The translations under genes and the position numbers were made by a program. From positions 1,601-65,600 of the IMG/VR virus record IMGVR_UViG_3300043179_000057: a DNA stretch of 64,000 bases; one strand, given 5' to 3'. Within the stretch, counting starts at the first letter, position 1. The number at the start of each line of letters is the position of its first letter. A model generated the notes under the pieces. That model searched no databases. It was not told where the DNA came from and saw only the letters and a program-made list of their open reading frames with translations. This document shows, one piece after another, positions 1 through 64,000 of the stretch. The stretch is from a virus.

Positions 1-1
1 C

Positions 2-1132
2 AACGAGCGGGAGACCCAGCGATGCGTCATGGAGGCGCCGGTCTTCGTGCTCTACCACGGCCGGCTGGCGGACGTGCCCACGGCCGAGGCGGTGGTGCGC
101 AAGGTGGCCGACGCCTGGACCCAGGAGCGGGGGCCTAGGAGCGTGGTGGTGGTGGCCACCGAGTTCGGCGAGCAGGTTCAGGCCATGTTCGCGGCCAACT
201 TCAGGCACCCCCGGACGGTGCGGCCCTTCCCCCTGGTCGCCCCCGGGGGGCTGGCCCAGAACGCCCAGCGGGCGTTCCTGGACGACCTGGCGGCGTTCGT
301 GGACGCCGAGGTGTACGACCCCCTCACCAAGCCCCTCGACCAGGCCGACCTGGAGGGCATGGGGGCCGAGGTGGTGGGGGAGAGGGAGGTCCCGGACGAC
401 CAGTCCGGGGAGGTCCGGCTGGCGCCGGTCTACCGGGCCCGGGTGAGGTCCTTCGAGGCCTCGCGGTTTCGGTCGAGCGTGATCGGGTTCGCGAACGAGG
501 ACGCCGTCGTCCTGCGGGTGGACGAGCTGAGGGCGGCCCTGCCCCAGGCGGCCAGCCGCTACGACGAGGAGTCCCTGCGCGAGCGGATGGCCAAGCTCTC
601 GTGCGGCATCGCGCGCCTGCGCATCTTCGGCCCGTCCAACGGCGAGACCAAGGAGAAGCGGGACCGGGCGGAGGACGCGGTGTGCGCCGTCCGGGGGGCC
701 CTCAAGCACGGGTGCCTGTACGGGGGCGGCTGGGCGCTGCTGCGGGCGTGCCGCGCCCTGGGGCCGTGCAGCGGACCGGTGGAGGACGTACTCAAGCCGG
801 CCCTGCTGGAGCCGGTCCGGAGGCTGCTGGAGAACGCCGGGTTCACCGACACCGAGCAGGTCCTGGACCCCGTCCTGAAGGCGCTGGAGTCCGACAGGCC
901 CGTCGTGTTCGACGCCATGCACGGGCGGCACGTGGATCCGCGGGAGGCCGGCCTGATGGACAGCCTGCCGGCGGTCCTGGAGGCGGTGCGCAGCTCCATC
1001 TCCATCGCCACCCTGCTCGGGACCCTGGGCGGCGCCGTGGTCTACGCCCGGGACAGGGAGCTGGAGCGCCGGGAGGCCTCCGACACGAGCCGGTTCATGA
1101 GGTCCGTGGCGGGCCAGGCGGAGGAGGGGTGA
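2..1132 (+). CDS. groEL: GroEL-like chaperonin, 5'-truncated by the window edge
   Basis: Frame is open from position 2. EKRDRAEDAVCAVRGALKHGCLYGGGWALLR matches the GroEL EKKxRVEDAL..GGG motif; GLMDSLPAVLEAVRSSISIATLL matches the C-terminal GIIDP.KV motif. Confidence 0.88.
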   Translation, partial: NERETQRCVMEAPVFVLYHGRLADVPTAEAVVRKVADAWTQERGPRSVVVVATEFGEQVQAMFAANFRHPRTVRPFPLVAPGGLAQNAQRAFLDDLAAFVDAEVYDPLTKPLDQADLEGMGAEVVGEREVPDDQSGEVRLAPVYRARVRSFEASRFRSSVIGFANEDAVVLRVDELRAALPQAASRYDEESLRERMAKLSCGIARLRIFGPSNGETKEKRDRAEDAVCAVRGALKHGCLYGGGWALLRACRALGPCSGPVEDVLKPALLEPVRRLLENAGFTDTEQVLDPVLKALESDRPVVFDAMHGRHVDPREAGLMDSLPAVLEAVRSSISIATLLGTLGGAVVYARDRELERREASDTSRFMRSVAGQAEEG

Positions 1133-1350
1133 GCGTCTTCGACCCCGTCAGGGGCCCGTGCGCGTGCTGCGGCCGGCGGCCGGCCACCGTGTGGTGGACC
1201 GGGTCGGAGGGGGTCGTGGCCGCGGTGCACGGCGGGGCCGCGCCCTGGTGCATGGTCTGCGCCCTGAAGGCCCGGCTCCGGTTCGCCCGCGAGGTGTCGG
1301 CTTCCATTCCCAGGCTGGAGGCGGAGCTGGCGAGGCTGGAGGCGAACTGA
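1129..1350 (+). CDS. Small Cys-rich hypothetical protein (CxCC...CxxC)
   Basis: GTG start overlaps the groEL TGA (GTGA); 73 aa. Confidence 0.6.
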   Translation: MSVFDPVRGPCACCGRRPATVWWTGSEGVVAAVHGGAAPWCMVCALKARLRFAREVSASIPRLEAELARLEAN

Positions 1351-1351
1351 C

Positions 1352-1552
1352 ATGGCGAAACAGGACGATGACAGGACGAGGAAGGCGACGGACGGGGTCG
1401 CGGTCGTGGGGGTAGAAGATGGGAGCGTCTTCATCTTCGCCGCCGCCAAGCTGGACGAGATCGCGGCCGCCGCAAGGGATGCGGGCCAGGACCGGGTCGC
1501 CGTGTTCGTTAGGCGCGGCCCGGGCGTGGACGACCCCGCGATCAACAACTAG
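1352..1552 (+). CDS. Hypothetical protein, 66 aa
   Basis: Fills the gap between co-directional genes; ATG start. Confidence 0.6.
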   Translation: MAKQDDDRTRKATDGVAVVGVEDGSVFIFAAAKLDEIAAAARDAGQDRVAVFVRRGPGVDDPAINN

Positions 1553-1555
1553 GCC

Positions 1556-1816
1556 GTGCCCACCTTCCGCTTCAGGTGCCTCGAAGCCGCCTGCGGCGCC
1601 AGGGGGAGGCGCCTCCTTGAGGCCGGCGGCCTCGGGTCCGTCCGGTGCCCGTCCTGCGGCGGCCCGGTCGCCCGAGAAGACCCGGGGGCCCCGCACGCGA
1701 CCCCGGTCGAGGTCCTGGACAACGGCGTGATGGCGCGCTCGGTCGAGAGGCGGGCCGACATCGAGGAGCTGCTGGAGGAGCGGGAGAGGGCGCACGAGGG
1801 CGGGGGGGACCGGTGA
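1556..1816 (+). CDS. FmdB-like zinc-ribbon protein
   Basis: MPTFRFRCLEAACG...CPSCGG resembles the FmdB MPxYxYxC..CG...CPxCG pattern. Confidence 0.65.
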   Translation: MPTFRFRCLEAACGARGRRLLEAGGLGSVRCPSCGGPVAREDPGAPHATPVEVLDNGVMARSVERRADIEELLEERERAHEGGGDR

Positions 1817-3876
1817 GGCTGTCCCTGCGCGGCTTCGGCCCGTTCAAGGGGGGGTCGGACCTAGAACTCCCGGACCGCGGCATGGTCCTCCTGCGGGGCC
1901 GCAACCTGTCCACCGGGGGCGGCAGCGGCGCCGGCAAGTCGGCCCTGGGGGCGTCCATCGCCTACGCCCTCGGGTACTGCCCGGTCCCGGCCTCCCGGTT
2001 GCAGAACTGGTCCGACGGATCGCCCCCGCTCAGGGTGTCCCTCGCGGTCCCGGGCAGGTCCGGGGACGTCGAGGTCGTGCGGTCCGCCGGCCAGCTCTCC
2101 GTGACCGCCATGGGGCAGACGGTGGAGGGGGCCAGGCCGGCCGCCGAGCACCTGGCAAGGGCCATCGGGCTCCCCCCGTCCCTGCTCGGGGTCCTGGCGT
2201 ACCGGCCCCAGGGCGAGCAGGGGGTGTTCCTGTCCATGTCGGACGAGGAGAAGAAGTCGTTCATGTCCGACCTGCTCGGGCTCGCCCCCCTGGAGGCGGC
2301 CGCGGCCGCCGCCGCGGAGGCCGCCGACCGGCTGGGGAAGGCCGAGGCGGAGGCGCTCGCCGCCGCCGAGATAGCCGAGGCCCTGGCCGGCCGTGAGCCC
2401 GAGGGTCTCGGGGTGGACGTCTCTCGGTCTAGGCTGGCGGAGCTGGAGGCCCTGGACGCGACCCTGCGCGGAGAGCTGGAGGCAGCTAGGCAGGGCCTGG
2501 AGGCCGCGGCGGAGGAGGCGGACGAGCGGCTGGCGGTCGTCCTCGCCCCGCTGCGGGAGGCGGCCGCCGCCGCCGAGCGACAGCTCTCGGCCGTCCGGTC
2601 CAAGGAGGCGTCCTTCGAGGACCCCCAGGCCGCCGCCCAGCTCAGGGAGTGCCGGGACAGGAGGGGGCGCCTTGAGGCCGAGGACGCAGCGCGCCAGCGA
2701 GTCCACGCAAACGTCCGGGCGAACATGGTCAAGCTGCACTACGTCGCCACCCACGCGAAGACCCGGGAGGTGCCGCGCCTGGAGGCAGAGCTGGCGGCAG
2801 TCCGGGGGCAGATGGCGCTCCTGTGTAAGAAGGAGTGCCCGACCTGCCTGCGCGCCTGGGACGACACCGCCCCGGCCGTCGAGCGCCTGGCGGCGGAGGA
2901 GGGGCTGATCGCGGCCCAGCTGGAGGCGGCCCGGAGCGCCGCCGAGTCCGTCACGGACCTGGAGCGGTGGGACCTGTCCAACCCGTGGGAGCCCGACCCG
3001 AAGGTGGCGGCCTTCCTCGAACTGGAGCGTCAACTAGAGACCGGTCTAGCCGCGTCCAGGGCCAGGGTTCGCGCGGAGGCCCTGGCGGAGGAGGGGCGCC
3101 TGGAGGCGGAGCTGCGGTCGCTGGAGCAGTCGGCCCAGCTCGCCCGGATGGCGTCCGCGCAGTACCCCAGGAGGGCGGAGCTGGAGGCGGCGCGCGACAC
3201 GGCCAGGGTCAGGTGCGCCGCCAGCTCCGAGTCGCTGGCGGCGGCCAGGAGGGAGCTGGCGGCGGCCGAGGAGAGGTCCCGGAGGGCGGAGGAGGTACGG
3301 GAGGAGGCCCGGCGTCTACGGGACGCGCACCGGGCCGCCAAGGCCGCCGCCGCCGCCGAGCGAGACTTCTCGGACCTGGTGGGCAGGAGGGGGTTCCTCG
3401 GAGCCATCTTCGACGAGGCCCTGCTGGAGGTGGCGGACGACGCCAACCGCATCCTGGCCTCGGTGGCGAACGTGCGGCACCTGTCGGTCTCGTTCAGGTC
3501 GGAGGTCGCGACCAAGAGGGGCGAGGCCAGGCGCTCCATAGCGATGGCGGTCCGGGTCGGCGGGCAGGAGCTGGTCGGGGCCGAGGTGCGCCACGGGATC
3601 TCCGGCGGGCAGCTCAGCGCCGTCCGCCTGGCGGTGGACCTGGCCCTGCTGTCGGTGGTCGAGCGGCGGACCGGTCTGCGGGTGGGGTGGCTGGTCCTGG
3701 ACGAGGCCTTCGACGGCCTAGGCGTGGTGGAGAAGGAGACCTGCCTGGAGGTCCTCCGGGGGGTGTCGTCCGACCGGCTGGTGCTGGTCGTGGACCACAG
3801 CAGCGAGATGGGCGAGCTGTTCTCTCGCGAGGTCGTGGTCGAGCACCGGGACGGCGAGTCCTGGATAGCGTCTTGA
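1813..3876 (+). CDS. sbcC: Rad50/SbcC/gp46-like SMC-family ATPase
   Basis: Walker A GSGAGKS, long coiled coil with central zinc-hook CPTC, signature ISGGQ, Walker B LVLDEAFDGL, H-loop VVDHS. True start is GTG 1813, overlapping the upstream TGA. Confidence 0.9.
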   Translation: MRLSLRGFGPFKGGSDLELPDRGMVLLRGRNLSTGGGSGAGKSALGASIAYALGYCPVPASRLQNWSDGSPPLRVSLAVPGRSGDVEVVRSAGQLSVTAMGQTVEGARPAAEHLARAIGLPPSLLGVLAYRPQGEQGVFLSMSDEEKKSFMSDLLGLAPLEAAAAAAAEAADRLGKAEAEALAAAEIAEALAGREPEGLGVDVSRSRLAELEALDATLRGELEAARQGLEAAAEEADERLAVVLAPLREAAAAAERQLSAVRSKEASFEDPQAAAQLRECRDRRGRLEAEDAARQRVHANVRANMVKLHYVATHAKTREVPRLEAELAAVRGQMALLCKKECPTCLRAWDDTAPAVERLAAEEGLIAAQLEAARSAAESVTDLERWDLSNPWEPDPKVAAFLELERQLETGLAASRARVRAEALAEEGRLEAELRSLEQSAQLARMASAQYPRRAELEAARDTARVRCAASSESLAAARRELAAAEERSRRAEEVREEARRLRDAHRAAKAAAAAERDFSDLVGRRGFLGAIFDEALLEVADDANRILASVANVRHLSVSFRSEVATKRGEARRSIAMAVRVGGQELVGAEVRHGISGGQLSAVRLAVDLALLSVVERRTGLRVGWLVLDEAFDGLGVVEKETCLEVLRGVSSDRLVLVVDHSSEMGELFSREVVVEHRDGESWIAS

Positions 3877-3902
3877 CCTAGGAGCGGCTCGTGGTGTAGC
3901 TT
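3873..3902 (+). promoter_or_regulatory. Putative sigma70 promoter, leaderless
   Basis: TTGACC-18nt-TAGCTT; ATG 3909 follows the -10 by 6 nt, with no RBS. Confidence 0.55.
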
Positions 3903-3908
3903 GTGCCC

Positions 3909-4160
3909 ATGCCGCTCACCGCGCGCGACCTGTCCGACCTGACGTCGATGGCCATCGACGAGTTCAAGGCGCTCCCGGTGGGGTTCAGGCTCCAGGGCAT
4001 GGACAGGCCGGCCACGGCGGAGGAGATGACCAAGATAGCCATCTTCCTCGCCTCGGCCAGGATCATGGGCCGGCTCAAGCTCCTCACCGGGGACGTGTCG
4101 AACGACGACCTGGTGGGGGTCGGGCGCCCGGACTTCTCTTCGGTGTTCGAGGGGTCTTGA
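3909..4160 (+). CDS. Hypothetical protein
   Basis: ATG 3909 downstream of the promoter; ORF track 3903..4160. Confidence 0.65.
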   Translation: MPLTARDLSDLTSMAIDEFKALPVGFRLQGMDRPATAEEMTKIAIFLASARIMGRLKLLTGDVSNDDLVGVGRPDFSSVFEGS

Positions 4161-4201
4161 CGGTTTCTTAAGACGAAGGGTCGGCAAACACGGAGGTCAC
4201 G

Positions 4202-4498
4202 ATGGCGAAGAAGGGGTTCAAGCCCAAGAAGGGCAAGTACGACGGGCTGGCCGAGGAGTTCAAGGCCAAGGTCCAGGCGGCGGACGAGGAGGGCATCCGG
4301 AAGATCATCTCGGAGGTCGCTCTGACCCACCAGGCGGTCCAGGAGGCCAAGGAGTCGGACACCGACTACCAGGAGGCCAAGGAGCGCCTGCAGAGCGCGG
4401 GGGAGCTGTACCGCGCCAACGCCAAGGAGACGCAGCTCCGCATCTCCTTCTGCCGAGACGAGTTGACGGGCCGCGGCAAGCAGGTCCCGACGGCGTGA
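4202..4498 (+). CDS. Small coiled-coil protein, possibly DNA-binding
   Basis: RBS GGAGG at about 4192; basic N-terminus and helical charged sequence. Confidence 0.65.
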   Translation: MAKKGFKPKKGKYDGLAEEFKAKVQAADEEGIRKIISEVALTHQAVQEAKESDTDYQEAKERLQSAGELYRANAKETQLRISFCRDELTGRGKQVPTA

Positions 4499-5136
4499 CC
4501 AAGAACCAGGACACGGTCCTGGTCCTGGACGTCAGCACGACCAGGACCGGATGGTGCCTGATGAGGGGTCGATCCGCCCGGGGCCCCGACGCCCCGACGC
4601 CGGAGCTGCTCCTCTACGGCACCGCCGAGAGGACCATCGGGACGCTGGACTCCCCCTACCCGGCCGGGTACCTTCTGGCGGCCGAGGCGATGGCCTACCA
4701 GGTCTTCTGCCTCGTCCGGCAGCACAAGCCGGACTACGTGGTCATCGAGGAGACCAACCAGGGGCGTAGCCGCTTCACCCAGAAGCTCCTTGAGTTCACT
4801 CACTGCATCCTCCTCCAGATGATCATGAAGGGCCTGGGGGCCCGGGTCCACTACGTCTCGACCAAGGACTGGCGGGACTCGCTGTCCGTGCGCCTCACGA
4901 AGGACGACAAGAGGCAGAACGCGCGCCTGAGCAGAGCCAAGAGGGCCGGGAAGAAGCTGGAGGGCGTGCGCGGCCGGATCAAGGCCAAGCGCGTCGCCGT
5001 AAGGTGGGCGAACGACGCCTTCGCCGGCCAGCTCGCAGCCCCGCTCATCCAGAAGGACAACGACGTGGCCGAGGCCCTGTGTCTCGGCACCGCGTGGTTC
5101 CGAGGCGTAGACACATCCAACGGGACCGGCTGGTAA
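4495..5136 (+). CDS. ruvC: RuvC-like Holliday junction resolvase
   Basis: LVLDVSTTRTGWC (first catalytic Asp), VVIEE, C-terminal DNDVAEALCLG. Confidence 0.8.
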   Translation: MTKNQDTVLVLDVSTTRTGWCLMRGRSARGPDAPTPELLLYGTAERTIGTLDSPYPAGYLLAAEAMAYQVFCLVRQHKPDYVVIEETNQGRSRFTQKLLEFTHCILLQMIMKGLGARVHYVSTKDWRDSLSVRLTKDDKRQNARLSRAKRAGKKLEGVRGRIKAKRVAVRWANDAFAGQLAAPLIQKDNDVAEALCLGTAWFRGVDTSNGTGW

Positions 5137-5173
5137 TCTGGCCAGATGGTCCCGCCGATCCAGGAGAGCTAGA

Positions 5174-6826
5174 ATGACCACAGACGCTACCGCTATGTCT
5201 TCGTTCGCCCGCGAGGTCTTCGAGCTGCGCTACGCGCACGACGTGGGCCAGCGCAAGGAGACTTGGGAGGAGGCGGCGGAGCGGGTGGTGCCCACCGTGT
5301 TCAAGGCGGTGGATGCCCCGAAGGCCCTGGTGAGGGAGTGCGTGCAGATGGTAGTCGAGAGGAAGTTCATCCCGGGCGGCCGGTACCTCTACGCAACCGG
5401 ACGACCGTACCACCAGACGCAGAACTGCCTCCTCCTCCGCGCGGACGACAGCCGCGAGGGGTGGTCGTCCCTCATGCAGAAGGCGACGCAGGCGCTCATG
5501 ACGGGGGCCGGCATCGGCGTCGTCTACAGCGACCTCCGGGCGAAGGGCAAGCCGATACGCAAGACCGGCGGGGTGGCGTCCGGACCCTGCGCCCTGATGC
5601 AGATGGTCAACGAGGCGGGCCGGTTCGTCCGCCAGGGGGGCGCCAGGAGGAGCGCCATCTGGGCCGGCCTGCACTGGAACCACCCGGACATCCTAGACTT
5701 CGTCAAGATCAAGGACTGGCCGGAAGAGATCAAGGCCCTGAAGGACAAGAGCGTGGAGCACCCCGCCCCGATGGACGGCACCAACGTCAGCGTGATCCTG
5801 GACGACGCCTTCTTCAGGGCCATCGAGAACGAGGACCATCGAGACCACGAGCTGGCCAAGAAGGTATACTGGGCCACCGTGAAGCAGATGCTGAGGACGG
5901 CCGAGCCCGGGTTCAGCATCGACGTCGGGAAGAACCGCGGGGAGAGCCTGCGGAACGCCTGCACCGAGATAACCTCGCATGACGACTCCGACATCTGCAA
6001 CCTCGGCTCGGTGAACCTGGCCAGGATAGGGTCCCTGGAGGAGATGGCGCGGGTGGTCGAGGTGGGGGTCGCCTTCCTGCTGGCCGGGACCGTCTACTCG
6101 GACGTCCCCTACCAGGACGTGGACCGCGTGCGGACCAAGAACCGCCGCCTGGGCCTCGGGATGATGGGCATCCACGAGTGGCTGCTGACCCACGGTAAGA
6201 AGTACGGCCCCGACCCGGACCTGGAGCAGTACCTCAAGGTCTACTCCGGGAGCGGAGACCACGCCAACCGGTGGGCGGACGAGTGGGAGCTGAGCAGGCC
6301 GGTGAAGACCCGCGCCATCGCCCCCAACGGGACCATCGGCATCGTCTCCGAGACCACCACCGGCATCGAGCCCGTGTTCTGCGTCGCGTACAAGCGCCGG
6401 TACTACAAGAACGACGCGGTGAACTACCAGTACGTGGTGGACCCCACCGCAAAGAGGCTGATCGAGGGCGGGACGGCGCCGGAGGCGGTGGAGGACGCCT
6501 ACACCCTCGCCGAGGACGTGGAGCGGCGCGTCGCCTTCCAGGTGTGGGTCCAGGGGTACGTGGACCACGCCATCAGCTCGACCATCAACCTCCCGGCCTG
6601 GGGTTCCGAGCTGAACAACGAGCACCGGGTCCGCGGGTTCGGGAACATGCTCCTGAGGCACCTGCCGAGCCTGCGCGGGATTACCTGCTACCCGGACGGG
6701 GCCCGCGGGGGGCAGCCGCTCACCCCGGTCAAGTACGAGACGGCCATGGGCCACGTCGGCAAGGTCTTCGTGGAGCAGGCTGACGCCTGCGACATCACCA
6801 AGGGGACCGGGTCTTGCGGCTCGTAG
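5174..6826 (+). CDS. nrdJ: Class II (adenosylcobalamin-dependent) ribonucleotide reductase
   Basis: QNCLLL, NACTEI (catalytic NxCxE), CNLGS, RRLGLG, AIAPNGT, SSTINLP. GITCYPDG lacks the class I YY pair; C-terminal Cys pair CDITKGTGSC; no beta-subunit gene adjacent. Confidence 0.88.
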   Translation: MTTDATAMSSFAREVFELRYAHDVGQRKETWEEAAERVVPTVFKAVDAPKALVRECVQMVVERKFIPGGRYLYATGRPYHQTQNCLLLRADDSREGWSSLMQKATQALMTGAGIGVVYSDLRAKGKPIRKTGGVASGPCALMQMVNEAGRFVRQGGARRSAIWAGLHWNHPDILDFVKIKDWPEEIKALKDKSVEHPAPMDGTNVSVILDDAFFRAIENEDHRDHELAKKVYWATVKQMLRTAEPGFSIDVGKNRGESLRNACTEITSHDDSDICNLGSVNLARIGSLEEMARVVEVGVAFLLAGTVYSDVPYQDVDRVRTKNRRLGLGMMGIHEWLLTHGKKYGPDPDLEQYLKVYSGSGDHANRWADEWELSRPVKTRAIAPNGTIGIVSETTTGIEPVFCVAYKRRYYKNDAVNYQYVVDPTAKRLIEGGTAPEAVEDAYTLAEDVERRVAFQVWVQGYVDHAISSTINLPAWGSELNNEHRVRGFGNMLLRHLPSLRGITCYPDGARGGQPLTPVKYETAMGHVGKVFVEQADACDITKGTGSCGS

Positions 6827-6843
6827 AGGCGGTGTGGTAGAGT
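6814..6843 (+). promoter_or_regulatory. Putative extended -10 promoter, leaderless
   Basis: TTGCGG-18nt-TAGAGT with TGG directly upstream of the -10; ATG 6850 follows by 6 nt. Confidence 0.55.
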
Positions 6844-6849
6844 TCTTGC

Positions 6850-7371
6850 ATGCCGACCGTCGATAGCGAGCTTACCGACGTTGACCGCCGCCTGGAGGTC
6901 GCTGAGAGGTACCGCTCCCTGCTCAAGGGGAGCCTGTTCGACGAGGCCGCGGAGGACGCAGCCTCGGTCCTGGTGGACAGAGAGGTTCAGGACTTCGTCC
7001 GGAGGAGGCTAGGGGAGCTGCTCGGCATGGGCGCAGGATCCGAGCCGCCGCTCACGGACCACGAGATCAGGAGCGTGAGGGCGCTGCTGGCCGGGAGGCC
7101 GGCGCCTCCCCCTCAGGGGCCCAAGAAGAGGCCGGCGGCGGCGCCCGCCAGGGAGCCTGCCGTCACGGCTCCCCAGATAGTCCAGGAAGTGGCCCAGCCG
7201 GGCCGAGCGCCTACGCGGTCCCCGCACGCGATCCCGACCCCCACGGGCGCCCAGCTCACGGCCATCACCATGACGCAGGCGGCCGACCAGGTGGCCGAGG
7301 TAGAGGGCGGGGGCGGGATGCTGTCCAACGTCGTCGCCGCGGCCACCAAGATAGCGAACAGGAAGGAGTAG
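6850..7371 (+). CDS. Hypothetical protein with Pro/Ala-rich linker
   Basis: 173-aa ORF in the operon direction. Confidence 0.7.
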   Translation: MPTVDSELTDVDRRLEVAERYRSLLKGSLFDEAAEDAASVLVDREVQDFVRRRLGELLGMGAGSEPPLTDHEIRSVRALLAGRPAPPPQGPKKRPAAAPAREPAVTAPQIVQEVAQPGRAPTRSPHAIPTPTGAQLTAITMTQAADQVAEVEGGGGMLSNVVAAATKIANRKE

Positions 7372-7378
7372 ATCAGAG

Positions 7379-7954
7379 ATGAGCAACCCGCTTCAGAGGC
7401 AGATTTCGCACAGGCAGAAGGTCCGGAACATCGACCAGAGGGTCTCGGACCTGGAGAGGATCATGCAGGGCCTCTACGAGGCTCTCAACGCCCTCTCGAC
7501 GCGCTTCGGCGTGGTCAGAGAGACGGTGGACGCCGTCATCGACGACCTGGGACGCGAACGCGTCGTCTCTCTGGTGGCAGAGAAGCGGGTCGGACGCGCC
7601 AAGGCCAGCCTCGCGGCGATGCTTGCCGAGGGGAGCTTGGTGAAGACGAGCACCATCGGCGAGAAGTCGATCATCGTCGGGGTCGAGAAGTACAAAGACG
7701 GGGAAGGGTACTTCCAGAACACCTTCTCCACCCTCACGAAGGAGGCCCAGGGAGCCCTCCTCGGGAAGGGGCCGGGATACGTCCACCACACCGCGGAGGG
7801 CGACCTGGAGATCACCGAGGTCTACGACGTCCAGGACAAGTCCGCCGACGCACCTCCGGCTCCGGACGTCAACCCGACCGAGGCCGCCGCCGAGGCGGAC
7901 CCCTCGCCTCCGGGCGACACCAACGGGGCGGCGCCCGTCGGGGGTCAGTCCTAG
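7379..7954 (+). CDS. Coiled-coil protein with a possible GreA/GreB-like C-terminal domain
   Basis: N-terminal heptads; QGALLGKGPGYVHHTAEGDLEITEVY resembles the Gre C-terminal motif. Confidence 0.55.
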   Translation: MSNPLQRQISHRQKVRNIDQRVSDLERIMQGLYEALNALSTRFGVVRETVDAVIDDLGRERVVSLVAEKRVGRAKASLAAMLAEGSLVKTSTIGEKSIIVGVEKYKDGEGYFQNTFSTLTKEAQGALLGKGPGYVHHTAEGDLEITEVYDVQDKSADAPPAPDVNPTEAAAEADPSPPGDTNGAAPVGGQS

Positions 7955-9064
7955 ATGCCTCGGGGAGCCAACCCGGCCTTCGAGGGCCTGACCAGCCTCC
8001 TGGACGAGGCAGCGGCCGACCAGGCGAGGAGGTTCACCCATGGGCGCTCGCGCCGGCAGTACCTGGCGCTGGCGCACGAGCAGCACTTCCTCCAGGAGTT
8101 CGAGAGGATCTCGAAGGTGATCGTCGGGCGCTACAAGGCCCCCTCCCGGCGGCCTAGGCTGAACAAGAGCACGAAGAAGCACCGCATCCTGAACGTCCTG
8201 CTGTCGGACCTACATTACGGCGCTCTCCTGGACGGCAGGGAGGTGCCGATGCAGTACGGCCCGGTAGAGGAGGCCAGGCGCACCGCCAGCATCCTCGTCC
8301 AGGCCGCCGACTACAAGCGTCAGTACCGCAAGGACACGACCCTGTACGTCCACATCATCGGGGACATCATCCAGGGCAAGCTCCACGACCCCCAGGACGC
8401 GGCGCCCATCGCGGCGCAGGTCCAGGCGGCCGTCCACATCCTAGCCCAGGGCCTGATGTACCTGGCCGGGGAGTTCGCCAAGATCAAGGTGTACTGCACC
8501 CCGGGCAACCACGGGCGGGACAAGTCCCGCCACCACGACCGCGCGGTGACCCAGAAGTGGGACGCCTACGAGACGGCGGTCTACACCGCCCTCCGGCTGA
8601 TGGCGCAGACAAACCCGCGCCTCAACATGGAGGTGGTCATGCCGAGGACCCCCTACTACGACTGTCGGATATTCGACAAGCTGGCCTTCTTCACGCACGG
8701 CGACACCGTCATGAAGCCGGGCAACCCGGGCAAGTCCATCGACATCGAGTCGGTGCGTAACCAGGCCAACCGCTTCAACAAGCTGAGCAAGCTCGGCCGG
8801 CCGTACGACATGTTCGCAACCGGACACGTCCACATCGGGTCGGTGACGCAGCTCCCCGAAGGTCAGATTTTCATGACCAACGGGTGCCTCATCCCCACCG
8901 ACGCCTACGCCCTGTCGATAGGCGCTCCCGGCGTCAACTGCGGCCAGTGGATCTGGGAGTCGGTCGAGGGGTTCGTCGTGGGCGACCAGAGGTTCGTCAC
9001 GGTTGACCAGGCCACGGACCGGGACGGGCGCCTGGACGACATCATCAAGCCGTTCTCGTACTAG
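7955..9064 (+). CDS. Calcineurin-like metallophosphoesterase
   Basis: Motifs SDLH, GD, GNHG, THGD and GHVH occur in canonical order. Confidence 0.85.
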   Translation: MPRGANPAFEGLTSLLDEAAADQARRFTHGRSRRQYLALAHEQHFLQEFERISKVIVGRYKAPSRRPRLNKSTKKHRILNVLLSDLHYGALLDGREVPMQYGPVEEARRTASILVQAADYKRQYRKDTTLYVHIIGDIIQGKLHDPQDAAPIAAQVQAAVHILAQGLMYLAGEFAKIKVYCTPGNHGRDKSRHHDRAVTQKWDAYETAVYTALRLMAQTNPRLNMEVVMPRTPYYDCRIFDKLAFFTHGDTVMKPGNPGKSIDIESVRNQANRFNKLSKLGRPYDMFATGHVHIGSVTQLPEGQIFMTNGCLIPTDAYALSIGAPGVNCGQWIWESVEGFVVGDQRFVTVDQATDRDGRLDDIIKPFSY

Positions 9065-9066
9065 CC

Positions 9067-9459
9067 GTGGGACAGGGGGCGTCGGAAGTCGCCCGTCAGC
9101 TCGGCCTAGCCAGGGACGAGGTCCGCGGCGTCCAGTCGTGGCTCCAGCAGGCCGCCACCCGGAGGAGTCTGTACGCCGGAGAGCTGGCGCGTCTGGAGGC
9201 CGTTCTGGCTCTATGTGAAGACGAGGTGGTCAGGTCGCTCCAGGAGGAGGTGGTGGACATAGGACAGTACGCCGGCAAGAAGAAGGCGCTGGCCGAGACG
9301 AGGGACGAGGTCGTGTCTCAGCGCATAAACATCCACGCGCTGGACCGCGCCATCCGGCTTAAGGAGGCCCACATGAAGGTGCTCCAGGGCGAGGTCCTGC
9401 GGCTCGCCCGCCTCCTTGATTCGGCCGGCGGCTCCGTGCTACCTTGGCCCAGAGATTGA
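9067..9459 (+). CDS. Coiled-coil hypothetical protein
   Basis: 130-aa ORF with GTG start. Confidence 0.6.
   Translation: MGQGASEVARQLGLARDEVRGVQSWLQQAATRRSLYAGELARLEAVLALCEDEVVRSLQEEVVDIGQYAGKKKALAETRDEVVSQRINIHALDRAIRLKEAHMKVLQGEVLRLARLLDSAGGSVLPWPRD
9416..9445 (+). promoter_or_regulatory. Possible sigma70 promoter
   Basis: TTGATT-18nt-TACCTT with TGC directly upstream of the -10; 16 nt before ATG 9462. Confidence 0.35.
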
Positions 9460-9461
9460 CC

Positions 9462-10004
9462 ATGGAGAACAAGCTGGTTTCGTCTCGTTTCAAGCCGACA
9501 GGGAAGGCGGTCACCCACCCCCGCGGGCGCCTTGGCGACCCGAGAGCCTCGTTCATGGAGAGGATCGCCTCCCGGCTGTTCGTCCGGGAGGAGGTGCCCT
9601 CCAGGTCCCAGGCCGACAGGCTGTACCTGAGAAGGTTCCGCATCCTGGTGACGCCCTGGTTCAGGCTGTACCTGCACGTCTTCTACCTGTCGGACGACGA
9701 CCCCGACCCTCACGGCCACCCCTGGCCCTTCGTCACGTTTGTGATGCGGGGCGGCTACAGAGACGAGACCTGGTGGGTGACGGACGGCGGCATGCGCGGG
9801 GTCTACAGCAGGTCCCCGGTGCTGCGCGCGGGGAGCATCGCCGTGCGCGGGGTGGACCACATCCACCGAGTACGCCTCCTCGACCCGGGGCGGAGGACGT
9901 GGACCTTGGTGGTGACGGGTCGCCGGCAGCGGGAGTGGTTCTTCTACACCGAGAACGGCCCGATCCTGGGCGACGAGTACGGCAGGACAGAGACCCGGAC
10001 TTGA
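9462..10004 (+). CDS. Cupin-fold protein
   Basis: PHGHPWPFVTFVMRGGYRDE and HIHRV resemble the two cupin metal-binding motifs. Confidence 0.7.
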   Translation: MENKLVSSRFKPTGKAVTHPRGRLGDPRASFMERIASRLFVREEVPSRSQADRLYLRRFRILVTPWFRLYLHVFYLSDDDPDPHGHPWPFVTFVMRGGYRDETWWVTDGGMRGVYSRSPVLRAGSIAVRGVDHIHRVRLLDPGRRTWTLVVTGRRQREWFFYTENGPILGDEYGRTETRT

Positions 10005-10414
10005 GCGCCGAACGGGCCAAGGTAAGGCGCCCCGCGGGCACCTCGTCCTACGAGTGCTCGGAGTGCCGATGCAGGATCGACGAGCGGCGTTGCCTAGTCT
10101 GCGAGGCCGCCCTGTTCCCGCAGCGGTGTCGCGTATGCCGCAAGGAGTTCGAGCGACAGGACCGGCCATGCGAGGCTCTGCCTCCCGAGGAGGTCCAGAA
10201 GCGCCTTGAGGAGGACCCGGGTTTCGTGGCCATGAAGAAGTACCACTACTCCCTTGAGGAGATGATCGAGAGGCACCCGGACGGATGCGACGACTACCTC
10301 ATCTCCAAGGCGCTATGCATCACCCAGAAGCAGGTCCAGGCCATGTGGGCCAGGGTGGTTGTGAAGCTGCGCAAGGAGATGGGCGTCGGGAGGGAGGACC
10401 TGGGCCGTGGCTGA
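10001..10414 (+). CDS. Zinc-finger protein with a C-terminal HTH-like segment
   Basis: TTG start overlaps the upstream TGA; CxxC x3; DDYLISKALCITQKQVQAMWARVVVKLRKEM. Confidence 0.6.
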   Translation: MSAERAKVRRPAGTSSYECSECRCRIDERRCLVCEAALFPQRCRVCRKEFERQDRPCEALPPEEVQKRLEEDPGFVAMKKYHYSLEEMIERHPDGCDDYLISKALCITQKQVQAMWARVVVKLRKEMGVGREDLGRG

Positions 10415-13400
10415 CGAGAGGAACTTCGCCAGCCCGCACGTCCACCCGATGTCCCTCGACACGGGATCGACCGTGGAGTCCTTCGCCGACCGCGAGGAGG
10501 AGCTGGGTACCGGGGCCATCACGGCCACCGACCACGGCAGCCTGGCGGCCTGCCGCATGGTCTACGACGTGGCCAGGGAGCGCAAGCTGACCCCCATCCT
10601 GGGATGCGAGTTCTACTTCCGGGACGACGACTGCACCATCCTCCTCGGGGCCGGCGCCCAGAAGAACAAGGACGGCAAGCTGGTGGACTTCGTCAAGTAC
10701 ATGCACGGCACCGTGCACGCGCTCGACCAGCCGTCCTACGAGCGCCTGGGGGCCCTCCTGTCTCACGCCGACGCCAGGGCGGAACAGCACGGGCAGGAGC
10801 GCAAGCCGCTGTTCTCGTGGAAGGAGATGGAGGAGATCGGGGGCCTGAACGTCACCCTGGGCTCGGGGTGCCTCATCGGCATGGTGCAGCGCCACCTCCT
10901 GGAGAGGGACGACGCGGCCACCGCGGTGGCCTACTACGAGCGACTGCGTGGCCTCGCGCGCCCCGGCCACTTCTACGTGGAGGCCTTCCCCCACGACTGC
11001 AGCCGCAACTACACCAAGGCGGTCTTTCTGACCCTGGAGGACGGCCGGAAGCTGCGCTACCACTTCGACAAGAACCTGAGGACGACCGAGGGGGAGACCA
11101 CGGCGGAGGCGCTGGCCTTCCGCAAGGTCCGAGGCAAGCTGCTGGCGGTCAAGCACTACCGGAAGTGGGAGGACGAGGCCTCCCCGGTCGAGATCGTATC
11201 GGTGGACAAGGTCGAGGGGTTCGTGGAGAACCAGTGTCGCCCGTGGTGCAACACGACGGACGTGCAGGCGGGGACGAACAGGTTCATGCTGGCCATGGCT
11301 AGGAGGTACGGCGACCCCGTCCTGGTCAGCGACGACGCCCACTACGCCCACCCGGACGACAAGATCGTCCAGGACGTACGCCTGGCGCAGAGCGGGCCGT
11401 GGAGGTTCTACGGCAGCTACCACCGACAGTCATCTGAGGACGCCTTCGCTTACTTCGGCGCCCGGATGGGCGTCCCCCGGGCCGAGTTCGACTCCTGGGT
11501 GGAGAACAACGCGGCGTGGGCCGCCAGGTTCAAGGACTTCCGGTTCGAGTACAAGCCCAGCCTGCCTGCGAAGTTCTACCCCGAAGACACCGTCTCCTAC
11601 ATGACCGAGCTGATCAACCGGCACGGGCGCATGCGGTGGGACGACCAGAGGTACAAGGCCAGGCTCCGGGCGGAGGTGGAGATGCTCCACCTCAACGGCA
11701 CCATCGACCTGCTGCCCTACTTCTTCCTGGCCGAGGAGGCGTGCCGGCAGTACGCCGACCAGGGCGAGCTTACCGGGGTGGGCCGGGGGTCGGCCGCCGG
11801 CCTCCTGCTGGCCTACCTGCTCGGCATCACGCACATGGACCCCATCCGGTACGAGCTGTCCCTGGAGCGCTTCATCACGCTGGACCGCATCAAGAGCGGC
11901 AGCCTGCCGGACATCGACCTCGACTTCCCCGGGCGCGAGCTGCTGACCCGGGAGGGCGGCTGGCTCGACAAGAGGTTCGGGGCCCACTACGCGCAGATAT
12001 CGGTGGACACGACCCTGAGGCTGCGAAACGCGGCCAAGGACGTGGCTCGCCTGACCCGGGGGCACGTCCCGCCCCAGGTAGAGGCCCTGACCAAGAAGTT
12101 CGCCCAGCCCCCCCAGAACGTGGACGACAAAGACTTCGTGTTCGGGTACGAGTCCGACGACGGCACGCAGGTCAAGGGCTCCATAGAGACCGACGAGGCC
12201 CTGCGGCAGTACATCCGGGAGTTCCCCCGGGAGTGGGGCATCCTGCAGAAGTGCCTGGGCCTGGCGCGGAACAAGGGCCGACACGCGGCCGGGTTCGTGA
12301 TCGCCAACCGGCCCATCCACGAGTTCATCCCGCTCACCTCGGTGTCGGGCCACAAGGTCACGCAGTACACGGCCCCCTCGGTGGAGGCGTGCGGCGGCGT
12401 CAAGATGGACTTCCTGGTCATCAACAGCCTCAAGGACATCGGCGCCGCGGTGCGTCTGGTCCAGCAGAGGGCCGGTGTGGGCATCCCGAAGGAGGGCGCG
12501 ACCATAGACGGGATCCACGTGCCGGCCCACCGCCTGGTGCCCTTCCGGGGGCGCCTATACGACGTGTGGGACCTGCCCGAGGACGACGCGGTGTTCACCG
12601 ACACCCTCAAGGGCCGGACCGAGACCGTCTTCCAGCTAGACACCCCGGGAGCCACCGGGTGGTTGAAGAAGTTCGACCACCTGCGCCCCGACGGGCGGCC
12701 GCTGATCTGCAGCGTCCTGGACGGGGCCGCCTTCACGGCCCTCGACCGGCCCGGAGCCCTGGACGTCGAGCTGAAGAACCCGGAGGGGGGTCCGCCCCAC
12801 AACGCCCTGGTGGAGTACGCCAGGAGGGCCCGGGGCCTCGCCCCTAGCCCGGACGTCCCCTCCTTCCTATCCGAGCTGTTCCCGGAGACCCACGGGGTCA
12901 TGGTCTACCAGGAGCAGCTCCAGCGCGCCTACCAGCACCTCACGGGCTGCAGCGGCCCCGAGGCGGAGGAGTTTCGCCGCAACGTGGCAAAGAAGAAGAT
13001 GGACAAGGTCGAGAAGGCCTTCCCGTTCTTCCTGGCCGGCGCCTCGGCCAAGCTCGGGGAGGAGAACGCGCGGGGGGTGTGGAAGTTCTTCATCACCTGG
13101 GCCAAGTACGGGTTCAACAAGTCTCACGCGGCGTGCTACGCCCTGACGGGGTACGTGTGCGCCTTCATGAAGCACCACTACCCCCTGGAGTGGTGGTGCG
13201 CCGTGCTACGCAACGCGCACAAGGACGAGGTGTGTGTCCAGTTCTGGCCCTTCTGCGGCCACCTGGTGGACCTCCCCGACCTGTCTAGGCTGTCCAACGT
13301 GTTCGAGATCCACGGCGACCGCATCGTCGCCCCGGTCAGCCTCCTGCACGGGATCGGGGAGAAGGCGCACGGTCAGATCCTGCGCTACGCCCCCTACTCG

Positions 13401-14333
13401 GACCTGAACGACTTCTGCGCCAAGATCGTGCGCCACAAGAAGGACACCGGGGCCTACGTGGCCTCAGAGGTCGTGGACAAGAAGACCAAGCAGACCAAGG
13501 TCGAGCTGAAGTTCCGCGGCGGGCACAGCTCCATCCATCGCGGGGTCGTCCACAACCTGATCGTCTCGGGCACCATGGACTCAATCCTGCCCGAGGCCGT
13601 CCGCGGGGGGACGATGCTGGACAAGCTGGACGCCTTCGAGGCGGCTATGGAGGCCGCCGGGGAGAAGCCCGAGAGGGTCCCCGGATGGTACGCCCAGGTC
13701 GGGCCCCTGGCGAGGTACCTGTTGCGACGCGCCATCCTCCCGGCCTACTCCGAGGACCTACGGCCCGTCCTCCTTCAGGTCGGCTACAAAGGGGTCTCCA
13801 AGACCCCGGACGGGTGGTTCTGGGAGGGCCAGACGATGCTGGCCGACGCCCGCGACATGCGAGCCATCGACGAGCTGCCGTTCATCCCGGAGGGCGGCCT
13901 CCAGGTCGTCGTGGTGGGTCACGTTCTGGAGGTCAGGAACTTTCCCACCAGGCGCGGTCCGGCACGTGAGTTGCACCTTGACATCTCCGGGGAGAGGGTT
14001 AAAGTTGTCGCGTGGTCGAGGAACGGAGAGCTTCCTAAGAGGGTCAGCGCGGCGGGGGACGTGGCAGACGCGATAGTCCTGGTCGGGCTGTCGAAGTTCA
14101 GGGCCGGCAAGTCCTTCATGATAGACTGGGTCCAGGTTGCGCAGGAGCAGGTAGAGAAGGCTAAGGAGCGGTGGAATGTCGAAGAAGCGAAGCGTAAAGA
14201 CGATAGCAAAAGAGGTCCAAAAGGCAGAAAAGCTGACCAAGATGGACCCGGCCGACTACCCGGAGGCGACAAGGGCCGGGTGGGAGGCAAAGGCGAACTC
14301 CGCCAGGGAGGGCCTGCCGTCCCTCAAGGCTGA
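10407..14333 (+). CDS. dnaE: DNA polymerase III alpha subunit (family C)
   Basis: PHP motifs HVH, TDHG, GCEFY, DAHY; GRGSAAG..AYLLGIT..DP; PDIDLDF; KMDFL; VYQEQ; YGFNKSHA. Confidence 0.95.
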   Translation: MADERNFASPHVHPMSLDTGSTVESFADREEELGTGAITATDHGSLAACRMVYDVARERKLTPILGCEFYFRDDDCTILLGAGAQKNKDGKLVDFVKYMHGTVHALDQPSYERLGALLSHADARAEQHGQERKPLFSWKEMEEIGGLNVTLGSGCLIGMVQRHLLERDDAATAVAYYERLRGLARPGHFYVEAFPHDCSRNYTKAVFLTLEDGRKLRYHFDKNLRTTEGETTAEALAFRKVRGKLLAVKHYRKWEDEASPVEIVSVDKVEGFVENQCRPWCNTTDVQAGTNRFMLAMARRYGDPVLVSDDAHYAHPDDKIVQDVRLAQSGPWRFYGSYHRQSSEDAFAYFGARMGVPRAEFDSWVENNAAWAARFKDFRFEYKPSLPAKFYPEDTVSYMTELINRHGRMRWDDQRYKARLRAEVEMLHLNGTIDLLPYFFLAEEACRQYADQGELTGVGRGSAAGLLLAYLLGITHMDPIRYELSLERFITLDRIKSGSLPDIDLDFPGRELLTREGGWLDKRFGAHYAQISVDTTLRLRNAAKDVARLTRGHVPPQVEALTKKFAQPPQNVDDKDFVFGYESDDGTQVKGSIETDEALRQYIREFPREWGILQKCLGLARNKGRHAAGFVIANRPIHEFIPLTSVSGHKVTQYTAPSVEACGGVKMDFLVINSLKDIGAAVRLVQQRAGVGIPKEGATIDGIHVPAHRLVPFRGRLYDVWDLPEDDAVFTDTLKGRTETVFQLDTPGATGWLKKFDHLRPDGRPLICSVLDGAAFTALDRPGALDVELKNPEGGPPHNALVEYARRARGLAPSPDVPSFLSELFPETHGVMVYQEQLQRAYQHLTGCSGPEAEEFRRNVAKKKMDKVEKAFPFFLAGASAKLGEENARGVWKFFITWAKYGFNKSHAACYALTGYVCAFMKHHYPLEWWCAVLRNAHKDEVCVQFWPFCGHLVDLPDLSRLSNVFEIHGDRIVAPVSLLHGIGEKAHGQILRYAPYSDLNDFCAKIVRHKKDTGAYVASEVVDKKTKQTKVELKFRGGHSSIHRGVVHNLIVSGTMDSILPEAVRGGTMLDKLDAFEAAMEAAGEKPERVPGWYAQVGPLARYLLRRAILPAYSEDLRPVLLQVGYKGVSKTPDGWFWEGQTMLADARDMRAIDELPFIPEGGLQVVVVGHVLEVRNFPTRRGPARELHLDISGERVKVVAWSRNGELPKRVSAAGDVADAIVLVGLSKFRAGKSFMIDWVQVAQEQVEKAKERWNVEEAKRKDDSKRGPKGRKADQDGPGRLPGGDKGRVGGKGELRQGGPAVPQG
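13978..14005 (+). promoter_or_regulatory. Putative internal sigma70 promoter within dnaE
   Basis: TTGACA-16nt-TAAAGT in a locally AT-richer patch. Confidence 0.45.
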
Positions 14334-14988
14334 GTACCGGGAGGCGCTGCAGCAGCAGAGCGTTGCCGTCTTCGTGGTGGACGGGCGCTATTCCGGGAGG
14401 TTCGTGGAGCTGGCCATCCAGGAGGGGGTGGAGCTGTCGGCGGACGCGTCGCAGTTCTACAAGAAGCTCGCGCGCCGCGTCTGGACCACCATGGGGGGCT
14501 CGAAGGAGTTCACCTCCGACCAGTACGGAACCCTCATCCGCGGCCTCGTGAGCGAGGCCCGGGCGCTCGGCTTCAAGGACGTCACCATCTCGACGTCCCA
14601 GCCCTTCACCAGCTTTCAGGTGACCAGCGAGCAGGCGGTCGTCAAGTACGTTCGTGCCACGGTTCGACGCCTGACGGGAGACCGCATCAACAACGAGCTG
14701 ATCGCGCGGGCCATCACAGCGGCCGCCCTGGACTCGAAGGAGGGGCCGGGGGACGGACCGGTAGCGGTCCTGGTGTACGGGCTTGCCTCGGAGGAGGAGG
14801 CCAGGGCCGCTCAGCAGGCGTGGTCCTGCCCAACCAGCCGGATCGCAGACCCGGAGAAGGAGCCGACGGCCGACGACGTGCTGGCCTTCTTCCCGCGTCC
14901 GACCACGGATTCTCAGAGAGCGGCGGAGACCCCCAAGGGGGAAGTCTCCGAAAAGGAAAAACAAGAAGAAGAGACAGGGAGGGAATGA
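14176..14988 (+). CDS. Hypothetical protein, 270 aa
   Basis: Strong RBS AAGGAG at 14163-14168; ATGA overlap with the next gene. Confidence 0.75.
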   Translation: MSKKRSVKTIAKEVQKAEKLTKMDPADYPEATRAGWEAKANSAREGLPSLKAEYREALQQQSVAVFVVDGRYSGRFVELAIQEGVELSADASQFYKKLARRVWTTMGGSKEFTSDQYGTLIRGLVSEARALGFKDVTISTSQPFTSFQVTSEQAVVKYVRATVRRLTGDRINNELIARAITAAALDSKEGPGDGPVAVLVYGLASEEEARAAQQAWSCPTSRIADPEKEPTADDVLAFFPRPTTDSQRAAETPKGEVSEKEKQEEETGRE

Positions 14989-16109
14989 CGATGAGCAGTA
15001 ACCAGGCATACGACGACGACATCGCCGGTAGGTTCGGCAAGACCAACTACGAGAGAAGGAGCGTCTTCAAGAAGCCCCTCAAGTGGGAGGAGGGCGAGAA
15101 CGACTTCGGCATCTTGCCCGCGATGCACTCCATGCGCAACGTGGACAAGGGCTTCCGGCGCTACCTGACCCTCCACTACGGGTACCAGGTCCCCAGGACG
15201 GACGACCCCACCAAGACGCGCACCATCAACTTCCTCTGCATCGAGGACAAGAACCTGCGCACCGGGATGGTGAAGCAGGAGTGCCCGCAGTGCAACCTGT
15301 ACAACGAGCGGGACGCGCAGTTCGAGGAGACGGTGGACGGCTACAAGCGCGAGGGCAAGAGCGACGCCGAGATCGACCTGCTCACGGAGTCCAAGCAGAA
15401 GTGGCTCAAGGACTTCCGGCCACAGCGAAAGTGGTGGATGAACGTGTACGCCAAGGGGGAGTTCTTCTCGGCGGGCATCTCCCACAAGACCATGAAGCTG
15501 CTGGAGGTCGAGCTGGACAAGCTCTTCAAGCTGGGCATGGACCCCATCTCCATCGACAAGATGGTGATCTGGACCCTCAACCGCATCGGGGACCCCAGGA
15601 AGAACATCGGGGCGTTCACCGAGACGATCTCGCCGCGGATGGTCAACGAGGAGTTCCACGGGCGCGTCATCAGGTCTGAGAAGATCGTCTCTCTGACCAA
15701 CGAGCAGGCCCGGCAGGCCCTGGACACGTGCCAGGACCTGGCGACCATCGGGGAGTACCACCTGACGTACGACCAGATCCTGGCCTTGACCAGGTGCACC
15801 GAGGACCCGGAGGAGGTCCTGGCCATCGTCAGCCAGCCGTCTCGGCGGCAGGCACCCCCGGCCCAGGAGGTCCGCCAGCAGCCGACGGCCGCCCCCAGGG
15901 CGCAGACGCCCCAGGCCTCGGAGCCGGCCGCCGTCTCGTCGCACGGCCACGACCGGGCGGAGGCGTCCGTCACCATCCGAGTGGCCACCCAGGCGGCCCC
16001 TCCGGCCCCGGCCCAGGAGGTGGCCGCACCAGCGCCCGCGGCCCTCGCCATGGAGACCGACGAGGAGTTCATGGCGAAGTTCAACATCGGCAAGAAGACG
16101 ACGGGGTAG
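14985..16109 (+). CDS. T4 gp32-like single-stranded DNA-binding protein
   Basis: EGENDFGILP, HYGY, C...CPQC zinc site, Pro/Ala/Gln linker, acidic-aromatic tail ETDEEFMAKF; lies upstream of the recombinase. Confidence 0.75.
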   Translation: MTMSSNQAYDDDIAGRFGKTNYERRSVFKKPLKWEEGENDFGILPAMHSMRNVDKGFRRYLTLHYGYQVPRTDDPTKTRTINFLCIEDKNLRTGMVKQECPQCNLYNERDAQFEETVDGYKREGKSDAEIDLLTESKQKWLKDFRPQRKWWMNVYAKGEFFSAGISHKTMKLLEVELDKLFKLGMDPISIDKMVIWTLNRIGDPRKNIGAFTETISPRMVNEEFHGRVIRSEKIVSLTNEQARQALDTCQDLATIGEYHLTYDQILALTRCTEDPEEVLAIVSQPSRRQAPPAQEVRQQPTAAPRAQTPQASEPAAVSSHGHDRAEASVTIRVATQAAPPAPAQEVAAPAPAALAMETDEEFMAKFNIGKKTTG

Positions 16110-16598
16110 ATGGCCGACGACCTGCTGGTCTGCCCGCTTGGCTCCGGGGAGGGGTCGTTCCAGATCGACCTCGCCAGGGTCATGCGGGCGGACAGCCGGC
16201 ATGCGGAGGTTGGGACCGTCAACACCTTCAAGGCGCCGGAGCTGATGGCGGCCTTCAACATGGCGTGGATTGACGCGTCCAAGGCCGAGCGGCTCCTGCG
16301 GGCCCAGATGAAGAAGGCCGAGCGGTCCCTGGACGCCAGGAGGGCGGTCCTGCTCCTCGAAGAGGTGCCCAAGAGGCTGAAGGCGGCCGGGTACGACAAG
16401 TCCTCGGAGGACCTCCGCAGGGCGGTCCTGTCGCAGGACGTCGAGTACGCGGCCATTCAGGAGCGGATAGACCGCCTGGAGGCCTACGCGGAGATGATGA
16501 AGGTGCACGCGAAGGGGTTCGAGAACAGCTACACCGCGGTGAAGAAGGCGCTGGGGTCCGACCCTAGGTCGCCGCCAGTAAACGACGGACGATGGTAG
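16110..16598 (+). CDS. UvsY-like recombination mediator, putative
   Basis: All-helical; sits between SSB and RecA; LSQDVEYAAIQERIDRLEAYAEMMKVHAKGFENSYTAVK resembles the UvsY C-terminal helix pattern. Confidence 0.5.
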   Translation: MADDLLVCPLGSGEGSFQIDLARVMRADSRHAEVGTVNTFKAPELMAAFNMAWIDASKAERLLRAQMKKAERSLDARRAVLLLEEVPKRLKAAGYDKSSEDLRRAVLSQDVEYAAIQERIDRLEAYAEMMKVHAKGFENSYTAVKKALGSDPRSPPVNDGRW

Positions 16599-16617
16599 GA
16601 CGGAGGCACAGACGAGG

Positions 16618-17727
16618 ATGGCAAAGGACTTTCTGAAGAAGCTACAGGAGCTGGAGGGGGCGGTTCGGGGGGAGTACAACCCCTTCAACCACACGATCAG
16701 GACCCCCTCCCCGAGCACGAACTTCACGCTCGGCAACACCCACGGGCTGCCCCTCGGGTACTCGTGCATATTCTGGGGTCCGCCGGGCGAGGGAAAGTCC
16801 CTGCTCAGCAACCTCACCATCGGCCAGATGCACCGCGACGACCCCGAGGCCATCGCCCTCAAGTGGGACACCGAGTTCCGCGAGGAGGGGCAGATGACCA
16901 AGGAGTCGATGGCCATGTTCGGTATCGACCCGAAGCGCTACCAGGCGTGGAGCGTCAACAGCCCGTCCGAGGTGTTCGACCGGTTCGAGCAGGACGTGGC
17001 TGACCTGTGCGACCAGGGCGCCCCGATCAAGCTGGCGATCATCGACTCCATCACCGGGGTCAAGGGGAGGAGGTCGGAGAACGCCACAACCGTGGACACC
17101 ATGCAGAGGGGGGACCACGCGGCCACCATCCAGGACGGTCTGAAGATGATCCTGGCGGTCCAGCGCAAGTACCGGATCGCCGTCATCCTGACCGCCCACC
17201 AGCGGGCCGAGCAGGACGAGAAGGAGCTGGCCCGCCACGCCACGGTCCGCATGGCGGCCGCCTGGGGCATGAAGCACTACGGCGAGTACTACCTCAACGT
17301 GCGCGCCAACCGGAACAAGGACGGCCGCACCGACCTCCTGGAGAGGTCCCTGCGCGACGACTCCCTCCAGGACGTGCGTCTGGGGGAGGGCGAGCTGACC
17401 GCCCGCAAGATCCACACCACCGTGACGAAGTCGGCCTTCGGACCGTCCGGCCGCACCGGACAGTTCACCTTCGACTTCAAGAGGGGCATCATCAACGTCC
17501 ACGAGGAGGTGTTCCTCCTCGGGGTGGCCCGCGGCATCATCGAGGTGCTCCCCGGCAACCGGTTCTACGCCTTCGGCGGCAACAAGTGGAACGGGAAGGC
17601 CGCCATCCTGGAGGAGCTGGAGAAGAACGCGGAGATGCAGTCCGAGGTCCTCAGGCAGCTCCGCCAGAAGGACCTGGCCGGCGCCTGGTCCAAGGACGAG
17701 ATCCCGGAGCAGGGGGGAGAGGGGTAG
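16618..17727 (+). CDS. recA: RecA/UvsX recombinase
   Basis: Walker A GPPGEGKS, WDTE, Walker B IIDSIT, KSAFGP..R. Confidence 0.92.
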   Translation: MAKDFLKKLQELEGAVRGEYNPFNHTIRTPSPSTNFTLGNTHGLPLGYSCIFWGPPGEGKSLLSNLTIGQMHRDDPEAIALKWDTEFREEGQMTKESMAMFGIDPKRYQAWSVNSPSEVFDRFEQDVADLCDQGAPIKLAIIDSITGVKGRRSENATTVDTMQRGDHAATIQDGLKMILAVQRKYRIAVILTAHQRAEQDEKELARHATVRMAAAWGMKHYGEYYLNVRANRNKDGRTDLLERSLRDDSLQDVRLGEGELTARKIHTTVTKSAFGPSGRTGQFTFDFKRGIINVHEEVFLLGVARGIIEVLPGNRFYAFGGNKWNGKAAILEELEKNAEMQSEVLRQLRQKDLAGAWSKDEIPEQGGEG

Positions 17728-17730
17728 TCT

Positions 17731-18735
17731 ATGGCTCGCGGTCTACCGGCCGGGGCCTACGACGAGCAGAGGCTGCTGGCCTTCCTGGAGCAGGAGGGCC
17801 TGAGGGGGCCCGTAGGGCGCACCCACAAGTCCCTGGTCTTCGACTGCCCCCAGTGCAGCAAGCCATGCAAGGTGTACGTCCGCCACTGGGACGGGCGCTT
17901 CGTGTGCTGGTCCTGCGGGGAGAAGAACACTTTCCGCGGGGCCCCGGAGTGGTTCCTGGCCTACGCCTCCGGCAAGCCGGTGGCCCAGGTCCGGGAGTAC
18001 CTGTACGGGTCCGGGGTGGGGGCCATGGCCGCCAGCCTGCACCTGCCGTGGGGCGACGAGGAGGAGGACGAGGAGCTGGCCATGCCCATCGTGCAGTGGC
18101 CCCACCACTGCGTGCCCCTGGACGACAGGAAGGCGGCCAGGGGGGTCGCCTACCTGGAGGGGCGCGGCGTCCCGGCCTCCGTGGCGGCCGAGTACGGGGT
18201 CCACTACAGCCCGGTCGAGCGTCGGGTGTTCTTCCCGGTTAGGGCCGCCGGGTTCCTCGTTGGGTGGCAGGCGCGCCTCGTCATCCCGAACGAGTGGGTG
18301 GACGAGGACGGCAACACGAGGTCGGCCCCCAAGATCCTGTCCAGCCAGGACATCCCCAGGGACCGGGTCCTCATGTTCCAGGAGCGCCTGGTGCGGGGCG
18401 GGCACGCGGTCCTGACGGAGGGGCCGGTGGACGCCATCAAGTGCCACCTGGTGGGCGGCAACGTGTGCAGCATGGGGAAAACCGTCTCCCGGGGGCAGGT
18501 AGACGTCCTGCGCGAGGCCGAGGTGGGCCGGGTGTACCTCGGCCTGGACCCGGACGCGGCCTACGAGACTGGGCGCCTGGTGCGCGATCTGTCCGGGGAG
18601 GTGGAGGTCTATCTGCTACCGCCGCCCGAGGGCCGGAAGGACCTGGGCGAGGCCTCTATGGAGGAGGTCGCCCGCTCCTTTGCTTCTGCGGAGAAGGTGG
18701 CGTTCGGACGAATTTTCGCGTATATAGGAGGTTGA
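17731..18735 (+). CDS. dnaG: DNA primase (zinc-binding plus TOPRIM)
   Basis: CPQC...CWSC; TEGPVDA; LGLDPDAA; KDLGE. Confidence 0.88.
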   Translation: MARGLPAGAYDEQRLLAFLEQEGLRGPVGRTHKSLVFDCPQCSKPCKVYVRHWDGRFVCWSCGEKNTFRGAPEWFLAYASGKPVAQVREYLYGSGVGAMAASLHLPWGDEEEDEELAMPIVQWPHHCVPLDDRKAARGVAYLEGRGVPASVAAEYGVHYSPVERRVFFPVRAAGFLVGWQARLVIPNEWVDEDGNTRSAPKILSSQDIPRDRVLMFQERLVRGGHAVLTEGPVDAIKCHLVGGNVCSMGKTVSRGQVDVLREAEVGRVYLGLDPDAAYETGRLVRDLSGEVEVYLLPPPEGRKDLGEASMEEVARSFASAEKVAFGRIFAYIGG

Positions 18736-18739
18736 TACG

Positions 18740-20278
18740 ATGATCGGGACCTGGAACGGCAAGGGCAAGCCGCCGGAGACGCTGCCCTTCAGCGAGCGTC
18801 GGCAGGAGGCGGCCCTGGGCCACATGATCCAGGACACGGAGTTCTTCATGCAGTGCCGGCACCGGGTGAAGCCGGACTGGTTCGTCGGGAGCGTCCTGCA
18901 GAAGCTGTGGACGGCCATCCTGGACTGCGCGGACAAGTACAACCGCCCCCCTACCCTGGAGGAGATCCTGGAGTCGCCGTCCACGGTCGCGGAGGACCAG
19001 GCGATGAAGAACCGCCTGATCGAGAAGGTCCATCAGTGCATAGGGGCGACCGAGGTCTTCCCGCTCGACGCCATCAAGAGCGACTTGACGGCGTGGGTCA
19101 AGGCCCGGGCGGTGTGCACCAGCCTGGAGCGGCAGATCCAGACCTACAACGAGGTGGCCCAGGGGCGCCGGGACCTGGGAGAGCTGATATCCGAGATCAA
19201 GGACGTGTCGCGCAAGATCGACGAGGTCCAGTTCGACGACACCATCCGGTGGAGCTTCGACAACCTCTCTGAGCAGTTCGAGGAGAGCCGGAGGGAGACC
19301 GACTTCGCCATGACCACGGGGCTGTCCACCCTGGACAAGTGCCTCCTGCCGGGTGCGAAGTTCGGCTCCCTGCTAACCAAGAACATGACCGTCTTCCTGG
19401 CCCCCATGGGGGTCGGCAAGACCACCGCCCTGGTGACGACGGCGTGCGCCAACATCATGGCCGGCAAGCGGGTGATGTTCGTGATCCACGAGGGCAAGCC
19501 GGAGCAGGTCCGCGACAAGATCCTGCGGTGCCTGCTCTACCGGCCCGGCGTCGATAGAGGGATGGACAAGGCCGACATGTGGTCGATGGGGACGACCCCC
19601 GAGGGCAGGTACCTGCTGGACAGGTACAGCGCAATGCTCAAAGACAAGCTAGCGTTCATCCCGTACTCGATGGCCGGGATGTCCGTGGAGGAGGTCGGGG
19701 CGGTCATCCGCCAGGAGTGCATGAAGGAGCAGGACCGCACGGGCCGGAAGTTCGATATGGTGGTGGACGACTACGCCTCGTGCCTGTTCACGTCCAGGAA
19801 CAAGAGCGGCCTCATGCAGGACCGGATCGCCATCAAGACCGTGTACGAGTACCTCCTCCACCTGGCCCAGGAGCTGGACGTCCACATGCTGACCGCGCAG
19901 CAGGTCAACCGAGAGGGCGCCAAGGTCATGAAGAGGCAGGACGGCCGGAAGCAGCGCCTCCTGGTCGCGGAGGACGCCGAGGAGAGCTACGGCCCGATGC
20001 AGAAGGCCGACAACGTCATCTCCATCAACCGAGACGACCACGCGGCCCGCAACGACTACATCACCCTGTACGTGTGCAAGAACCGAGACGGGGAGGGCGG
20101 CCACGCCGTTATGTGCGACAGCAGGTACAACTACTCGGTGGCGTTCCATAACCAGCTACGCAGTGCGTGGTACTGGGGCACCAGCACCAGGGCCGACAAG
20201 GTCATGTCCCTGCTGAGCAGCCACCGAGGCCAGCAGATACCCGCGCACGAGCTGGCGGACGACAAAGACAAAGGGTAG
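18740..20278 (+). CDS. dnaB: DnaB-like replicative helicase
   Basis: Walker A APMGVGKT, VVDDYA, AQQVNREG, KADNVI, KNRDG. Confidence 0.9.
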   Translation: MIGTWNGKGKPPETLPFSERRQEAALGHMIQDTEFFMQCRHRVKPDWFVGSVLQKLWTAILDCADKYNRPPTLEEILESPSTVAEDQAMKNRLIEKVHQCIGATEVFPLDAIKSDLTAWVKARAVCTSLERQIQTYNEVAQGRRDLGELISEIKDVSRKIDEVQFDDTIRWSFDNLSEQFEESRRETDFAMTTGLSTLDKCLLPGAKFGSLLTKNMTVFLAPMGVGKTTALVTTACANIMAGKRVMFVIHEGKPEQVRDKILRCLLYRPGVDRGMDKADMWSMGTTPEGRYLLDRYSAMLKDKLAFIPYSMAGMSVEEVGAVIRQECMKEQDRTGRKFDMVVDDYASCLFTSRNKSGLMQDRIAIKTVYEYLLHLAQELDVHMLTAQQVNREGAKVMKRQDGRKQRLLVAEDAEESYGPMQKADNVISINRDDHAARNDYITLYVCKNRDGEGGHAVMCDSRYNYSVAFHNQLRSAWYWGTSTRADKVMSLLSSHRGQQIPAHELADDKDKG

Positions 20279-20292
20279 GAATCTTTAGGGGT

Positions 20293-20901
20293 ATGGGGCC
20301 CCGGAGGAAGCCGAGCCAGGACCGGGTCGGCTTCGCCGTGGAGCACGGGGTGGACGTCGAGGGGAGGGTGGTCTACCTGGTCGGGGACGTGGACGAGGCC
20401 GTCGTCGTCCGCTTCCTCGCCGCCCTGCACGTCCTGGACGCAGAGGAGAGCCCGGTGAGGGTGATCCTGTCCTCGGACGGGGGCGGGGTGGATGCCGGCA
20501 TGGCCATCTACGACGCCATCCGGACGACCAGGAGCCGGGTGACCGTGGACTGCTACGGGGCCTGCCAGTCCATAGCGGCGCTCATCCTGCAGGCGGCGGA
20601 CGTCCGCCGTGTGTCCCCGGAGTGCCGGCTCATGATCCACAACGGGTCCGTGAGGGTGGAGAACACGTCGGCCGACACCATGGAGTCGATCGGGCGCGAG
20701 GTCGCCCTGCTGAACCGGCGGTACTGGGAGATCCTGGCGAGGCGCAGCGGGCTCACGACCGACCGCATCAAAGAGATGTGCCAGGTGGAGACCTACCTCT
20801 CGGCCGCTGAGGCGGTGGAGGCGGGGCTGGCCGACGAGGTGATCAGGGCGTCTTCTGGTATGATGGGAAAGAGGACGAGGGGCAGGAGGTACAGAAAATG
20901 A
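20293..20901 (+). CDS. clpP: ClpP-family (S14) serine protease
   Basis: RVVYLVGDV, LSSDGG, AIYDAI, catalytic Ser in CQSIA, His in MIHN, TYLSAAEAVEAGLADEV. Confidence 0.88.
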   Translation: MGPRRKPSQDRVGFAVEHGVDVEGRVVYLVGDVDEAVVVRFLAALHVLDAEESPVRVILSSDGGGVDAGMAIYDAIRTTRSRVTVDCYGACQSIAALILQAADVRRVSPECRLMIHNGSVRVENTSADTMESIGREVALLNRRYWEILARRSGLTTDRIKEMCQVETYLSAAEAVEAGLADEVIRASSGMMGKRTRGRRYRK

Positions 20902-21491
20902 ACAGGAAGACGATCACGGCAATGGCGGTTGGCCTGGCGGCGGCCCTCCTGGTGGGATACGGGGCGGGCAGGTACGCGGCCCCGGTCAAGACCGTGGAGC
21001 GGGTCAAGGTCGAGGTGGTCGAGAAGCAGGTGGTGGTCACCCAGGTCAAGGTCGAGAAGGAGTACGTCGCGGTGGCCGACCGGAACGCCGACACGCGCGT
21101 CAACCGCGAGGTCGTCGAGGTAGTGAAGCCGGACGGCACCAAGACCACGACCACCAAGGAGACCACCGACACCAAGGAGACGTCCCGCGAGTCCGTGGCC
21201 TCGACCTCCACGACCACGTCCACGAAGGTGGAGGCCAAGGAGTCTACGAAGGTGGAGGAGAGGGCCGTCCGGGTCGCCCGCGGGCTGCCGACGTGGACCC
21301 TGGGGGTGGACGCTGGCGTGGTCCTGCCGGCCCTCGTAGGAGACTCCAGGCCGGCGCGGCTCGTCCCGGGCCTGCCGCGGTGGGCGGAGGTCGGGATCTC
21401 CCTGGACCGGCGCCTCTTCGGGCCGGTCAAAGCGGGGGTCCGGGTCGGCTCCATGGGCTCCGTAGGGGTGGCGCTCAAGGTGGAGTTCTAG
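20898..21491 (+). CDS. Envelope protein: N-terminal TM/signal, Thr/Lys-rich stalk, beta-rich C-terminus ending in Phe
   Basis: Hydrophobic residues 7-24; KTTTTKETTDTKE; alternating pattern VGVALKVEF-stop. Confidence 0.7.
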   Translation: MNRKTITAMAVGLAAALLVGYGAGRYAAPVKTVERVKVEVVEKQVVVTQVKVEKEYVAVADRNADTRVNREVVEVVKPDGTKTTTTKETTDTKETSRESVASTSTTTSTKVEAKESTKVEERAVRVARGLPTWTLGVDAGVVLPALVGDSRPARLVPGLPRWAEVGISLDRRLFGPVKAGVRVGSMGSVGVALKVEF

Positions 21492-22517
21492 GTGAGCCAG
21501 CCCGGGTCCCTCTGGGCCTCGGGCGGGGCCGGCGAGTTCGACTTCAGGATCGGACAGCCGGAGGCGGACTCGACCGTCTTCCTGGGGCAGCTCTCCCCTC
21601 CGCCGAGGGCGGCCATGGAGCGGTACCTGACCCCGGTCGGGGACCCAGAGCTGGTCGAGCTGCTGGAGGAGCGATACGGCCACGCCTACCGGGTGATCGT
21701 CACGGCCGGCGCTCACCAGGCCCTGGTGGCCTGCGTCCGCGCCATCTCGTCCTTCAAGGGCTACCCCTACATGGACTGCCAGCCGGTGTTCTACCCGGGC
21801 CTGCGGCACGTGGGTCTGGCTGCCGGGTGCGACCTCCGCCACCAGCCGGAGGACTACCCCGCCAAGCCCTCTCCCGGGGTCTCCGTGGCGGCGTGGCCCA
21901 ACAACCCGGACGGGATGTCCGGCGGCCTACCCGCCTTCGGCTGGGACGTCTGGGACGCCGTCTACGCCGACGAGGTGTACGGATGGGACGGGACCTCCCC
22001 CCAGCACCGGGTCCTGGTCGGCAGCGTGTCCAAGACCCACGGGCTGCCGGGGCTAAGGGTCGGGTGGGTCGCGTGCCGCAAGGAGGAGGACGAGCTGTAC
22101 CCCTACCTGGCCAGGCACGCGGAGGCCCTCACGGAGGGGGTCAGCGGCGTGACCCAGCACTACGCCAAGCAGGCGCTCCTGGCCGACGTGAGCGGCATGG
22201 GGAGGTGGACCTGGCGCACGTTCCTGCGAACCAGGCTGCTGGACAACGCCAACCTGTTCAAGGAGTCCGTCGGGTGGGTGACCGACCGAACGATGGGCGT
22301 CCCTCACGACGGAACCGGCATGTTCGCCTGGTTCCACGTCAAGGAGGTCTTCCGGTCAGAGTTCGAGGCCGCCCTGAAGGCCGCCGGGGTAACCCTGATG
22401 CCGGGAGGGGCGTGCGGGGCACCGGAGCCGGGCTGGTACCGGATGTCCATGTCCAGGCCCACGTCCGTCACCGAGCGGGCGCTGGCGCTCCTGGACCGGG
22501 AGCTTAGGGTCCGATGA
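21492..22517 (+). CDS. PLP-dependent aminotransferase, class I/II
   Basis: VTAGAHQAL, PNNPDG, WDAVYA, SVSKTHGLPGLRVGW (PLP lysine), YRMS. Confidence 0.85.
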   Translation: MSQPGSLWASGGAGEFDFRIGQPEADSTVFLGQLSPPPRAAMERYLTPVGDPELVELLEERYGHAYRVIVTAGAHQALVACVRAISSFKGYPYMDCQPVFYPGLRHVGLAAGCDLRHQPEDYPAKPSPGVSVAAWPNNPDGMSGGLPAFGWDVWDAVYADEVYGWDGTSPQHRVLVGSVSKTHGLPGLRVGWVACRKEEDELYPYLARHAEALTEGVSGVTQHYAKQALLADVSGMGRWTWRTFLRTRLLDNANLFKESVGWVTDRTMGVPHDGTGMFAWFHVKEVFRSEFEAALKAAGVTLMPGGACGAPEPGWYRMSMSRPTSVTERALALLDRELRVR

Positions 22518-22762
22518 GGAGGCGCCTCAACGAGGTCGCGATAGCGGACGGGCGGGTGCGCTACACGGTGGTCGTGGAGGGCGACGCGTGCGAGCCGGGG
22601 ACGGACGCGGCCCGGTACCGTCAGTACGAGTTCCTGCTGCACCTATCCAACAACCAGGACCTGCTGGCCTGCGGGCCGGTGATGTACGAGCACTTGTCGA
22701 TCAGGCACAACGGGGACAGGTGGGTCGCAGAGGCTCAGGCGGTCGTATCAAAGAGGGAGTAG
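22514..22762 (+). CDS. Hypothetical protein, 82 aa
   Basis: ATGA overlap with the upstream gene. Confidence 0.6.
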   Translation: MRRRLNEVAIADGRVRYTVVVEGDACEPGTDAARYRQYEFLLHLSNNQDLLACGPVMYEHLSIRHNGDRWVAEAQAVVSKRE

Positions 22763-22764
22763 AG

Positions 22765-23448
22765 ATGAAAAAGCTGTTCGTCTTGGGGCTGTTCGTGTTT
22801 TTGATGAGCTGCGCTAGCATGAGGCCGGCGCCGACCGAGGAGGCCCAGGAGGGCCTGAACCACGCGGTCAAGCTGGAGGTGCGGGTCGCCTCCATGGAGG
22901 CCGGCAAGACGGTCGTCCACCACGGGACGGGGACGGGAACGGTGGTGGCGAAGGCGAAGAACGGCAGCGCTCTGATCCTCACCGCCGCCCACGTGTGCAG
23001 GCCGCAGGGGGCCGTGGCCTACGTGCTCCAGGCGGTCGAGCGGTCCGAGGAGACGGTCCCCGCCACCGTGCTGAACTACAGCTACAAGCACGACCTGTGC
23101 CTGGTGAGCGCCCCCCTGACCGTGGTGCGCCCGGCGGACGTCGCCAGGTACGTGCCTCCGGTCGGCGCCAAGGTGCACTACGCCGACGGCCTGCTCTACG
23201 GCCCCGCCCTCGTCGCGGTGCGTGACGGTAGGTACGCCGGGGACACCACCTACGGAGACGACAACGACAGAGACTTCACCGTCCTGACGACGCAGGCGCA
23301 CGGCGGGGACAGCGGGGCGGGGGTCTACTACCACGGGCGGCTCTTCGCGGTGGTCCTTGGAGGCCTCAGCGCGAGGGGCGAGACGTCCGGGGCCAGGGTC
23401 ACTCTCTGTGCCACCATGCGGCAGATACGCAGCTTCCTGGAGGAGTAG
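22765..23448 (+). CDS. Trypsin-like (S1) serine protease, predicted lipoprotein
   Basis: MKKLFVLGLFVFLMS-C lipobox; triad motifs LTAAH, HDLCLV, GGDSGAG. Confidence 0.85.
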   Translation: MKKLFVLGLFVFLMSCASMRPAPTEEAQEGLNHAVKLEVRVASMEAGKTVVHHGTGTGTVVAKAKNGSALILTAAHVCRPQGAVAYVLQAVERSEETVPATVLNYSYKHDLCLVSAPLTVVRPADVARYVPPVGAKVHYADGLLYGPALVAVRDGRYAGDTTYGDDNDRDFTVLTTQAHGGDSGAGVYYHGRLFAVVLGGLSARGETSGARVTLCATMRQIRSFLEE

Positions 23449-24144
23449 GTGAGGGACATCGAGTCGATCGGGCGGGCCGACGGGCTCGCGCTGGTGTGGG
23501 AGGCCTCCGACCGCGTGCGGAGCTGGCGGCCGGGGTTCGGGATCCGGCCCAAGTCTGTCTCTCGCTTCCACCGGGTCGTGGGCTCGATCATGGCCGCCCT
23601 GGGGAGCGCCGACTACCGGGACGAGCTGTGGACCACCCTGTGGCGCAGGTCGTACTGGCCGACGAGCCGACCCCCGTTCCGAGTCGAGGACGCCGCGGTG
23701 GTGTGGCACGAGGGCTGGCACGCCAGGTGGACCGGGAGCCCGCTGCTGTTCCTGCCGTACGCCATGCTCTACCTCGCCCCCGCCTCCCTGGCGCCCCTGG
23801 CCCTCCTGCTGCCGGGGTGGTGGCCCCTGCTGGGCCTGGCCCTCCTGCTGCCGCTGCCGGCCCCCTTCCGCCTCTGGTCGGAGACGCGGGGCTACGCCTG
23901 CCAGATGGCGTTCCACAGGGGCCTCGGCTGGTGGGACGGGGCCAGCTTCGAGGAGCTTGACGCAGCCTACTACGACCAGTTCGGCCACTTCTTCGCCGGG
24001 ATGGCCTACTACTCCCCCGTGGGGAGGCCGATAGCCCGATGGATGATCCGCAGAAGCCTGCGCCGGCTCATGGCCGGCAGGCTCACCAGGTACGAGCAGG
24101 ACGCGGAGCGACACGGGATTGACAGCAGACGGACCGGACCCTAG
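23449..24144 (+). CDS. Membrane-associated zincin-like metalloprotease, putative
   Basis: VVWHEGWH (HExxH), hydrophobic hairpin, then ETRGY as candidate third ligand. Confidence 0.6.
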   Translation: MRDIESIGRADGLALVWEASDRVRSWRPGFGIRPKSVSRFHRVVGSIMAALGSADYRDELWTTLWRRSYWPTSRPPFRVEDAAVVWHEGWHARWTGSPLLFLPYAMLYLAPASLAPLALLLPGWWPLLGLALLLPLPAPFRLWSETRGYACQMAFHRGLGWWDGASFEELDAAYYDQFGHFFAGMAYYSPVGRPIARWMIRRSLRRLMAGRLTRYEQDAERHGIDSRRTGP

Positions 24145-24394
24145 CGACGAGCGGTGCCCGCACTGCGGGGCGGGGACGTTCGTCCACCGCCTGGAGGCCA
24201 GCGACGAGATCTACTGCCCGCGGTGCGGGTACGAGGAGAAGCGCCTTCTGGACGGGCTCCGGAGGCTCAAGGCGTCCGATCCGCGCCCACCTCCCTCGGG
24301 CGGCATGAGGCCCCCTACGATCCCAGCGCCGCGTGCAACGGAGGAACACCCTGGCGAATCTACGGGCCGGATGCAGATGGAAGCAGGACGATAG
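24119..24394 (+). CDS. Zinc-ribbon protein with its C-terminus replaced by the insertion
   Basis: CPHCG...CPRCG. The native end appears to lie after the second repeat copy (…GGMRPLKRGPGRVPKTGFRGR, stop 25478). Confidence 0.5.
   Translation: MTADGPDPSDERCPHCGAGTFVHRLEASDEIYCPRCGYEEKRLLDGLRRLKASDPRPPPSGGMRPPTIPAPRATEEHPGESTGRMQMEAGR
24213..24314. repeat. 102-bp direct repeat, copy 1
   Basis: ACTGCCCGCGG…CATGAGGCCCC is identical to 25327-25428. Confidence 0.95.
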
Positions 24395-24477
24395 GGATGG
24401 GGGTAGAAGCCTTTGAAGATGACAACGGCCAGGAATGGCTAATGCTTTGTACGGTTTTTGAAAAGGACCACACATGA
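24316..24477 (+). pseudogene. 3' half of a DUF4258/RelE-like toxin gene
   Basis: PWRIYGPDADGSRTIGMGVEAF…LMLCTVFE; ATGA overlap with the antitoxin; no native 5' end. Confidence 0.5.
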
Positions 24478-25067
24478 AAAAGCCGACGACCAAGGCACTG
24501 AACTGCGCGTGCGGCGGCGTCCTCAAGGAGGCGTCGCTCGATAGCTACGACTTCTCCGGCTACACCGGGTTTCACACCATATTGCAGAACGTTCCCGGAC
24601 TTCGCTGCACGAAGTGCGGCGGGGAAACGCTGCACGGTGGGATGATTCACATGATCTTCAAGTGCCTCATCGTCGAGATCGCTAAGACACAGCGCCGTCT
24701 ATCGTCCAACGAAGCCCGCTTCTTGCGTCGGGTCATGAACATGACCCAGCAGGAACTTGCTACACGAATGGCCATCGCCAGGGAAACGGTAGCCAAGTGG
24801 GAATGCGGCGACGCAGAGATCTCCCCGCAGCATGATTTTATCCTCCGCGTCGTCGTACTAACGCCCCTTATCAGGAGCAATCCAACGATGATGCCGAAAG
24901 CACTGTGGATGGAACTGCTAGGAGAACTACAGGCGGCGCGGAACGCTCCACCAGAGAAGCTCGATCCGGTCGATCTGACGCAGTACAAGCAAAGCCTGGC
25001 AAAGAAGCGCAAGACTTGGCCGGCGAGCGCTAGGGGAGAAGGCCTCGCGGCAGAGGCCACCGTCTAG
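24474..25067 (+). CDS. MqsA/YgiT-type zinc finger plus XRE-HTH antitoxin
   Basis: CACGG…NVPGLRCTKCGGE; ARFLRRVMNMTQQELATRMAIARETVAKWECG. Confidence 0.85.
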   Translation: MKKPTTKALNCACGGVLKEASLDSYDFSGYTGFHTILQNVPGLRCTKCGGETLHGGMIHMIFKCLIVEIAKTQRRLSSNEARFLRRVMNMTQQELATRMAIARETVAKWECGDAEISPQHDFILRVVVLTPLIRSNPTMMPKALWMELLGELQAARNAPPEKLDPVDLTQYKQSLAKKRKTWPASARGEGLAAEATV

Positions 25068-25297
25068 CGCTTCCACCTGGCCTTCGCCGCCGCGCGCGCG
25101 ATCTCTGCCCTCCGCTTCTTTGACAGTGCCGCTGCCCTGGCTTTTCCGCCCTTGGCCCCGCCGAGCTTCCCGAGTGCCACAGCGGCGGGGTTCTTCCCCG
25201 CGTCCGGGTTGGGCTCGACAGCCTGACCCGTAGCGATGTCCGTGATCAGCTTCGCTAGCTGGTTCGCGTCCCGTGGCCTGCTTGAGCGTCTAGGCAT
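25064..25297 (-). CDS. Small basic protein (RPRDxNQLAK / KNPAAVALGxxGGxKGGKAR type)
   Basis: 77 aa from ATG 25297; Lys/Arg/Ala-rich C-terminus. Confidence 0.8.
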   Translation of the reverse strand: MPRRSSRPRDANQLAKLITDIATGQAVEPNPDAGKNPAAVALGKLGGAKGGKARAAALSKKRRAEIARAAAKARWKR

Positions 25298-25326
25298 GAT
25301 CCAGCCATGCCACGGAACGCGGGCCG

Positions 25327-25428
25327 ACTGCCCGCGGTGCGGGTACGAGGAGAAGCGCCTTCTGGACGGGCTCCGGAGGCTCAAGGCGTCCGATCCGCGC
25401 CCACCTCCCTCGGGCGGCATGAGGCCCC
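25327..25428. repeat. 102-bp direct repeat, copy 2
   Basis: Identical to 24213-24314. Confidence 0.95.
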
Positions 25429-25479
25429 TCAAGAGGGGGCCGGGACGGGTCCCGAAGACTGGGTTCCGGGGGCGGTAGG

Positions 25480-25488
25480 TGGTATGAT
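25480..25488 (+). promoter_or_regulatory. Extended -10 promoter, leaderless
   Basis: TGG-TATGAT; ATG 25495 follows by 6 nt. Confidence 0.6.
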
Positions 25489-25494
25489 GGGGCG

Positions 25495-26277
25495 ATGCCG
25501 TCGTTCAGGGTAGCAAGCGACCTCCACCTGGAGCACCGGGAGGCCCTGGAGGTAGACCTTCTGGTATCGGAGCTTACGGCCGACCCAGAGGAGGACGCCC
25601 TCGTCCTGGCGGGGGACGTCGTGAGCCTCAAGATGCTGCTGGAGAACTCCAAGAGGGGGCGCCTCGCCGTGGAGTCCATGCGCAGGCTGTGCGACGCCTA
25701 CCCTCGCACGGTGTGGGTGTTCGGGAACCACGAGTTCTACGGCTCGGACGCGTCCAGGGAGGACGCCCTCCAGGCCGCCGCGGACGAGGCGGTGGGCCGG
25801 GAGTCCCTCTCGATCCTCAACCCCGGGACGGTCGAGGTGGCCGGGGTCGCGGTGGTGGGCGCCACCATGTGGTTCAGGGACGCCCACAAGAACAAGGAGT
25901 TCGAGGGGTGCCTGGCCGACTTCCGGCTCATCAAGAACTACAAGCCGTGGGTGTACCTCAGGAACCAGCAGCACCTCGCGTACATCCGGGAGCGTCTGGC
26001 TGCGTGCGACCCGGCCAGGACGCTGGTGGTGACGCACCACCTCCCGTCGGTCGCGAGCGTGCCGCCCAGGTTCGCCTACGACGAGACCAACCGGTTCTTC
26101 GTGTGCGACGTGGAGGACGTGATCTGCGACTACAGGCCCGCCGCCTGGGTTCACGGCCACACGCACAGCACGTGCGACTACCGCGTGGGGGCGACCAGGG
26201 TGGTCTGCAACCCGCGCGGGTACCCCAACGAGCGGGACGCCAGCTTCGACCAGCGCCGCGTCGTGAGGGTGGGGTGA
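25495..26277 (+). CDS. Metallophosphoesterase
   Basis: SDLHLE, LAGDV, GNHEFY, THHLP, HGHTH. Confidence 0.9.
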   Translation: MPSFRVASDLHLEHREALEVDLLVSELTADPEEDALVLAGDVVSLKMLLENSKRGRLAVESMRRLCDAYPRTVWVFGNHEFYGSDASREDALQAAADEAVGRESLSILNPGTVEVAGVAVVGATMWFRDAHKNKEFEGCLADFRLIKNYKPWVYLRNQQHLAYIRERLAACDPARTLVVTHHLPSVASVPPRFAYDETNRFFVCDVEDVICDYRPAAWVHGHTHSTCDYRVGATRVVCNPRGYPNERDASFDQRRVVRVG

Positions 26278-26549
26278 CCGCAAGGCAGCGCCGGGCGCTC
26301 AAGGTGATGGCGAGGACCCGGGGCGGGCTCTCCAGGAGGGTCGGAGGCCACTGGGAGGTCGAGGGTACCCCCTCCTACCCGTCCTTCGGCCTGACGATTC
26401 CGTCGATGTGGGTCTCGACCATGGAGGTCCGGGACCTGGACCGGGCCGGTATCACGGTCAGGCCGGAGGAGCCCGTGGAGGGGCGCCCGGAGAGGCGCGT
26501 CCTGAGCGAAGAGGGGCTGGCGGCCGCGCTGGCCATGCTGGCCCGGTGA
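26274..26549 (+). CDS. Hypothetical protein
   Basis: GTGA overlaps at both ends. Confidence 0.55.
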   Translation: MTARQRRALKVMARTRGGLSRRVGGHWEVEGTPSYPSFGLTIPSMWVSTMEVRDLDRAGITVRPEEPVEGRPERRVLSEEGLAAALAMLAR

Positions 26550-27094
26550 GGCTGGAGGAGGCGCCGCCGTGGTGCGGGGTCCTGGTGGGCCTGGCGCCCT
26601 CCCGGTCCTCTGACCCGGCCGTCCCCGTCCTAGGCGGACGCTCCGGGAGGTTCCTGGCTGAGCTGGCCGGCGTCCCCACCCACGCCCTGGCGTTCCTGTT
26701 CGTTCGGGTCAACCTCCTCGGACGCCTGCCGGAGCGGGTGGCGCGCGGGGACCTCGTGGGGCCTGCCTGGGGGGTCGTCAGCGCGCTCGGCGGCCGCAGG
26801 GCCGTGCTCCTGGGCAGGGACGTGGCCGGGGCCTGCGGGGCGCGGGTGCGCGGCCTGGGCTCCGCCCCCTGGCTGGAGTGGAGGCCGCTCCCGAGCGGGA
26901 GCGGGGCGGTGATGCCCCACCCGTCCGGGCGCAACCGGTGGTGGAACTCCCAGGACAACCGGGCCGCCGCCCGGGCCTTCCTCCGCGAGGAGATGACGCG
27001 CATCGCCAGGAAGGCGATGGAGGACATCCCGGACGGAGTCGTGCTACAATCGATCCAGAGGATCGCCGAGGGAGACTTCGACCGCGGTTCATAA
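26546..27094 (+). CDS. Uracil-DNA glycosylase-like superfamily protein
   Basis: LVGLAP motif A, RVNLL, VLLGRDVA, MPHPSGRNRWWN motif B. Confidence 0.7.
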   Translation: MRLEEAPPWCGVLVGLAPSRSSDPAVPVLGGRSGRFLAELAGVPTHALAFLFVRVNLLGRLPERVARGDLVGPAWGVVSALGGRRAVLLGRDVAGACGARVRGLGSAPWLEWRPLPSGSGAVMPHPSGRNRWWNSQDNRAAARAFLREEMTRIARKAMEDIPDGVVLQSIQRIAEGDFDRGS

Positions 27095-27108
27095 ACGGAG
27101 GGCGATAG

Positions 27109-27396
27109 ATGAACAAGCACCTGACGACGGCGTGGCGCTACCTGAGGATAGGGATCGTGCTGGGGTTCGAGGTCTTCATGATCGTGGGGGCGGTGGCGGC
27201 GGCGTGCGCCGCCGCCGTGGCCATAGCCCTTTCGGGGCAGATGATGCCCGCGTACAAGCTGGTCGGCGTCGCCGCCGCCGTGGCGGTGTACGCCGCCTGC
27301 ATGGCCGGCCGGCGGGTCTCCCGGGAGGCCGTTCTGAATATCGTTCTTACGGACGAGGAGCTTGCGGAGGCGACCAAGCACCCCAAGAAGTGGTAA
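27109..27396 (+). CDS. Two-TM membrane protein
   Basis: Two hydrophobic segments, basic C-terminus, RBS GGAGG. Confidence 0.65.
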   Translation: MNKHLTTAWRYLRIGIVLGFEVFMIVGAVAAACAAAVAIALSGQMMPAYKLVGVAAAVAVYAACMAGRRVSREAVLNIVLTDEELAEATKHPKKW

Positions 27397-27400
27397 GCTG

Positions 27401-27623
27401 GTGGCCGGCTGCCGGCACACGCACTTCCGCCACTCCATCAAGATGGAGCGGGTCGGCTCCAGGGCGCTGGTGCTCCGAGTGCGGCAGCCCGTTCGTGTTC
27501 AAGGGTCCGGGCGGGTTCTCCACCTACCAGCCGTCCGCGTCGGTAGGGGGCACCATGCTGTACGCCCCCGTGATGTTCCCTCTTACGCACTCCGACAAGC
27601 CAGAGGACAAGGGGCCTAACTGA
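27401..27623 (+). pseudogene. Apparently frameshifted small Cys/His protein
   Basis: CRHTHF..KMERV in one frame; WCSECGSPFVFKG…YAPV in another frame ends at a TGATG junction. Confidence 0.4.
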
Positions 27624-27910
27624 TGGCCAGGGCGAGCGCGGGGCCGGTCTCCGGCCTCAGGAGCGGCGACCGGGTGCGCACCGTCCAGCAGGTGCACGAC
27701 ATCTCCTGGGCCTTCCCGGTCCCGGCCGGGTCCGTAGGGCGCCTGGGCTCCCTCTACCGCGTCCAGGACGGCCTGGAGGTCTGGCAGATGTTCCTGGACC
27801 GGGCCACGGGGGCAAGTCCATGCTCTGAGTCGCCCACACGCACGTCGAGAGGCTTGACGACGACGGCGCCCCGGAGTAGGGTGAGGGCGTGTCGAAGTTC
27901 CTGGACGTGA
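27623..27910 (+). CDS. Hypothetical protein, SH3-like N-terminus; 3' end uncertain
   Basis: LRSGDRVRTV…VPAGSVGRL. Confidence 0.45.
   Translation: MARASAGPVSGLRSGDRVRTVQQVHDISWAFPVPAGSVGRLGSLYRVQDGLEVWQMFLDRATGASPCSESPTRTSRGLTTTAPRSRVRACRSSWT
27854..27882 (+). promoter_or_regulatory. Putative sigma70 promoter, leaderless
   Basis: TTGACG-17nt-TAGGGT; GTG 27889 follows by 6 nt. Confidence 0.6.
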
Positions 27911-28113
27911 GCGGGAAGGAGCTGGAGGCGGCGGTGGACGCCCTGCGGGGCCTCATCGAGGCCCGGGCGGACGAGCTGACCATGGAGGGCGAGTCGCTGG
28001 ACGAGGCGGTGCAGGGCGCCATGGAGAGGGACGCGGCCCTGGACCTCGCCATCATGAGGGCGGCCCACGCGGTGGCGGCGGAGAAGGAGAAGCTGTGGCC
28101 GGCGGGCACATAG
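27889..28113 (+). CDS. Hypothetical acidic helical protein
   Basis: 74-aa ORF downstream of the promoter. Confidence 0.6.
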   Translation: MSKFLDVSGKELEAAVDALRGLIEARADELTMEGESLDEAVQGAMERDAALDLAIMRAAHAVAAEKEKLWPAGT

Positions 28114-28826
28114 CCGAGTCCGGCTCGGTAGACTGGCGCACTCCGTCAAAGATAGTGGAGCCGTCTAGGGCGGCCCTGGGCGGGCGCATAGACCTGGACC
28201 CGTGCTCCACGAGCGGCTCCCTGGTCAAGGCCCGCCACGAGTTCCTGCTGTCGCGCCGCGAGGACGGCCTCGGGCTGTCCTGGACCCACCCCCACGAGCT
28301 GGCCAAGGATTTCCCCTACCACGACGGGCTCGGGACGCGGGTGTCGGTGTACGTCAACCCGCCGTACGGCCGGTGCTACCTGAACCGGACCACCTTCGAG
28401 GTCCTGACGCAGAGGGAGTTCCGCGAGAGGTTCCCGGACGTGCTCCAGAGGAAGCACCTGACGAGGGACCGGGCCTGGACCGTGTCGGACATCGGGGACT
28501 GGGTCGAGAAGGCCTACCGGGAGCACCAGGCGGGGGCCGACGTCGTGATGCTCATCCCCGCCGCCGTGGATACGGCCCACTGGCAGGACGTCATCTTCCC
28601 CCACGCCAAGGCGATATGCTACCTGAGGGGGCGGGTCAGGTTCGAGGGCGCGGCCCAGGGGGCTCCGATGGCGTGCGCCACCGTGTACTTCGGGGCGGAC
28701 CCGCTCGGGTTCATGAGGGCCTTCCACCACCTCGGGTCGCCGTGGTTCGGGAGGACCGACTACCACGAGGCCCTGGCGAGCGGGGCCGTCGAACCGCAGC
28801 GACCGCAGGAGGCAGCGCATGGCTAG
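28095..28826 (+). CDS. Phage DNA N6-adenine methyltransferase (Dam-like)
   Basis: IDLDPCS (SAM binding), VYVNPPYG (catalytic), MLIPAAVDTAHWQ, YLRGRVRF. Confidence 0.88.
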   Translation: MAGGHIAESGSVDWRTPSKIVEPSRAALGGRIDLDPCSTSGSLVKARHEFLLSRREDGLGLSWTHPHELAKDFPYHDGLGTRVSVYVNPPYGRCYLNRTTFEVLTQREFRERFPDVLQRKHLTRDRAWTVSDIGDWVEKAYREHQAGADVVMLIPAAVDTAHWQDVIFPHAKAICYLRGRVRFEGAAQGAPMACATVYFGADPLGFMRAFHHLGSPWFGRTDYHEALASGAVEPQRPQEAAHG

Positions 28827-29013
28827 ACGGGGCAGGCACAGGATGGGCAACCGCCGCGAGGAGCGGCGGGAGGCGGCCGCCAAGCTCAGGGAGCGGGCGG
28901 AGGGCAGGAGCGCGGGCGAGCAGTTGAGCAGGCTGGACGGCCTGCTCGGCGCGGGCAGGGGGGCCGCCAGGGAGCGCCTGCGGCTCCAGAGGCGGACCGA
29001 GAAGGGCGGCTAG
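28819..29013 (+). CDS. Small basic hypothetical protein
   Basis: 64 aa, Arg-rich; last gene of the + block. Confidence 0.55.
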   Translation: MARRGRHRMGNRREERREAAAKLRERAEGRSAGEQLSRLDGLLGAGRGAARERLRLQRRTEKGG

Positions 29014-29015
29014 CT

Positions 29016-29387
29016 CTACAGCTCGCTCTTCGGCAGCGGGTCGAAGATCGGCTGGTGGACCGGCACGACCTGCGTCGGGAAGAAGAGGGTGTCGGTGGCG
29101 AGGAAGCCGCTGCAGTCGCTCCTGCCGTAGTTCGGGTAGGTCACCGTGCCGTCCCGCAGCTTGGGGTCCGTGACGCTCTCCGGGATGAACCGGAGCCCTA
29201 CCTCGGCCGTGCCCCTCAGCTCGGTGACCAGGCACTTCTGCTGGTCGGACCCGTCCGCCTTCGAGAGCCAGGCGATGCCGCCTGGGTAGAACCCGGTGTT
29301 GTCCCCGATGGCGACGAACCCGTCGGAGCCGCCGCCAGCGGTCAGGGCCGCCTTCTTGTTTGGTACCCTCTCGTGCGCCTGTCCCAT
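29016..29387 (-). CDS. Hypothetical protein, probably virion-associated
   Basis: 123 aa; preceded by the GCAATCTTA motif. Confidence 0.7.
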   Translation of the reverse strand: MGQAHERVPNKKAALTAGGGSDGFVAIGDNTGFYPGGIAWLSKADGSDQQKCLVTELRGTAEVGLRFIPESVTDPKLRDGTVTYPNYGRSDCSGFLATDTLFFPTQVVPVHQPIFDPLPKSEL

Positions 29388-29400
29388 TGGTCTCGCCCCC

Positions 29401-29409
29401 TAAGATTGC
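29401..29409 (-). promoter_or_regulatory. Putative late promoter GCAATCTTA
   Basis: The motif recurs upstream of many - strand genes. Confidence 0.6.
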
Positions 29410-29413
29410 GTCC

Positions 29414-30721
29414 TTAGCCGACCTTCGCCCCGCGCTCGCTGCCCGGCCGCCCCCGGGCCATTATGAACCGGCGCAGCCTGTCGTAGAAGGTGGGGTAGTA
29501 GGCCGATATCCGGACCGGCCAACCCCCGTGAAAGTACCAGGACTCACCGGTGTTTACGGACTCCATGAGCATGGGGTGCTCCTGGAGGGACGCCGAGGCC
29601 TGGTACAGGGAAGCCACCGCCTCGGCCACCGAGACGGTCTCGTCCAGGGGCTCCACCGGGTTGTTCCCGCCCTCCGCCAGGACGTCCTCCACGACCGACG
29701 CCGACTCGCTCATGCCCACCAGGTAGGCCGCTAGGGAGTCCTGGGACTCCTCCAGGTCGGGCTCCTCCTCCAGGGGGGCCAGGTTGGCCACCAAGGCGTC
29801 CCCGGCCTCCGCCAGGGACACCGACTCGGGCAGTGCCTCCTCCGCGCCAGCGGACGAGCCCTCGGACTCGGAAAGCGTGACGGTCTCGGACGGGGAGGTC
29901 GCGTAGGCCGCGGACGCCGCCGCCGACTCGGACAGGGAGACGGTCTCCGACAGCGCCCCCACAAATGCCGTTGCGGACGCCTGCCCCTCCGACAGGGAGA
30001 CGGTCTCCTGGGGGGACGCGCCGTAGTCCACCGTGGTGGTCCCGGCTCCGTAGGTCGGGGAGTTGTTGGGGGTCAGGTGCAGCGCGTTGGGCCAGACGTC
30101 CTTGACCGAGTCCGCCCCGCTGGCCGTGCCCGAGGCGGCGTCCCGCAGCGGCCAGCGCGCCACCCCGCCGGTCGGGATGGTGTCGGTGACCACGTGGTCC
30201 TTGCCGAGGTCGTCGAAGAGGTCGTCGATTTCGGTTCCGGACAGGGCCCGGTCGTAGATCCGGACGTCCTCCATGTCCATGTCGGCGTCGTCGGCCTGGT
30301 CGGACCGCGACCCTACGCGGAGGACGGAGCTGCTGTTGAACAGGGTGCCCGAGAACGACGCTGAGCTGGCCTCCTCCACCCCGTCAACGTACAGACGGAT
30401 GGTGCTCCCATTCCAGGTCATGGCCACGTGCCGCCACGCGCCGGTCAGGAAGACCGTGGATCCGGTGAGGTTGGTGTTGGACGTGCCGTTGGTAGAGAGT
30501 CGGACCCTGAGCTGGTTGGTGGTCTCGAAGAAGAAGTAGTAGGCGAGGTCCGTGCCGGTCAAGCCCTTGCCGAGGATGCCGAACTGGTCTCCCGCCACGG
30601 AGGGCAGGGAGTTGAGCTTCACCCATGCCGAGATCGTCAGCGCGCTCGATATGTCGAGCAGGCTGCCGTCCGCCCTGGAGCAGTTCTGGTTGGCGGTGGC
30701 CCTGCGGAACTGGAGGGCCAC
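29414..30721 (-). CDS. LamG/ConA-like lectin domain plus 20-aa repeats (tail appendage)
   Basis: LTISAWVK, WRHVAMTWNGSTIRLYVDGV, DVRIYDRALS; ETVSLSE repeats. Confidence 0.82.
   Translation of the reverse strand: MALQFRRATANQNCSRADGSLLDISSALTISAWVKLNSLPSVAGDQFGILGKGLTGTDLAYYFFFETTNQLRVRLSTNGTSNTNLTGSTVFLTGAWRHVAMTWNGSTIRLYVDGVEEASSASFSGTLFNSSSVLRVGSRSDQADDADMDMEDVRIYDRALSGTEIDDLFDDLGKDHVVTDTIPTGGVARWPLRDAASGTASGADSVKDVWPNALHLTPNNSPTYGAGTTTVDYGASPQETVSLSEGQASATAFVGALSETVSLSESAAASAAYATSPSETVTLSESEGSSAGAEEALPESVSLAEAGDALVANLAPLEEEPDLEESQDSLAAYLVGMSESASVVEDVLAEGGNNPVEPLDETVSVAEAVASLYQASASLQEHPMLMESVNTGESWYFHGGWPVRISAYYPTFYDRLRRFIMARGRPGSERGAKVG
29555..30010 (-). repeat. Degenerate coding repeats with a 60-nt period
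   Basis: GACAGGGAGACGGTCTCC is exact at 29931 and 29991; decayed copies continue at 60-nt steps. Confidence 0.75.
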
Positions 30722-30724
30722 GGT

Positions 30725-31006
30725 CTAGTACCCCTTGTTCGGGTCGAACTCCCGCGCCTGGACCGCCAAGCCCGTCCCTACATCCACCTTCATGAAGCGC
30801 GCGTCGCCTTTGAACATGGGGGCCTTGCAGTCTGGGCACTCGGGGATGGCGTCGAGACCGGCGTGGCCACCGATGCGGCCGCAGTTGCCGCAGACCCACA
30901 GCAGGACCTGTCCGAACCGGGGGCGCTCCGGGGCGCCGTCCTCCGCGGCCTCGTTGGCCGCCAGGTCTATCTTCTCGTCCCCGAAGGCCATGGCGTCTTG
31001 CAGCAA
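30725..31006 (-). CDS. Zinc-ribbon hypothetical protein
   Basis: CGNCG…CPDC. Confidence 0.6.
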   Translation of the reverse strand: MLQDAMAFGDEKIDLAANEAAEDGAPERPRFGQVLLWVCGNCGRIGGHAGLDAIPECPDCKAPMFKGDARFMKVDVGTGLAVQAREFDPNKGY

Positions 31007-31030
31007 CCGGCGTATGGCTGCCGGGCTTCC

Positions 31031-31579
31031 TTACCCCAGGGTGATGGTGTAGGTGATCGTGAGGGTGTCCGACGTCTGGAGGTTGCGCTGCGTGAACCCG
31101 AGGACGTGGTTCATCGTGCCGCCGCTGCCGGCCGTGAAGAGGGCGGCCTTCTGGGCGCTCTGGGCGCCGGTGGCGGTGAACACCTTCTGCACGGTGGTCT
31201 GGTTGCCCGACCCGGTCGGAAGGGTCACGGTGCCGGCGGCGCGGGTGAGGCCGTTCGCCGCGATCTCGTTCGACAGGGTGGTCGAGGTGGCGGTCTCGGT
31301 CACGGTGTCGTTCGACAGAGCGATGAAGTTGAGGCCGTTGGCCCCCAGTCCGGTGTCCCCGTACCCCTGCCTGTGGAGGAATTGGCGCCCCGCGTTGGTG
31401 ATGAGGTTCCAGACCCTCTCGGTCTCCCCTACCTCGCGGTAGACGTACAGGCCCGTCTCCTCGTCCAGGACGGGGCGACGGTGCGTCACGACCATCGACG
31501 CGCGCCCGATGGGCACCACGGCGGACAGCCGACCTCCTAGGGAGGCGGCCAGGTTGCCGATGCTATCCTTGAGGGTCAT
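31031..31579 (-). CDS. Tail/baseplate-associated structural protein
   Basis: TTLSNEI…GLTRAAG, TVQKVFTA, AALFTA, LQTSDTLTITYTITLG; beta-rich structural pattern. Confidence 0.65.
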   Translation of the reverse strand: MTLKDSIGNLAASLGGRLSAVVPIGRASMVVTHRRPVLDEETGLYVYREVGETERVWNLITNAGRQFLHRQGYGDTGLGANGLNFIALSNDTVTETATSTTLSNEIAANGLTRAAGTVTLPTGSGNQTTVQKVFTATGAQSAQKAALFTAGSGGTMNHVLGFTQRNLQTSDTLTITYTITLG

Positions 31580-31629
31580 GCTTTTGCGGTCCTTTCTTAC
31601 GACGGGTCTCTGATGGGGAGCTTGTCCGA

Positions 31630-31637
31630 AAGATTGC
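31630..31637 (-). promoter_or_regulatory. Putative late promoter GCAATCTT
   Basis: Intergenic; upstream of the 31579 start. Confidence 0.55.
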
Positions 31638-31642
31638 GTGGG

Positions 31643-32143
31643 CTACCACTGGTACCTGTCGAAGATCCTCCACACCGACGACATGCCGCCCTTACGGTAT
31701 GCGTCAAGGAGGGCCGGCCACCCGAGGCCGTGCCTCTTGAGGGGTAGCTGGACGTGGGGGGCGTCCGGGAAGGACGCCCAGCGCAGGCCGGCCTCCAGGC
31801 CCAGGGCCGCCGCCTCGACGGCGAGGACCTCGTAGCTGGCCTTGTCGTAGTCGGGCTGGAGCCCCGGCTTGGCCAGGTCCTTGTCGTGGCACAGGTCGCA
31901 CGCCACCCCGTACTGGTGGGCGCTGTAGCCGCCCCGCGCCTTGGTCACGATGTCGCGCGACATGTCCGTGCGGCCGTACGAGTAGAGCTTGTCCTGCTCC
32001 TCGACCGTGCGCAGGCCGTTGGTGGCGTAGTACCTCCACCCGTTGACCTCGCAGCGGTCCGCCAGCGCCGCCAGCTTGACCGCGAAGGGCGGGTAGAGGA
32101 GTCGGGTGTTGATCCGGCCGAGAAGCTCGACGTGGGTCAGCAT
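31643..32143 (-). CDS. M15-family peptidoglycan peptidase (endolysin)
   Basis: GLRTVEEQDKLY, SAHQYGVACD, DAPHVQL. Confidence 0.88.
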   Translation of the reverse strand: MLTHVELLGRINTRLLYPPFAVKLAALADRCEVNGWRYYATNGLRTVEEQDKLYSYGRTDMSRDIVTKARGGYSAHQYGVACDLCHDKDLAKPGLQPDYDKASYEVLAVEAAALGLEAGLRWASFPDAPHVQLPLKRHGLGWPALLDAYRKGGMSSVWRIFDRYQW

Positions 32144-32148
32144 TTACC

Positions 32149-33531
32149 TTACGCTCCCACCGACCCGGGCGTCCCGTCGGCCCCGTCGGCCCCGTCCGCG
32201 CCGTAGTTCTCGATGTGGCGGTCCTGGTTGACGTGAACGATGATGCCTCCGCCCCCCTTGCGACCGCGGCGTCCCGCGCCGCCTCCGCCTCCGGCGCTGT
32301 TCTGCGCGGGATTGCTGCTGTCACCCCCATCACCGCCGTCGCCGCCGTCACCCCCATCACCGCCGTCGGCCTCGATGATGCCGGAGCCCTGAAGAAGGCT
32401 TCCGTAGATCAGGAAGATGGCCCCGGCGCCCCCGCCAGCGCCTCCAGAGCCCCCGCCGCCTCCGCCTCCTCCGCCCTGGTTCTCCACGCCGACCGTGGAG
32501 ACGCCCGGACCGCCGTCGCCGCCGTCGCCGCCAGCTCCGCCGTTGCCGCCGTTCGCGCGGATGACGCCGCCCCCGGAGATGTCGATGACCTTGGCGCACA
32601 GCCACACGAGGCCGCCGCTGCCGCCCGCGCCGCCGCCTCCGCCACCAGCTCCGCCGGTCGTCCGAGACCCGATCGGCGCGTTGCTGCTACCGCCGCCACC
32701 ACCGCCTCCCGCGCCACCACCACCGGCCAGGCCGCCACAAATGCGCTTCCATGCGGCGGTGGCCCCACCTGAGATGGAGCATGCCGAGGTTGCGGTAAGA
32801 TAGTGGGTGGCGGGCAGGAAGCTGCCCACCGCCCAGGTGACGGCCGACCCGACCGAGGCGTCGCTGCCGTTGCTGCCGGTGTCGCCGTCGTCTGCCTCGG
32901 ATGTGCCGGCCGCTCCGGCCGCTCCGCCTGTCGCCCCGCTGCCTGTGCCGCTGCCCGTGCCGCTGCCTCCGCCCGTCCCGCCGGCTCCGCCGGCTCGGCC
33001 AGCGTTGGAACCTACGATGCCGCCACCACCACCGCCGCCACCACCGCCTCCGGCACCGCCACCACCGCCACCGGCCTGGTGGCCAAGGGAGGTGGACGTG
33101 GAGCCGCCGTTGGAGCCGGCGCCGCCGTTGGCCGACGCCGTTCCTCCGTTGCCGCCCGCACCGCCGGCAGCCCCGGCAGCTCCATCGATAAATCCTGAGC
33201 CAGGCGAGCTGCCTGCGGTGCCTGCGGTGCCGCCCGTGGGGGCCGCCGGGGGCGGATCGTCGTTGTCGCCGTCGCCGCCGTCGCCGCCAGCTCCGCCGTT
33301 GCCGCCGCTGCGCGTGATAACGCACGACGAGTTGGCTAGGGTGATGTTCTCGGCGAACATCCGGTACCCGCCCGTGTTGAGGATCTGGGCTCCGGTGCCG
33401 TCCAGAACGACCTCGCCGTAGCTCTTGTCGCTCGCCAGCGTTACGCTGGTCGCCCCCGTCAGCGTGAGGTCGCCGTCGGTAGGCTCGGGGTTGAAGAACT
33501 CTATGTAGCCGGTGCCGCGAAATCCAGCCAT
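32149..33531 (-). CDS. Glycine-rich (PGRS-like) fibre protein
   Basis: GGxGGxGG repeats throughout; a 41-bp exact repeat at 32511 and 33267. Confidence 0.75.
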   Translation of the reverse strand: MAGFRGTGYIEFFNPEPTDGDLTLTGATSVTLASDKSYGEVVLDGTGAQILNTGGYRMFAENITLANSSCVITRSGGNGGAGGDGGDGDNDDPPPAAPTGGTAGTAGSSPGSGFIDGAAGAAGGAGGNGGTASANGGAGSNGGSTSTSLGHQAGGGGGGAGGGGGGGGGGGIVGSNAGRAGGAGGTGGGSGTGSGTGSGATGGAAGAAGTSEADDGDTGSNGSDASVGSAVTWAVGSFLPATHYLTATSACSISGGATAAWKRICGGLAGGGGAGGGGGGGSSNAPIGSRTTGGAGGGGGGAGGSGGLVWLCAKVIDISGGGVIRANGGNGGAGGDGGDGGPGVSTVGVENQGGGGGGGGGSGGAGGGAGAIFLIYGSLLQGSGIIEADGGDGGDGGDGGDGGDSSNPAQNSAGGGGGAGRRGRKGGGGIIVHVNQDRHIENYGADGADGADGTPGSVGA

Positions 33532-33535
33532 CGTC

Positions 33536-33823
33536 CTACTCCCCGACCCCTAGCTCTTCGCCGGCCGCCTTGATAGCGTCGAGATCCTGCCCGGGTGTCT
33601 TGGGCGCGTGCTCGTCGCAGAGCAGGCCCGACTTCTTGGGGTCGTACCCCTGGACCTCGTGGTCGAACGTCAGGTGCCCAAGGATCTTGAAGCATCCCTC
33701 GCCCTGACACGCAACGTCGTACCGGTATCGCTCCCTCTTGCCGGTCAGGGTCGCCTGGACGATCTTGCGCGGCTCGGCGGACGGCGCCGCCTGCGGGGCG
33801 GCCTTCTTGCTCTTCTTGGGCAT
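33536..33823 (-). CDS. Small Cys-containing hypothetical protein
   Basis: 95 aa; AT-rich RBS region upstream. Confidence 0.6.
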   Translation of the reverse strand: MPKKSKKAAPQAAPSAEPRKIVQATLTGKRERYRYDVACQGEGCFKILGHLTFDHEVQGYDPKKSGLLCDEHAPKTPGQDLDAIKAAGEELGVGE

Positions 33824-33837
33824 ATGCTTTTATTTCC

Positions 33838-35265
33838 TTACGAGGCTACGCTCTCGACGACCACGGCCACGACGCCGTCCGGCCACATCACACACACCTG
33901 CATACGCTCGTCAGGAGACGACAGACCGTTGCTGCGCAGGAAGAGGAAGGCCCTGTTCGCGGCGGGCGCCGAAGGGTCTGAGGCCGCCTTGCTCATGTGT
34001 ATGCCCTCTCTTACGAAGGCGAGGTCGTTGACGTCGATGGCCGCCACCACCGGAGCCGTGGGAACCGGCACGCTGGCGGACAGCAGCACTAGGCCGAGGA
34101 TGCTGGTGGTGGCCGGCACCGGGGCGTTGAGCCCCACGGCGAGCTGCTGGTCTCGGGAGAAGACGTCGGACCCGGACCGCCACAGGATGACGTACCTGGA
34201 TCCCGGCACGGTCGGATACCCGAGGGTGGTGAGGGCCGCCTTCTGGGCGACCAGGGGGTCAGCCCCCAAGATGGTGCGGTCCTGGGTTCGATCGACGTCC
34301 ACGTAGATGCAGTCCCCGTCGGCCAGGTCGGTGAGGCCGGCCAGGTCGGTAAGCTGGTCGGCGACCTCGTTCTGGTACCCGGTCGAATTATCGAAGACGA
34401 ACCGCAGCCCCTTCCAGTGGACGTTGGTGCCGTCCCACTCGTAGTGCTCGCCGGAGGCCAGGAATACGGGGCCGTAGGCTACGATCTTCACGTTCCGGTC
34501 GGCCGTCGGGCTGAACCAGCGCTCCCCCCCGCCGACCTCCCAGAGGCGGGTCATGACGGCGTCCGCCCAGCTCTTCATCCGGAGGCCCTTGTCGGCCCCC
34601 GCCCCGAACTCGGTGCTGTCGGTCCTGCCGGCGGGCCACGGGTACGAGTTCGTGGGGTCGGGCGTGCCGCCGCCCGTGCCCAGCCGGAACATGAAGTCCC
34701 GGGCGTCCTCGATCAGAGCCACCCCGTTCGAGGAGTCCGTGGTGACCTTGGCCACCGGGGCCAGGCCCGGGGTGGAGCTGAAGTCTGCGGTCGAGATGAC
34801 GATGCGGTAGTCCAGGGTCCGGGCTAGGGGGACCGTCTGGGGCCCCTCCAGGAGGGTGTCCGCGTTGAGGAACTGCACCAGGTCGGCGGTGCCGGAGTCG
34901 GCCGACCGCACGAGGTCGATGCCGACGAAGTTGACCTGCCCGGGCACGAACGCCCCGTCCACCCGGACGTTGGTCGCGGACAGGACCTCGTCCGCCCGGT
35001 CGGCCGGGACGTCGAACACGGTGCCGCTCTCCGAGGCCCTGGGGTGCAGCAGGAGGCCCCCCGCGGTCCGCAGGACGAGCTGGGATGCCTGGGCGACGCC
35101 GTTGTTGACCAGCTCGAAGCCGGAGACGATCAGGGCCCGATCGTCTGCCATGATGCGGCCGGCCAGGATGTCGAAGTCCCGCGCCACGCCGCTCTCCACC
35201 GACCGGAGGTGGGGGACGTCCTCGCGCTGCTGGCCGAGCCAGTTCTGCTGCCTGACGACCGCCAT
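33838..35265 (-). CDS. Structural protein (baseplate/fibre attachment)
   Basis: 475 aa, beta-rich, within the tail module; late motif 20 nt upstream. Confidence 0.7.
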   Translation of the reverse strand: MAVVRQQNWLGQQREDVPHLRSVESGVARDFDILAGRIMADDRALIVSGFELVNNGVAQASQLVLRTAGGLLLHPRASESGTVFDVPADRADEVLSATNVRVDGAFVPGQVNFVGIDLVRSADSGTADLVQFLNADTLLEGPQTVPLARTLDYRIVISTADFSSTPGLAPVAKVTTDSSNGVALIEDARDFMFRLGTGGGTPDPTNSYPWPAGRTDSTEFGAGADKGLRMKSWADAVMTRLWEVGGGERWFSPTADRNVKIVAYGPVFLASGEHYEWDGTNVHWKGLRFVFDNSTGYQNEVADQLTDLAGLTDLADGDCIYVDVDRTQDRTILGADPLVAQKAALTTLGYPTVPGSRYVILWRSGSDVFSRDQQLAVGLNAPVPATTSILGLVLLSASVPVPTAPVVAAIDVNDLAFVREGIHMSKAASDPSAPAANRAFLFLRSNGLSSPDERMQVCVMWPDGVVAVVVESVAS

Positions 35266-35284
35266 TTACCGTCTCACCGCCTTG

Positions 35285-35292
35285 AAGATTGC
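35285..35292 (-). promoter_or_regulatory. Putative late promoter GCAATCTT
   Basis: Intergenic. Confidence 0.55.
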
Positions 35293-35296
35293 CACC

Positions 35297-35731
35297 TTAC
35301 AGCCCCCCTCGGACGGGCTGGACCTCGTTGCCCCAGTCCATTCCCTCGAAGGCCACCGTGCCGGTTACCACCCCTCGGGAAGGGGCGCTCCAGCCCTGCG
35401 ACTCCACGAACGCCCGGTCCACCCGGAAGACCACCGTGTCGGTGTCCCGGTCCACCAGCATAAGGGCGCAATACTTCACGCGGCTGAGGTCCGGTATGGG
35501 CGCGGTCAGGCCCGCCCCCTCGGCGCCGCCGTCCCTGGCCGTCTTGATCAGGCGGATGACCCCGTGCACGCGGGTGGACTGCGGGATCAGCTCGGCCGGG
35601 GTCAGGGAGTCGAGCCCGTACGCCCTCCGGTGGGAGGTCTCGACGCTCCACGACATCTCGCTGACGCGTCCGAGCACTTCTCCGTTCACGTACAGCACCA
35701 GCTTCGCGCCGGTGACCACCACGGACTTCAC
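35297..35731 (-). CDS. Tail tube-like protein
   Basis: GTG 35731; LYVNGEVLGRVSEMSWSVE…GLDS..PAEL, QGWSAPSRGVVTGTVAFEG resembles the tube fold. Confidence 0.6.
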   Translation of the reverse strand: MKSVVVTGAKLVLYVNGEVLGRVSEMSWSVETSHRRAYGLDSLTPAELIPQSTRVHGVIRLIKTARDGGAEGAGLTAPIPDLSRVKYCALMLVDRDTDTVVFRVDRAFVESQGWSAPSRGVVTGTVAFEGMDWGNEVQPVRGGL

Positions 35732-35732
35732 G

Positions 35733-37562
35733 CTAGTCCCCCTCCCTGGCCGCCGCCATCTCGGCGTCCACGTCGTCCCCGGCCCATACCTGGACCTTGT
35801 CGGACAGCTTGTCGGCTCCCTCGGCCGGGAGGCCCTCCCCGCCCAGGCCGCGGTCCCCGGGGTAGACGACCTGCTTGTCCACCCGGACGCCGCCCGCCGC
35901 CACCTCGTCCACCATGCGCGACGCGGCAACCCGCCCGCTGCTGGAGGCGGTCACGTAGGCCGCTCCGGCGTTCGGTGGGTCGTCCGGGACGAACGACGCC
36001 CGCCCGCTCAGGAGGACCACTCGGTCCCCCTCTCGTACGTCCTCCGGGAAGGTGAAGGACCCGTCCAGGCGCAGGCTGGACCCAGAGAGGCGGCCCAGGT
36101 ACCTCACCGGCCCCACCTGGTCGGCGTACCCGAAGCGGAAGACCAGCCACCCGGGCTCGTCCGGGAACCGGAGGGCGGGGTCGGGGTCGCCCGTGTCGTC
36201 CAGCTCCAGGGCGGCGTGGTGCCGGCCGGCGTCCAGGCGCGCCCCTACGTCCGCCCCGATCGAGGTGACGGGGAGGCTGCCCGAGGGGTCCAGAAGGTAT
36301 GGGCCCGGGTCGCCCGCCTGACCCTCGGGGGCGGCCTCGGGGGTGACGAAGTCGCCCTCCCCCTGGCCGGCGGCCTCGGAGTCGGGGGTCTCGTAGGTGA
36401 ACGAGGTGGCCGAGGGCGCCGACGCCACCCGCGCCTCCCGGGAGGCGCGACCGTCCAGGACGGTCTCGGCCGCGGGCACCAGGATGTGGCTGCGGTCTTG
36501 GCTACCCCCCGCGATCAGGACGACCTCGTCGTCGAACGCCACCAGGCGCATGTCGGTGGAGTCTGCGGACAGGGTGGCCACGCTGAGGCGCCAGCGGCCG
36601 GTCCTCAGGTCCAGGTAGGCGATCTGGAGGCCGCGAGCGATGTACAGGCGCTCCCGGCAGATGGCGACCTGGAATCGGGAGCCCTCAAGGAGGGCCTTGC
36701 CCCACGGCGCCCACAGGCCGGTGGAGGGGTCCCATACCTCCGGGTGTGGGGTCGGCCCGCCGTTGGGGCTGCCCCCCACGGCCAGGACCCGTCCGTCCGG
36801 CAGGGCCGTGACGGAGTGTAGGTAGCGGGCCCTCGCCATCCTGCCGGTGGTCGCCCAGGTGTCGGTGCCCGGGTCGTAGATTTCGCAGTGCGTAGTGACG
36901 GCAACCTGGTCGAACCCGCCCGTCACCAGGACGCGGCCGTCGGCCAGCTTGATCTGGCCGTGTCCGGCGCGGGCCATGGACATCGACGCCGCGTACGCCC
37001 AGGTCTCGGTCCCCGGGTCCCATACCTCGGTCGTACTCTGAAACGGGAATGCGAGGTGGAACCCCCCCGTGACGAAGACCCTGCCGTCGTCCAGGACGGT
37101 GGCGCGGTGCAGGGCTCGACGCTCGTTCATGTCGGCGAGGGGCGTGAAGACCAGGTCCTCCGCGGGCAGCAGCGTGTGGGTGACCAGGGTCGTCGTCTTC
37201 TGCGACACGCCGTAGGCGTCGTCGTCGGCGCCGCCGATCGCGAGGACGCTGCCCGCGTGGTCGTCGTCTACGAGCGCCACGGCCTGGGGGTGGACCCCGT
37301 GGCCGACGATGGGGTAGTCGGGCCGCTTCCAGGCGTACCCGTATCGAACCGAGCCGTCCGGCAGCTCGGTCCGGGACGTGACGGAGAAGAGGGTCGGTAC
37401 GTTGATGGTGGCGTTGTCGCTGGTGCGCCTCCCGCCGAGGACGAACAGGTAGCCCGACCCGAGCATGGCGACGTCGTACCAGTGGCCCTCGAATCCGGTG
37501 GTCGGGGTCGCGTAGCTGGCGAGGCTGGCGTCGGTGTCGCCCGTTACGGTGTTGATGGCCAT
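35733..37562 (-). CDS. Kelch-repeat baseplate protein (C-terminal part of a possibly split gene)
   Basis: RALHRATVLDDGRVFVTGG, ARAGHGQIKLADGRVLVTGG, ARYLHSVTALPDGRVLAVGG. Confidence 0.8.
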   Translation of the reverse strand: MAINTVTGDTDASLASYATPTTGFEGHWYDVAMLGSGYLFVLGGRRTSDNATINVPTLFSVTSRTELPDGSVRYGYAWKRPDYPIVGHGVHPQAVALVDDDHAGSVLAIGGADDDAYGVSQKTTTLVTHTLLPAEDLVFTPLADMNERRALHRATVLDDGRVFVTGGFHLAFPFQSTTEVWDPGTETWAYAASMSMARAGHGQIKLADGRVLVTGGFDQVAVTTHCEIYDPGTDTWATTGRMARARYLHSVTALPDGRVLAVGGSPNGGPTPHPEVWDPSTGLWAPWGKALLEGSRFQVAICRERLYIARGLQIAYLDLRTGRWRLSVATLSADSTDMRLVAFDDEVVLIAGGSQDRSHILVPAAETVLDGRASREARVASAPSATSFTYETPDSEAAGQGEGDFVTPEAAPEGQAGDPGPYLLDPSGSLPVTSIGADVGARLDAGRHHAALELDDTGDPDPALRFPDEPGWLVFRFGYADQVGPVRYLGRLSGSSLRLDGSFTFPEDVREGDRVVLLSGRASFVPDDPPNAGAAYVTASSSGRVAASRMVDEVAAGGVRVDKQVVYPGDRGLGGEGLPAEGADKLSDKVQVWAGDDVDAEMAAAREGD

Positions 37563-37563
37563 G

Positions 37564-39294
37564 CTAGATCACCTGCGTCCCCGGGCTGCCGCTGTCCGTC
37601 CCCGCCGACACCGGCGGCAGGTCGGGCCCGAACCTGACCCCATCCACGATCACCATGTCCCCCTCCTCCAGGCCGTGGGGCCCGACCGTCTCCACGGTCA
37701 CGATGCCCAGAGCCCTGGACACCTGGTCCACCTCGACGGCGTCGGCCACCTTCGGGTACGCCGCCCTCTTGGGGCCGCGGACGACCACCTGCGTGGTGAC
37801 CGGCAGCACGACCTCCAGGCGGTCGCTCGGGGCCTGCGTGACGACGGCCTGCCGGGCCTGGTCGTGCAGGGTGTTGAGGGTCGGTCGGAAGAAGACCAGG
37901 GAGTTGGCGCCGTACTGCGTGACGCCTAGCTGCGTGAAGGACAGGCGGTCCACCTCGAACCACTGGTCCAGGACGCCCCCGGGGTAGGTGACGCTGACCC
38001 GCGTGACCTCGTACGTGCCGCGTAGGTCCTCGTCGAACTCCTGCCCGTACACCAGGACGTAGTCGCCCTCCTGGACCAGGGATAGGTCGTAGGCGCTCGT
38101 CCCCTGGCTGGTGAAGCGCACCCTGCTCTGGGTGTCCGGGGAGGCGTCCACGTCCCACGAGCCGAACGGACCGACGATCCCCGGGAACAGCTCCAGGGGG
38201 AACCGGAGGGCGACCTGCGCCCTGCCGCCGGTCACCCGGACGGTGCTGCCGAGGCCGCGGGCGTCCGCGTAGAGGCGCACGTAGACGTCTCCGGTCGAGG
38301 GGTCGGCGGTGGTGACCGCCACGGCCCTGACGCCGGCCGAGGTGAGCGCTCGGTTGACCGCGGCCACGACCTCCGCCGCGGTCGCCAACGCGATGCGCCC
38401 GAAGTCCTCCCTCCGGAAGGTGACGGTGACCTCCCGGCTCTCCCCGAACAGGAGCGTCAGGGTGTCGTTGTCGCGCAGCTCGAACGGCTCGGACGCCCCG
38501 GTCGTGGTGGCGGCCCGGGTGGCGTCCATGCTGTAGAACACCTCCAGGACGTCGTTGAGGGCCTTGTGCGTCACCCGGTCGTTGGCCAGGGCCAGGCCCA
38601 GGCGCCGGAAGTCGCCGTCCCCCATGCCGACCTTGTCGGGCCGCCGCACCCCCACCTCCCCGGCCCGCCGATCGAGGAACTGCCCCGAGGCGCTGACCAG
38701 GTAGAGCTGGTCGGCCGCCAGCCTGGCGTTCTCGGAGTTGGTGTCGTCCCCGGACCCGATGGCCGCCAGCAGGGCGTCCCAGGCCGGCCCTTCGAGGGCC
38801 GGGTTGAGGTAGGTGCGAAGCGCCTCCGCCCCGCCGTCGTTCTCGGCGCCCCCGTCCAGGGGGGTCTGGGCGCCGATCTGGGTCACCAGGAACTCGGCCT
38901 GCCCCGGCGCCGTGAGCGGGGTGCCCAGGGGGGTCTCGATGGCCTCCGAGGCGTCCAGGGTCCACACCCCGGGCTCCAGGGGGACGTCCGTGAACAGGTA
39001 GATGAGGAACGGGTCCTCGGGCACGAACTGGGCGACCACCACGGTCGCCGCGGCCGGGCCGCTGAGGGAGTAGTTGGCCGGGTTGGTGGCGTCGTCCACC
39101 CCGGCCGGGTTCCAGGCCTTGGGGATCTTGGAGAACCGGACGGCGACGAGCGCCGGCCCCAGGGGCGAGGCCGACTCGACCAGGAAGTCGCCCGCCGGCT
39201 CGCCTCCGGGCTGGCCGAGGCCCATGGTGGTCAGCAGCGCGCTGAAGCTGCCGGTCCCGTCCGAGCCGAGGCCCCCTGTGATGAGGAACGGCAT
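37564..39294 (-). CDS. Baseplate wedge protein (N-terminal part)
   Basis: 576 aa; SASGQFLDRRAGEVGVRRP wedge-like motif; RBS AGGAGG. Confidence 0.7.
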   Translation of the reverse strand: MPFLITGGLGSDGTGSFSALLTTMGLGQPGGEPAGDFLVESASPLGPALVAVRFSKIPKAWNPAGVDDATNPANYSLSGPAAATVVVAQFVPEDPFLIYLFTDVPLEPGVWTLDASEAIETPLGTPLTAPGQAEFLVTQIGAQTPLDGGAENDGGAEALRTYLNPALEGPAWDALLAAIGSGDDTNSENARLAADQLYLVSASGQFLDRRAGEVGVRRPDKVGMGDGDFRRLGLALANDRVTHKALNDVLEVFYSMDATRAATTTGASEPFELRDNDTLTLLFGESREVTVTFRREDFGRIALATAAEVVAAVNRALTSAGVRAVAVTTADPSTGDVYVRLYADARGLGSTVRVTGGRAQVALRFPLELFPGIVGPFGSWDVDASPDTQSRVRFTSQGTSAYDLSLVQEGDYVLVYGQEFDEDLRGTYEVTRVSVTYPGGVLDQWFEVDRLSFTQLGVTQYGANSLVFFRPTLNTLHDQARQAVVTQAPSDRLEVVLPVTTQVVVRGPKRAAYPKVADAVEVDQVSRALGIVTVETVGPHGLEEGDMVIVDGVRFGPDLPPVSAGTDSGSPGTQVI

Positions 39295-39309
39295 CTCTGC
39301 CCTCCTCCG

Positions 39310-39768
39310 CTACACCGGCGTCTTGCGGTACGGGTTGACGGCCACCGGGTTGCCGTCCTCGTCGGCCAGGTCGAAGATGAGGAGCACGGTGGTGTCGTCG
39401 TCGTCGTAGACCACCAGTTGGTTGATGTACGGTCCGGTCGTGTGGATCTGCGTCTTGTTGGTCAGCACCTTGCGCACGACGGCTAGCTCGTCGTCGTTCC
39501 AGTCCTCGGGGCGCATGTACCGGCTGATGTGCCCGGGGGCCGAGCCCGTCCCGGTGTTGAGGACGTATACGATGCCACGCGCCGCGTCAGCAAAGACGGG
39601 GGTGAACTTGTAGGCGCCCCCGCCCACCTCGGTTATGGCGGGCTGAGCCAGGTCGGCCCCCAGGTCGTCCTTGTAGGCTACGAACGACATGTCGCCCGCG
39701 ATCCCCGTCCTCGGGGCCCCGGTAGACTCGTCGTACACGACGAAGCACTCTATCTTGGGGCTAGCCAT
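39310..39768 (-). CDS. Hypothetical structural protein
   Basis: 152 aa; late motif 7 nt upstream. Confidence 0.7.
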   Translation of the reverse strand: MASPKIECFVVYDESTGAPRTGIAGDMSFVAYKDDLGADLAQPAITEVGGGAYKFTPVFADAARGIVYVLNTGTGSAPGHISRYMRPEDWNDDELAVVRKVLTNKTQIHTTGPYINQLVVYDDDDTTVLLIFDLADEDGNPVAVNPYRKTPV

Positions 39769-39775
39769 CGCCTAA

Positions 39776-39783
39776 AAGATTGC
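39776..39783 (-). promoter_or_regulatory. Putative late promoter GCAATCTT
   Basis: Intergenic. Confidence 0.55.
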
Positions 39784-39788
39784 CCCCT

Positions 39789-42700
39789 CTACTCCGTCGT
39801 GAAGCTGACCAGGACGTCCCGGTCGAGATCGAGGACCAGGAGCTTCTCGTTGGCCGACACGGGGATCGAGTCGTTGCCCGAGTTGTACTGGGGGCTGAGG
39901 ACGGCCACCGCCGACACGCCCTGCACCGCCGCCGCCGACCGGACGACGTCCGACAGAGCGATCGAGCGACCGACGCCAGTCTGGTTGACCACCGACGCGA
40001 CCGCGCTCCTGACGCGGGTGGCCACGTCCGGGAGGGCGAAGCCGCTCAGGGTCCGGATCTGGAGAGACACCTGGACCCTCTTGACCACCGGGCCCTGCAC
40101 GATGACCTTGGCCCCGGCGGCCACGACGCCCGGGTAGGTGGCCGGGTCGGCCGGGTCGCCGTAGGCCACCCGGTTGGACTCCCCGACCAGGCCGACCGAG
40201 GCCTTGTAGCCGTCCACGCCCGGGACCACGTCGGTGGGGAACCCGAGCTTGTCCACCGGGGACAGGACCGTGCCTAGGCTCTCGCTGATCAGGCGGCTCA
40301 GCCTGCCGCTGGACATCCGGACGGTCGCGAAGGCGCCGTCGTTCTGGTCCGGGATGGCCGCGACGACCCGCTTCAGCAGCGTGGAGGGGGCGCCCTCCAC
40401 GACCAGGACCTTCTGGCTGTCGGCCCCCAGGGCGGCCGTGGGCGACCCCACCGGGGTCGGCCTGCGCGAGGCGACCGACACCTTGAGCTTGGTGCTGCTG
40501 ACGAACTGCGGGTCCGGGACACCGGCGTCAACGCCGACGGCCTCCACTACCCAGTCGCCGCGGTTGGCCGACCCGCCCCAGAGGTCGGTGGACACCGACA
40601 CCACGTCTCCCGGCATGACGCTGTCGTAGGAGTACCCGTAGATCCTGCACTCCGCCGTCTCCTCGACGCCCAGCTCGTTCTCGATCCAGACCGCCCCGCC
40701 GACCCCGGCGCCCTCTCCGTAGCGGATGACCCGGACCACCCGGTAGATGCCCTGGTTGGCCGAGGCCGCGACGTGCTCGGAGAGGTCGTCGAATGGGGTC
40801 GGGGCGGTGGGGACGGTGAAGCGGACGTAGTCGCCCTCGCTGAAGGTCATCACCTGCATGGCGCCGTCCCCGTTCAGGCCGGCCGGGTCGCTGACGACCA
40901 TGTAGCGACCCTGGCGCTCCCAGTGCAGGCGGACGTTGTCCTGGTTGAACATCTCCGTGTAGACGGGGGTGGACAGCTCCATGTAGCCGTCCGCGTCCCA
41001 CGAGTTCAGGACGGTGGACGAGGTGAAGATCCCGAGCTTGTGGGCGGGCAGGGAGTTGGCCGCCTCCACCCACGGGCTGGCCAGCAGCCCGGACACGTCC
41101 GCGCGACGCACCGTGGCGAAGCACTCGTCTATGGTGAGCGCCTCCTCCGCGGTGCCGTGGACGATGGCGCTGGCCGAGTTGGCCAGGCCGCCCTGCACCT
41201 GCACGCTGCCGATGGAGCCCAGGGTCTGGGTGGATACCTGTACGCGCCGCCCGCCGTCGGACTCCACGACCTCGCACGCCGTGAAGAGGCCGGAGACCGC
41301 CGGGGAGTTGAGCCAATCGACCACGTTGGCGACCGTGATCGGGCAGACCCGGAAGTCCTCGTTCGCGAGGTCGCTGTCGGTCGCCAGGGTGGCGTCGATG
41401 GGCCGCTTGAGCACGAACTCGTAGTCGTCCGTGATGAGGACCGGGTTGACCGTCCGCGACACCCAGTTGACGCCGTCAACCAGGTAGGCCCAGGCGCTGT
41501 CGTCCGTCTCGAACTCCACCAGGCTGGTGTCTATGGTCCCCAGGCCGCTCCCCAGAGCCACGGCCGTCACCGGGCACGTGCTGTCCTCGGCCGCCGCCAG
41601 GGCGTTCACGTCGGCCACGAAGGTGTTGGCGTCGTCGGCCGGGTTCTCGAACAGCTTGAAGTAGTCGGCCGAGTTCAGGGTGTGCCACGTGATGTTGGTC
41701 TGGATCGCGGTCGGCCCCGACTTGGCCTCGATGTACTGGTCGCCGAACCCGTAGACTCGGTGGGTGTAGGACTTGTAGGGCTCCGGCAGGCTGCTCTCGA
41801 ACTCGACCCGGACGAAGTCCCCGACGGCGATGCTCGAACCCTGCAGGGTGGCCTCGCCCTGGGGATCGAAGCTGACCGTGCCGATGTTGGGGTCGGCGGC
41901 CACGACGCCGGTGCCGAGGGCGATGTTGGTGAACTTGATGTCCTGGGTCGGACCTCCCGGGGCGCCCACGAAGCTGACGTTGAAGGTGCCGCTCGTCCAG
42001 TTCGGGCTGGCGCTCTCCAGGAAGAGGGTGTCCCCGATCGTGAAGCCGCAGTCGGTGACGGACGGGGGCAGGGTTAGGGTGAGGGTGGTCTCGTCGGCGC
42101 CGTCCCTGGACGCGTTGGCCACCGGCATGCCGAGGACGAGCAGGATGTCCACGACATCGTTGGTTGACGCGGTGGCCGCCACCCCTACCCGGGCGCTCGA
42201 CCGGACCGACGAGGTGGTCCTCCGGGGGCCGCCCTTCATCTGGATGTGGACGTTGCTGTAGTCGGTGCCGGTCTGGTTCTCTACGACGCACTCGACCTCG
42301 CTATCCGGGGCGTCCGGGTAGTTGACCCGCACCCGAGCCCGCTCGCCCGACGCGCCGTGCAGGTAGTACCTGAACATCATCGACCTGCTGGAGTCCGACG
42401 TGAAGGCCTTGCCGCGGGCCTTCATATACAGGACGAAGTCGTTGAAGTCGAACCCCAGGCCGAAGGCCGCCGCCAGGCTGGCGTTCCCGTTGTCGGCGTC
42501 CGTGAAGGCCATCTGGGACGAGTAGATGGCCCCCACCGCGGTGAGGCGTCGGAACATGTTGGCGGCGAAGCGCTTGGTCTCGACGTCCTCGTCCGCGACC
42601 ACGATGAGGTCGTCTTCCGGGCCCACGGCGTACGGGGCCGCCATGTACACGCGGTCGTACGGGAGCAGGCCGCCGTGCGGCGCTTCGCGCACCGACAGCA

Positions 42701-45700
42701 GGGCCACGTCGCCCTCGTAGACCACGTCGGCCAGGGTCGAGAAGAACCCGGCACTCCTGCCGTACCTGTGGAAGATGGTGCTGGAGTCGGTCGGCCGGCC
42801 GTCCCAGTGGTTGCGGGCGACCACCAGGAGGCGGTCGTACCCGACGTCCAGGTCGGGGTCCACGACGACCGAGCCGTCCGGGTCGGTCATGTTGACGCGC
42901 ACCGCCTCGACGGCCGCGGCGTCCACGCTGGGCACCTCCTCCAGGATCCGGCGGAGCTTGAAGTCAGGCGTGCCGACCCCCTCGGAGGCGGTCTCCACGC
43001 TGCCCACGTGGCCGGTGGTGTTGGCCCTTACCTCGCGCTCCAGGCCCGCCTCCTGAGCCGGCAGGTCGGCCGCGAAGACCGCCACGTCCCGGTCCTCGTC
43101 GTGGCTGTTGGTGGCCAGGCGCAGGCGGTGGGTGCGGTAGGTCGAGGCGGTCATGCCCACCGCCGCCTCGTCCAGGACCGAGGCGAAGGAGGTGGCCGTG
43201 TAGCTGACGGCCGCCGGGATGACCAGCTTCTGCAGGTAGCGCGTGGTCCTGCCGACGTCGAACCCGGTGTCGGGCAGGGTGAGCGAGCCGGAGGGCACGG
43301 GGTCGGTCGGGTACCAGAAGTCTCCGTCTCCGTCGTAGTGGAGGGCGGAGGCGGTAGGCCACCTGCGGAGGGGGTTGATGCCGCCCATCGTGATGACCTG
43401 GTTGAGGACCGTGGCCGGAAGGTCGTACAGCACCCCCATGGCGACCTCGTCCACGGAGAAAGCGTTCGAGACCGACGCGTTGGCGATCACGGTCCAGGTC
43501 GCCCCGTCCCAGCTCAGCGACTGCCCGACCGTGGCGTCTTCCCTGCCATGCAGGGCCAGGACGTTCCCGTTCTGGGTCTTGACGACCGTCTTGTTCTCGA
43601 ACGCAGGGGCGGTGCCCGGCAGGGCGATGTCGGCCCCCCAGCTATCCCCCGCGATGGTGTAGACCGAGTAGGTGCCGGTGTTGGCCCCCGCGCGGTCGTC
43701 TCCTACGGCCACGACCGTGGTGGGGGCCACGCCGACCGTGGACAGGCCGAAGGCCTTGCGGGCCGACGGCATAGGGTCGGTGACGGCCCAGCTAGGGCCG
43801 GCCGGGTCGAAGGTCTCGGTGGTCGCGGTCGAGCTGCCGCCGGTGGTCTCGCCCCCGGCCGCGAACACCTTGCCGCTCGGCAGCAGGCAGGCGCCGTGCT
43901 TTGCTCTGGCGACCGACATGGCCACGTTGGCGCTCCAGGTGTCGCCCACGGGGTTGAAGACCGCCGACTCGGTTCGGTAGGTGGACCCGTCCAGGCCGCC
44001 GGCCACCAGCACCCGGCCGTCGGCCAGCTTGGTGGCGCTGTGGTAGGCCACGGCTACCTGGTAGGCGGTCGCGGCCGCCCAGGTGTCGGTGCCGGGGGTG
44101 TATATCTCGGCGCTGGCTAGCGAGTTGCCGTCGGCGTCAACCCCTCCCACCACCAGCACCCGTCCGTCGTCCAGGGTGGTCGCGGTGTGGTACGCGCGGG
44201 CGACCGACATCGGGGCCGCCGCCGTCCACAGCTTGGTCGCGTGGTCGTAGAGCGTGCACGAGCTGGTCGGCCCGATCGGGACGCTTATGTCCGAGGTGGG
44301 GGCGATCCACCCCCCGGTCACCAGGACCTTGCTGGTGGCCACGCCGGTCGGCACCAGGACCGACATGGCGTGGCCCGCCCGGACTCCGCTGGTCGAGCGT
44401 CGGGCGACCTGCACCCAGTCCGGGGTCGATGCCTCCGTCCGGTACGCTCCCCGGAAGGTCGTTGGCCACGCGTCGTCCCACAGGACCAGCCAGTCCCCGG
44501 GGCGTATGTTCCCGAAGATGCCCCCGCCCACGTCGATGTTGGCGCGGTACCCCCAGTCGTGCACCACGAGCGCCGGGTTCAGGGTGAGGGATGCGGAAGC
44601 CCCGAGGCCGGTCTCGACCAGGGAGGACGAGCCGTCGGGCACGGCCCACAGGGCGCCGTCGTCGGCCAGCGTGACCGGAGCGATCTCCCCGGACTCCAGG
44701 AACGCCCGGTCGCTCCTGGTTCCCACCGACAGCCGGTCGCCCGAGGTCAGCGGGGACGACAGGTTGATCTGGCCTACGCTGCGGTCCAGCACGTAGTCGT
44801 TGGCGACCCCCTCCACCAGATCGACCGGGAACGCCCGGTTGTCCACCAGGGTGCCGCCCGTGACCTCCACCGAGGCGCCGTCGCTGAGGGAGCGGTTGGA
44901 GGTGATGTAGATCCTGGTCCCGTCGGTGCTGGCCGTGACCCCGGGCACCTTGATGTTGATGACGGCGACCCAGGCGGCGGGGGTGTTGCGCCCCAGGGCG
45001 ACGAACCCGGTGCCGGCGTTGACGAAGTCGGAGTCCGTGAAGGTGATGCTCATGGCCGGCGTGCCGTCCACCGCTATATCGAGAGTCTGGCTGCCGGCCA
45101 TCGTGTTCCACCCGCTGTGGGGGTGGGAGGCGAGGCGCGCCAGGCGCCCGTCCTTGCTCAGGAGGCGGTCGTTCCTGTACAGGCGCATCGTGGGGACGGC
45201 CCCCGCGGGGAAGGCCAGGACCTCGTTGGCGTCGGCCGCGTCCTCCGTGGCCACCACCTCGACGTCCTCCCCGGTCTCCCCGCGTCCGAAGACCACCACC
45301 CGCTGGCCGCCGTCGAGCGTCCTGGCCCCGAAGCCTAGGAGCTGGTTGGCGTTTATGGATGCGACCACCTCGTAGGCGGTGGCGGCGTCCGGGGACAGGA
45401 AGTCCGAGTCGGCGAAGGTGTGACGGTACACGGTGCCCCCGACCTCGACGGACAGGACGCTGGCGTCCCTGATCGTGTACGGCGCCTCGCTCTGGCTGAC
45501 CAGGAGGGCCTTGGCGACCGGGAAGGACTTGACCGCCACTTTCTCCTCTCCGCCCGAGGCGTTGTCGATGACCTGCTCCAGGGCGATGCCGGCGGCCCTC
45601 TCCTCGTACCCGGTGCCGTCGTCCACGACCAGGAGGGACGGGTTGACGCCCACCCCGCGCACGAACGAGGCCGAGGTGACGCGGCGCCCCTCGTCGGGAG

Positions 45701-46601
45701 AGACGACGTTGAGGACGATGCTCTGGATGGCCAGGGGGGTGCCCTTGATCCTCTCGGCGCGGGCGGCGCGGATGCGCTCCCGGTAGTCGTCGTCCTCCTC
45801 GGTGTCGAGGCCGTTGCTGAACGGGCTCGGGTTGGACACCGTGGCGCCGTCGAACGGGGCCGCGGCGAACTCGGTGATGGCGCCCGCGGGCGCGTTCCCG
45901 ACCGCCCCCGGCTTCTGGCAGACCACCTGGACGCCGCTGATCGAGACCTCCCCGTCCGGGATGGCCTCCCGGAACAGGACCCGGTAGGACACCGGGTCGG
46001 ACAGGCCGCTGCGCGGGGTCTGCACGATCTGGCCGGCCTCGATCGGGCGCTCTCCGCCCTGGGCCAGGACCACCGACTCGCCGAGGTTGTGGAACTTCAG
46101 GGTCGGGGAGGAGAGGGTGAGGGTCCAGAAGGTGCCGTTGTCGGCCTTGGCCGAGTAGGCGATCGGCCCCTCGTAGTCCAGGGTGCCGCGCCCGATGTAG
46201 ACCTGGCCCGAGGTCGGGAAGTCCTCGGCGTCGTCCACGTTGACCGAGGTCGATCCCGCGATGGGGGCGGCGGTGCCGTGGTAGACCCGGCTGGATACCT
46301 TCTCGAAGGACGAGTCCCCGACGTCCACCGTCCCGGCCGCCGGAGACTGGCGCAGGCGGGGGACGCCCTCGGACTCGCCCCAGCGGTCGAGGGCCACCCC
46401 CTCGGCGTCGTCCAGGTTGCGGGCGTCGATGGCCTCGAAGACGTCCTCGCTGGAGCGGACGTCGCTCTGGGCGGCCGCCTCCAGGATGGACAGGATGGGC
46501 CCGCCGACCTTCAGGAGGGGGATGCCGTGGCGCGACGTGAAGACGTCGAGCATCTCCCCGAGGACCTGCGGGTACGAGCGGGGGACGGGGACCTCAGCCA
46601 T
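39789..46601 (-). CDS. Giant Baseplate J/gp6-like wedge protein with a Kelch propeller
   Basis: AEGVALDRWG, GAVGNAPAG, EEDDDYRERIRAAR; central Kelch repeats; C-terminal VRSAVASVVNQTGVG…SDVV…VQGV. Confidence 0.85.
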   Translation of the reverse strand: MAEVPVPRSYPQVLGEMLDVFTSRHGIPLLKVGGPILSILEAAAQSDVRSSEDVFEAIDARNLDDAEGVALDRWGESEGVPRLRQSPAAGTVDVGDSSFEKVSSRVYHGTAAPIAGSTSVNVDDAEDFPTSGQVYIGRGTLDYEGPIAYSAKADNGTFWTLTLSSPTLKFHNLGESVVLAQGGERPIEAGQIVQTPRSGLSDPVSYRVLFREAIPDGEVSISGVQVVCQKPGAVGNAPAGAITEFAAAPFDGATVSNPSPFSNGLDTEEDDDYRERIRAARAERIKGTPLAIQSIVLNVVSPDEGRRVTSASFVRGVGVNPSLLVVDDGTGYEERAAGIALEQVIDNASGGEEKVAVKSFPVAKALLVSQSEAPYTIRDASVLSVEVGGTVYRHTFADSDFLSPDAATAYEVVASINANQLLGFGARTLDGGQRVVVFGRGETGEDVEVVATEDAADANEVLAFPAGAVPTMRLYRNDRLLSKDGRLARLASHPHSGWNTMAGSQTLDIAVDGTPAMSITFTDSDFVNAGTGFVALGRNTPAAWVAVINIKVPGVTASTDGTRIYITSNRSLSDGASVEVTGGTLVDNRAFPVDLVEGVANDYVLDRSVGQINLSSPLTSGDRLSVGTRSDRAFLESGEIAPVTLADDGALWAVPDGSSSLVETGLGASASLTLNPALVVHDWGYRANIDVGGGIFGNIRPGDWLVLWDDAWPTTFRGAYRTEASTPDWVQVARRSTSGVRAGHAMSVLVPTGVATSKVLVTGGWIAPTSDISVPIGPTSSCTLYDHATKLWTAAAPMSVARAYHTATTLDDGRVLVVGGVDADGNSLASAEIYTPGTDTWAAATAYQVAVAYHSATKLADGRVLVAGGLDGSTYRTESAVFNPVGDTWSANVAMSVARAKHGACLLPSGKVFAAGGETTGGSSTATTETFDPAGPSWAVTDPMPSARKAFGLSTVGVAPTTVVAVGDDRAGANTGTYSVYTIAGDSWGADIALPGTAPAFENKTVVKTQNGNVLALHGREDATVGQSLSWDGATWTVIANASVSNAFSVDEVAMGVLYDLPATVLNQVITMGGINPLRRWPTASALHYDGDGDFWYPTDPVPSGSLTLPDTGFDVGRTTRYLQKLVIPAAVSYTATSFASVLDEAAVGMTASTYRTHRLRLATNSHDEDRDVAVFAADLPAQEAGLEREVRANTTGHVGSVETASEGVGTPDFKLRRILEEVPSVDAAAVEAVRVNMTDPDGSVVVDPDLDVGYDRLLVVARNHWDGRPTDSSTIFHRYGRSAGFFSTLADVVYEGDVALLSVREAPHGGLLPYDRVYMAAPYAVGPEDDLIVVADEDVETKRFAANMFRRLTAVGAIYSSQMAFTDADNGNASLAAAFGLGFDFNDFVLYMKARGKAFTSDSSRSMMFRYYLHGASGERARVRVNYPDAPDSEVECVVENQTGTDYSNVHIQMKGGPRRTTSSVRSSARVGVAATASTNDVVDILLVLGMPVANASRDGADETTLTLTLPPSVTDCGFTIGDTLFLESASPNWTSGTFNVSFVGAPGGPTQDIKFTNIALGTGVVAADPNIGTVSFDPQGEATLQGSSIAVGDFVRVEFESSLPEPYKSYTHRVYGFGDQYIEAKSGPTAIQTNITWHTLNSADYFKLFENPADDANTFVADVNALAAAEDSTCPVTAVALGSGLGTIDTSLVEFETDDSAWAYLVDGVNWVSRTVNPVLITDDYEFVLKRPIDATLATDSDLANEDFRVCPITVANVVDWLNSPAVSGLFTACEVVESDGGRRVQVSTQTLGSIGSVQVQGGLANSASAIVHGTAEEALTIDECFATVRRADVSGLLASPWVEAANSLPAHKLGIFTSSTVLNSWDADGYMELSTPVYTEMFNQDNVRLHWERQGRYMVVSDPAGLNGDGAMQVMTFSEGDYVRFTVPTAPTPFDDLSEHVAASANQGIYRVVRVIRYGEGAGVGGAVWIENELGVEETAECRIYGYSYDSVMPGDVVSVSTDLWGGSANRGDWVVEAVGVDAGVPDPQFVSSTKLKVSVASRRPTPVGSPTAALGADSQKVLVVEGAPSTLLKRVVAAIPDQNDGAFATVRMSSGRLSRLISESLGTVLSPVDKLGFPTDVVPGVDGYKASVGLVGESNRVAYGDPADPATYPGVVAAGAKVIVQGPVVKRVQVSLQIRTLSGFALPDVATRVRSAVASVVNQTGVGRSIALSDVVRSAAAVQGVSAVAVLSPQYNSGNDSIPVSANEKLLVLDLDRDVLVSFTTE

Positions 46602-46626
46602 GCCTCTTGCCTACCTACCGGCGGTG

Positions 46627-46634
46627 AAGATTGC
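46627..46634 (-). promoter_or_regulatory. Putative late promoter GCAATCTT
   Basis: Intergenic; 25 nt before the start. Confidence 0.55.
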
Positions 46635-46660
46635 CGCCATCTCCTGGTAGAAGCAACGCG

Positions 46661-49258
46661 TTATCGCAGCAGATCGACGCTCAGCGGGAGGGTGATGTCT
46701 GCCCCCGTGACCTCCACCGCCACGGTCAGCTTGGCGGCCGGGCCCTGCTTCAGCAGCCGCACCTCCCGCACCGTCTGGAAGCCGGGGTCCACGGCCAGGG
46801 TGGACCGCACCGCCCGGGCGACGTCCCGGGCCGAGACGTCCGCCGTGCTGTCGCCCGGGCGCAGGGGCATCCCCACCTCGGGGTGCCTCAAGAGCCCCCC
46901 CTGCTGGATACCGACCAGGATGCGGAACTGCTGCACCAGGTTGGTCATGCCGACCGCCCAGCGCCCGTCCCCGTCCGAGGTCACGACCAGGTCGTTCTTC
47001 GGGGTGAGCAGGAGGTCCACCCCGCCTACCGCGGTCATGGAGTCGAACTGGACCGCGTCCGGGATGCCCTGGACCTTGAAGCCCCCGTCCGGCTCGTCGC
47101 TGGAGGGGATGAATACCAGCATCTGGCTGTTGACGGTGCCCGGCAGGAATGCCTGGAGGCGGGCGTTGGCCAGGGTGCTGTACTGCCCCAGGTCGGCCTC
47201 GCCGTCCAGCGTCAGGACCATCTGCTGCGGGCCGGTGCGGTCCACCGCCTCGACCCGGCGCTTGGTGCGCGTGGCGGCGTCGCTCTCCACCCACACCGTC
47301 TGCCCGACGTGGATGCGGATGTCGTGCTCGACCACCACCTGGTTGCCGCTACCCGGGGCCAGGAGGACGAGGACGAAGCCCTCCTCGTCGATGTAGGGGG
47401 AGCGCAGGTTGTTGAGGGCCGCGATCTCGTTCCAGCGGTCCGGATCCCCGAGGTAGTCCAGGGCCAGCCGCTCCAGGGTGTGTCCGAACGGGAAGGGGAC
47501 GGCGAACTTCGACCTGGGCACCGTGAAGGGTATCCCGGCCGCGGCGGCCAGGGAGGCCATCTGCTCCAGGCCCGCCAGGCGGCTCTCCTCCGCCGCGTCC
47601 CTGCCGAAGGCGGACATGCCGGCGACGGCCAGGGCCGCCTTGTTGAGGGCGAAGATGGTGCGGAAGTCCCCGAGCGGGACGCTCCTGGTCGGGCGGGCGT
47701 CGGGCAGACCCATGGTGCGGTTGAAGGTGGCGCTGCCGGCCCCGACCGCGTCCGCGAACAGGGTGGCGGTGGCCAGGATGAGCTGGCGGATAGCCTCGAA
47801 GTCGGCCCTGGTCAGGGCGGCCACCCGGCGTCGCTCCGCCACGATGGCGTCCTGGGTGCGCTTGGGGACCTTGACGCGGTTGACCTCGACCACCGACAGG
47901 AACTCGGAGTGGTCCGAGGGGTTGCTGAAGACGTCGAAGCCCGGGCGCTCCTGAGCCTTCCTCACCGCCCCAGGGACCGCCGCGAGGGGGGCCCGGGACG
48001 GGGCCGTGGGGGCCTGCCCGGTGGGCCGGCTGGAGATGCCGGTCGAGGACGTGCGCCGGTCGATCTGCTCGCTTACCAGGAGCTTGAGGTGCTCCAGGTC
48101 CTCCTTCGCCTTGTTGTTGCGGGCCTGCACCAGCTTGCCGAAGTCGCCCACGTCCTGCTTGAGGGAGATGGCCTCGATGACGGGGCCCCCCAGGTCCTGG
48201 ATGATGGCGCTCGGGAGGTCGAACAGGGTGAGCGGGACCCCGAGGGCGTCCTTGAGCAGCAGGACGACCTCGCGGAGGCCCTCCAGCATGACCCCGACGT
48301 CCCCGCCGACCGCCTTGATGGTGCTCTTGGCGTCCTGCAGCACGCGCCGCGCGTCGTTGACGTCGTTCAGGATCTTGGCCATGGTGCTCGGGTCCTGGCG
48401 GGTGGGCGTCCGGGGGTCCCGGAGGGGGGAGGACTTGCTCGGCTCGATCCGCCGCCAGGCCCTGAGCGTGAGCCGGTAGGGGTACTCGTAGGGGGACGTC
48501 GCGGAGCGGTTGAGGTCGAAGGTCACCGGCGTCACCAGGTAGACCGCCTCGTCCTTCCAGGTGGCGAACGCCAGGACCGCCCGGCGCCCGTCCGAGGTCT
48601 GCTTGAGGCGCGCGTAGTCCTCCAGGAACCTGGTCAGGAGACGGAACTGGTAGTACCCGGTGTTGACGTGGAAGGCCGCGACCTCCTCCTCGGTCATCAC
48701 GCTGGGGGAGTTCTTGTCCTCCCCGAGGACGTCGGCCTTGAGGTCCTGGGCCGCCTGGAAGGTCCTCCTGGCGGCGGCGGCCGTGCCGGCGAACACGGAG
48801 CCGAGCTGGTCGGACAGGGACAGGGAGTTGAAGGCGCGCCTCTGGGCGGCGGCGGGGCGGTCCGTCATGACCCCGGTCGTCCCCGCGATCTGGATGACGC
48901 GGATAGGCGCACCGGCGTGCTCCTCTACTATGCCGCCCAGCGTCACGTTGGTCGAGGACGCGAACGGCATCGAGATGGTCATGGCCTCGGGGGCCACGGG
49001 CAGGGTGAACTTCCAGTCCCTCATGGGGACGTAGGAGCCGTTCTCGCGGCGCATCACCAGGAGCTGGTAGGGGAACTTCTGGTCCCACCGCGCCCCGTCG
49101 ATGGTCGCCGGGTGGTGCCAGAACTCGTCCTTCTGCTCCCTCCCGGGGTCCCCGTCCACGTTCTGGTTGTTGACCAGGTCGGACAGGGTCTCCGTCTCGG
49201 AGCCGTCGTCCCGCGCCTTCGCCTCGGCGGCGAGCTGCATGATGGGAGTTAGGGCCAT
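46661..49258 (-). CDS. Multidomain baseplate protein (tube-initiator-like, LysM-like, gp25-like)
   Basis: TLPVAPEAMTI…VTLGG; TLERLALDYLGDPDRWNEIAALNNL; NLVQQFRILV…GGLLRHPEVG…DPGFQTV. Confidence 0.7.
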   Translation of the reverse strand: MALTPIMQLAAEAKARDDGSETETLSDLVNNQNVDGDPGREQKDEFWHHPATIDGARWDQKFPYQLLVMRRENGSYVPMRDWKFTLPVAPEAMTISMPFASSTNVTLGGIVEEHAGAPIRVIQIAGTTGVMTDRPAAAQRRAFNSLSLSDQLGSVFAGTAAAARRTFQAAQDLKADVLGEDKNSPSVMTEEEVAAFHVNTGYYQFRLLTRFLEDYARLKQTSDGRRAVLAFATWKDEAVYLVTPVTFDLNRSATSPYEYPYRLTLRAWRRIEPSKSSPLRDPRTPTRQDPSTMAKILNDVNDARRVLQDAKSTIKAVGGDVGVMLEGLREVVLLLKDALGVPLTLFDLPSAIIQDLGGPVIEAISLKQDVGDFGKLVQARNNKAKEDLEHLKLLVSEQIDRRTSSTGISSRPTGQAPTAPSRAPLAAVPGAVRKAQERPGFDVFSNPSDHSEFLSVVEVNRVKVPKRTQDAIVAERRRVAALTRADFEAIRQLILATATLFADAVGAGSATFNRTMGLPDARPTRSVPLGDFRTIFALNKAALAVAGMSAFGRDAAEESRLAGLEQMASLAAAAGIPFTVPRSKFAVPFPFGHTLERLALDYLGDPDRWNEIAALNNLRSPYIDEEGFVLVLLAPGSGNQVVVEHDIRIHVGQTVWVESDAATRTKRRVEAVDRTGPQQMVLTLDGEADLGQYSTLANARLQAFLPGTVNSQMLVFIPSSDEPDGGFKVQGIPDAVQFDSMTAVGGVDLLLTPKNDLVVTSDGDGRWAVGMTNLVQQFRILVGIQQGGLLRHPEVGMPLRPGDSTADVSARDVARAVRSTLAVDPGFQTVREVRLLKQGPAAKLTVAVEVTGADITLPLSVDLLR

Positions 49259-49263
49259 CGCTC

Positions 49264-49272
49264 TAAGATTGC
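49264..49272 (-). promoter_or_regulatory. Putative late promoter GCAATCTTA
   Basis: Intergenic; a few nt before ATG 49258. Confidence 0.55.
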
Positions 49273-49273
49273 C

Positions 49274-49777
49274 CTAGAATATCGGGGACACGCACGGGGT
49301 CGGAACTATGGGATGTGTGACCACTACCGTCAGGGTGAAGGCGTGCAGGGCCGAGGCGATCGACGACGAGGCGGCGTCGGCTCGGGCCCGGGTGGCGAGG
49401 TTGCTCGACCAGGCCGACAGCAGGGCGGGGCCGAGGGCGGCCGTGCCCCCTACTACCGTGACGACCCCCGGGAACGGGTGGGGGGCGAAGACCACCGGGG
49501 GCGCGATCCAGAAGGCGGTGAAGGCGCTCGCGAAGGCGCTCGCGGCCGCGTTCGGGGTGGGGGAGCGGGCCGCGAACACCCCCGTGAGGACCCCCTTCAG
49601 GGCGGCCTGGGCCGCCGCCAGGGACGCGGGCGAGACCCCGCCGCACGAGGTGGCCGAGGCGGCGTACGAGGCGTACGCGGCGCTCCACCGGTCGGCCGCC
49701 TCGGCCGAGTTCCTAGGGAAGGGGGCGGCCATGATGGCCTGGATGCCGCTCTTCAGCGTCGCCTGGGACAGCGCCAC
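49274..49777 (-). CDS. Spike-associated hypothetical protein
   Basis: 167 aa, Ala-rich; directly downstream of the spike gene. Confidence 0.6.
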   Translation of the reverse strand: MALSQATLKSGIQAIMAAPFPRNSAEAADRWSAAYASYAASATSCGGVSPASLAAAQAALKGVLTGVFAARSPTPNAAASAFASAFTAFWIAPPVVFAPHPFPGVVTVVGGTAALGPALLSAWSSNLATRARADAASSSIASALHAFTLTVVVTHPIVPTPCVSPIF

Positions 49778-49780
49778 GGC

Positions 49781-50821
49781 CTACCCCTTCGACTTCTGGA
49801 CGTACCCCAGCTCGCTCAGGGCGGTCTTGAGCTTCGCCCGGACCGCCATGAAGGCCGGGGCGTTCACCGGGGGCGAGGAGCTTCCCACCGCCGTGATGAC
49901 GGTCAGTTGCGCGCAGGCGTCGATCAGCTCCTCCATCAGGGACACCAGCGTGTCGCCCAGCACCATCTTCTCTTTGGCGCCGGCCCCCACCTTGACCTGG
50001 CCCCCGGGGGCGCTCAGCGTCACGTTCTTCTTGGCGGCCTTGACCAGGACGCCGTCCTCGGCCGCCTCTACGGTCACCCCCTTGGCGGTGACGGTGGCGC
50101 CCCCGACCACGGTCACGTTCAGGGCCTTGTCGGCGTCCAGGGAGACCTGGCGGTTGTGGTGGTCGAGCACCAGCCTCTGGAGTGGGCGTTCGTCGTTCTC
50201 GTCCTTCGCCTCGAAGGTGCCGATGGCGATGCCGCCGTTGGCGCCGAAGCGGATGAAGGCGCCGACGGCGTCGGGCTTGACCTTATTTTCATCCAGCTTG
50301 CCGTCGGCGTCGGTCGGACCCTTACGCAGCACCTTCAGGGCGCCGCTGTCGTCGATCTCGACGTTGAGCCCGTTGAACTCCAGCTCCAGGAAGTGTCCGC
50401 GCTCCTTGGCGGCCCCCTTCGCCTCGGATTCGTCCCTCTGGTCGCGGATGCCCCCCAGGATGACCGGGTTGGCCCTCTCTCCGTTGATGCAGAGCAACAG
50501 GACCTTCGAGCCCTTCGCCGGCCGGCCCTTCTGGCCCGCCTGCTGGTCCCCCCGCAGCGTCCACGTGGCGCGGTCCACGAACCCGCCGAGGGGGTTCCAC
50601 AGGCAGCAGCCGACGTACTCCTTGGTGACCGCCGTCTTGTTGGCTCGGTGCCGCACCAGAACGCGGTACTCGATGAACCGCTTGGTCTGGCTGCGGGGGT
50701 CCTCGGGGTAGACCAGCTCCAGGACCTCGCCCACGCGCAGCGAGACGTCCCCGAAGGCGCCGCCGTCGTCTGTCGGCTCTCCGCCCACCTGGCGGATGTT
50801 GAAGAACGAGGGTACGATCAC
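49781..50821 (-). CDS. Baseplate central spike (gp5/gpV-like)
   Basis: N-terminal OB-like region (GEVLE…GSKVLLLCINGERANPVILGGI); beta-strand repeats; LVSLMEELIDAC…TAVG. Confidence 0.72.
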   Translation of the reverse strand: MIVPSFFNIRQVGGEPTDDGGAFGDVSLRVGEVLELVYPEDPRSQTKRFIEYRVLVRHRANKTAVTKEYVGCCLWNPLGGFVDRATWTLRGDQQAGQKGRPAKGSKVLLLCINGERANPVILGGIRDQRDESEAKGAAKERGHFLELEFNGLNVEIDDSGALKVLRKGPTDADGKLDENKVKPDAVGAFIRFGANGGIAIGTFEAKDENDERPLQRLVLDHHNRQVSLDADKALNVTVVGGATVTAKGVTVEAAEDGVLVKAAKKNVTLSAPGGQVKVGAGAKEKMVLGDTLVSLMEELIDACAQLTVITAVGSSSPPVNAPAFMAVRAKLKTALSELGYVQKSKG

Positions 50822-52671
50822 TACTCAGACTCCTCGCGCTTGCGCTCGTTCTCACGGCGGCGATGGGCCGCCCTCTCGTCGGACGAGATTCCGGGGTCGG
50901 CGGCGCCGGTCGAGTCGCGTCCGCTGACCACGTTCGGGTACACCGGGGCCATCTTGGACGAGATGGGCTCCAGGCCGTTGGACAGGTCGATCACGGTGCG
51001 CCAGCGGCGCTTGCCCGAGGCGATGTCCTGTACGCAGGTGTCGGTCAGGCCCTCGATGTGGTACACGACCCGGTCGAGCTGCAGGTTGTCGCCCTCCGAG
51101 ATGGGGGCCTGGATGCCGAAGGCCTCCACCCGTCCGTTGAGGGTCAGATGCGACCCCATCGACCAGTCGGCTATGAGGCGCATCCACTTGCCCGGCGTCC
51201 GGTCGTGGGTGTCGTCCACGGCGCAGTCCACCGTGGACATGTACGACCGCAGGCCGGAGCGCTGGATGTCGAGGTCGTCCCGGATCGGGGGGTGCTGCGC
51301 GATCTGGTTGGTTATGCTGTTGGAGAAGGCGTACTCCTTGCCGACCCCGTAAACGTGGACGAAGTTGATGCGCGTAGCGTCAGAGCGACCCAGGTCCTCC
51401 GACAGGACAAGCTGGGCGGGGAGCCGCCATCGGGGGAGGTTCAGGAACCTGGTGACGTGGCGGACCCCCTCCTGGTCGGTCTCGGCGTCCACGACGAAGG
51501 CGTCGGTGGTGAACGGGATCTGGCGCATCACCACCGTGGGGACGACGCTGCCCTCGGGGTTCACCCTCATGCACGAGAACAGCTCGTTGATGGACGGGTT
51601 CAGGTACTGCTGCAGAACCCCCCACAGCGGCTTGTTCACCAGGGTGGGGAAGAAGGGGTAGAAGGTCCCCAGCATGGGCGCCCTGGTGACGCGCCTCTGC
51701 GGCGTGCTCTTGTCGTTGTCCAGGTTGGAGGGCGCGAAGGCCGAGAGGTCGTTCTTCTTGTCGGCGTAGGTCTGGACGCCCTGCTGGACCTCCAGGACCT
51801 CCGCGTACGACAGGTATCCTCGGCTGCTGTCCTTGCCCAGGAGGTCCCCCACCGCCCTGGGCACGAGGTAGGCGTTCGGGGCGCCCTTCTCGGTCCCGCC
51901 TCCGTGGACGGCGGCGATGCCCTGGGCCACCGCCGGGTTGGATGTCTCTCCGGACACCCCGGTCCCCACTATCAGGTCGATGATGCGCGGGATCATCTTG
52001 TTGACGTTTCCGTCGATCGGGTCCTTGCTCTTGGGGTCGAAGAAGGCGTCGGCGTCCACGCCGATGCGTGCGAGCCACTGCCCCACGTTCTGCTTCAGGA
52101 CATCCAGGGTACCGACTGCGAAGTCGTAGAATATCTGGGTGTCCAGCTCCGCCATGCCCATCCCCTGGAGGGTGTAGGTGAGGTGGCGCTGGCCGCTGTC
52201 AGCGTCCACCAGGAGCTGCTTGCGGATCTGGTGCACCCGCCCCACGAACTTGAGCCCGTCCTTCGCCCCGTTGCAGGGCTCGCCCTTGTTGATGCGGTCC
52301 AGCAGAGACAGGAAGTCCGCCTCGTTGTTCACCATCCACGCGAGCAGCCAGTCCCCGGGCTGGACCTCCTTGAGGTAGTCTATGCCGTCCGACCTCTTGA
52401 GGGCGGCGGACAGGTTCTTCACGTGGGAGCGCTTGTGCCTCTCGACCGTCAGGCTGATGCAGTCTGAGGCGATGACGAGGGTGTTCTTCGAGCCCTCGCG
52501 CGGACGCACGCCGTCCACCGGGTCCACCGAGAAGCTGGCCCCCTTGCTGCGGTCGAAGCTGATCGGCTCCCCGAGCCGGACCACGGCCAGCACCCAGTGC
52601 GGGCTGGACGAGACCGCCTCGCCCTCGCCCGCCCCGTAGTCGAGGAGGAGGTCGTAGGTGGGGGCCGCCAT
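50821..52671 (-). CDS. Baseplate hub (gp27-like)
   Basis: Lies between the tape measure and spike genes; TLNGRV…ISEGDNLQLDRVVYHIEG. Confidence 0.65.
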   Translation of the reverse strand: MAAPTYDLLLDYGAGEGEAVSSSPHWVLAVVRLGEPISFDRSKGASFSVDPVDGVRPREGSKNTLVIASDCISLTVERHKRSHVKNLSAALKRSDGIDYLKEVQPGDWLLAWMVNNEADFLSLLDRINKGEPCNGAKDGLKFVGRVHQIRKQLLVDADSGQRHLTYTLQGMGMAELDTQIFYDFAVGTLDVLKQNVGQWLARIGVDADAFFDPKSKDPIDGNVNKMIPRIIDLIVGTGVSGETSNPAVAQGIAAVHGGGTEKGAPNAYLVPRAVGDLLGKDSSRGYLSYAEVLEVQQGVQTYADKKNDLSAFAPSNLDNDKSTPQRRVTRAPMLGTFYPFFPTLVNKPLWGVLQQYLNPSINELFSCMRVNPEGSVVPTVVMRQIPFTTDAFVVDAETDQEGVRHVTRFLNLPRWRLPAQLVLSEDLGRSDATRINFVHVYGVGKEYAFSNSITNQIAQHPPIRDDLDIQRSGLRSYMSTVDCAVDDTHDRTPGKWMRLIADWSMGSHLTLNGRVEAFGIQAPISEGDNLQLDRVVYHIEGLTDTCVQDIASGKRRWRTVIDLSNGLEPISSKMAPVYPNVVSGRDSTGAADPGISSDERAAHRRRENERKREESE

Positions 52672-52672
52672 G

Positions 52673-55621
52673 CTACGGCCCGACCTTGATGAGGGAGGTG
52701 ACCCGGCCTATCTTCTCCGTGTGCGCCTGGAGGGCCCGGGTGAAGCCGGTCAGGGCGTTCTCCCAGCTCGCCTGCATGGCCGCCACGTTGGCCCCGCCGC
52801 GGTCCCCCGCGGTCACGTTCTTGAGCATGGCCTGCAGCTCGATAGACACCTTGGCCATGGCCTGGGCCGCCGCGACGACGTCCTTGCCCATGCCGCCGCC
52901 GCGCAGCTCGCCCTCGCGTTGGCTGGCCTCGGAGATGCCCGCCCCGATCCCGCGCTCGCGGGCCTTCCTCGACACGCCGGACGTGGCGCCTCCGCCCACC
53001 AGCTCGGGGCTCAGGCCCTTGTCCCCGGCTACCTGAACCTCCAGGAGGCCCTCGGCCTCGTCCACCGTCATGCCGAGGTTCCGTCCGAGGATGCTGCCCA
53101 CCGACCGCAGCTCGGGGCGGTAGATGTCCTGGGCCTGGCGCCGCATGTGGGCCAGCTCCTTGTTCTCGCGGGCGGACCGCTTACCCTTGCCGGCCAGCTC
53201 GTCCATCCGGTCGATGTCGAAGTTCCGCTCCTTGAGGAGGTGGCGGACGAACGCGGGGGCGTCGCCCCCCGCCTCGGAGAAGCCCTGCATGGTCTTGGCT
53301 ATCGCGCTACCGGGCTTGAACTGCTTCGACATCACGCCGACCCGGGCCGACGAGAAGCCCTGCTGGATGAACGACTGGAGGTCGCCCTTCTCCAGGCCCA
53401 TGCGCTTCATCTCGTCCGGGACGTTGCCGGTGCGCATGACCTCCAGCATCGCCGCCGGGGTCATGTCCTGCATGGCCTGCCAGGCGTAGGACCCGGCGTT
53501 CGGTGCCGCCCGTCGGGCGGCCATGTACATGAGCGCCTGGTGGAGGTTGTCGGTCTTGCCCCCGAACAGGCGCCCGGTTGCTCCCATGCCCTCAGTCAGG
53601 ATGCGGGCCTGGCGCTGCTCCATGCCGGAGGTGATCTCCCCGGGCTTGATGGCCGGGGTGTAGGCGGCCGAGGTGAGGGCGCGTATGGACTCGGCCCCCG
53701 TGAACTGGCCCACGTCCCCCGGGCCGGGCCCGAAGCCGCCCATGAGCTGCTGCATCACGGGGTTGGCGAGCTGCCGGCCGGCGGCGATCTCTAGTCCGCC
53801 CTGGCCCATGCCGATCGAGCGCTGCAGCGCCTCCAGGGCCGGAGGCAGCCTGCCGCGGGCCAGGGGCCCCCCGAACTGCGCCATGGTGCCAAACATCTCG
53901 TTGACGTTGTAGAGGCCGCCCTGCTGCATCCCGAGCAGCCTTGGTCCGTACCCCACAAACCGCTCGCCCGCGGCGCTCCGGACCGCCGCCCTGGCGCCCA
54001 CGTACTCGCTGACGTCATACCCGGCCGCCTCGGCCTGCACCTTAAGGCGGTCGAGGTCGGACATCGGGGGGCCGCCCTTCCTGGCGACCACCTCCCCGGA
54101 GATGCGGCCGGCACGCATCATGGCCATGCGGCCGAAGGCATCACTGGTCATCCGCTCCATGAGGGCGGTCTGGAGCGGGTTCTCCTGGACCTTGAGGTCC
54201 ACCCACTTCTTGAACCGCTCAGCGGCCTCGGGGCCCATGTTGCGCAGCGAGCGCTCGAAGTCGATGTCCTGCGGCAGCCTGGTGGACTCCTCGATCGTCT
54301 TGGGCTCGGCCTGGCGAGAGTGCGTCCTCGCGGGCGGCGCCTTGGCCGCCTGGAAAAACCCGCCCGGCGCCGACTCGTCCAACGTGAGCATCTCCATGGC
54401 CTCGGGGGACAGCGGCTGCCCCAGGGTCCCGAGGAACTGTCCCATCTTCTGCTTGACCCGGGTAGCGACCTGCTTGACTCCCACGGCCCCGCCAGGCGCG
54501 GTCGTCTTGCCCGTGAACTGGCTGTCGAAGGTAGGCAGGCCGGCCCTCTTAGCCGCCACCTCCTCGCGGCGCTGCCACTGCACCACGTCGGCCATGTCCT
54601 TGATGAAGTTCGGGTCCTTGCGCAGCGACATCAGGGCGCCCGCTCGGGCGGCGTCGCGGCCGAACAGGACCTGGGCCCCGAGGCCTCCTATGGCGGCCCC
54701 GGTGCGGGCCGACTTCTCGATCCCGTACATCGGCTGGCGCAGGGCCTCCTCGGTGTTTGCCAGCGCGTTGCTCTTGAGGGCCTCCGAGCCCCAGTCGTAC
54801 GCCTTGTAGGCCGCGTACCCGACGCCGAGGGGGATGCCGTACCGGGCGACCGCGGCGCCCACGCCGAACGGCAGCTTCTCCTCAAGGAAGGCCCCTACGC
54901 CTCCCCCCGCGCCTCCCCGACCTCCGCCAGCCCCGCGCCCGCCGCCGCCCGCCGCCGCAGCCGCCCCCGGAGGGGCCAGGAAGGGCTCGTTGGGCAGCGT
55001 GGTGTAGTCGCCCGCCCCCGGCCTGGGGGGGCCACCCCGACCCCTGATCGCGATCGAGCGCGTCGTCTCGGCCACCAGCTCCTGTAGGGAGGGGGCCTCT
55101 ATAGGAGCCCGGGCCGCCCCCCGCATGGCTGCGGGCGCCTGACCAGGAAGGCTGCCCATGGTGTCCTTGACCGCGGCCAGCTCCTTGACCAGGTTGCGAA
55201 CATCGTCGGTCAGGCGCTGAACGCCAACCCCCATCTGGTCCAGGGGGGCTCTGGCAGCCTGAGCGGTCGCCTGCAGCTCGCTCCGGATGGTCGAAAAGGA
55301 ACCCTTGACGCCATCGGACCCGCCTTTGAAGACGCTAATCAGGCTCTGTCCCAGCCTCAGCAGGGAGTCGGTCACTCCTCCGCCCAGACGCGCCGTCTGC
55401 TGGGCGGCCTGGAAGCCAGCGGTGGGGGCCGCCCCCGGGGTAGTGGAGACCTGGAAGGGCGCGGCCCCGAGGCCCCCCGCCCCGCCCAGCCCGAGCTGGA
55501 CGCGGGAGAAGGTCTCGACCAGCTTCTGGGCGTCGCTGATCAGCTCCCGGATCGTGTTCTGCGCCTTGCGGGCGGAGACCTCGTCTACGACGAGCTTTAT
55601 GCTTACGGTCTTCTCTGCCAC
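52673..55621 (-). CDS. Tape measure protein
   Basis: 982 aa, Ala/Gly-rich and helical; follows two small chaperone-like genes and precedes the hub. Confidence 0.72.
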   Translation of the reverse strand: MAEKTVSIKLVVDEVSARKAQNTIRELISDAQKLVETFSRVQLGLGGAGGLGAAPFQVSTTPGAAPTAGFQAAQQTARLGGGVTDSLLRLGQSLISVFKGGSDGVKGSFSTIRSELQATAQAARAPLDQMGVGVQRLTDDVRNLVKELAAVKDTMGSLPGQAPAAMRGAARAPIEAPSLQELVAETTRSIAIRGRGGPPRPGAGDYTTLPNEPFLAPPGAAAAAGGGGRGAGGGRGGAGGGVGAFLEEKLPFGVGAAVARYGIPLGVGYAAYKAYDWGSEALKSNALANTEEALRQPMYGIEKSARTGAAIGGLGAQVLFGRDAARAGALMSLRKDPNFIKDMADVVQWQRREEVAAKRAGLPTFDSQFTGKTTAPGGAVGVKQVATRVKQKMGQFLGTLGQPLSPEAMEMLTLDESAPGGFFQAAKAPPARTHSRQAEPKTIEESTRLPQDIDFERSLRNMGPEAAERFKKWVDLKVQENPLQTALMERMTSDAFGRMAMMRAGRISGEVVARKGGPPMSDLDRLKVQAEAAGYDVSEYVGARAAVRSAAGERFVGYGPRLLGMQQGGLYNVNEMFGTMAQFGGPLARGRLPPALEALQRSIGMGQGGLEIAAGRQLANPVMQQLMGGFGPGPGDVGQFTGAESIRALTSAAYTPAIKPGEITSGMEQRQARILTEGMGATGRLFGGKTDNLHQALMYMAARRAAPNAGSYAWQAMQDMTPAAMLEVMRTGNVPDEMKRMGLEKGDLQSFIQQGFSSARVGVMSKQFKPGSAIAKTMQGFSEAGGDAPAFVRHLLKERNFDIDRMDELAGKGKRSARENKELAHMRRQAQDIYRPELRSVGSILGRNLGMTVDEAEGLLEVQVAGDKGLSPELVGGGATSGVSRKARERGIGAGISEASQREGELRGGGMGKDVVAAAQAMAKVSIELQAMLKNVTAGDRGGANVAAMQASWENALTGFTRALQAHTEKIGRVTSLIKVGP

Positions 55622-55636
55622 GGGCGCCCTACCCGG

Positions 55637-56128
55637 CTACGAAGATTGGCCCCGGTGGTACTCTAGCGCATCGCGTTCAAGGTCGTCCACCGGGAAGGTC
55701 ATGTGGACGTCCGGCGGCAGCTCGACCGCCGTCCTGGGGGCCGGGTCCGAGGGGATGACCGTCTTCTCCTTTTCGGCGGCCTCCTCCGCCTCGACCTCCC
55801 GGCGGTACTGCTCGGCGTCTGCGTCGGCCGCGTCCTCCTCCCAGCGGGCCCGGCGCAGCTCCTCCTCCGTCATGGACAGGCGGCGCCGCTCGGCGTCGAG
55901 GCGGGCGGGGTCGTCCTTGGCCAGGGCCTCGTAGTGGTCCTCGTAGTAGTGCCGCAGCACGTCCTCCAGGGGCAGGTCGTCCACCTGGTGGAGCGGGGTG
56001 TGGTACTTCTCCGAGTACCAGCGGTGGATGCCCCGCAGGACGTACTCCGGGTCCTGCTTGGCCTCCGGGTCCTGGCCCCGCAGGACGTCCGCCAGGGCCC
56101 GGGTCTGGATGGCCCGGAACTCGTCCAA
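55637..56128 (-). CDS. Tail assembly chaperone, second ORF
   Basis: RWYSEKYHTPLHQVDDLPLEDVLRHYYE; in frame with the upstream ORF. Confidence 0.65.
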   Translation of the reverse strand: MDEFRAIQTRALADVLRGQDPEAKQDPEYVLRGIHRWYSEKYHTPLHQVDDLPLEDVLRHYYEDHYEALAKDDPARLDAERRRLSMTEEELRRARWEEDAADADAEQYRREVEAEEAAEKEKTVIPSDPAPRTAVELPPDVHMTFPVDDLERDALEYHRGQSS

Positions 56129-56134
56129 CGGGGG

Positions 56135-56560
56135 CTACCCCGCCGCTGGGGCCTTGGCCTCGGCCTTCTTGAGGTCGGCCTGGGCCTCCTCGGCCTGCTT
56201 CCTGATCTTCTCCTGGCGCCGCTTCTCGGGGGCCATGGCCTTGTCGTACACCTCGGAGACGATCGAGTCGTCCTCCAGGTCCATGCCGTTGCCGTTGTCG
56301 GTCCACCAGGACGGCGCCGAGACGACGCGCACCGCGAGCTGGCTGAACACCTCGGCCATCACGATCGACCGGTCGCTCGGGCGGGGCCCGCCGTCGGCGC
56401 CCCCGAGAAGCTCCCGGCGGATGCGGTCCTGGGTCAGGCGGTCGCGGTGCGACAGCCTGGTCTTGACCTTGAACACCCCCTTGCGGGTCTCCTCGGTGGT
56501 CTCGCCCTTCGCGGAGACCACGAACTCCTCCACCCCGACGTCCGCTCCCTGCTCTGCCAT
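56135..56560 (-). CDS. Tail assembly chaperone, first ORF
   Basis: Canonical position two genes upstream of the tape measure; 141 aa. Confidence 0.65.
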   Translation of the reverse strand: MAEQGADVGVEEFVVSAKGETTEETRKGVFKVKTRLSHRDRLTQDRIRRELLGGADGGPRPSDRSIVMAEVFSQLAVRVVSAPSWWTDNGNGMDLEDDSIVSEVYDKAMAPEKRRQEKIRKQAEEAQADLKKAEAKAPAAG

Positions 56561-56597
56561 CCTGCCCTCCGTTGTTGTATCTTACCAGAACCGGCGG

Positions 56598-56605
56598 TAA
56601 GATTA
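56598..56605 (-). promoter_or_regulatory. Late-promoter variant TAATCTTA
   Basis: Heads the - strand tail block. Confidence 0.5.
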
Positions 56606-56628
56606 TTTTCGGCCTTTGCTGTTTTTTG

Positions 56629-56657
56629 TTGACACCAGAAACCACCAGAGTTAGGAT
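56629..56657 (+). promoter_or_regulatory. Strong sigma70 early promoter, leaderless
   Basis: TTGACA-17nt-TAGGAT with a T-rich UP-like tract; ATG 56664 follows by 6 nt. Confidence 0.8.
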
Positions 56658-56663
56658 AGCCGT

Positions 56664-57320
56664 ATGACAAACACCACCTACGAAACAGCGACGGGGAGGA
56701 GCTGGGCCTACCACGGCGGCCTGAGGCACGTCTTCGGGTACCGAGGCTCCATCTGCGGGGAGGCTCCGAAGGCCGACGAGGGGTCGGACGGACCCACGTG
56801 CGGGAGGTGCGTCGAGCTGTCCGGGGCCGGCGACTACATCCTCAAGGCGCGCGAGGGGGCCGCCCGCCGGTACCGCTTCCCAACGCTGTGCATCCACGGC
56901 GCGGGGTGCGGCGGCTACGTGAGCTTCTCGTGGGACGGAGAGACGATCCGGCGCCCGGACGTGACGCTCCACCTCGCCCTCATCCAGTACGGGCACACCG
57001 TCATGGGCGGGTGCGACAACTCGCCCCCCACCCACGCCTGCGACTGCGAGGAGCGGCTGGCCGAGCTGGGGGACCCGCTGGCCGCGGTCGGGGTCGAGAG
57101 CGACACCGGCTGGGTCGGCGCCCGGGGCGGGCGCTGCATCACGGACTACGCCCGGACCGTCCAGTTCGTCCGCCCGCCCACCGGCGACGAGCTGGACCAG
57201 GTCAAGGAGTACCTGATCCGCAAGAACTGCCCCGGCTGGACCCCCCTCGCCTGCGTCGAGGACCCGTTCTCCGGCGGGACCAAGTTCTGCTTCAAGACCA
57301 CGATGGACTCGTCCGACTGA
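56664..57320 (+). CDS. Early hypothetical protein, apparently two-domain and Cys-rich
   Basis: 218 aa; CG…CGRC N-terminal part; VESDTGW…NCPGWT…TTMDSSD C-terminal part. Confidence 0.75.
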   Translation: MTNTTYETATGRSWAYHGGLRHVFGYRGSICGEAPKADEGSDGPTCGRCVELSGAGDYILKAREGAARRYRFPTLCIHGAGCGGYVSFSWDGETIRRPDVTLHLALIQYGHTVMGGCDNSPPTHACDCEERLAELGDPLAAVGVESDTGWVGARGGRCITDYARTVQFVRPPTGDELDQVKEYLIRKNCPGWTPLACVEDPFSGGTKFCFKTTMDSSD

Positions 57321-57351
57321 GGAAGCCCACACCCAAAGAGGAGGATACCCT

Positions 57352-57807
57352 ATGGCCGAAAAGACGATCGAGGAGCTTCAGGGCCTGAGCGTCGAGGAGG
57401 TGCGAGGTCTGGGGGCGGAGGATGCCGAGGCGCTGTGGGGGTGGGCCGTGCCCCGCCTCGCCTTCCACGCGGAGGAGGCCGCCCACCACCGAGAGGAGTT
57501 CGTGCGCCACGTCCAGGAGAGGGACCGTCTTCGCAAGCTGGTGCGCGCCGCCAAGCCGAGGCCACCCCGCCCCGCCCAGCCCACCCGCGCCACCGACCTC
57601 GTCGGCCGCGTGTACGGGCGGCTCACCATCGTCTCCCGGGCCCCGGGCAAGTACCAGAACAAGGTGCCGCTGTGGAACGCTGCGTGCCTGTGCGGGCGCG
57701 AGAAGGTGGTCAACAGCAAGGCGCTCAAGGCGGGCGACTCCAGGTCCTGCGGGTGCCTCTCGGGGCGGGTTCCGCCCCTCAACCCGATCAACGAGGCGGC
57801 GCTCTGA
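57352..57807 (+). CDS. Protein with the zinc module typical of HNH/AP2 homing endonucleases, but no nuclease domain
   Basis: DLVGRVYGRLTIV…WNAACLCG…LKAGDSRSCGCL. Confidence 0.7.
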   Translation: MAEKTIEELQGLSVEEVRGLGAEDAEALWGWAVPRLAFHAEEAAHHREEFVRHVQERDRLRKLVRAAKPRPPRPAQPTRATDLVGRVYGRLTIVSRAPGKYQNKVPLWNAACLCGREKVVNSKALKAGDSRSCGCLSGRVPPLNPINEAAL

Positions 57808-58025
57808 TGGCCTCCCAGGTCCGCAGGTGGGGAGAGATGCACTACGTCGTGGTGCACTGCTCCCGCAAGGGGTGCGACATGACGTGGAAGTCCAGCTACT
57901 TCCAGAGCCGGAAGGAGGCGGAGACCTACGGGGACGGGCTGCCGGCCCGGCCCAGGTGCCTCGCCCATGACCGAAAAAGGCGCTTGACGACGAAGAACGA
58001 AAACGCTACAGTGGAGGAACCATGA
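57807..58025 (+). CDS. Hypothetical protein
   Basis: TGATG overlap; 72 aa. Confidence 0.5.
   Translation: MASQVRRWGEMHYVVVHCSRKGCDMTWKSSYFQSRKEAETYGDGLPARPRCLAHDRKRRLTTKNENATVEEP
57984..58012 (+). promoter_or_regulatory. Putative sigma70 promoter
   Basis: TTGACG-17nt-TACAGT upstream of ATG 58022. Confidence 0.6.
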
Positions 58026-59062
58026 GCACCACGAAACGAGAGCACGCGTTGAGGGCCGAACGGAACAAGGCCCTGCTGGCCGAGAACGCCATTGCCCGTC
58101 TCGAAGGTGAGGTCACTGCCCTGAAAGAGCAGGTAAATCTGGAGCACGCCATACGGGTTGGGGACGCCGAGGGGTTCGGAGAGCGTATCCTGTCCCTGGA
58201 GGCAGACGCCGGTGTCGGATTGAGCGGCCACCTCTACGTCCTGGACGCCACCAACCTGGCGTACCGGTACTTCCACGCCTACGAGTACGTGCACTGCGGA
58301 GCCGTCTACGGCATGCTGCGGGCCCTGTCCCGGGTGCGCCAGGCCGCCCCGACCCACGCCTGCGCCGTCCTGGACGGGCCCGGCCCCACCTTCCGCCACC
58401 GGCTGCTGCCGTCCTACAAGAGCGGCCGGCCGCCGCGCCCGGAGGCGCTCGCGCGCCAGGACGGCCTGCTGCTGGAGGCCTTTTCCGCCCACGGGGTGCC
58501 CGCCCTGACCTCCGAGGGGGTGGAGGCGGACGACCTGGCGGCGGCTCTATGCGGAAACGCGCTGCGCGAGGGGATGGAGGTGACGGTCGTGTCGGCCGAC
58601 AAGGACCTGACCCAGCTCATGGCCAGCCCGGGGGTCCGGGTGATCAACCCGGCGGGGTGGGAGGAGGTCGCCCCCGAGGACGTGGAGCGGCGCCTGGGGG
58701 TGCCCCCGCGCCTGGTGGGCGATCTGCTGGCCCTGGCGGGGGACCCGGGGGACGGCGTCCCGGGCGTCCCCGGGATCGGCCCCAAGACGGCCGCCGCCCT
58801 GCTCACGCGGGCGGGCTCCCTGGAGGCGCTGCGCGACTCCGCCCACCTGGTCCGCGGCAAGCGGGGGGAGGCACTGCGCAAGTCGATGGCCGACGGGTCC
58901 CTGGAGCTGTCCCGGGTCCTGGTCGGGCTCGACTCGGACGCCTCCGTCCCCGGCATGGGGGAGCTAAGGCTGCCCCCGCCCGACCACCGGGCCGTTCGGG
59001 CCCTGTGCCTCAGGCTGGGGTTCCGGGACCTGGCCCCGCCGGACTGGCCGGAGGGCTTCTGA
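58022..59062 (+). CDS. 5'-3' exonuclease / flap endonuclease (PolA N-terminal-like) with an N-terminal coiled coil
   Basis: VLDATNLAYR, RHRLLPSYKSGR, GVEADD, SADKDLTQL, GDPGDGVPGVPGIGPKTA. Confidence 0.92.
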   Translation: MSTTKREHALRAERNKALLAENAIARLEGEVTALKEQVNLEHAIRVGDAEGFGERILSLEADAGVGLSGHLYVLDATNLAYRYFHAYEYVHCGAVYGMLRALSRVRQAAPTHACAVLDGPGPTFRHRLLPSYKSGRPPRPEALARQDGLLLEAFSAHGVPALTSEGVEADDLAAALCGNALREGMEVTVVSADKDLTQLMASPGVRVINPAGWEEVAPEDVERRLGVPPRLVGDLLALAGDPGDGVPGVPGIGPKTAAALLTRAGSLEALRDSAHLVRGKRGEALRKSMADGSLELSRVLVGLDSDASVPGMGELRLPPPDHRAVRALCLRLGFRDLAPPDWPEGF

Positions 59063-59071
59063 GGGCGGGCC

Positions 59072-59100
59072 TTGACGGACGCCCCGGTCTGGCGGATTAT
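59072..59100 (+). promoter_or_regulatory. Putative sigma70 promoter, leaderless
   Basis: TTGACG-17nt-GATTAT; ATG 59108 follows by 7 nt. Confidence 0.5.
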
Positions 59101-59107
59101 GGCCTGG

Positions 59108-59335
59108 ATGCCAAGCGAGACGAAGCTGACGAGCCAGGGGGTGAGGGACCTCAACCTGGTGGGCGCCAGGACGAGGCGGCCCTCCCCGCCCCCCGAGGAG
59201 GCCTGCGCCCACCCGTTCAACTACACCCAGAAAGAGGACGGCTACAAGCCGGGGGTCGGCCCCTTCGTCTCCCGCGTGACCAGGTGCGCCAGGTGCGGGG
59301 TCGTACTCAAGGACGACCCGATCGTGTGGTGGTAA
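59108..59335 (+). CDS. Small zinc-finger-like protein
   Basis: CAH…CARCG. Confidence 0.55.
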   Translation: MPSETKLTSQGVRDLNLVGARTRRPSPPPEEACAHPFNYTQKEDGYKPGVGPFVSRVTRCARCGVVLKDDPIVWW

Positions 59336-59336
59336 G

Positions 59337-59513
59337 GTGCCCCCCCACGAGGCGCCGTGCTACCTGTGCGCAAGGAACCGGGTGCCGGTACGCCAGGACC
59401 GGACGCCGGTGTGCGAGACCTGCGAGGAGCGCCACCTCCAGCCGGCGGCGCCCGATCGGGAGATCAAGGACGACCGCACCCCCCCGATGGGGACGAGGCG
59501 CTACGGGACGTGA
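59337..59513 (+). CDS. Small CxxC-CxxC protein (not in the ORF track)
   Basis: GTG 59337: PPHEAPCYLCARNR…VCETCEERH; stop overlaps the next GTG. Confidence 0.55.
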   Translation: MPPHEAPCYLCARNRVPVRQDRTPVCETCEERHLQPAAPDREIKDDRTPPMGTRRYGT

Positions 59514-59692
59514 GCGCCGAGGCGTGGTTCTTCGCGGTGCAGGTAGACAACGGGCGCTGCGGCCACTGCGGGGAGGGCAAGGACCCGCTGGAGGTGTGCC
59601 TGATGGACGCGAAGCTCCAGAGGGAGCACCATCGGGGCTGCCTGGTCTGCGCCGAGTGCCGGAGGCGCCAGGAGCGGGAGTACGGGCCGTGA
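59510..59692 (+). CDS. Small CxxC-CxxC protein
   Basis: SAEAWFFAVQVDNGRCGHCG…CLVCAEC; GTGA overlaps. Confidence 0.55.
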   Translation: MSAEAWFFAVQVDNGRCGHCGEGKDPLEVCLMDAKLQREHHRGCLVCAECRRRQEREYGP

Positions 59693-60153
59693 TGATTGGG
59701 TACGTGCACTCGGATGACACAGTCAATGTGTGGGGACCGCATGGGGTCGAGCGGATGTCGCGAGAGAGATTCCTCCTCATGAAGGCGGGAATCTCTCCGC
59801 TCAGACCTCACGCCGAGCAAGGACACGCCGAGCGGGTGGTGGCCCGCGCCATAGAGCGGGACCGCCCACGGGCGGAGATGGTCGCACGAGAGCCGAGACA
59901 CACGGTCTCGGTCATGAACGTGATATCGAAGGACCCTCCCGCAAGGTCGCGATGCGAGATTTGTGACCATGAGTTCTGCCCGCTACCGAAGGCGCCGGCT
60001 AGCTGGTCAGACGGCCCTCGCCGTCACGAGGATGACGATGCCGTAGACCTGCAGCCGTACCTATGTAGCGAGTGCCTCAATCCGAAGCCACCCCAGATGA
60101 GGCCAAGACGCCCCTGGTGGCTGCCGGCGGTCAGGCTCCTGGCCAGGATATGA
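59689..60153 (+). CDS. Hypothetical protein with CxxC pairs
   Basis: CEICDHEFC…LCSEC. Confidence 0.55.
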   Translation: MMIGYVHSDDTVNVWGPHGVERMSRERFLLMKAGISPLRPHAEQGHAERVVARAIERDRPRAEMVAREPRHTVSVMNVISKDPPARSRCEICDHEFCPLPKAPASWSDGPRRHEDDDAVDLQPYLCSECLNPKPPQMRPRRPWWLPAVRLLARI

Positions 60154-60293
60154 GCTGGCTCCTGGATCGCTACGTGCTCGACTGGTGGTCCCTCGTCCAC
60201 CTCCTCGGGTGGGCGGCCCTGGGGGCCGCCCTGGCCATCCGCATGCGGGGGCGCGGTACGTCGTCGAGGTGGCCAAGAACGCCCGCCGGGTGA
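60150..60293 (+). pseudogene. Truncated membrane protein
   Basis: LDWWSLVHLLGWAALGAALAI hydrophobic start, then an abrupt change of sequence character. Confidence 0.4.
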
Positions 60294-60577
60294 GGTTCCC
60301 GGGCGAGGGGACGCACGCCCCGGTGCCGGCCGAAGCCGCCGGCCAGGACGTCCCCCTGGTCAACGCGCCGCAGATCGACGTGTCCGAGCTGGGGTCCTGC
60401 CTGGCCAACGGGGAGCCCTTCGCGGTCGCCTGGTGGCAGCGCGCCGACGGGATGTTCGTGTACAGCCTGAGGTCCCAGGAGCCTAGCAAGGTGGACGTAT
60501 CCGCCGTCGCCAAGGCGTTCGGCGGCGGGGGCCACGCCCGCGCCGCCGGGTTCCAGGTCCGCGAGCTGCTCTTCTAG
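60269..60577 (+). CDS. Isolated DHHA1 domain (C-terminal part of a DHH phosphoesterase)
   Basis: VYSLRS…VDVSAVAKAFGGGGHARAAGF; no DHH domain upstream. Confidence 0.65.
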   Translation: MAKNARRVRFPGEGTHAPVPAEAAGQDVPLVNAPQIDVSELGSCLANGEPFAVAWWQRADGMFVYSLRSQEPSKVDVSAVAKAFGGGGHARAAGFQVRELLF

Positions 60578-60579
60578 CC

Positions 60580-60705
60580 CTACCAGGGCCCGAGGGCCGG
60601 GGGCCGGAGGCGTCGCTCGACGCGCAGGACGAGGTCTAGCAGGCGCAGCAGCGGCACGGCCACCGCCCACCTGAAGAGCCAGTGCGCCGCCCTGCGCACG
60701 CGCAC
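60580..60705 (-). CDS. Small hydrophobic/basic peptide
   Basis: RVRRAAHWLFRWAVAVPLLRLLDLVLR; 41 aa. Confidence 0.4.
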   Translation of the reverse strand: MRVRRAAHWLFRWAVAVPLLRLLDLVLRVERRLRPPALGPW

Positions 60706-60707
60706 GC

Positions 60708-61037
60708 CTACCTGGAGCAGGTCCCGCAGGGGCCGGGCCGGTACTGGTGCCCCACGCCGGCCCTCTCCCTGGCGGGGGCCGCCCTCCTGCAGGCCTCGCG
60801 GCCCCAGCCACAGGTGCGGCAGGACTGCCTGGAGCCGGCGCAGCGCCGGCACGAGGGGGCGGTGGGGGTGCGGACCGGGTCCGGAGGGGAGGGCGCGGGC
60901 GCCTCGGGGGCCGCGACGACCCCCTCCACGGCGGCCGGGGGCGGATCGGTCGGTTCGGCTACGGGATCGGTCGGTTGTCGGTCGATCCCCTCGGGGGCCA
61001 CGGAGGCCCCCTCCGCCCTCTTCCTCCGCCTCCCCAC
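60708..61037 (-). CDS. Pro-rich protein with C-terminal CxxC motifs
   Basis: 109 aa; CRRC, CRTC, CGTC. Confidence 0.5.
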   Translation of the reverse strand: MGRRRKRAEGASVAPEGIDRQPTDPVAEPTDPPPAAVEGVVAAPEAPAPSPPDPVRTPTAPSCRRCAGSRQSCRTCGWGREACRRAAPARERAGVGHQYRPGPCGTCSR

Positions 61038-61049
61038 GTCCTACGCCCC

Positions 61050-61211
61050 CTAGCCCCGGCGGCGCCAGCGGGCCCAGCGCGGCGACTTGATGCCTGCGAC
61101 CATGCAGGACGCCCACCAGAGGCCGAACGAGGCCAGGTCGGCGACGTCGGTCGCGAGCGCCAGCGGCCACGCGGCCAGCAGGCGGGACTTCTTGATGATG
61201 TGGTGCAACAT
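61050..61211 (-). CDS. Small hydrophobic protein, 53 aa
   Basis: ATG 61211 with RBS GGAGG, downstream of a late motif. Confidence 0.5.
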   Translation of the reverse strand: MLHHIIKKSRLLAAWPLALATDVADLASFGLWWASCMVAGIKSPRWARWRRRG

Positions 61212-61226
61212 TTCTTACCTCCAGGG

Positions 61227-61235
61227 TAAGATTGC
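61227..61235 (-). promoter_or_regulatory. Putative late promoter GCAATCTTA
   Basis: Same motif as in the tail module. Confidence 0.6.
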
Positions 61236-61245
61236 CCCCGAGGGC

Positions 61246-61274
61246 TTGACCGGGCGGGCCCGGAGGGGTACGGT
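61246..61274 (+). promoter_or_regulatory. Putative sigma70 promoter, leaderless
   Basis: TTGACC-17nt-TACGGT; ATG 61281 follows by 6 nt. Confidence 0.65.
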
Positions 61275-61280
61275 GTGCCC

Positions 61281-61703
61281 ATGGGCGACAAAGCGACGAG
61301 GCGTATCCTGCTCCTGAACGCGGCCGGGCTCCTGGGCCTGGCGGTGGCGGCTCTCTACGGGGTGCCGCAGAGCGTGTTCGTGAACGACTCCAGCCACGTG
61401 ACCGTGTTCATCGCCGCGGCTTTCCTGTTCGCGATGCAGCGCGTCTTCACCCGCGACACCAGGACCGCCCGCCAGGTGGCGTCCCTGCTGGTCATGCTCG
61501 GCCTGATAGGGACCACGATCGGGGCCTCGGGCGCGTTCCTCGCCCTGGACCCCACCACGTTCACCGACCCGGCCAAGGGGGCCGCCTCGGTGGCCGCGGC
61601 CCTGCACGAGTTCGGGACGGGCATCGTCTGCACGATCCTCGGCTCCGTGACCAACGTGTGGACCACGGTGTGCTGCATGGTGGCGGAGAGGGGCGACGCT
61701 TGA
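61281..61703 (+). CDS. MotA/TolQ/ExbB proton-channel-like membrane protein
   Basis: Four hydrophobic segments; VMLGLIGTTIG and GTGIVCTILG match the conserved C-terminal TM pair. Confidence 0.7.
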   Translation: MGDKATRRILLLNAAGLLGLAVAALYGVPQSVFVNDSSHVTVFIAAAFLFAMQRVFTRDTRTARQVASLLVMLGLIGTTIGASGAFLALDPTTFTDPAKGAASVAAALHEFGTGIVCTILGSVTNVWTTVCCMVAERGDA

Positions 61704-62347
61704 CCCGCCAGGGGGCCGATCGAGGGGAGGGGCACCAGGACGACTTCCAGGTCGTCTTCCGCGACCTGCTGATGCTCCTGATCACCGGCCTGGTGGTCCT
61801 CCTGGGCGTGACGATCATGTACATGGGGGCCAAGGCCAGCCAGGCGGCCCAGGCGCCCCCCGTGGGCAACGTCGTGGTGGACGTGCAGTGGCACCAGGGG
61901 GTGGACGCGGACGTGGACCTGTGGGTCCAGGGGCCGGGGGACAGCCGGCCGGTGGGCTACTCCAACCGAGGAGGCGAGACCATGAACCTGCTGCGCGACG
62001 ACGTGGGCTGGAACGGGGACCCGGGCGTCCTGAACTACGAGGACTCCGTCAGCCGGGGGGTCGTCCCCGGCAGGTACGTGGTGAACCTCCACGCGTACGG
62101 GCCGGACTCGGAGCTGGTGTACCCCCTGGAGGCCGACGTCAAGGTGCTGTGCGTGGCCCCCAAGGCCGGCCTCCGGGAGGTCCTCAGGAGGCGGGTCTCC
62201 CTGGACCAGGTCGGGAGGGAGGTCACGGTCGCCAGCTTCGATCTGGACAATCAGTGCGGCCTGGTCCCCGGCTCCCTGAGCGAGGACTACGTGCCGCTGC
62301 GCGGCGCCTGGACCGACCCAGGCCAGCCGCAGGAGGATGAGCGATGA
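61700..62347 (+). CDS. Single-TM partner with an intramembrane Asp and a YfaP/DUF2135-like periplasmic domain
   Basis: FRDLLMLLITGLVVLLG; DADVDLWV..P, LLRDDVG, NYE, PGRYVVNLHAY. Confidence 0.65.
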   Translation: MTRQGADRGEGHQDDFQVVFRDLLMLLITGLVVLLGVTIMYMGAKASQAAQAPPVGNVVVDVQWHQGVDADVDLWVQGPGDSRPVGYSNRGGETMNLLRDDVGWNGDPGVLNYEDSVSRGVVPGRYVVNLHAYGPDSELVYPLEADVKVLCVAPKAGLREVLRRRVSLDQVGREVTVASFDLDNQCGLVPGSLSEDYVPLRGAWTDPGQPQEDER

Positions 62348-62841
62348 GCCTGTGGGTGTTCGTCCCGTGCCTGATCGCGGCCCTGCTGGCCGGGTACTGG
62401 ACGGCGAGGGGCCGCGTGGCCGTCCTGGCCTTCGTCCTCGGGGGCGCGCTGGCCCTCGCCGCCTCCGTGTCCTTCCTGGGCCGCCCCAAGCCCACGCAGT
62501 GGGCCATCCTGGAGCGACCGGTGAAGGAGGCCTCGGTCCTGTACTTCTGGGTCGAGCCCGAGCGCCAGATCCTCCTGCTCCTGACCTGGCCGGGCCAGGA
62601 CGAGCCGCGCCTGTACTCCAGGCCGTGGGACGAGGAGCTGGCCAAGAGGCTGAGGGAGGCCAGGGCCGAGGCCGGGAAGTCCAGGCGCCCGGTCGTCATG
62701 CGCAGGCCGTTCGACGGGGCCCGCCTAGCCCCCGGGGGCGGCGGGTCGGGGCGTGGCGACCAGACCATGGACAACGCCGGGGCCGCCTCTCGGGTGCACG
62801 TGGCCCCGCCCCCGCCCCTCCCGGTGAAGGGTCCGTCGTGA
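62344..62841 (+). CDS. Membrane protein (two N-terminal TMs)
   Basis: ATGA-coupled; SFLGRPKP…PRLYSRPWDEELAKRL. Confidence 0.7.
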   Translation: MSLWVFVPCLIAALLAGYWTARGRVAVLAFVLGGALALAASVSFLGRPKPTQWAILERPVKEASVLYFWVEPERQILLLLTWPGQDEPRLYSRPWDEELAKRLREARAEAGKSRRPVVMRRPFDGARLAPGGGGSGRGDQTMDNAGAASRVHVAPPPPLPVKGPS

Positions 62842-62974
62842 CCGAGCTGCTCGCCTTCGCCGGGGACCACCCCTCGTGTTCTGCTTCAGCCTGTGGGTGC
62901 TGGCGCACGCTACGGCGTACGCGGCGGCCCGCTTCAGGCCGATCGTGGTCACCATCAACAGGACCAAGCCGTGA
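62838..62974 (+). pseudogene. Small membrane protein with an apparent 1-nt deletion
   Basis: One extra C in CACCCCTC gives TELLAFAGDHPLVFCFSLWVLAHATAYAAARF…KP-stop, overlapping the next GTG. Confidence 0.5.
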
Positions 62975-63258
62975 ACCGTAGGGGCCTCCTCGGGGCGCTC
63001 CTAGCCTTCCCGGTCCTGCGGGCCGCCGCTCCGGCAGCCGCGGTCGTCACGGGCCTGTTCGCGCCCCGCGGTGGCGTCCAGGACCTCGTGATGGCGCTGG
63101 AGGCCGGGTCGTACGCCGGGCCGCTCGTCTCGGGCCAGGCCCTCCAGATCGAGGACCTGTCGCCGGTCATGCGTGTCGTGACCTTCGAGGATAGGAAGCT
63201 CAGGCTGCTCCCCAGGCTGGCCGACGCCGGGTGGCGCTTCACGAGGACGTTCACGTGA
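62971..63258 (+). CDS. Twin-arginine-signal microprotein with a capsid-N-terminus-like segment
   Basis: NRRGLLGALLA; DLVMALEAGSY…GQALQIEDLSPVMRVVTFEDRKLRL. Confidence 0.6.
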   Translation: MNRRGLLGALLAFPVLRAAAPAAAVVTGLFAPRGGVQDLVMALEAGSYAGPLVSGQALQIEDLSPVMRVVTFEDRKLRLLPRLADAGWRFTRTFT

Positions 63259-63467
63259 GACCGCCGGTGGACTACCTCGACCCGACGGCGCACCGCTACC
63301 TGGACGGACTGGCGGGCTGCCGGGAGTGCGGCCGCCAGGAGGAGGCGCACCGGCCCGGCGCGCCCGACGACCCCGCCAACTGTTCGAGCGCGTCGAAGAG
63401 TTCTAGGAGCGCCGGGAGCAGCCGTGGGCGGCGTGATCCCCCAGTGCCGGTACGTGCTCCCGTATGA
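63255..63467 (+). CDS. Small hypothetical protein (CxxC..H)
   Basis: GTGA overlap; CRECGRQEEAH. Confidence 0.4.
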   Translation: MRPPVDYLDPTAHRYLDGLAGCRECGRQEEAHRPGAPDDPANCSSASKSSRSAGSSRGRRDPPVPVRAPV

Positions 63468-63756
63468 CGAGGCGTCATACAACAACTGCCGTCGCGCCGA
63501 CGGCCACCGAGGCCGCCACCTGACCCACGGGGAACGGATGAGGGACCCCGCCCCGAGACGGGACGCCCGGGTCAAAGGGCCGCCCATCGAGCCCCCGCGC
63601 GTAATCGAGGCGATCAGCGTCCCGACCCGCAAGCAGTTGACCCACATCGAAAGGGCCCTGAGGGGCTCCCGAGGGAGGGCGGCGGCCATGAAGGCTTGGT
63701 TCGCCGTTCTTCAGATGATGAAGCCGGCAGTCGTCTGTCGCGAGGAGTACCTGTGA
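63424..63756 (+). CDS. Hypothetical protein
   Basis: 110 aa; C…CRRADGHRGRH. Confidence 0.5.
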   Translation: MGGVIPQCRYVLPYDEASYNNCRRADGHRGRHLTHGERMRDPAPRRDARVKGPPIEPPRVIEAISVPTRKQLTHIERALRGSRGRAAAMKAWFAVLQMMKPAVVCREEYL

Positions 63757-63950
63757 CCTGGCGCCACGTCCCCGTATCGTCTCCCAAACTCACCCCCGGG
63801 CGGTGGACCTGCACGGTGGACGAGGTCCGGAGGCTGGGGCCGTTCGTGACGCGCAACACCTGCGGCGTGCGGCACGTGAAGGAGGGCGCCGCCCGCCGGC
63901 ACGCCGAGAGGCTGAACAGGGATCGCATGGTCCCGCTGGAGGGGGCGTGA
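63753..63950 (+). CDS. Small hypothetical protein
   Basis: GTGA overlap; WTC…TCGVRH…AARRHAERLN. Confidence 0.5.
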   Translation: MTWRHVPVSSPKLTPGRWTCTVDEVRRLGPFVTRNTCGVRHVKEGAARRHAERLNRDRMVPLEGA

Positions 63951-64000
63951 GGGTTATACAGAGCGTCAAGAGGTGGGCACAGGGCAGGCTGGACCGCCCG

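Follow-up and report, generated by a model that had tools for sequence, protein, structure and literature searches.

How do phages without a spanin open the outer membrane of their hosts? The question is open, and it concerns about one in eight of the phages infecting Gram-negative hosts, ~13% of phages being without a known spanin (Kongari et al., PMC6139136). The same authors name an outer-membrane protein as a conceivable o-spanin (PMC6139136). We found no protein described in such a role, short of a dedicated literature search. A small gene in the 64,000 nucleotides of viral DNA analysed here (the window) brings this question to a concrete locus. A preliminary description had read its product as a candidate spanin of a new type, with a membrane anchor at the N-terminus, an extended stalk and C-terminal β-strands destined for the outer membrane, in a topology the reverse of that of T1 gp11. 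Here, we find that the protein is a member of an unnamed family that is viral almost throughout and whose predicted build, i.e. a membrane helix, a hairpin with matched arms and a four-strand barrel piece, is without a described counterpart. The protein may represent a new single-protein route through the outer membrane. Whether it takes part in lysis is a separate matter, for which we weigh several explanations below.

The open reading frame is a real gene, translationally coupled to its neighbours and equipped with a strong ribosome site (Table 1). Its third-position GC content is 0.95, as compared to 0.69 regionally, and its ATG overlaps the stop codon of the upstream ClpP-like gene (ATGA), whose frame is open from 20167 but whose likely start is the first coordinate given in the table. 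Both genes lie within an early- or middle-looking replication operon that includes a polymerase, a RecA-like protein, a primase, DnaB and the ClpP-like protease, and in which no terminator-like site was found before 24427.

Table 1. The gene, the predicted parts of its product and the neighbouring genes discussed in the text (positions in the window).
Feature	Positions	Strand	Basis
ClpP-like serine protease	20293..20901	+	Pfam CLP_protease, E 3e-31; alignment; synteny
Shine-Dalgarno sequence AGGAGG	20884..20889	+	8 nt upstream of the ATG; read from the sequence
Gene under study, 197 aa plus stop	20898..21491	+	ORF list, third-position GC, family searches
Residues 3-27, K/R-flanked hydrophobic helix (predicted)	20904..20978	+	AlphaFold2, pLDDT 91-93; column statistics
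Residues 30-77, ascending Val-rich arm (predicted)	20985..21128	+	Coevolution, arm lengths, AlphaFold2 of the Mx1 member
Residues 78-81, P-D-G-T turn	21129..21140	+	Alignment conservation
Residues 82-130, descending Thr/Asp/Glu/Lys-rich arm (predicted)	21141..21287	+	Coevolution, arm lengths, AlphaFold2
Residues 131-197, module of outer-membrane-barrel type (predicted)	21288..21488	+	AlphaFold2, coevolution registers, face statistics
Aminotransferase-like gene	21492..22517	+	Starts 1 nt past the stop of the gene under study
Endolysin, the only recognisable one	31643..32143	-	PHROG endolysin families, E 3e-18

Is the protein peculiar to this virus? Family searches (E<=1e-3) returned 375 cluster representatives, nearly all of them 170-220 aa long and matched over their full length. 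The nearest ESM Atlas clusters have a viral share of 91-97%, and no member turned up when bacterial genomes were scanned with a pattern. The gene is present in a single copy in each of five related genomes (128-182 kb, two of them complete), keeps its position in most of the lineages sampled and is syntenic across genomes of 46-69% GC. One cultured carrier was found, Myxococcus phage Mx1 with member P0126, gene WNM70284.1; the host of Mx1 is Gram-negative. It was reached by tblastn of 50,697 phage records only with member P0004 as the query, while the protein itself (P0001) and member P0032 gave no match in these records. A word-indexed profile search added only 28 further sequences. Pfam and PHROGs returned noise or nothing for the protein, Pfam returned no family in common for the 119 sequences of alignment A2, and PDB sequences yielded no match in a profile search. 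A lead from the ESM Atlas, DUF6808, was dropped after its HMM matched neither the 81-kb record (E<=10) nor the 119 members, and no functional work on the Mx1 member was found in the literature. The family is nevertheless real and widespread in large Mx1-like viruses. Its architecture, described below, is conserved across 151-171 representatives far beyond chance expectation and marks out this large family of phages.

The N-terminal hydrophobic helix of the preliminary description is borne out by the AlphaFold2 model and by the family, and the N-terminus is of the hydrophobic Sec type. Positions 6-19 are hydrophobic in 53-99% of the members and are preceded by K/R, and an uncharged stretch of 19-20 aa is present in 65 of 104 members. 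The helix is hydrophobic all round, without an amphipathic period, and ends in G20-x-x-x-G24-R25-Y26 followed by P29. This segment could equally be an inner-membrane anchor or a cleaved signal peptide, and with cleavage the anchor would be absent. Indeed, its length is that of a signal peptide: 12-14 hydrophobic residues are followed by G-G-[FY]-[AG]-x-G, a c-region-like motif that offers small residues at -3/-1 (A/G-x-G) and glycines at -5 and -6 of a putative cleavage site. However, Gly occupies position -1 in 93% of the members (Ala in only 3%), and Arg position +1 in ~90%. At signal-peptidase sites, Ala, Gly and Ser replace one another in evolution, and a positive charge at the start of the mature chain hinders Sec export; the fixed pair does not fit such a site. 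Long N-terminal tails in some members, considered as evidence for an anchor, were set aside, as they may be over-extended gene calls. The polarity proposed earlier, opposite to that of T1 gp11, thus stands as far as the order of helix and strands is concerned, but the inner-membrane anchor that it presupposes does so only if the segment stays on the protein.

The stalk, in turn, is not simply an extended chain. The composition noted before, rich in V, T, K and E, holds for the family (V 16.5%, T 16.3%, K 12.7%, E 12.3%), but coevolution, arm lengths and AlphaFold2 all point to a stalk that folds back on itself as one hairpin. A ladder of coevolving pairs with i+j=158, recovered in two independent alignments, runs from 77-81 outward to 36-122 and 30-128. 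The arms vary between 39 and 64 aa across the family, yet in 87 of 93 members the two arms of a protein come within 0-2 residues of each other in length (Spearman 0.93). For the Mx1 member, AlphaFold2 modelled strands at 30-73 and 79-122 with a mean pLDDT of 85.8. In the turn, G80 is invariant in A2 and D79 is kept in >90% of the sequences; the hairpin is bounded by the conserved prolines P29 and P131, and its tip is polar (T/K/E/D) without a hydrophobic belt. On these grounds the stalk is a predicted single two-stranded hairpin with ~48 residues per arm, roughly 14-16 nm long. Since the two arms return to the same end, folding brings the helix next to the strand module. This has a consequence for any function between two membranes. 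Bridging them is possible only before the hairpin has zipped, and the fully extended stalk, with two arms of at least 39 aa each, would be longer than the periplasm is wide. The hairpin is the coevolved ground state, and the protein might fold at once beside the inner membrane.

The C-terminal module begins with P131-x-W133, from which four amphipathic strands follow (133-143, 163-174, 177-184 and 189-197; AlphaFold2 has the first at 133-141 and the last at 189-195, with pLDDT 88-96). Of the four or five strands counted earlier, four are thus conserved and amphipathic, and AlphaFold2 gave no fifth. The proposed aromatic end of the BAM type, VALKVEF in this protein, holds up well in the family. 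Among 171 members the last residue is F in 114, W in 33 and L in 18 (F/W in 86%); positions -1/-3/-5/-7/-9 are hydrophobic in 97%/90%/97%/93%/75%, while the even positions from -2 to -8 are hydrophobic in at most 12% (-10 in 40%). This sequence pattern matches the classical β-signal of outer-membrane proteins, with an aromatic residue at -1 and hydrophobic residues at -3/-5/-7/-9.

Coevolution placed the strands in registers of 304 (b1-b2), 350 (b2-b3) and 372 (b3-b4) and further revealed an anti-diagonal between the first and the last strand near 328, in which the pair 134-194 ranks 4 of 18,721 and is accompanied by 140-187 (rank 34), 134-196 (rank 53), 132-196 (rank 78) and 136-192 (rank 180). 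Fifty members carry a positive charge at position 134 and another 50 at 194, and no member carries one at both. The charge changes 25-29 times on the tree; an independent-pairs sign test of the 134/194 swap had few supported pairs and lacked power. As strands 1 and 4 coevolve, copies of the protein would join edge to edge into a closed oligomeric barrel. One face of the sheet (X) is 86% aliphatic or aromatic, and the other (Y) consists of 27% Gly, 25% S/T/N/Q and 25% charged residues. Together with the terminal Phe/Trp, this implies a putative piece of an oligomeric barrel, with a hydrophobic outside and an inside of Gly, polar and charged residues. An apparent enrichment of coevolving pairs between the helix end and the barrel was not upheld (7 of the top 60 pairs, with 4.7 expected). 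Fold comparison of the protein gave matches below significance to EspP on BAM, the TamAB hybrid barrel, Hia, AtaA and OprF, all of them barrel pieces. In its b1-b4 coevolution and face statistics, the C-terminal module has the behaviour expected of part of an oligomeric membrane β-barrel.

The same barrel evidence would serve a protein that has nothing to do with lysis. After cleavage of the signal peptide, a mature chain of 173 aa could be assembled by BAM into an oligomeric outer-membrane barrel of at least three copies with four strands each, as in trimeric autotransporters, with the hairpin kept in the periplasm or threaded out as a surface fibre of 15 nm. Such a protein would act in superinfection exclusion, receptor masking or adhesion. 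Like the anchors of YadA, Hia and AtaA, each chain ends in four strands, which close a barrel only together with further copies, and has an aromatic last residue and an inner face rich in Gly. The fold matches to Hia (2gr8, E 1.5, rmsd 4.3 Å over 75 columns) and AtaA (Z 3.5) are weak, as are those to phage proteins annotated as YadA-anchor or 'agglutinating adhesin'. Coexpression with replication genes would also suit exclusion. On the other hand, the Pfam YadA_anchor HMM matched neither the protein nor any of the 119 members, and strand 1 lacks the pore helix that precedes it in trimeric autotransporter anchors (none was predicted in 28-132 by two models). The passenger is a 100-residue hairpin and not a coiled-coil fibre, and the N-segment may stay uncleaved. 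Exclusion genes are usually variable accessory genes, unlike the single-copy, syntenic gene of this family. Taking these points together with the fixed Gly-Arg pair, we regard this explanation as possible but somewhat unlikely.

Could the protein remain at the inner membrane altogether? With the helix as an anchor, the four strands might form a ring at the periplasmic face, and the hairpins might form a needle or bundle into a β-barrel tube like the stems of aerolysin, lysenin and anthrax protective antigen, to serve as a conduit, a spacer or a wall-contacting device during infection. The hairpin does bring the helix and the strand module together, as this arrangement would need. Moreover, the top Foldseek matches of the Mx1 model, none of them significant, were β-pore-forming toxins in the pore state and ring proteins with long hairpins (aerolysin at 6e-3, epsilon toxin, lysenin, protective antigen and the flagellar LP ring). 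The toxin stems are, like the stalk, very long Thr-rich two-stranded hairpins, which build a tube by oligomerization, and the arms of the family have a length that we take to be within or above the range of these stems. However, the TM-scores of all these toxin and ring-protein matches were 0.09-0.20 and the rmsd was >12 Å in every one and >20 Å in nearly all, so that they show a common long hairpin only. In contrast to the toxins, the protein has no head domain and no hydrophobic belt at its polar tip, and it is targeted to the membrane by its own N-terminus. A barrel with a hydrophobic outside is not known from the inner membrane, and the conserved terminal aromatic residue would be left without a role. 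We consider an inner-membrane ring or tube unlikely.

The upstream neighbour suggests yet another function. A ClpP-like gene lies directly upstream or one small gene away in 8 of the 12 lineages with visible upstream DNA, often with overlapping stop and start codons, and the Ser, His and acidic residue of the protease are conserved in the alignment. The protein could be a partner or substrate of this protease, or a membrane-bound morphogenesis helper like gp40 of T4, encoded in that phage among the helicase and recombinase genes; the chain would then be mostly cytoplasmic. Charges flank the helix on both sides, which leaves its orientation unsettled. Against such a partnership, no export signal was found in the protease sequence whereas the protein has one, and the N-tail on the near side of the helix counts only ~4-6 residues. 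The protease neighbour is missing in four lineages, and a Thr-rich, Cys-free chain with an end like that of an outer-membrane protein is atypical of cytoplasmic proteins. We consider this explanation very unlikely. A variant in which the ClpP-like gene encodes the head-maturation protease and the protein its scaffold was rejected, as the head module of Mx1 has another annotated prohead protease and the protein carries an export signal.

Finally, the protein might be soluble or a component of the virion, with the helix packed on the wholly hydrophobic face of the sheet or with two sheets closed into a soluble eight-stranded barrel, and with the hairpin as a fibre. The helix could cover that face, and weak Foldseek matches of the Mx1 model included parts of phage tails that have long hairpins (Andhra upper tail, P68 and the phi29 knob). 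Yet the helix has hydrophobic residues all round and a K/R motif at its N-terminus, five conserved glycines and a conserved Trp would face the solvent, and the gene lies well away from the structural modules. We hold this explanation to be highly improbable.

Does the locus support a role in lysis? The endolysin gene is found among tail-fibre genes, 10 kb away on the opposite strand, and the gene under study sits in a replication operon without an adjoining holin or endolysin gene, a position that does not show a spanin role. Nor is a steady partner of the cytoplasmic ClpP-like type something that a spanin needs, which speaks against this function. The preliminary description saw no Rz/Rz1 pair in the window, and a crude lipobox and transmembrane scan, which is weak evidence, agrees: no lipobox pair or Rz-type protein was found in the 81-kb record or its relatives, Pfam Phage_lysis (PF03245) was absent from the five related genomes, and no lipobox ORF was found in the other frames of the gene or in the neighbouring genes. 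Only in locus L014 do small membrane genes lie upstream of the family member, which there follows three of them, themselves located after a fibre gene. These small membrane proteins, the neighbours of the gene in Mx1 and a 95-aa two-helix protein matched no lysis family in PHROGs. The other flanking gene, encoding the aminotransferase-like protein, is also present in loci L012 and L024. For the proposed spanin topology, the conserved architecture, the barrel-like module and the Gram-negative host of Mx1 count in its favour, while the distance from any lysis cassette and the hairpin nature of the stalk count against it.

With these reservations, we tentatively prefer a one-chain tether between the inner and the outer membrane that acts like a spanin through zipping of its hairpin, a reading we put forward with clearly less than even confidence. 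The helix would stay in the inner membrane, while the strand module would be carried to the BAM machinery and inserted into the outer membrane as an oligomeric barrel. The still-open stalk would thread the cell wall and tie the two membranes together. Once the endolysin has removed the wall, the stalk would zip from its tip into the hairpin and, as the helix and the barrel come to lie at the same end when folded, would draw the outer membrane onto the inner one until rupture or fusion occurs. The protein would then be a one-chain, lipid-free spanin with a polarity opposite to that of T1 gp11, akin to the 'collapsing β-sheet' model proposed by Kongari et al. for u-spanins (PMC6139136). The full version of this idea is that of a single-chain, lipoprotein-free spanin that has its helix in the inner membrane and its self-assembling four-strand barrel in the outer one. 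The ~15-nm hairpin of this spanin would drive fusion or rupture by zipping, and its gene would be the core lysis gene of a whole clade of 130-180-kb phages without known spanins. We find this version rather unlikely; if true, the protein would be a bacterial-virus counterpart of the hairpin-forming viral fusion proteins. Whatever its function, the protein would embody a new relation of one small chain to both membranes, or a minimal, virus-encoded outer-membrane protein of the autotransporter kind. With its 375 clusters and its single copy in the five related genomes checked, the family is a concrete candidate, and its presence in the cultured phage Mx1 places it in Myxococcus xanthus, a genetically tractable host.

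How does the protein compare with the spanins and bridges that are known? Like the T1 gp11 u-spanin (PMC6139136), it is a small single chain whose two ends each bear a membrane element and whose periplasmic part is predicted to be β-structured and is free of Cys; u-spanins have no periplasmic Cys, and the protein and 120 of 151 members of the family have no Cys at all. Both occur in phages of Gram-negative hosts, and in both a collapse of β-structure would draw the membranes together. Unlike in T1 gp11, the helix is N-terminal and the outer-membrane element C-terminal, the latter being made of strands that end in an aromatic residue, in place of a lipoylated Cys. The protein has neither a lipobox nor a C-terminal transmembrane helix, its sole hydrophobic helix being that at 3-27, and its gene is not part of a lysis cassette. 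No sequence similarity to u-spanins was seen, as there was no PHROG match of any kind. The inner part also resembles lambda Rz, in which an N-terminal helix is followed by two periplasmic arms joined by a hinge, and a folding back of the Rz/Rz1 complex on itself has been proposed. However, the arms are β-strands instead of coiled coils, the chain contains no cysteines, and the gene under study contains, overlaps or adjoins no lipoprotein gene. With bridges of the TamB/AsmA type, to which no sequence relation was found and which, in contrast, exceed 1000 aa, carry lipids in a groove and are cellular and not viral, the protein would share an N-terminal inner-membrane anchor, a β-rich chain and C-terminal strands that engage an outer-membrane barrel; there is a weak Foldseek match to the TamAB hybrid barrel.

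The open reading frame encodes a 197-aa protein and is a real gene: GC at its third codon positions is 0.95, against 0.69 in the region overall, a Shine-Dalgarno-like AGGAGG lies 8 nt 5' of the ATG, and it is coupled to both neighbours, the start codon sharing bases with the upstream stop (ATGA) and the downstream gene starting 1 nt past its own stop. As no terminator-like site was found on the plus strand before 24427, these couplings place it in one long plus-strand operon. The window belongs to an IMG/VR virus record of 81,240 bp, with an estimated completeness of about 49%, and is colinear with the cultured Myxococcus phage Mx1 (169,621 bp; OR576727.2), whose host, M. xanthus, is Gram-negative. 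Common to both is the order GroEL, SbcC-like nuclease, ribonucleotide reductase, DnaE-type polymerase, RecA/UvsX-like protein, primase, DnaB, ClpP-like protease and the gene studied here, followed on the opposite strand by endolysin, kelch protein and Baseplate-J genes. The first 4 kb of the window (GroEL, SbcC-like nuclease) has 74% GC and is host-like by composition, yet phage DNA by this colinearity.

A phmmer search of 1.84 billion representatives returned 375 matches with E ≤ 1e-3, of which 100 reach E ≤ 1e-10; almost all align over their whole length and measure 170-220 aa. No relatives by sequence were found in Pfam, PHROG or the PDB, no member turned up when 185,579 bacterial genomes were scanned by pattern, and the ESM Atlas clusters lying nearest are 91-97% viral. 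Five of five related virus genomes (128-182 kb, two complete with terminal repeats) hold exactly one copy each. The family is undescribed, and its predicted build is without a described counterpart; the cultured member in Mx1, annotated just as 'hypothetical protein', opens it to testing. The anatomical statistics below rest on 151-171 members.

The preliminary description proposed an extended stalk rich in V, E, K and T. The composition holds (V 16.5%, T 16.3%, K 12.7%, E 12.3%), but the extended form gives way to a single two-stranded hairpin, on three grounds. Mean-field coevolution traces an unbroken antiparallel ladder across the stalk at i+j=158 (including pairs 77-81, 76-82, 69-89, 65-95, 55-101, 36-122 and 30-128), and a second aligner applied to 171 sequences reproduces it. 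The arms, taken between P29, the D-G turn and P131, range from 39 to 64 residues and differ within a protein by 0-2 residues in 87 of 93 members (Spearman 0.93). In the AlphaFold2 model of the Mx1 member, strands 30-73 and 79-122 form one hairpin (mean pLDDT 85.8). At 3.3 Å per residue, a regular beta hairpin would be roughly 14-16 nm long.

Where four or five amphipathic strands had been suggested, AlphaFold2 (pLDDT 88-96) and the coevolution registers (b1-b2 304, b2-b3 350, b3-b4 372) settle on four C-terminal strands, b1-b4, and the amphipathic faces are borne out. Strands 1 and 4 are also coupled along an anti-diagonal near 328: 134-194 ranks 4 of 18,721 pairs, and 140-187, 134-196, 132-196 and 136-192 all fall within the top 1%. 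Fifty members (50) have a positive charge at 134 and another 50 have it at 194, but no member has both, a swap requiring at least 25-29 changes on the family tree. Since these strands are the free edges of a four-strand meander, the coupling indicates copies joined edge to edge and, read from covariation, implies a putative closed oligomeric barrel or a continuous sheet. The registers put matching residues on one face in every strand: face X (21 positions) is 86% aliphatic or aromatic, whereas face Y (18 positions) is 27% Gly, 25% S/T/N/Q and 25% charged, and bears a conserved Trp packed on a conserved Gly. By analogy with narrow membrane barrels in general, the conserved Gly and this aromatic-on-glycine pair would fit a barrel interior better than a solvent face. 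The last ten residues match the classical end pattern of outer-membrane proteins, as had been noticed: 97% of members end in F, W or L, and positions -3, -5 and -7 are 90-97% hydrophobic, against at most 12% at -2, -4, -6 and -8.

At the other end, a K/R pair precedes a uniformly hydrophobic stretch closing with G-G-[FY]-[AG]-x-G-R-[YFW]-x-x-P. The proposed N-terminal transmembrane segment is upheld by the conservation of this stretch and by its prediction as a helix (AlphaFold2, pLDDT >90); whether it is an anchor or a cleaved signal is a separate question. In 65 of 104 members the uncharged part runs for 19-20 residues, too close to the roughly 18 of a classical signal peptide like OmpA's to tell the two apart. 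In favour of cleavage, positions -3 and -1 carry small residues and positions -5 and -6 Gly. Against cleavage, however, the putative -1 position is Gly in 93% and Ala in just 3% of members, +1 is Arg in about 90% with an aromatic next, and G20-x-x-x-G24 matches a motif used in helix packing; Sec export is known to be impeded when a mature chain begins with positive charge. We consider it somewhat more probable that the helix is retained uncleaved. Were it cleaved, the product would be a small outer-membrane barrel built of several copies, the hairpin being its passenger or periplasmic tail, which we regard as rather unlikely. Doubtful, and a little less probable again, is a ring anchored in the inner membrane and bearing a periplasmic needle or tube.

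Fold searches with the models of the window's protein and its Mx1 counterpart gave no significant match among known structures. Weak rows for the former were barrel fragments and four-strand anchors (EspP on BAM, the TamAB hybrid barrel, Hia, AtaA, OprF, PagL, designed membrane barrels); in a viral structure library, two uncharacterised phage proteins matched it at E 9e-7 and 7e-4, and phage proteins with YadA-like anchors at E 0.2-0.6. The better Mx1 model drew pore-state aerolysin, epsilon toxin, lysenin, anthrax protective antigen, the flagellar LP ring and phage tail knobs (E 6e-3 to 0.1), with TM-scores of just 0.1-0.2, so that these rows show no more than a very long hairpin on both sides.

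There is good support for a chain that starts with a Sec-type segment, continues in a hairpin stalk and ends in a barrel module that closes on itself and is hydrophobic outside; export, and which membranes take part, we infer. The original observation stands in sharper form, its architecture confirmed and its spanin interpretation supported in part. Four topologies are compatible with the structural evidence. Tentatively first, as one possibility among these, we place the helix in the inner and the barrel in the outer membrane, a lipid-free u-spanin, reversed with respect to T1 gp11 as had been proposed. The stalk would span open between the membranes until the wall is removed and would then zip, pulling the two together, in line with the 'collapsing beta-sheet' view of u-spanin action put forward by Kongari et al. 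(PMC6139136). This reading ranks first because it uses every conserved part, including equal arms, basal prolines and terminal aromatic, because the gene looks like part of the core set, kept in single copy, and not like a variable accessory, and because no other spanin was seen in the clade; the cleaved barrel and the anchored ring come only slightly lower.

The gene's place in its operon speaks against a classical late lysis role, an objection tempered by the scattering of lysis genes in large phages such as T4 (PMC6139136). The window's sole endolysin lies 10 kb away on the opposite strand, and that of Mx1 2.4 kb away, convergent. In agreement with the preliminary description, lipobox and transmembrane scans of the 81-kb record and Mx1 found no Rz/Rz1-like pair, and Pfam Phage_lysis was not found in the five related genomes, both weak negatives given spanin diversity; the lipoproteins recovered were a trypsin-like protease, a Zn-protease-like protein and one of unknown function. 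In one locus, L014, the family member follows three tightly packed small membrane genes without a named family in a PHROGs search; this single case, the sole such context, looks like a lysis cassette.

A role as partner of the ClpP-like protease, or as morphogenesis helper, would also fit, but is the least probable of the four. The protease gene lies directly 5', or one small gene off, in 8 of the 12 lineages with visible upstream DNA (seen in the window, Mx1 and loci L002/3/6, L004, L005, L011, L013, L023 and L024; not found upstream in L014, L015, L017/L020 and L021/L022). By alignment the enzyme keeps Ser, His and an acidic residue and is without an export signal; the Mx1 head module has a different, annotated prohead protease.

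Coordinates of the gene and of neighbouring or related features
Feature	Location	Strand	Remarks
ClpP-like serine protease	window 20293-20901	+	short; fixed between DnaB and the family gene in most Mx1-like phages
Family gene	window 20898-21491	+	
Aminotransferase-like gene	window 21492-22517	+	Pfam Aminotran_1_2, E 1e-18; directly coupled to the family gene; recurs in loci L012 and L024, of very different GC
Trypsin-like peptidase	window 22765-23448	+	lipoprotein-type start (MKKLFVLGLFVFLMSC...); phage-encoded envelope protease, two genes 3' of the family gene
Promoter-like site	window 27021-27050		sole one in 15 kb; ahead of the two-helix gene
Two-helix protein, 95 aa	window 27109-27396	+	hydrophobic helices, no family match; holin-sized candidate
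Endolysin (31643-32143) and the 460-aa protein preceding it	window 31643-33531	-	endolysin amid tail-fibre-like genes; 460-aa protein mostly Gly/Ala/Ser runs
Two adjoining predicted lipoproteins	G000 65888-66967 (locus L026 1889-2968)	-	just past the window end; one with HELGH zinc-protease motif; neither looks o-spanin-like
Three small membrane proteins, 66, 58 and 75 aa	L014 573-1161	+	between LamG-type fibre gene and family member
Lipoprotein, 291 aa, and adjoining 65-aa two-helix membrane protein	Mx1 124730-125817 (locus L018 24730-25817)	-	lipoprotein start SPFH/band-7-like; both annotated hypothetical

Follow-up and report, generated by a model that had tools for sequence, protein, structure and literature searches.

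How does a lytic phage come to carry an intact antitoxin gene behind a truncated toxin gene, both enclosed by long and perfect direct repeats, and does the phage profit from it? The question is raised by a locus in the virus record IMGVR_UViG_3300043179_000057 (IMG/VR), of which a stretch of 64,000 nucleotides, positions 1,601 to 65,600 of the record and referred to here as the window, was analyzed. Replication and structural genes, together with kinship to Myxococcus phage Mx1, identify the record as that of a phage. Judged by its sequence, this large virus of soil-type (myxo)bacteria is a distant relative of the lytic phage Mx1, its DnaE-like polymerase being 46.9% identical over 95% of the length to the Mx1 counterpart. 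The locus lies in the replication and accessory-gene block of the phage. Relatives of the metallophosphoesterase share at most 42% identity and no synteny. In Mx1, the phosphoesterase gene lies within a cluster of tRNA genes and does not adjoin a zinc-ribbon gene, and the 231-aa upstream gene has no match there.

The basic architecture given in a preliminary description of the locus, a 1012-bp segment of lower GC content between perfect 102-bp repeats, is borne out by the analysis (Table 1). The two copies are 100% identical, are spaced by 1114 nt and constitute the sole long exact repeat of the 64-kb window. The segment between them has a GC content of 0.61 (about 0.56 across the toxin-antitoxin, TA, part) versus 0.69 for the window, and the third-position GC content (GC3) of the antitoxin gene is 0.73 versus 0.90-0.98 for phage genes; by both measures the insert is foreign to the phage. 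TA modules of the family to which the insert belongs have a GC content of 0.58-0.62 and reside inside high-GC Myxococcota genomes. The insert begins in the middle of the toxin gene, takes in the antitoxin gene and a convergent 77-aa gene, and ends 29 bp ahead of the start of the latter. It thus contains a C-terminal toxin stump, an intact antitoxin gene and an intact minus-strand gene, and no further cargo. The first two of these had been listed in the preliminary description, and the third had been overlooked.

Table 1. Positions (in the window) of the features that make up the captured segment and its target.
Feature	Position	Strand	Basis
Left repeat copy (duplicated target)	24213..24314		Own 102-bp Logan unitig, depth 99
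Right repeat copy	25327..25428		Exact-repeat comparison
Foreign insert, 1012 bp	24315..25326		Lower GC; single Logan unitig; also in contig L010
Interrupted zinc-ribbon gene, ORF A, 91 aa	24119..24394	+	ORF list; GC3 0.88 in frame
Displaced native 3' end of zinc-ribbon gene, 16 codons and stop	25429..25478	+	ORF 25236-25478; GC3 0.88
DUF4258-like/RelE-BrnT-fold toxin stump, 53 codons and TGA	24316..24477	+	Alignment, family profile
MqsA-like antitoxin, intact, 197 aa	24474..25067	+	Profiles, alignment, AF2 model
Intact 77-aa gene, very large uncharacterised family	25064..25297	-	Homologue search
Chimeric ORF, 107 aa	24154..24477	+	Codons 1-54 read the zinc-ribbon gene in an alternative frame
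Possible relay mini-ORF, 26 codons, toxin frame	24397..24477	+	Read from sequence, inference

The gene that received the insert can still be reconstructed. ORF A consists of 65 native residues, with both cysteine pairs (CPHC...CPRC), followed by 26 residues that come from the insert and end at a TAG codon (24392-24394). ORF A and the ORF that contains the displaced 3' end read the repeat in one common frame, with a GC3 of 0.88. Because both repeat copies are in the same frame, deletion of the insert together with one repeat leaves a zinc-ribbon ORF of 81 aa with its end at 25478, the restoration that had been proposed initially. The zinc-ribbon protein is essentially an ORFan, with two weak matches among 1.8 billion representatives, and profile matches of ORF A are weak and to generic zinc ribbons only. 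Its assignment as a restriction-alleviation (Lar) protein was rejected, since the match is to a generic zinc ribbon and lies below threshold.

The structure is found outside the record as well. Contig L010, from a second, independent metagenome (JGI) of another sample, shares both junctions with the record and matches it at 99.98% identity over 4985 bp; the single difference falls within the toxin stump. Moreover, the Logan unitigs for the repeat, the insert and the downstream flank join as an insertion predicts. An artefact would require that a separate circular or tandem molecule of 1114 bp, made up of the repeat and the insert, was threaded into the phage contig through the shared 102 bp. 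At k=31 the Logan graph is indeed a simple loop on the 102-bp node, and depth alone cannot separate an insertion from a circle. However, the same structure was obtained from two separate assemblies with a private mutation inside the insert, which makes an assembly artefact unlikely. Metagenome assemblies of the JGI normally use k-mers of up to 127, which exceeds the 102 bp of the repeat, and with such values the junctions would need real spanning k-mers. In addition, a 1.1-kb circle that lacks a replication gene and carries 102 bp identical to the phage is implausible unless it arose by excision of the insertion described here. We therefore regard an artefact as highly improbable, and the capture of a TA fragment by the phage as very probably real.

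Whether all phage genomes in the sample carry the insert is a different matter. In run X1, the insert unitig (24285-25356) has a depth of 35.4, about 70% of that of the phage flanks (50-52). Any mixture of insertion, empty site and circle predicts that the depth of the repeat equals that of insert plus flank, about 86, and the observed value is 99. If all genomes had the insert, the repeat would be expected at about 101 and the insert at about 51, as opposed to the 35.4 observed. Since neither model fits fully, the under-representation of the insert in this one sample is only a hint of a mixed population. A 40-mer of the repeat matched nothing in metagenome or viral collections from which the phage's own and near-identical records are excluded, a result that does not bear on the presence of an empty site.

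The gene that gives the locus its interest, that of the antitoxin, is complete. Its product contains an N-terminal Cys4 zinc ribbon, an XRE-type helix-turn-helix (HTH) domain, matched by HTH_3 at residues 88-119, and a C-terminal extension; it is of full length and keeps every residue that is invariant in the family alignment, as expected from its initial designation as an intact MqsA-like antitoxin. The cysteines C11, C13, C45 and C48 are conserved without exception in 19 relatives, the first pair being a CxC. The match to TIGR03830 (49.8 bits, E 2.8e-13) does not reach the curated cut-off of 61.8, nor does that to PF15731 (16.5, cut-off 30). The best PDB match of the AF2 model (pLDDT 86.8) is E. 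coli MqsA (3gn5, E 5e-5, 134 columns), and on this model the protein is an MqsA-like two-domain protein. It has 103 homologues, the closest of 56-58% identity, which are almost confined to Myxococcota genomes and sit there on mobile elements (an integrase island, an element with a type IV secretion system, T4SS, and a phage-like contig). The gene of a full-length toxin homologue directly precedes that of the antitoxin in nearly all of some 20 related loci, ending at its start or overlapping it, often by an ATGA. A co-fold of the antitoxin of the window with a full-length toxin of the family lends weak support to their binding, with a score of 0.43 versus 0.10 for the best control, with runs that agree in at least 81% of the contacts and a partner pLDDT of at least 72; the mark applied to such co-folds is reached by 58 of 80 solved complexes and by 2 of 110 mismatched pairs. 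No defence-system model of PADLOC matches the toxin, the antitoxin (weak HTH matches only) or the 77-aa protein.

In contrast to the antitoxin, the toxin is present as a remnant, and the earlier statement that only its 3' part was captured proved accurate. The stump, whose TGA overlaps the ATG of the antitoxin gene, corresponds in alignment to the C-terminal part of the toxins, 92-105 aa long, whose genes precede those of all close antitoxin relatives, and the toxin family profile matches it at positions 46-97 of 98 only. About 40 N-terminal residues are missing, including the near-invariant HF..R...R motif, and with the family profile the N-terminal half has no match anywhere in the 81-kb record. 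The variant in contig L010 (G24365A) replaces an invariant glycine of the toxin. Assignment of the toxin family to DUF4258 is below threshold: PF14076 gives weak matches in eight of 14 family members (best E 9.3e-5) and none in the stump, and the best full-length relative scores 22.2 bits against a gathering score of 25. A model of a full-length relative, not of the stump, has a pLDDT of 92 and a RelE/BrnT-like fold; its best PDB match is 7vd7_A, the toxin of a TA complex (TM 0.69, probability 1.0), with further matches to BrnT (3u97, probability 0.97), HigB2 and RelE, and a sequence search of the PDB with the toxin profile gave nothing meaningful. Because both helices and the HF..R...R motif are lost, the toxin copy of the window is a non-functional C-terminal stump.

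How the antitoxin could be expressed had been answered in the preliminary description by an element, TTGACA-17-TAGCGA, and by a chimeric ORF starting at GTG 24154 that reads into the toxin remnant and could couple translation of the antitoxin to its own. As a promoter, the element is not supported: the string exists and is no better than chance, its -10 box agreeing with TATAAT at two of six positions, and a promoter and terminator scan found no promoter-like (sigma-70-like) site and one weak hairpin, at chance rate. The chimeric ORF exists as described, and no special meaning of it is supported. The GC3 of its upstream part is 0.59, which resembles non-coding sequence, versus 0.88 for the zinc-ribbon frame; at a stop density of about 1.5% per codon such a frame stays open by chance with p ~0.4, and the window holds 107 non-coding-like ORFs of at least 100 aa. 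The antitoxin gene has its own Shine-Dalgarno sequence (AAGGA, 24463-24467). A mini-ORF in the toxin frame could possibly act as a relay: its ATG lies 3 nt past the stop codon of ORF A, is preceded by AGGA (24385-24388), and the frame ends at the TGA that overlaps the antitoxin ATG.

The insert could also be useful for another reason, either because the HTH protein regulates transcription of the host or the phage or because the 77-aa basic protein is the selected cargo. The XRE-type HTH of the antitoxin does match phage repressor families weakly, and the family of the 77-aa protein is huge (more than 7880 matches, the closest of 88%; automatic names include "histone H1-like / putative RNA-binding") and frequent in phage-like contexts. 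However, in relatives the HTH protein is tied to a toxin gene. The 77-aa gene, which converges on the antitoxin gene so that their stop codons overlap, opposes phage transcription and keeps merely 29 bp of its native upstream DNA, with no promoter-like site found. Another use of the insert thus appears unlikely.

With respect to its origin, a donor of the host lineage is plausible because the phage resembles Mx1 and the TA family hardly occurs outside Myxococcota. The suggestion that the host supplied the fragment is sound to this extent, but the donor search found no source. The exact-sequence cluster of the antitoxin contains the three contigs of the phage itself only, a search of 15 billion proteins and of all indexed runs, that of the phage's own sample among them, found no cognate or near-cognate TA module (>60% identity), and the toxin stump has too few words in common with any sequence searched. 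Among the indexed runs, the insert is present in one public run, likely the source sample, and in no RNA run; the source run of the 1072-bp Logan contig is listed as SRR12687952. The donor would be a TA locus on a mobile element of Myxococcota, and entry would have occurred by illegitimate recombination, through end joining or template switching between replicating genomes, with duplication of 102 bp of the target. A stretch of C residues at 24311-24315 may be common to the target and the Pro-Tyr codons of the donor. As had been noted, the insert contains no transposase or integrase; terminal inverted repeats are equally absent, and the borders fall within a gene and within a promoter region, which fits illegitimate recombination. 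The duplication is 102 bp long, as opposed to the short target-site duplications of transposons, insertion sequences and integrative elements. A small circle that already contained the 102-bp phage segment could have entered instead, by Campbell-type homologous recombination or with a recombinase acting in trans, and a single crossover does yield exactly two perfect direct repeats flanking the cargo. Nevertheless, this route presupposes an earlier illegitimate event by which the circle obtained its phage segment, the 3' end of the gene is not rebuilt by the first repeat copy as it usually is in att-type integrations, and neither a recombinase gene nor inverted repeats are present. We consider it very unlikely.

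If the fragment was captured by illegitimate recombination, what would it do for the phage? The antitoxin gene is co-oriented with the surrounding phage genes and, having its own ribosome binding site, would be expressed from transcripts of the phage operon that read through into it, and its native autoregulated promoter would no longer control it. In the infected cell, antitoxin made by the phage would bind the cognate DUF4258-like RNase toxin of a TA abortive-infection module borne by the host or a prophage, and this toxin would then stay neutralised once the labile antitoxin of the host itself is exhausted. That the captured antitoxin works in this way as a counter-defence is plausible by analogy, with precedents, and we put it forward tentatively.

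The same locus can be read as a passenger, neutral or mildly deleterious, that illegitimate recombination recently brought in by accident, that gives the phage no benefit and that is being lost through the 102-bp repeats. Such a passenger would be tolerated, as the zinc-ribbon protein retains its 65 N-terminal residues. The ends of the fragment ignore gene boundaries, one lying within the toxin gene and the other 29 bp before the start of the 77-aa gene, and a second intact gene is aboard, which resembles a random capture. The two repeats have not diverged (100% identity), nor has the codon usage drifted towards that of the phage. The searched collections contain no cognate toxin, and in IMG/VR and INPHARED the insert occurs in this phage only. 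The antitoxin family is likewise found in no other phage of these two collections, so that its carriage is a one-off and not a conserved counter-defence gene. The reduced depth of the insert is as compatible with ongoing loss or incomplete spread as with selection. However, two assemblies contain the insert in versions one point mutation apart, so that it has persisted through some descent. In addition, out of all possible 1-kb fragments, this one has an intact, co-oriented antitoxin gene and an inactivated toxin.

The repeats themselves bear on this choice. They would permit precise loss of the insert by the UvsX-like recombinase that the phage encodes or by RecA of the host, in line with the reversibility initially attributed to the arrangement and with the lowered depth of the insert. 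Since precise loss is possible, the insert should persist only if it is neutral in the short term or selected. When phage replication depends on recombination and the phage has its own recombinase, an insert between 102-bp repeats should be lost quickly unless it is selected, and yet the insert is the majority form at a depth of about 50x, which argues against a mere passenger. A passenger remains a serious contender, though we stop short of calling it probable. The explanation as a whole, a real capture followed by counter-defence through an orphan antitoxin, is likewise a good possibility that falls below an even chance. It is rather doubtful that the full picture applies, namely a still-polymorphic snapshot of a lytic Mx1-like phage newly armed by antitoxin-only capture against an abortive-infection module of the DUF4258/MqsA type, with the stump and the duplication as the scar and with repeats through which the phage recombinase can add or remove the gene at high frequency.

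Several known systems resemble parts of the proposed orphan-antitoxin counter-defence. According to the account in PMC5086642, an escape mutant of phage TE gained natural ToxI repeats from the toxIN plasmid of its host by recombination (Blower et al., 2012) and could thereby neutralise the toxin of this abortive-infection module. As in that account, a lytic phage has here taken up, presumably by recombination, only the antitoxin part of a TA module. The ToxI case described there involves an RNA antitoxin (type III), was selected in the laboratory and is of proven function, whereas the present case involves a type II-style protein of putative function in an environmental phage, accompanied by a toxin stump and a target duplication of 102 bp. 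Orphan antitoxin-like counter-defence is represented by AdfN of T-even phages (DarG1/NADAR-like; PMC11825919), for which the authors inferred co-option from bacteria, by an anti-DarT antitoxin mimic of vibriophage ICP1 (PMC11481870) and by a DarG2-like protein of a chimallivirus (PMC13309987). In all three cases an antitoxin homologue or mimic is present in a phage that lacks the toxin, and the phage of the window, with an intact antitoxin homologue and a truncated toxin, likewise has no functional toxin beside the antitoxin. AdfN and the DarG2-like protein are homologues of DarG-type antitoxins, AdfN enzymatically stripping ADP-ribose from DNA. Unlike these, the protein of the window is a putative toxin-binding MqsA-like HTH protein, found in a single phage, whose capture scar is visible.

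Among bacterial TA modules, the type II system MqsR/MqsA of E. coli (3gn5; PMC2791442, PMC6918082) provides the best structural match to the antitoxin. Unlike in this system, the partner is DUF4258-like and not MqsR, the first cysteine pair is CxC and not CxxC, and the antitoxin has an extra C-terminal region of about 70 aa and family scores below the cut-offs. DUF4258 (PF14076) belongs to the RelE/ParE (BECR-fold) superfamily, is known from pairings and fusions with MqsA and is experimentally undescribed (PMC11980606). The full-length relatives of the toxin of the window are similar to DUF4258 toxins in their small size, their H..R..ER motif, their MqsA-like partner and their RelE/BrnT-like fold, and differ in that the PF14076 match of the family is sub-threshold; the copy in the window, moreover, is a stump.

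The acquisition of counter-defence genes by phages is usually inferred from phylogeny, long afterwards. Here, the junctions, the dead stump, the unaltered foreign codon usage and possibly a mixed population are still visible, so that the mechanism of capture can be read directly. Even if the antitoxin is not functional, the locus is a clean example of a lytic phage that illegitimately captured cellular DNA. If the proposed explanation is true, no earlier natural case of such a capture that involves a protein antitoxin (type II-style) is known to us, and the locus would give a first indication of a role in phage defence for the uncharacterised DUF4258 family. A functional antitoxin would link the DUF4258-like/MqsA-like modules of Myxococcota to anti-phage defence and provide a natural counterpart of the laboratory ToxI-capture experiment, and it would show that, in phages proficient in recombination, long target duplications can switch accessory genes on and off.

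The zinc-ribbon gene of this phage is interrupted by 1012 bp of foreign DNA (24315-25326) lying between two copies of a perfect 102-nt direct repeat; the 64-kb window contains no other long exact repeats, only low-complexity coding ones. As the preliminary description had stated, the insert is of lower GC content (0.61, and about 0.56 in its first 700 bp) than the whole window (0.69), and the GC3 of its antitoxin gene is 0.73 versus 0.90-0.98 in the phage genes here. The ORF at 24119-24394 (the interrupted gene) and that at 25236-25478 (which includes its displaced native 3' end) read the two repeat copies in one common frame, which has a coding-like GC3 of 0.88 on either side of the insert. 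Excision of the insert and one repeat would thus yield an 81-aa zinc-ribbon protein (65 aa plus a 16-aa tail), in agreement with the earlier proposal that deletion restores a gene ending at 25478. Because this gene is an ORFan (two weak matches in 1.8 billion representatives), the restoration is based on frame logic without homologue support. In its present form the protein still has the N-terminal 65 residues, with the two Cys pairs, followed by a foreign 26-aa tail.

Features of the insert, the surrounding phage DNA and related contigs (window positions unless a contig is named)
Feature	Position	Strand	Description
SbcC-like nuclease subunit	1645-3876	+	
UvsX-like recombinase	16618-17727	+	
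Block around the site		+	SbcC-like protein, ribonucleotide reductase, DnaE-like polymerase, DnaB, UvsX-like recombinase, methyltransferase, metallophosphoesterase
Virion and baseplate proteins		-	Separate block
Direct repeat, first copy	24213-24314		102 nt
Toxin stump	24316-24474	+	53 codons; TGA overlaps ATG of antitoxin gene
Antitoxin	24474-25067	+	Full-length, 197 aa, all family-invariant residues present
77-aa gene	25064-25297	-	Intact; basic protein of a very large uncharacterised family
Direct repeat, second copy	25327-25428		102 nt
Complete toxin-antitoxin pair	L057 3086-4017		Phage-like contig with Amidase_2, PDDEXK_1, AAA_24 and many small ORFs
77-aa relatives	L013 3616-3849; L014 4001-4240		

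The same structure, with both repeats and the insert, is present in a 4985-bp contig from another JGI sample (L010) that is 99.98% identical to window 23246-28230. The sole difference over these 4985 bp, G24365A, lies inside the toxin stump, where a glycine invariant in the toxin family becomes Glu; in the read-through tail of the zinc-ribbon ORF it replaces Gly by Ser. Such a substitution in the stump is what one would expect of a gene that is dead. Independent Logan contigs (k=31), from what is probably the source run, are interrupted precisely at the repeat, which forms a 102-bp unitig of depth 99, and a 1072-bp unitig over 24285-25356 has a depth of 35.4, next to 50.1, 51.7 and 51.5 for downstream phage unitigs. 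This topology fits an insertion and, taken alone, is also compatible with a separate circle. Such an artefact is judged highly improbable because two assemblies with a private mutation speak against it, as does the k-mer length of JGI assemblies, which exceeds 102. The structure described earlier is confirmed, whereas the interpretation given to it finds support in part. The depth of the insert, about 70% of that of its flanks in this one Logan run, hints that part of the sample's genomes are without it, although the repeat depth matches no simple model exactly.

The ends of the fragment disregard gene structure, inspection of ORFs and repeats in the insert reveals neither a recombinase gene nor terminal inverted repeats, and 102 bp of target are perfectly duplicated. 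These features bear out the earlier remark that no transposase or integrase is present, and they fit the proposed capture by illegitimate recombination. In such a one-off event, a phage end after 24314 would have been joined to foreign DNA, whose other end would have become attached to a phage molecule at a point 102 bp back from there; end joining of two genomes under replication, or else template switching, could account for this. Since the alignment to the toxin profile extends three codons into the repeat, microhomology may exist in the stretch of C's spanning 24311-24315. Campbell-type integration of a small circle would lead to an identical product but requires an additional prior step. 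The repeats are long enough for precise excision by RecA, as had been suggested, or by the phage's UvsX-like recombinase. This recombinase and the SbcC-like subunit imply recombination-dependent replication, which bears on both gain and loss of repeat-flanked inserts.

The toxin stump aligns to the C-terminal part of 92-105-aa proteins encoded immediately upstream of nearly every antitoxin relative. It is the single match site of the toxin-family profile in the 81-kb record and covers only positions 46-97 of 98, lacking about 40 residues with the near-invariant H-F-x-x-R-x-x-x-R motif, two helices and two strands; the gene is thus a decapitated DUF4258/RelE-like toxin, as first described. DUF4258 matches of full-length family members are sub-threshold, and a full-length model (pLDDT 92) best matches 7vd7_A (toxin of a toxin-antitoxin complex, TM 0.69), BrnT, HigB2 and RelE in the PDB. 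PMC11980606 places DUF4258 among the uncharacterised toxin families with a BECR fold, for which DUF4258-MqsA fusions are known. The intact antitoxin likewise stands as MqsA-like, E. coli MqsA being its best structural match and its score against the MqsA subfamily model TIGR03830 (E 2.8e-13) being clear but below threshold. The preliminary account of the insert did not include the 77-aa gene, which carries along only 29 bp of native upstream DNA and whose family has more than 7880 matches, the closest among the matches listed being 88% identical and located in a phage-like contig. The protein contains the motif KNPAAVALG.LGG.KGGKARA, and its family, which has no Pfam model and is automatically named 'histone H1-like' or 'RNA-binding', is frequent in phage and prophage contexts, adjoining SocA/Panacea, P63C and lysozyme genes.

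Expression of the antitoxin had been ascribed to a TTGACA-17-TAGCGA promoter and a chimeric ORF from GTG 24154. The promoter finds no support: TTGACA at 24119 doubles as the TTG start of the zinc-ribbon ORF, TAGCGA matches TATAAT at 2/6 positions, and a promoter scan of 23300-26400 detected no promoter-like site. The chimeric ORF exists but loses its special meaning, as its first 54 codons read the zinc-ribbon gene in another frame (GC3 0.59). With a stop density of about 1.5% per codon in this GC-rich DNA and 107 non-coding-like ORFs of at least 100 aa in the window, an open stretch of such length would arise by chance with a probability of about 0.4. A simpler route would be transcription that continues from the phage genes of the same orientation, together with the antitoxin's own Shine-Dalgarno (AAGGA, 6 nt before the ATG). 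If coupling matters, a shorter candidate relay may serve: the zinc-ribbon ORF stops at TAG 24392-24394, and a toxin-frame ATG at 24397, with AGGA 8 nt upstream, opens a 26-codon mini-ORF whose TGA stop overlaps the ATG of the antitoxin.

The window is a section of a viral contig of 81,240 bp in IMG/VR, of freshwater metagenome origin, whose estimated CheckV completeness of 49% implies a genome of about 165 kb. The best cultured-phage match of its DnaE-like polymerase is Myxococcus phage Mx1 (169.6 kb; 46.9% identity over 95% of the length), an Mx1-sized genome fits this completeness estimate, and the phage is judged, from window 10407-14333 and the whole contig, to be a distant relative of Mx1. 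Environmental Mx1-like phages appear rare in IMG/VR; the best metallophosphoesterase relative is 42% identical. Dense GC-rich repeats with a 9-nt period occupy 32161-33325, where GC3-based gene finding called almost nothing and Logan unitigs also break; read on the minus strand they are Gly/Pro-rich and collagen-like, and may represent a collagen-like fibre gene.

Among species-level genomes, those with full-length antitoxin relatives belong almost exclusively to Myxococcota (Polyangia, Kofleriaceae, Sorangium, "Myxococcales" bins), with one from an Acidimicrobiia bin. They occur on mobile DNA, adjoining integrases, within a type IV secretion element or in the phage-like contig L057, and the module's GC content there (0.58-0.62) is depressed as in the insert. 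Because L057 carries a complete pair, the module travels on temperate-phage-like elements. By eye, without a scan, a promoter-like TTGACC/TATGTA hexamer pair is seen upstream of the L057 toxin, which the automatic gene call shortened to 68 aa. In several Myxococcota bins (L028, L029, L019, L032; each at about 2150-2450), the coding sequence of the toxin homologue preceding the antitoxin is divided between two reading frames. This would reflect either frameshift or decay of toxins whose neighbouring antitoxins are intact, or errors of assembly. Kinship with Mx1 and Myxococcota relatives on mobile DNA of the same depressed GC make a donor in the host lineage plausible, which might be a prophage residing there or some other mobile element. 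The actual donor, for which a search with the insert had been suggested earlier, was found in none of the collections searched.

The best-supported function, held tentatively and at rather less than an even chance, is that of an orphan antitoxin against a toxin-antitoxin abortive-infection module, a putative counter-defence in which antitoxin made from phage transcripts would keep a host DUF4258-like toxin bound when the host supply fails. The antitoxin family is tightly coupled to its toxin gene, co-folding of the window antitoxin with a family toxin scores 0.43 versus 0.10 for controls (weak but above controls), and keeping of the insert in two populations despite its flanking repeats supports this reading. 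Precedents are the capture of ToxI by phage TE, as described in PMC5086642, AdfN and DarG-like proteins (PMC11825919, PMC13309987) and the antitoxin mimic of ICP1 (PMC11481870). Against it count that no cognate toxin is known in the collections searched, that other phages with this antitoxin family were not found in IMG/VR or INPHARED, and that the depth deficit of the insert fits loss as well as spread. That the insert is a neutral passenger is a serious possibility, if short of an even chance, and some other function of the insert is improbable. Phages with orphan antitoxins are already known, as is cellular DNA captured through illegitimate recombination; the value of this locus is as an unusually legible scar of capture.

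Follow-up and report, generated by a model that had tools for sequence, protein, structure and literature searches.

Two described phage systems are closest to the element reported here. In late promoters of T4, an 8-bp element at −10 (consensus TATAAATA) is sufficient without a −35 box and is read by gp55 together with gp33 and the gp45 clamp. T4 gp55 is a protein of ~185 aa related to sigma region 2 only. The nearest precedent for the candidate factor described below is gp36 of phage phiEco32, which lacks region 4 and reads a single element, tAATGTAtA, with transcription starting 6–8 bp downstream (PMC8948821). We analyzed a window of 64,000 nucleotides (the whole stretch of DNA examined, positions 1,601 to 65,600 of IMG/VR virus record IMGVR_UViG_3300043179_000057), in which a first-pass annotation had noticed a recurrent short word and proposed it as a T4 gp55-like single-element late promoter with a different sequence, implying a phage-encoded specificity factor. 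The contig carrying the window (81,240 bp; CheckV completeness, 49%) covers roughly half the genome of a large myovirus, a relative of Myxococcus phage Mx1. Megablast of its baseplate-J gene gave no match among GenBank phages, and Mx1 was identified as a relative through protein-level search; PolIII alpha is 47% identical between the two phages and syntenic.

The word, which reads AAGATTGC on the + strand and GCAATCTT in the sense of the genes that follow it, was confirmed at all seven reported positions; neither strand of the window had a further copy. Seven copies compare with 0.35 expected, and none of 100 shuffles reached this number (maximum, 3). The complete contig contained eight exact copies, all on the − strand and none on the + strand, making GCAATCTT the top over-represented 8-mer of the contig (0.22 copies expected under a 3rd-order Markov model). 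Its core, AATCTT, was found 10 times in the window, compared with 2.86 expected. Both variants described earlier were present (AAGATTGG at 55642 and AAGATTAT at 56599 in + strand form), and a further variant on the + strand, at 20278–20285, was a site missing from the first-pass annotation. All 14 AATCTT copies in the 81-kb contig had the same orientation as a high-GC3 ORF whose start codon followed 6–50 nt downstream, and none was detected away from an ORF start. Because the core is absent everywhere else in the contig, spurious copies may be under active counter-selection.

Table 1. Motif sites in the window, the genes that follow them and their Mx1 counterparts
Form	Position	Strand	Distance to start codon	Downstream gene	Context	Mx1 counterpart
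GCAATCTT	29402..29409	-	14 nt to ATG	123-aa gene (29016-29387)	26-nt intergenic gap	
GCAATCTT	31630..31637	-	50 nt to ATG	182-aa gene (31031-31579)	directly downstream of endolysin-like gene	
GCAATCTT	35285..35292	-	19 nt to ATG	475-aa gene (33838-35265)		ortholog (139197) preceded by GTAATCTT
GCAATCTT	39776..39783	-	7 nt to ATG	152-aa gene (39310-39768)	no Shine-Dalgarno; candidate leaderless start	
GCAATCTT	46627..46634	-	25 nt to ATG	2270-aa baseplate-J/Kelch gene (39789-46601)		baseplate-J ortholog, GCAATCTT 36 nt upstream
GCAATCTT	49265..49272	-	6 nt to ATG	865-aa baseplate gene (46661-49258)	no Shine-Dalgarno	ortholog with ACAATCTT, likewise 6 nt before ATG
variant CCAATCTT	55642..55649	-	20 nt to GTG	982-aa gene at tape-measure position (52673-55621)	overlaps last codons of upstream gene	syntenic gene (75289), GCAATCTT 6 nt before ATG
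variant ATAATCTT	56599..56606	-	38 nt to ATG	first gene of tail operon (56135-56560)		ortholog (74303), cctAATCTT upstream
GCAATCTT	61228..61235	-	16 nt to ATG	53-aa ORF (61050-61211)	divergent intergenic region	
variant GGAATCTT	20278..20285	+	7 nt to in-frame ATG (20293)	ClpP-like protease gene	begins on last base of helicase stop codon	

The reported spacing of 6–50 nt to − strand starts was confirmed (Table 1), and the exact copies were in intergenic gaps of 15–63 nt. The genes downstream belong to the tail/baseplate module and include baseplate J, a baseplate/tube-initiator gene and neighbors of the endolysin-like gene. Rather than being equally frequent in coding regions on both strands, the motif was strand-specific and intergenic, without coding copies. 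High-GC coding sequence is depleted of AT-rich words, which concentrate in gaps, and the recurrence might thus be an artefact of chance or composition in which an AT-rich word is tolerated only in the non-coding gaps of a 70% GC genome. We regard this as extremely improbable and as refuted by the shuffles, by the rank of the 8-mer under the Markov model and by permutation controls, in which same-composition permutations of AATCTT were 20-fold rarer upstream of baseplate J; in addition, strand specificity was complete and the motif was conserved across genomes of 33–73% GC. A strand-biased word of the Chi, KOPS or primase type was rejected, as no copy lies inside coding sequence.

In Mx1, NCAATCTT or a close variant precedes the genes for portal, prohead protease, tailspike, the tape-measure-position gene, baseplate, baseplate J, Kelch and other + strand genes, and the form upstream of the sheath gene is GCAATCTA. 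Five of the Mx1 copies are at sites orthologous to those in the window. None was seen before a − strand (early) gene of Mx1, and the Mx1 major capsid, terminase and endolysin genes lack a copy within 100 nt. The 8-mer alone is insufficient in Mx1 (55% GC), because the opposite strand carries 5 of its 15 exact copies and a few are inside genes. The term late is applied to motif-preceded genes here on the basis of gene function in the window and in Mx1. In the case of the Mx1 prohead protease, the annotated start is upstream of the motif.

The motif was also found in a wider group of phages. Among 103 distinct relatives (33–73% GC), AATCTT ranked first among the 4096 hexamers over the 90 nt preceding baseplate J, being present in 60 of the phages; the corresponding numbers were 3 (median) for same-composition permutations, 3 for an interval inside the gene and 3 for the antisense word. 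The exact hexamer was absent before baseplate J in the other 43 relatives, many of which had one-mismatch variants; a subclade of low GC content is among the phages without it. A complete relative (G002) contained 27 forward and 3 reverse copies of GCAATCTT, and ten of its motif-preceded genes comprised, by PHROG annotation, one baseplate gene, two HNH endonucleases and seven genes without a family match. The HNH endonuclease genes carry their own motif copy, and in this they resemble T4 homing-endonuclease genes, which have their own late promoter copy. A single-protein IMG/VR scan yielded only one distant relative (L002), in which the motif was not enriched (5 CAATCTT versus 5.7 expected).

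The earlier statement that the motif has no −35 consensus was borne out, as its flanks carry no information ~17 bp upstream. In flank profiles of 10 contig, 33 G002 and 25 Mx1 sites, information was present only in the motif and in 3–5 G/C bases just upstream. No sigma70-type promoter was found in positions 29000–49000. All seven sigma70-type early promoters of the contig, from a search that allowed hexamer-to-start spacers of 5–8 nt, read TTGnnn-N16-18-TAnnnT-N6-ATG/GTG, and a distance of 6 nt from AATCTT to the start codon is the same as that of the TAnnnT hexamers in these promoters. Positions −11 (A), −10 (T) and −7 (T) are identical between AATCTT and the sigma70 −10 hexamer TATAAT, and AATCTT differs in having A for T at −12 and CT for AA at −9/−8. 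Compared with sigma70-type promoters as a whole, the motif has neither a −35 box nor a TG extension, and G/C bases are conserved immediately upstream of it.

An ATG follows AATCTT after 6 or 7 nt, without a Shine-Dalgarno sequence, at 39776, 49265 and 20278 and at contig positions 73552 and 66737. Over all loci, an ATG was located exactly 6 nt downstream in 50 of 498 CAATCTT copies, compared with ~2% at other offsets or for control words. The arrangement AATCTT-N6-ATG without a ribosome-binding site suggests leaderless mRNAs. Where the start codon is at least 9 nt away, most sites have a purine-rich, Shine-Dalgarno-like stretch before it.

From these sequence features, (G)CAATCTT probably serves a large, globally distributed clade of Mx1-like myoviruses as the −10-type element of a late promoter that consists of this one element and is read by a phage sigma factor, and GCAATCTT is most likely what switches the late genes on. 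AATCTT would occupy the place of TATAAT in a sigma70 promoter, with A retained at −11 and T at −7; there is no −35 box, and only a few G/C bases adjoin the hexamer on its upstream side. Transcription would start 6–7 nt downstream of the hexamer. A start codon exactly at this putative transcription start would give a leaderless mRNA, and at many genes transcription would begin on the A of the start codon. The element is predicted to be recognized by the core RNA polymerase of the host in complex with a sigma70-family protein of the phage (Mx1 WNM70309 and homologs).

The same arrangement could be expected if the motif were an RNA-level signal on polycistronic late transcripts, either the site of a phage or host endoribonuclease, cut a few nucleotides downstream to give processed and in part leaderless mRNAs, or a translation-initiation enhancer. 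The motif is in sense orientation in tiny, terminator-free gaps between co-directional genes, where read-through transcripts would carry it, and its fixed distance to ATG could equally mark a cleavage site. Processing leaves unexplained, however, why the 6-nt distance matches that of the sigma70-type −10 hexamers of the contig and why A is retained at −11 and T at −7. Moreover, the motif heads operons in divergent regions for which no upstream sense transcript is expected (56599 and 61228; Mx1 13009 and 111012), and a promoter of this very kind is to be expected from the presence, in the same clade, of a sigma factor that lacks region 4.2. The range of 6 to 50 nt in start-codon distance is ill-suited to an element that positions ribosomes, and a translation enhancer was rejected on this ground. 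Overall, we consider an RNA-level signal quite unlikely.

The sigma70-family gene, represented by WNM70309 in Mx1, is present in all three complete relatives and in Mx1, and at least 800 homologs were detected. The protein has 335–360 aa and consists of regions 2, 3 and 4.1 and an N-terminal extension of ~130 aa; it ends right after region 4.1 and does not contain the region 4.2 helix-turn-helix that reads the −35 element. The ORFs adjoining the gene showed no sigma region 4. Pfam Sigma70_r2 gave only sub-threshold matches, and a profile of 30 sequences matched sigma70/SigA regions 2 to 4.1 (E about 1e-6). An AlphaFold model based on a 30-sequence alignment had a pLDDT of 81 (an earlier fold with a 3-sequence alignment, pLDDT 43, was unusable), and the Foldseek matches listed for it were all sigma chains of holoenzyme structures (SigA, RpoD and SigB), most with a probability of 1.00. 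By both profile and structure, the WNM70309 homologs are thus members of the sigma70 family. In the alignment, the aromatic residues of region 2.3 with which sigma70 holds the flipped −10 bases are not conserved, and −10 recognition by the protein may therefore work differently.

A candidate for the phage-encoded specificity factor implied by the first-pass annotation was thus found in a region-4.2-less sigma70-family protein of the clade, but not in the window or the contig, where tblastn and profile searches detected no sigma gene. Since CheckV rates the contig as 49% complete, we read the missing gene as contig incompleteness and not as absence from the phage. Among the properties of single-element phage late promoters, the absence of a −35 box and the placement before late genes were observed here, and a truncated sigma factor was observed in relatives only.

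The link between this sigma-like protein and the motif is a co-occurrence in the clade, and the motif might instead be read by a host sigma factor or serve as a site for a phage activator or repressor (stoperator, Ogr/Q-type). The stoperators of Cluster A mycobacteriophages and the start-associated sequences (SAS) of Cluster K are also short, asymmetric and repeated, and they lie in small gaps between genes, in the direction of the genes and near start codons. We judge these possibilities unlikely. No other candidate regulator was noticed. Conservation of the motif over phages of 33–73% GC, presumably with diverse hosts, points to a phage-borne reader, and an activator site would be expected upstream and not at the −10 position. 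Stoperators are repressor sites of temperate phages distributed over both genome arms, whereas the sites here have −10 geometry and were seen only before late-type genes, never before an Mx1 − strand (early) gene, and do not form a stoperator or repressor operator array. SAS keep a constant short distance and overlap the ribosome-binding site, in contrast to the range of 6 to 50 nt observed here, in which leaderless sites form a sharp class at 6 nt. A promoter element read by the phage sigma factor remains the preferred reading.

Searching the literature for the motif word gave nothing beyond unrelated primer matches, and promoters are not mentioned in the Mx1 genome announcement or in a 2026 survey of myxophages. 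We also lean, if only slightly, toward the broader proposal that the Mx1-like clade of ~170-kb phages runs its late program through an undescribed system, in which a sigma factor without region 4.2 and with a novel N-terminal domain reads GCAATCTT and many virion mRNAs are leaderless. If this is true, T4 gp55 and phiEco32 gp36 would be joined by a third independent case in which a truncated phage sigma factor is paired with a −10-only promoter; such promoters would be linked to systematic leaderless expression of virion genes, and leaderless mRNAs would be the source of a large share of the virion proteins. The motif permits annotation of late operons and true start codons in the clade, for example that of the Mx1 prohead protease, and the compact promoter and sigma factor could offer an orthogonal pair for high-GC hosts such as Myxococcus.

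With regard to T4, the first-pass comparison is supported for the promoter, a single element of different sequence without a −35 box, but not for the candidate factor, whose architecture is not gp55-like. As in T4, an 8-bp element would be located at −10, and many copies are present in very short gaps before virion genes, some of them as putative promoters inside operons. With GCAATCTT as the consensus, the locus is not a T4 late promoter proper, which combines the T4 consensus with a gp55 homolog. The candidate factor of 335–360 aa spans regions 2 to 4.1, in contrast to the region 2 relationship of gp55, and gp55 was not among its listed sequence and fold matches, all of which were sigma70, SigA, RpoS or SigB. 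The middle/late promoters of phiEco32 that depend on gp36 are more similar to the present proposal, with a single element of 8–9 bp, no −35 box, a position before late genes, and host core RNA polymerase with a region-4-less phage sigma factor (PMC8948821). The two systems differ in the element itself, in the phage (a ~170-kb myovirus here and a podovirus in the case of phiEco32) and in the many starts that here would give leaderless mRNAs. The candidate sigma factor, likened to gp36 by architecture, keeps regions 3 and 4.1 and adds the N-terminal extension. Thus, T4 gp55 and phiEco32 gp36 offer parallels, relative to which both the promoter sequence and the sigma architecture appear to be new.

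In the contig, a single 81,240-bp viral sequence (69.5% GC) whose bases 1601-65600 form the window and whose completeness was put at 49% by CheckV, GCAATCTT was the top over-represented 8-mer (8 observed, where a 3rd-order Markov model predicts 0.22) in a contig-wide scan run independently of the first-pass annotation. That annotation had proposed a late promoter from seven positions; AAGATTGC was found at all seven and nowhere else in the window (7 copies vs. 0.35 expected from shuffles), and the two variants it had named, at 55642 and 56599, were also present. The whole contig contained 8 exact copies of the motif, every one on the - strand. Its core, AATCTT, occurred 10 times in the window (2.86 expected) and 14 times in the contig, and the claimed placement 6-50 nt before starts held for all 14: each copy was located, in sense, upstream of an ATG or GTG opening an ORF whose GC3 was 0.91 or higher, and no AATCTT was found elsewhere in the contig. 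One + strand site had escaped notice: GGAATCTT at 20278, followed after 7 nt by an in-frame ATG in the ClpP-like gene. The tRNA array holds one GCAATCTT copy (contig position 73552), with the start codon (ATG) of a 166-aa ORF 6 nt downstream.

The motif had been described as having no -35 consensus, and this was borne out. Flank profiles of sites from the contig, Mx1 and one complete relative confined the information to the motif and a few G/C bases directly upstream, with no conservation approximately 17 bp upstream, and a consensus scan detected no sigma70-type promoter in 29000-49000. Before + strand high-GC3 ORFs, a scan allowing 5-8 nt between the -10 hexamer and the start recovered sigma70-type promoters that all (7/7) read TTGnnn-N16-18-TAnnnT-N6-ATG/GTG. 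Because all seven sit exactly 6 nt before the start codon, the early genes of this phage seem to give rise to leaderless mRNAs, and a -10 hexamer-N6-start arrangement can be taken as the mark of a leaderless gene here. The late motif has the arrangement of these early hexamers (hexamer, 6-7 nt, start codon): AATCTT-N6/7-ATG without a Shine-Dalgarno sequence was found at window positions 49265, 39776 and 20278 as well as contig positions 73552 and 66737. Where motif and start were at least 14 nt apart, most sites had a purine-rich, Shine-Dalgarno-like stretch before the start. Among all loci gathered, ATG was present exactly 6 nt downstream in 50 of 498 distinct CAATCTT copies, compared to ~2% at other offsets or after control words. 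Aligned on this geometry, AATCTT would occupy -12 to -7 and retain A at -11 and T at -7, the best-conserved positions in sigma70-type -10 elements. An RNA-processing or translation signal is an improbable reading of the motif, as it leaves unexplained both the shared geometry with early -10 hexamers and the operon-heading sites in divergent intergenic regions. An activator or repressor site is also unlikely, given the -10 position of the motif and its restriction to late genes.

The closest named relative was Myxococcus phage Mx1 (OR576727.2; 169.6 kb; 55.5% GC), whose PolIII alpha is 47% identical to that of the contig and whose replication and tail/baseplate modules are both syntenic with it. 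Mx1 contained 15 exact motif copies, 10 of them on the + strand, and five of its motif positions were orthologous to window sites 56599, 55642, 49265, 46627 and 35285. Genes preceded by the motif, with its first base allowed to vary, are listed in the table; no copy was seen before - strand (early) genes. The start of the Mx1 "prohead protease" is annotated at 13002, upstream of its motif, and the gene probably begins at the ATG at 13023 instead. An unannotated GCAATCTT-N6-ATG was present on the - strand at 18240. The top over-represented 8-mer of Mx1 was a different, GATC-containing word, AGATCCGC/GCGGATCT (31 copies vs. 3.4 expected), on the - strand at about 85-122 kb; many copies lay between the -35 and -10 elements of TTGAC...TAGTAT-type early promoters, immediately 5' of the -10 hexamer.

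Features of the contig and motif-preceded genes of Mx1 (window coordinates unless marked; Mx1 rows in Mx1 coordinates)
Feature	Position	Strand	Detail
Replication module	1-29000	+	ribonucleotide reductase, PolIII alpha, DnaB-like helicase, ClpP-like protease, Dam, others
Tail/baseplate module	29016-56560	-	2270-aa baseplate-J/Kelch, 865-aa baseplate/tube-initiator, endolysin-like proteins
27-tRNA gene array	contig 71176-76972 (past window end)	-	small ORFs between
Sigma70-type promoters	3909, 6850, 27889, 56664, 61281; contig 79240, 80734	+	6 nt before ATG/GTG
Mx1 portal			preceded by TCAATCTT
Mx1 prohead protease			GCAATCTT-N6-ATG, downstream of annotated start
Mx1 sheath			preceded by GCAATCTA
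Mx1 tailspike			preceded by motif
Mx1 gene at tape-measure position			GCAATCTT-N6-ATG
Mx1 baseplate			ACAATCTT-N6-ATG
Mx1 baseplate J			preceded by motif
Mx1 Kelch protein			preceded by motif
Mx1 gene	139197		preceded by motif
Mx1 gene	111047	+	preceded by motif; sole + strand gene amid - strand genes at 85-121 kb

An alignment-guided scan of IMG/VR and metagenomes identified 144 loci of relatives (GC 33-73%), 103 with distinct upstream regions. Within 90 nt upstream of baseplate J, AATCTT was found in 60 of these 103 and was more frequent than any other of the 4096 hexamers; the corresponding counts were 3 for same-composition permutations (median), 3 for a within-gene window and 3 for the antisense word. 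Chance recurrence was excluded by these permutation controls, the shuffles and the Markov 8-mer ranking. Reading by a host sigma is unlikely, since the motif is conserved among phages that differ widely in GC content. In the complete relative G002 (169,280 bp; 65% GC), GCAATCTT was present in 27 forward and 3 reverse copies, among which the N6-ATG form was common. Two HNH homing-endonuclease genes of G002 (L159:6462-7004 and L160:1831-2541) were each preceded by a separate GCAATCTT copy at a distance of 8 nt from the ATG; apparently these mobile genes either bring along the late promoter of the phage or inserted behind it. A low-GC subclade (L042, L044, L047-L049 and L056; 36-46% GC) had no AATCTT before baseplate J and showed AT-rich words there instead (for example TATAAATA or GATATGATATA), which may reflect altered promoter specificity or simply the 3' end of the upstream gene.

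A candidate for the phage-encoded specificity factor implied by the first-pass annotation was found in relatives and not in the contig. A "putative RNA polymerase sigma factor" (WNM70309) is annotated in Mx1, adjoining a helicase, and homologs were detected in all three complete relatives and, in public data, in at least 800 sequences, mostly unnamed or JGI-labelled sigma. The absence of the gene from the contig is expected because the Mx1 copy adjoins the terminase/portal region, and the contig has no capsid, portal, terminase or sheath region. Pfam gave only sub-threshold Sigma70_r2 matches; a 30-sequence profile matched sigma70/SigA structures from region 2.1 to region 4.1 (E about 1e-6), and the Foldseek matches listed for an AlphaFold model (pLDDT 81) were all primary sigma chains of holoenzyme structures. 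The first ~130 residues had no match. The proteins stop a few residues past the 4.1 motif and therefore do not have region 4.2, the helix-turn-helix that reads -35 boxes, and no sigma region 4 was found in adjacent ORFs. Promoters without -35 boxes are thus expected, and this sigma-like protein is likely the reader of the late motif. Start sites, late timing and the pairing of sigma with motif, that is, all functional steps, are what we infer from these data.

A truncated phage sigma acting on a -10-only late promoter is a kind of system already known from T4 and phiEco32. The gp36 protein of phiEco32 uses single-element promoters (tAATGTAtA), with transcription starting 6-8 bp downstream, and its truncation was likewise argued to account for promoters without -35 boxes (PMC8948821). 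In the literature searched, nothing was found on Mx1 promoters. Compared to T4 and phiEco32, what is new is the sequence of the element, the sigma architecture (an N-terminal extension followed by regions 2-3-4.1), the size of the clade and, apparently, the systematic use of leaderless late mRNAs.
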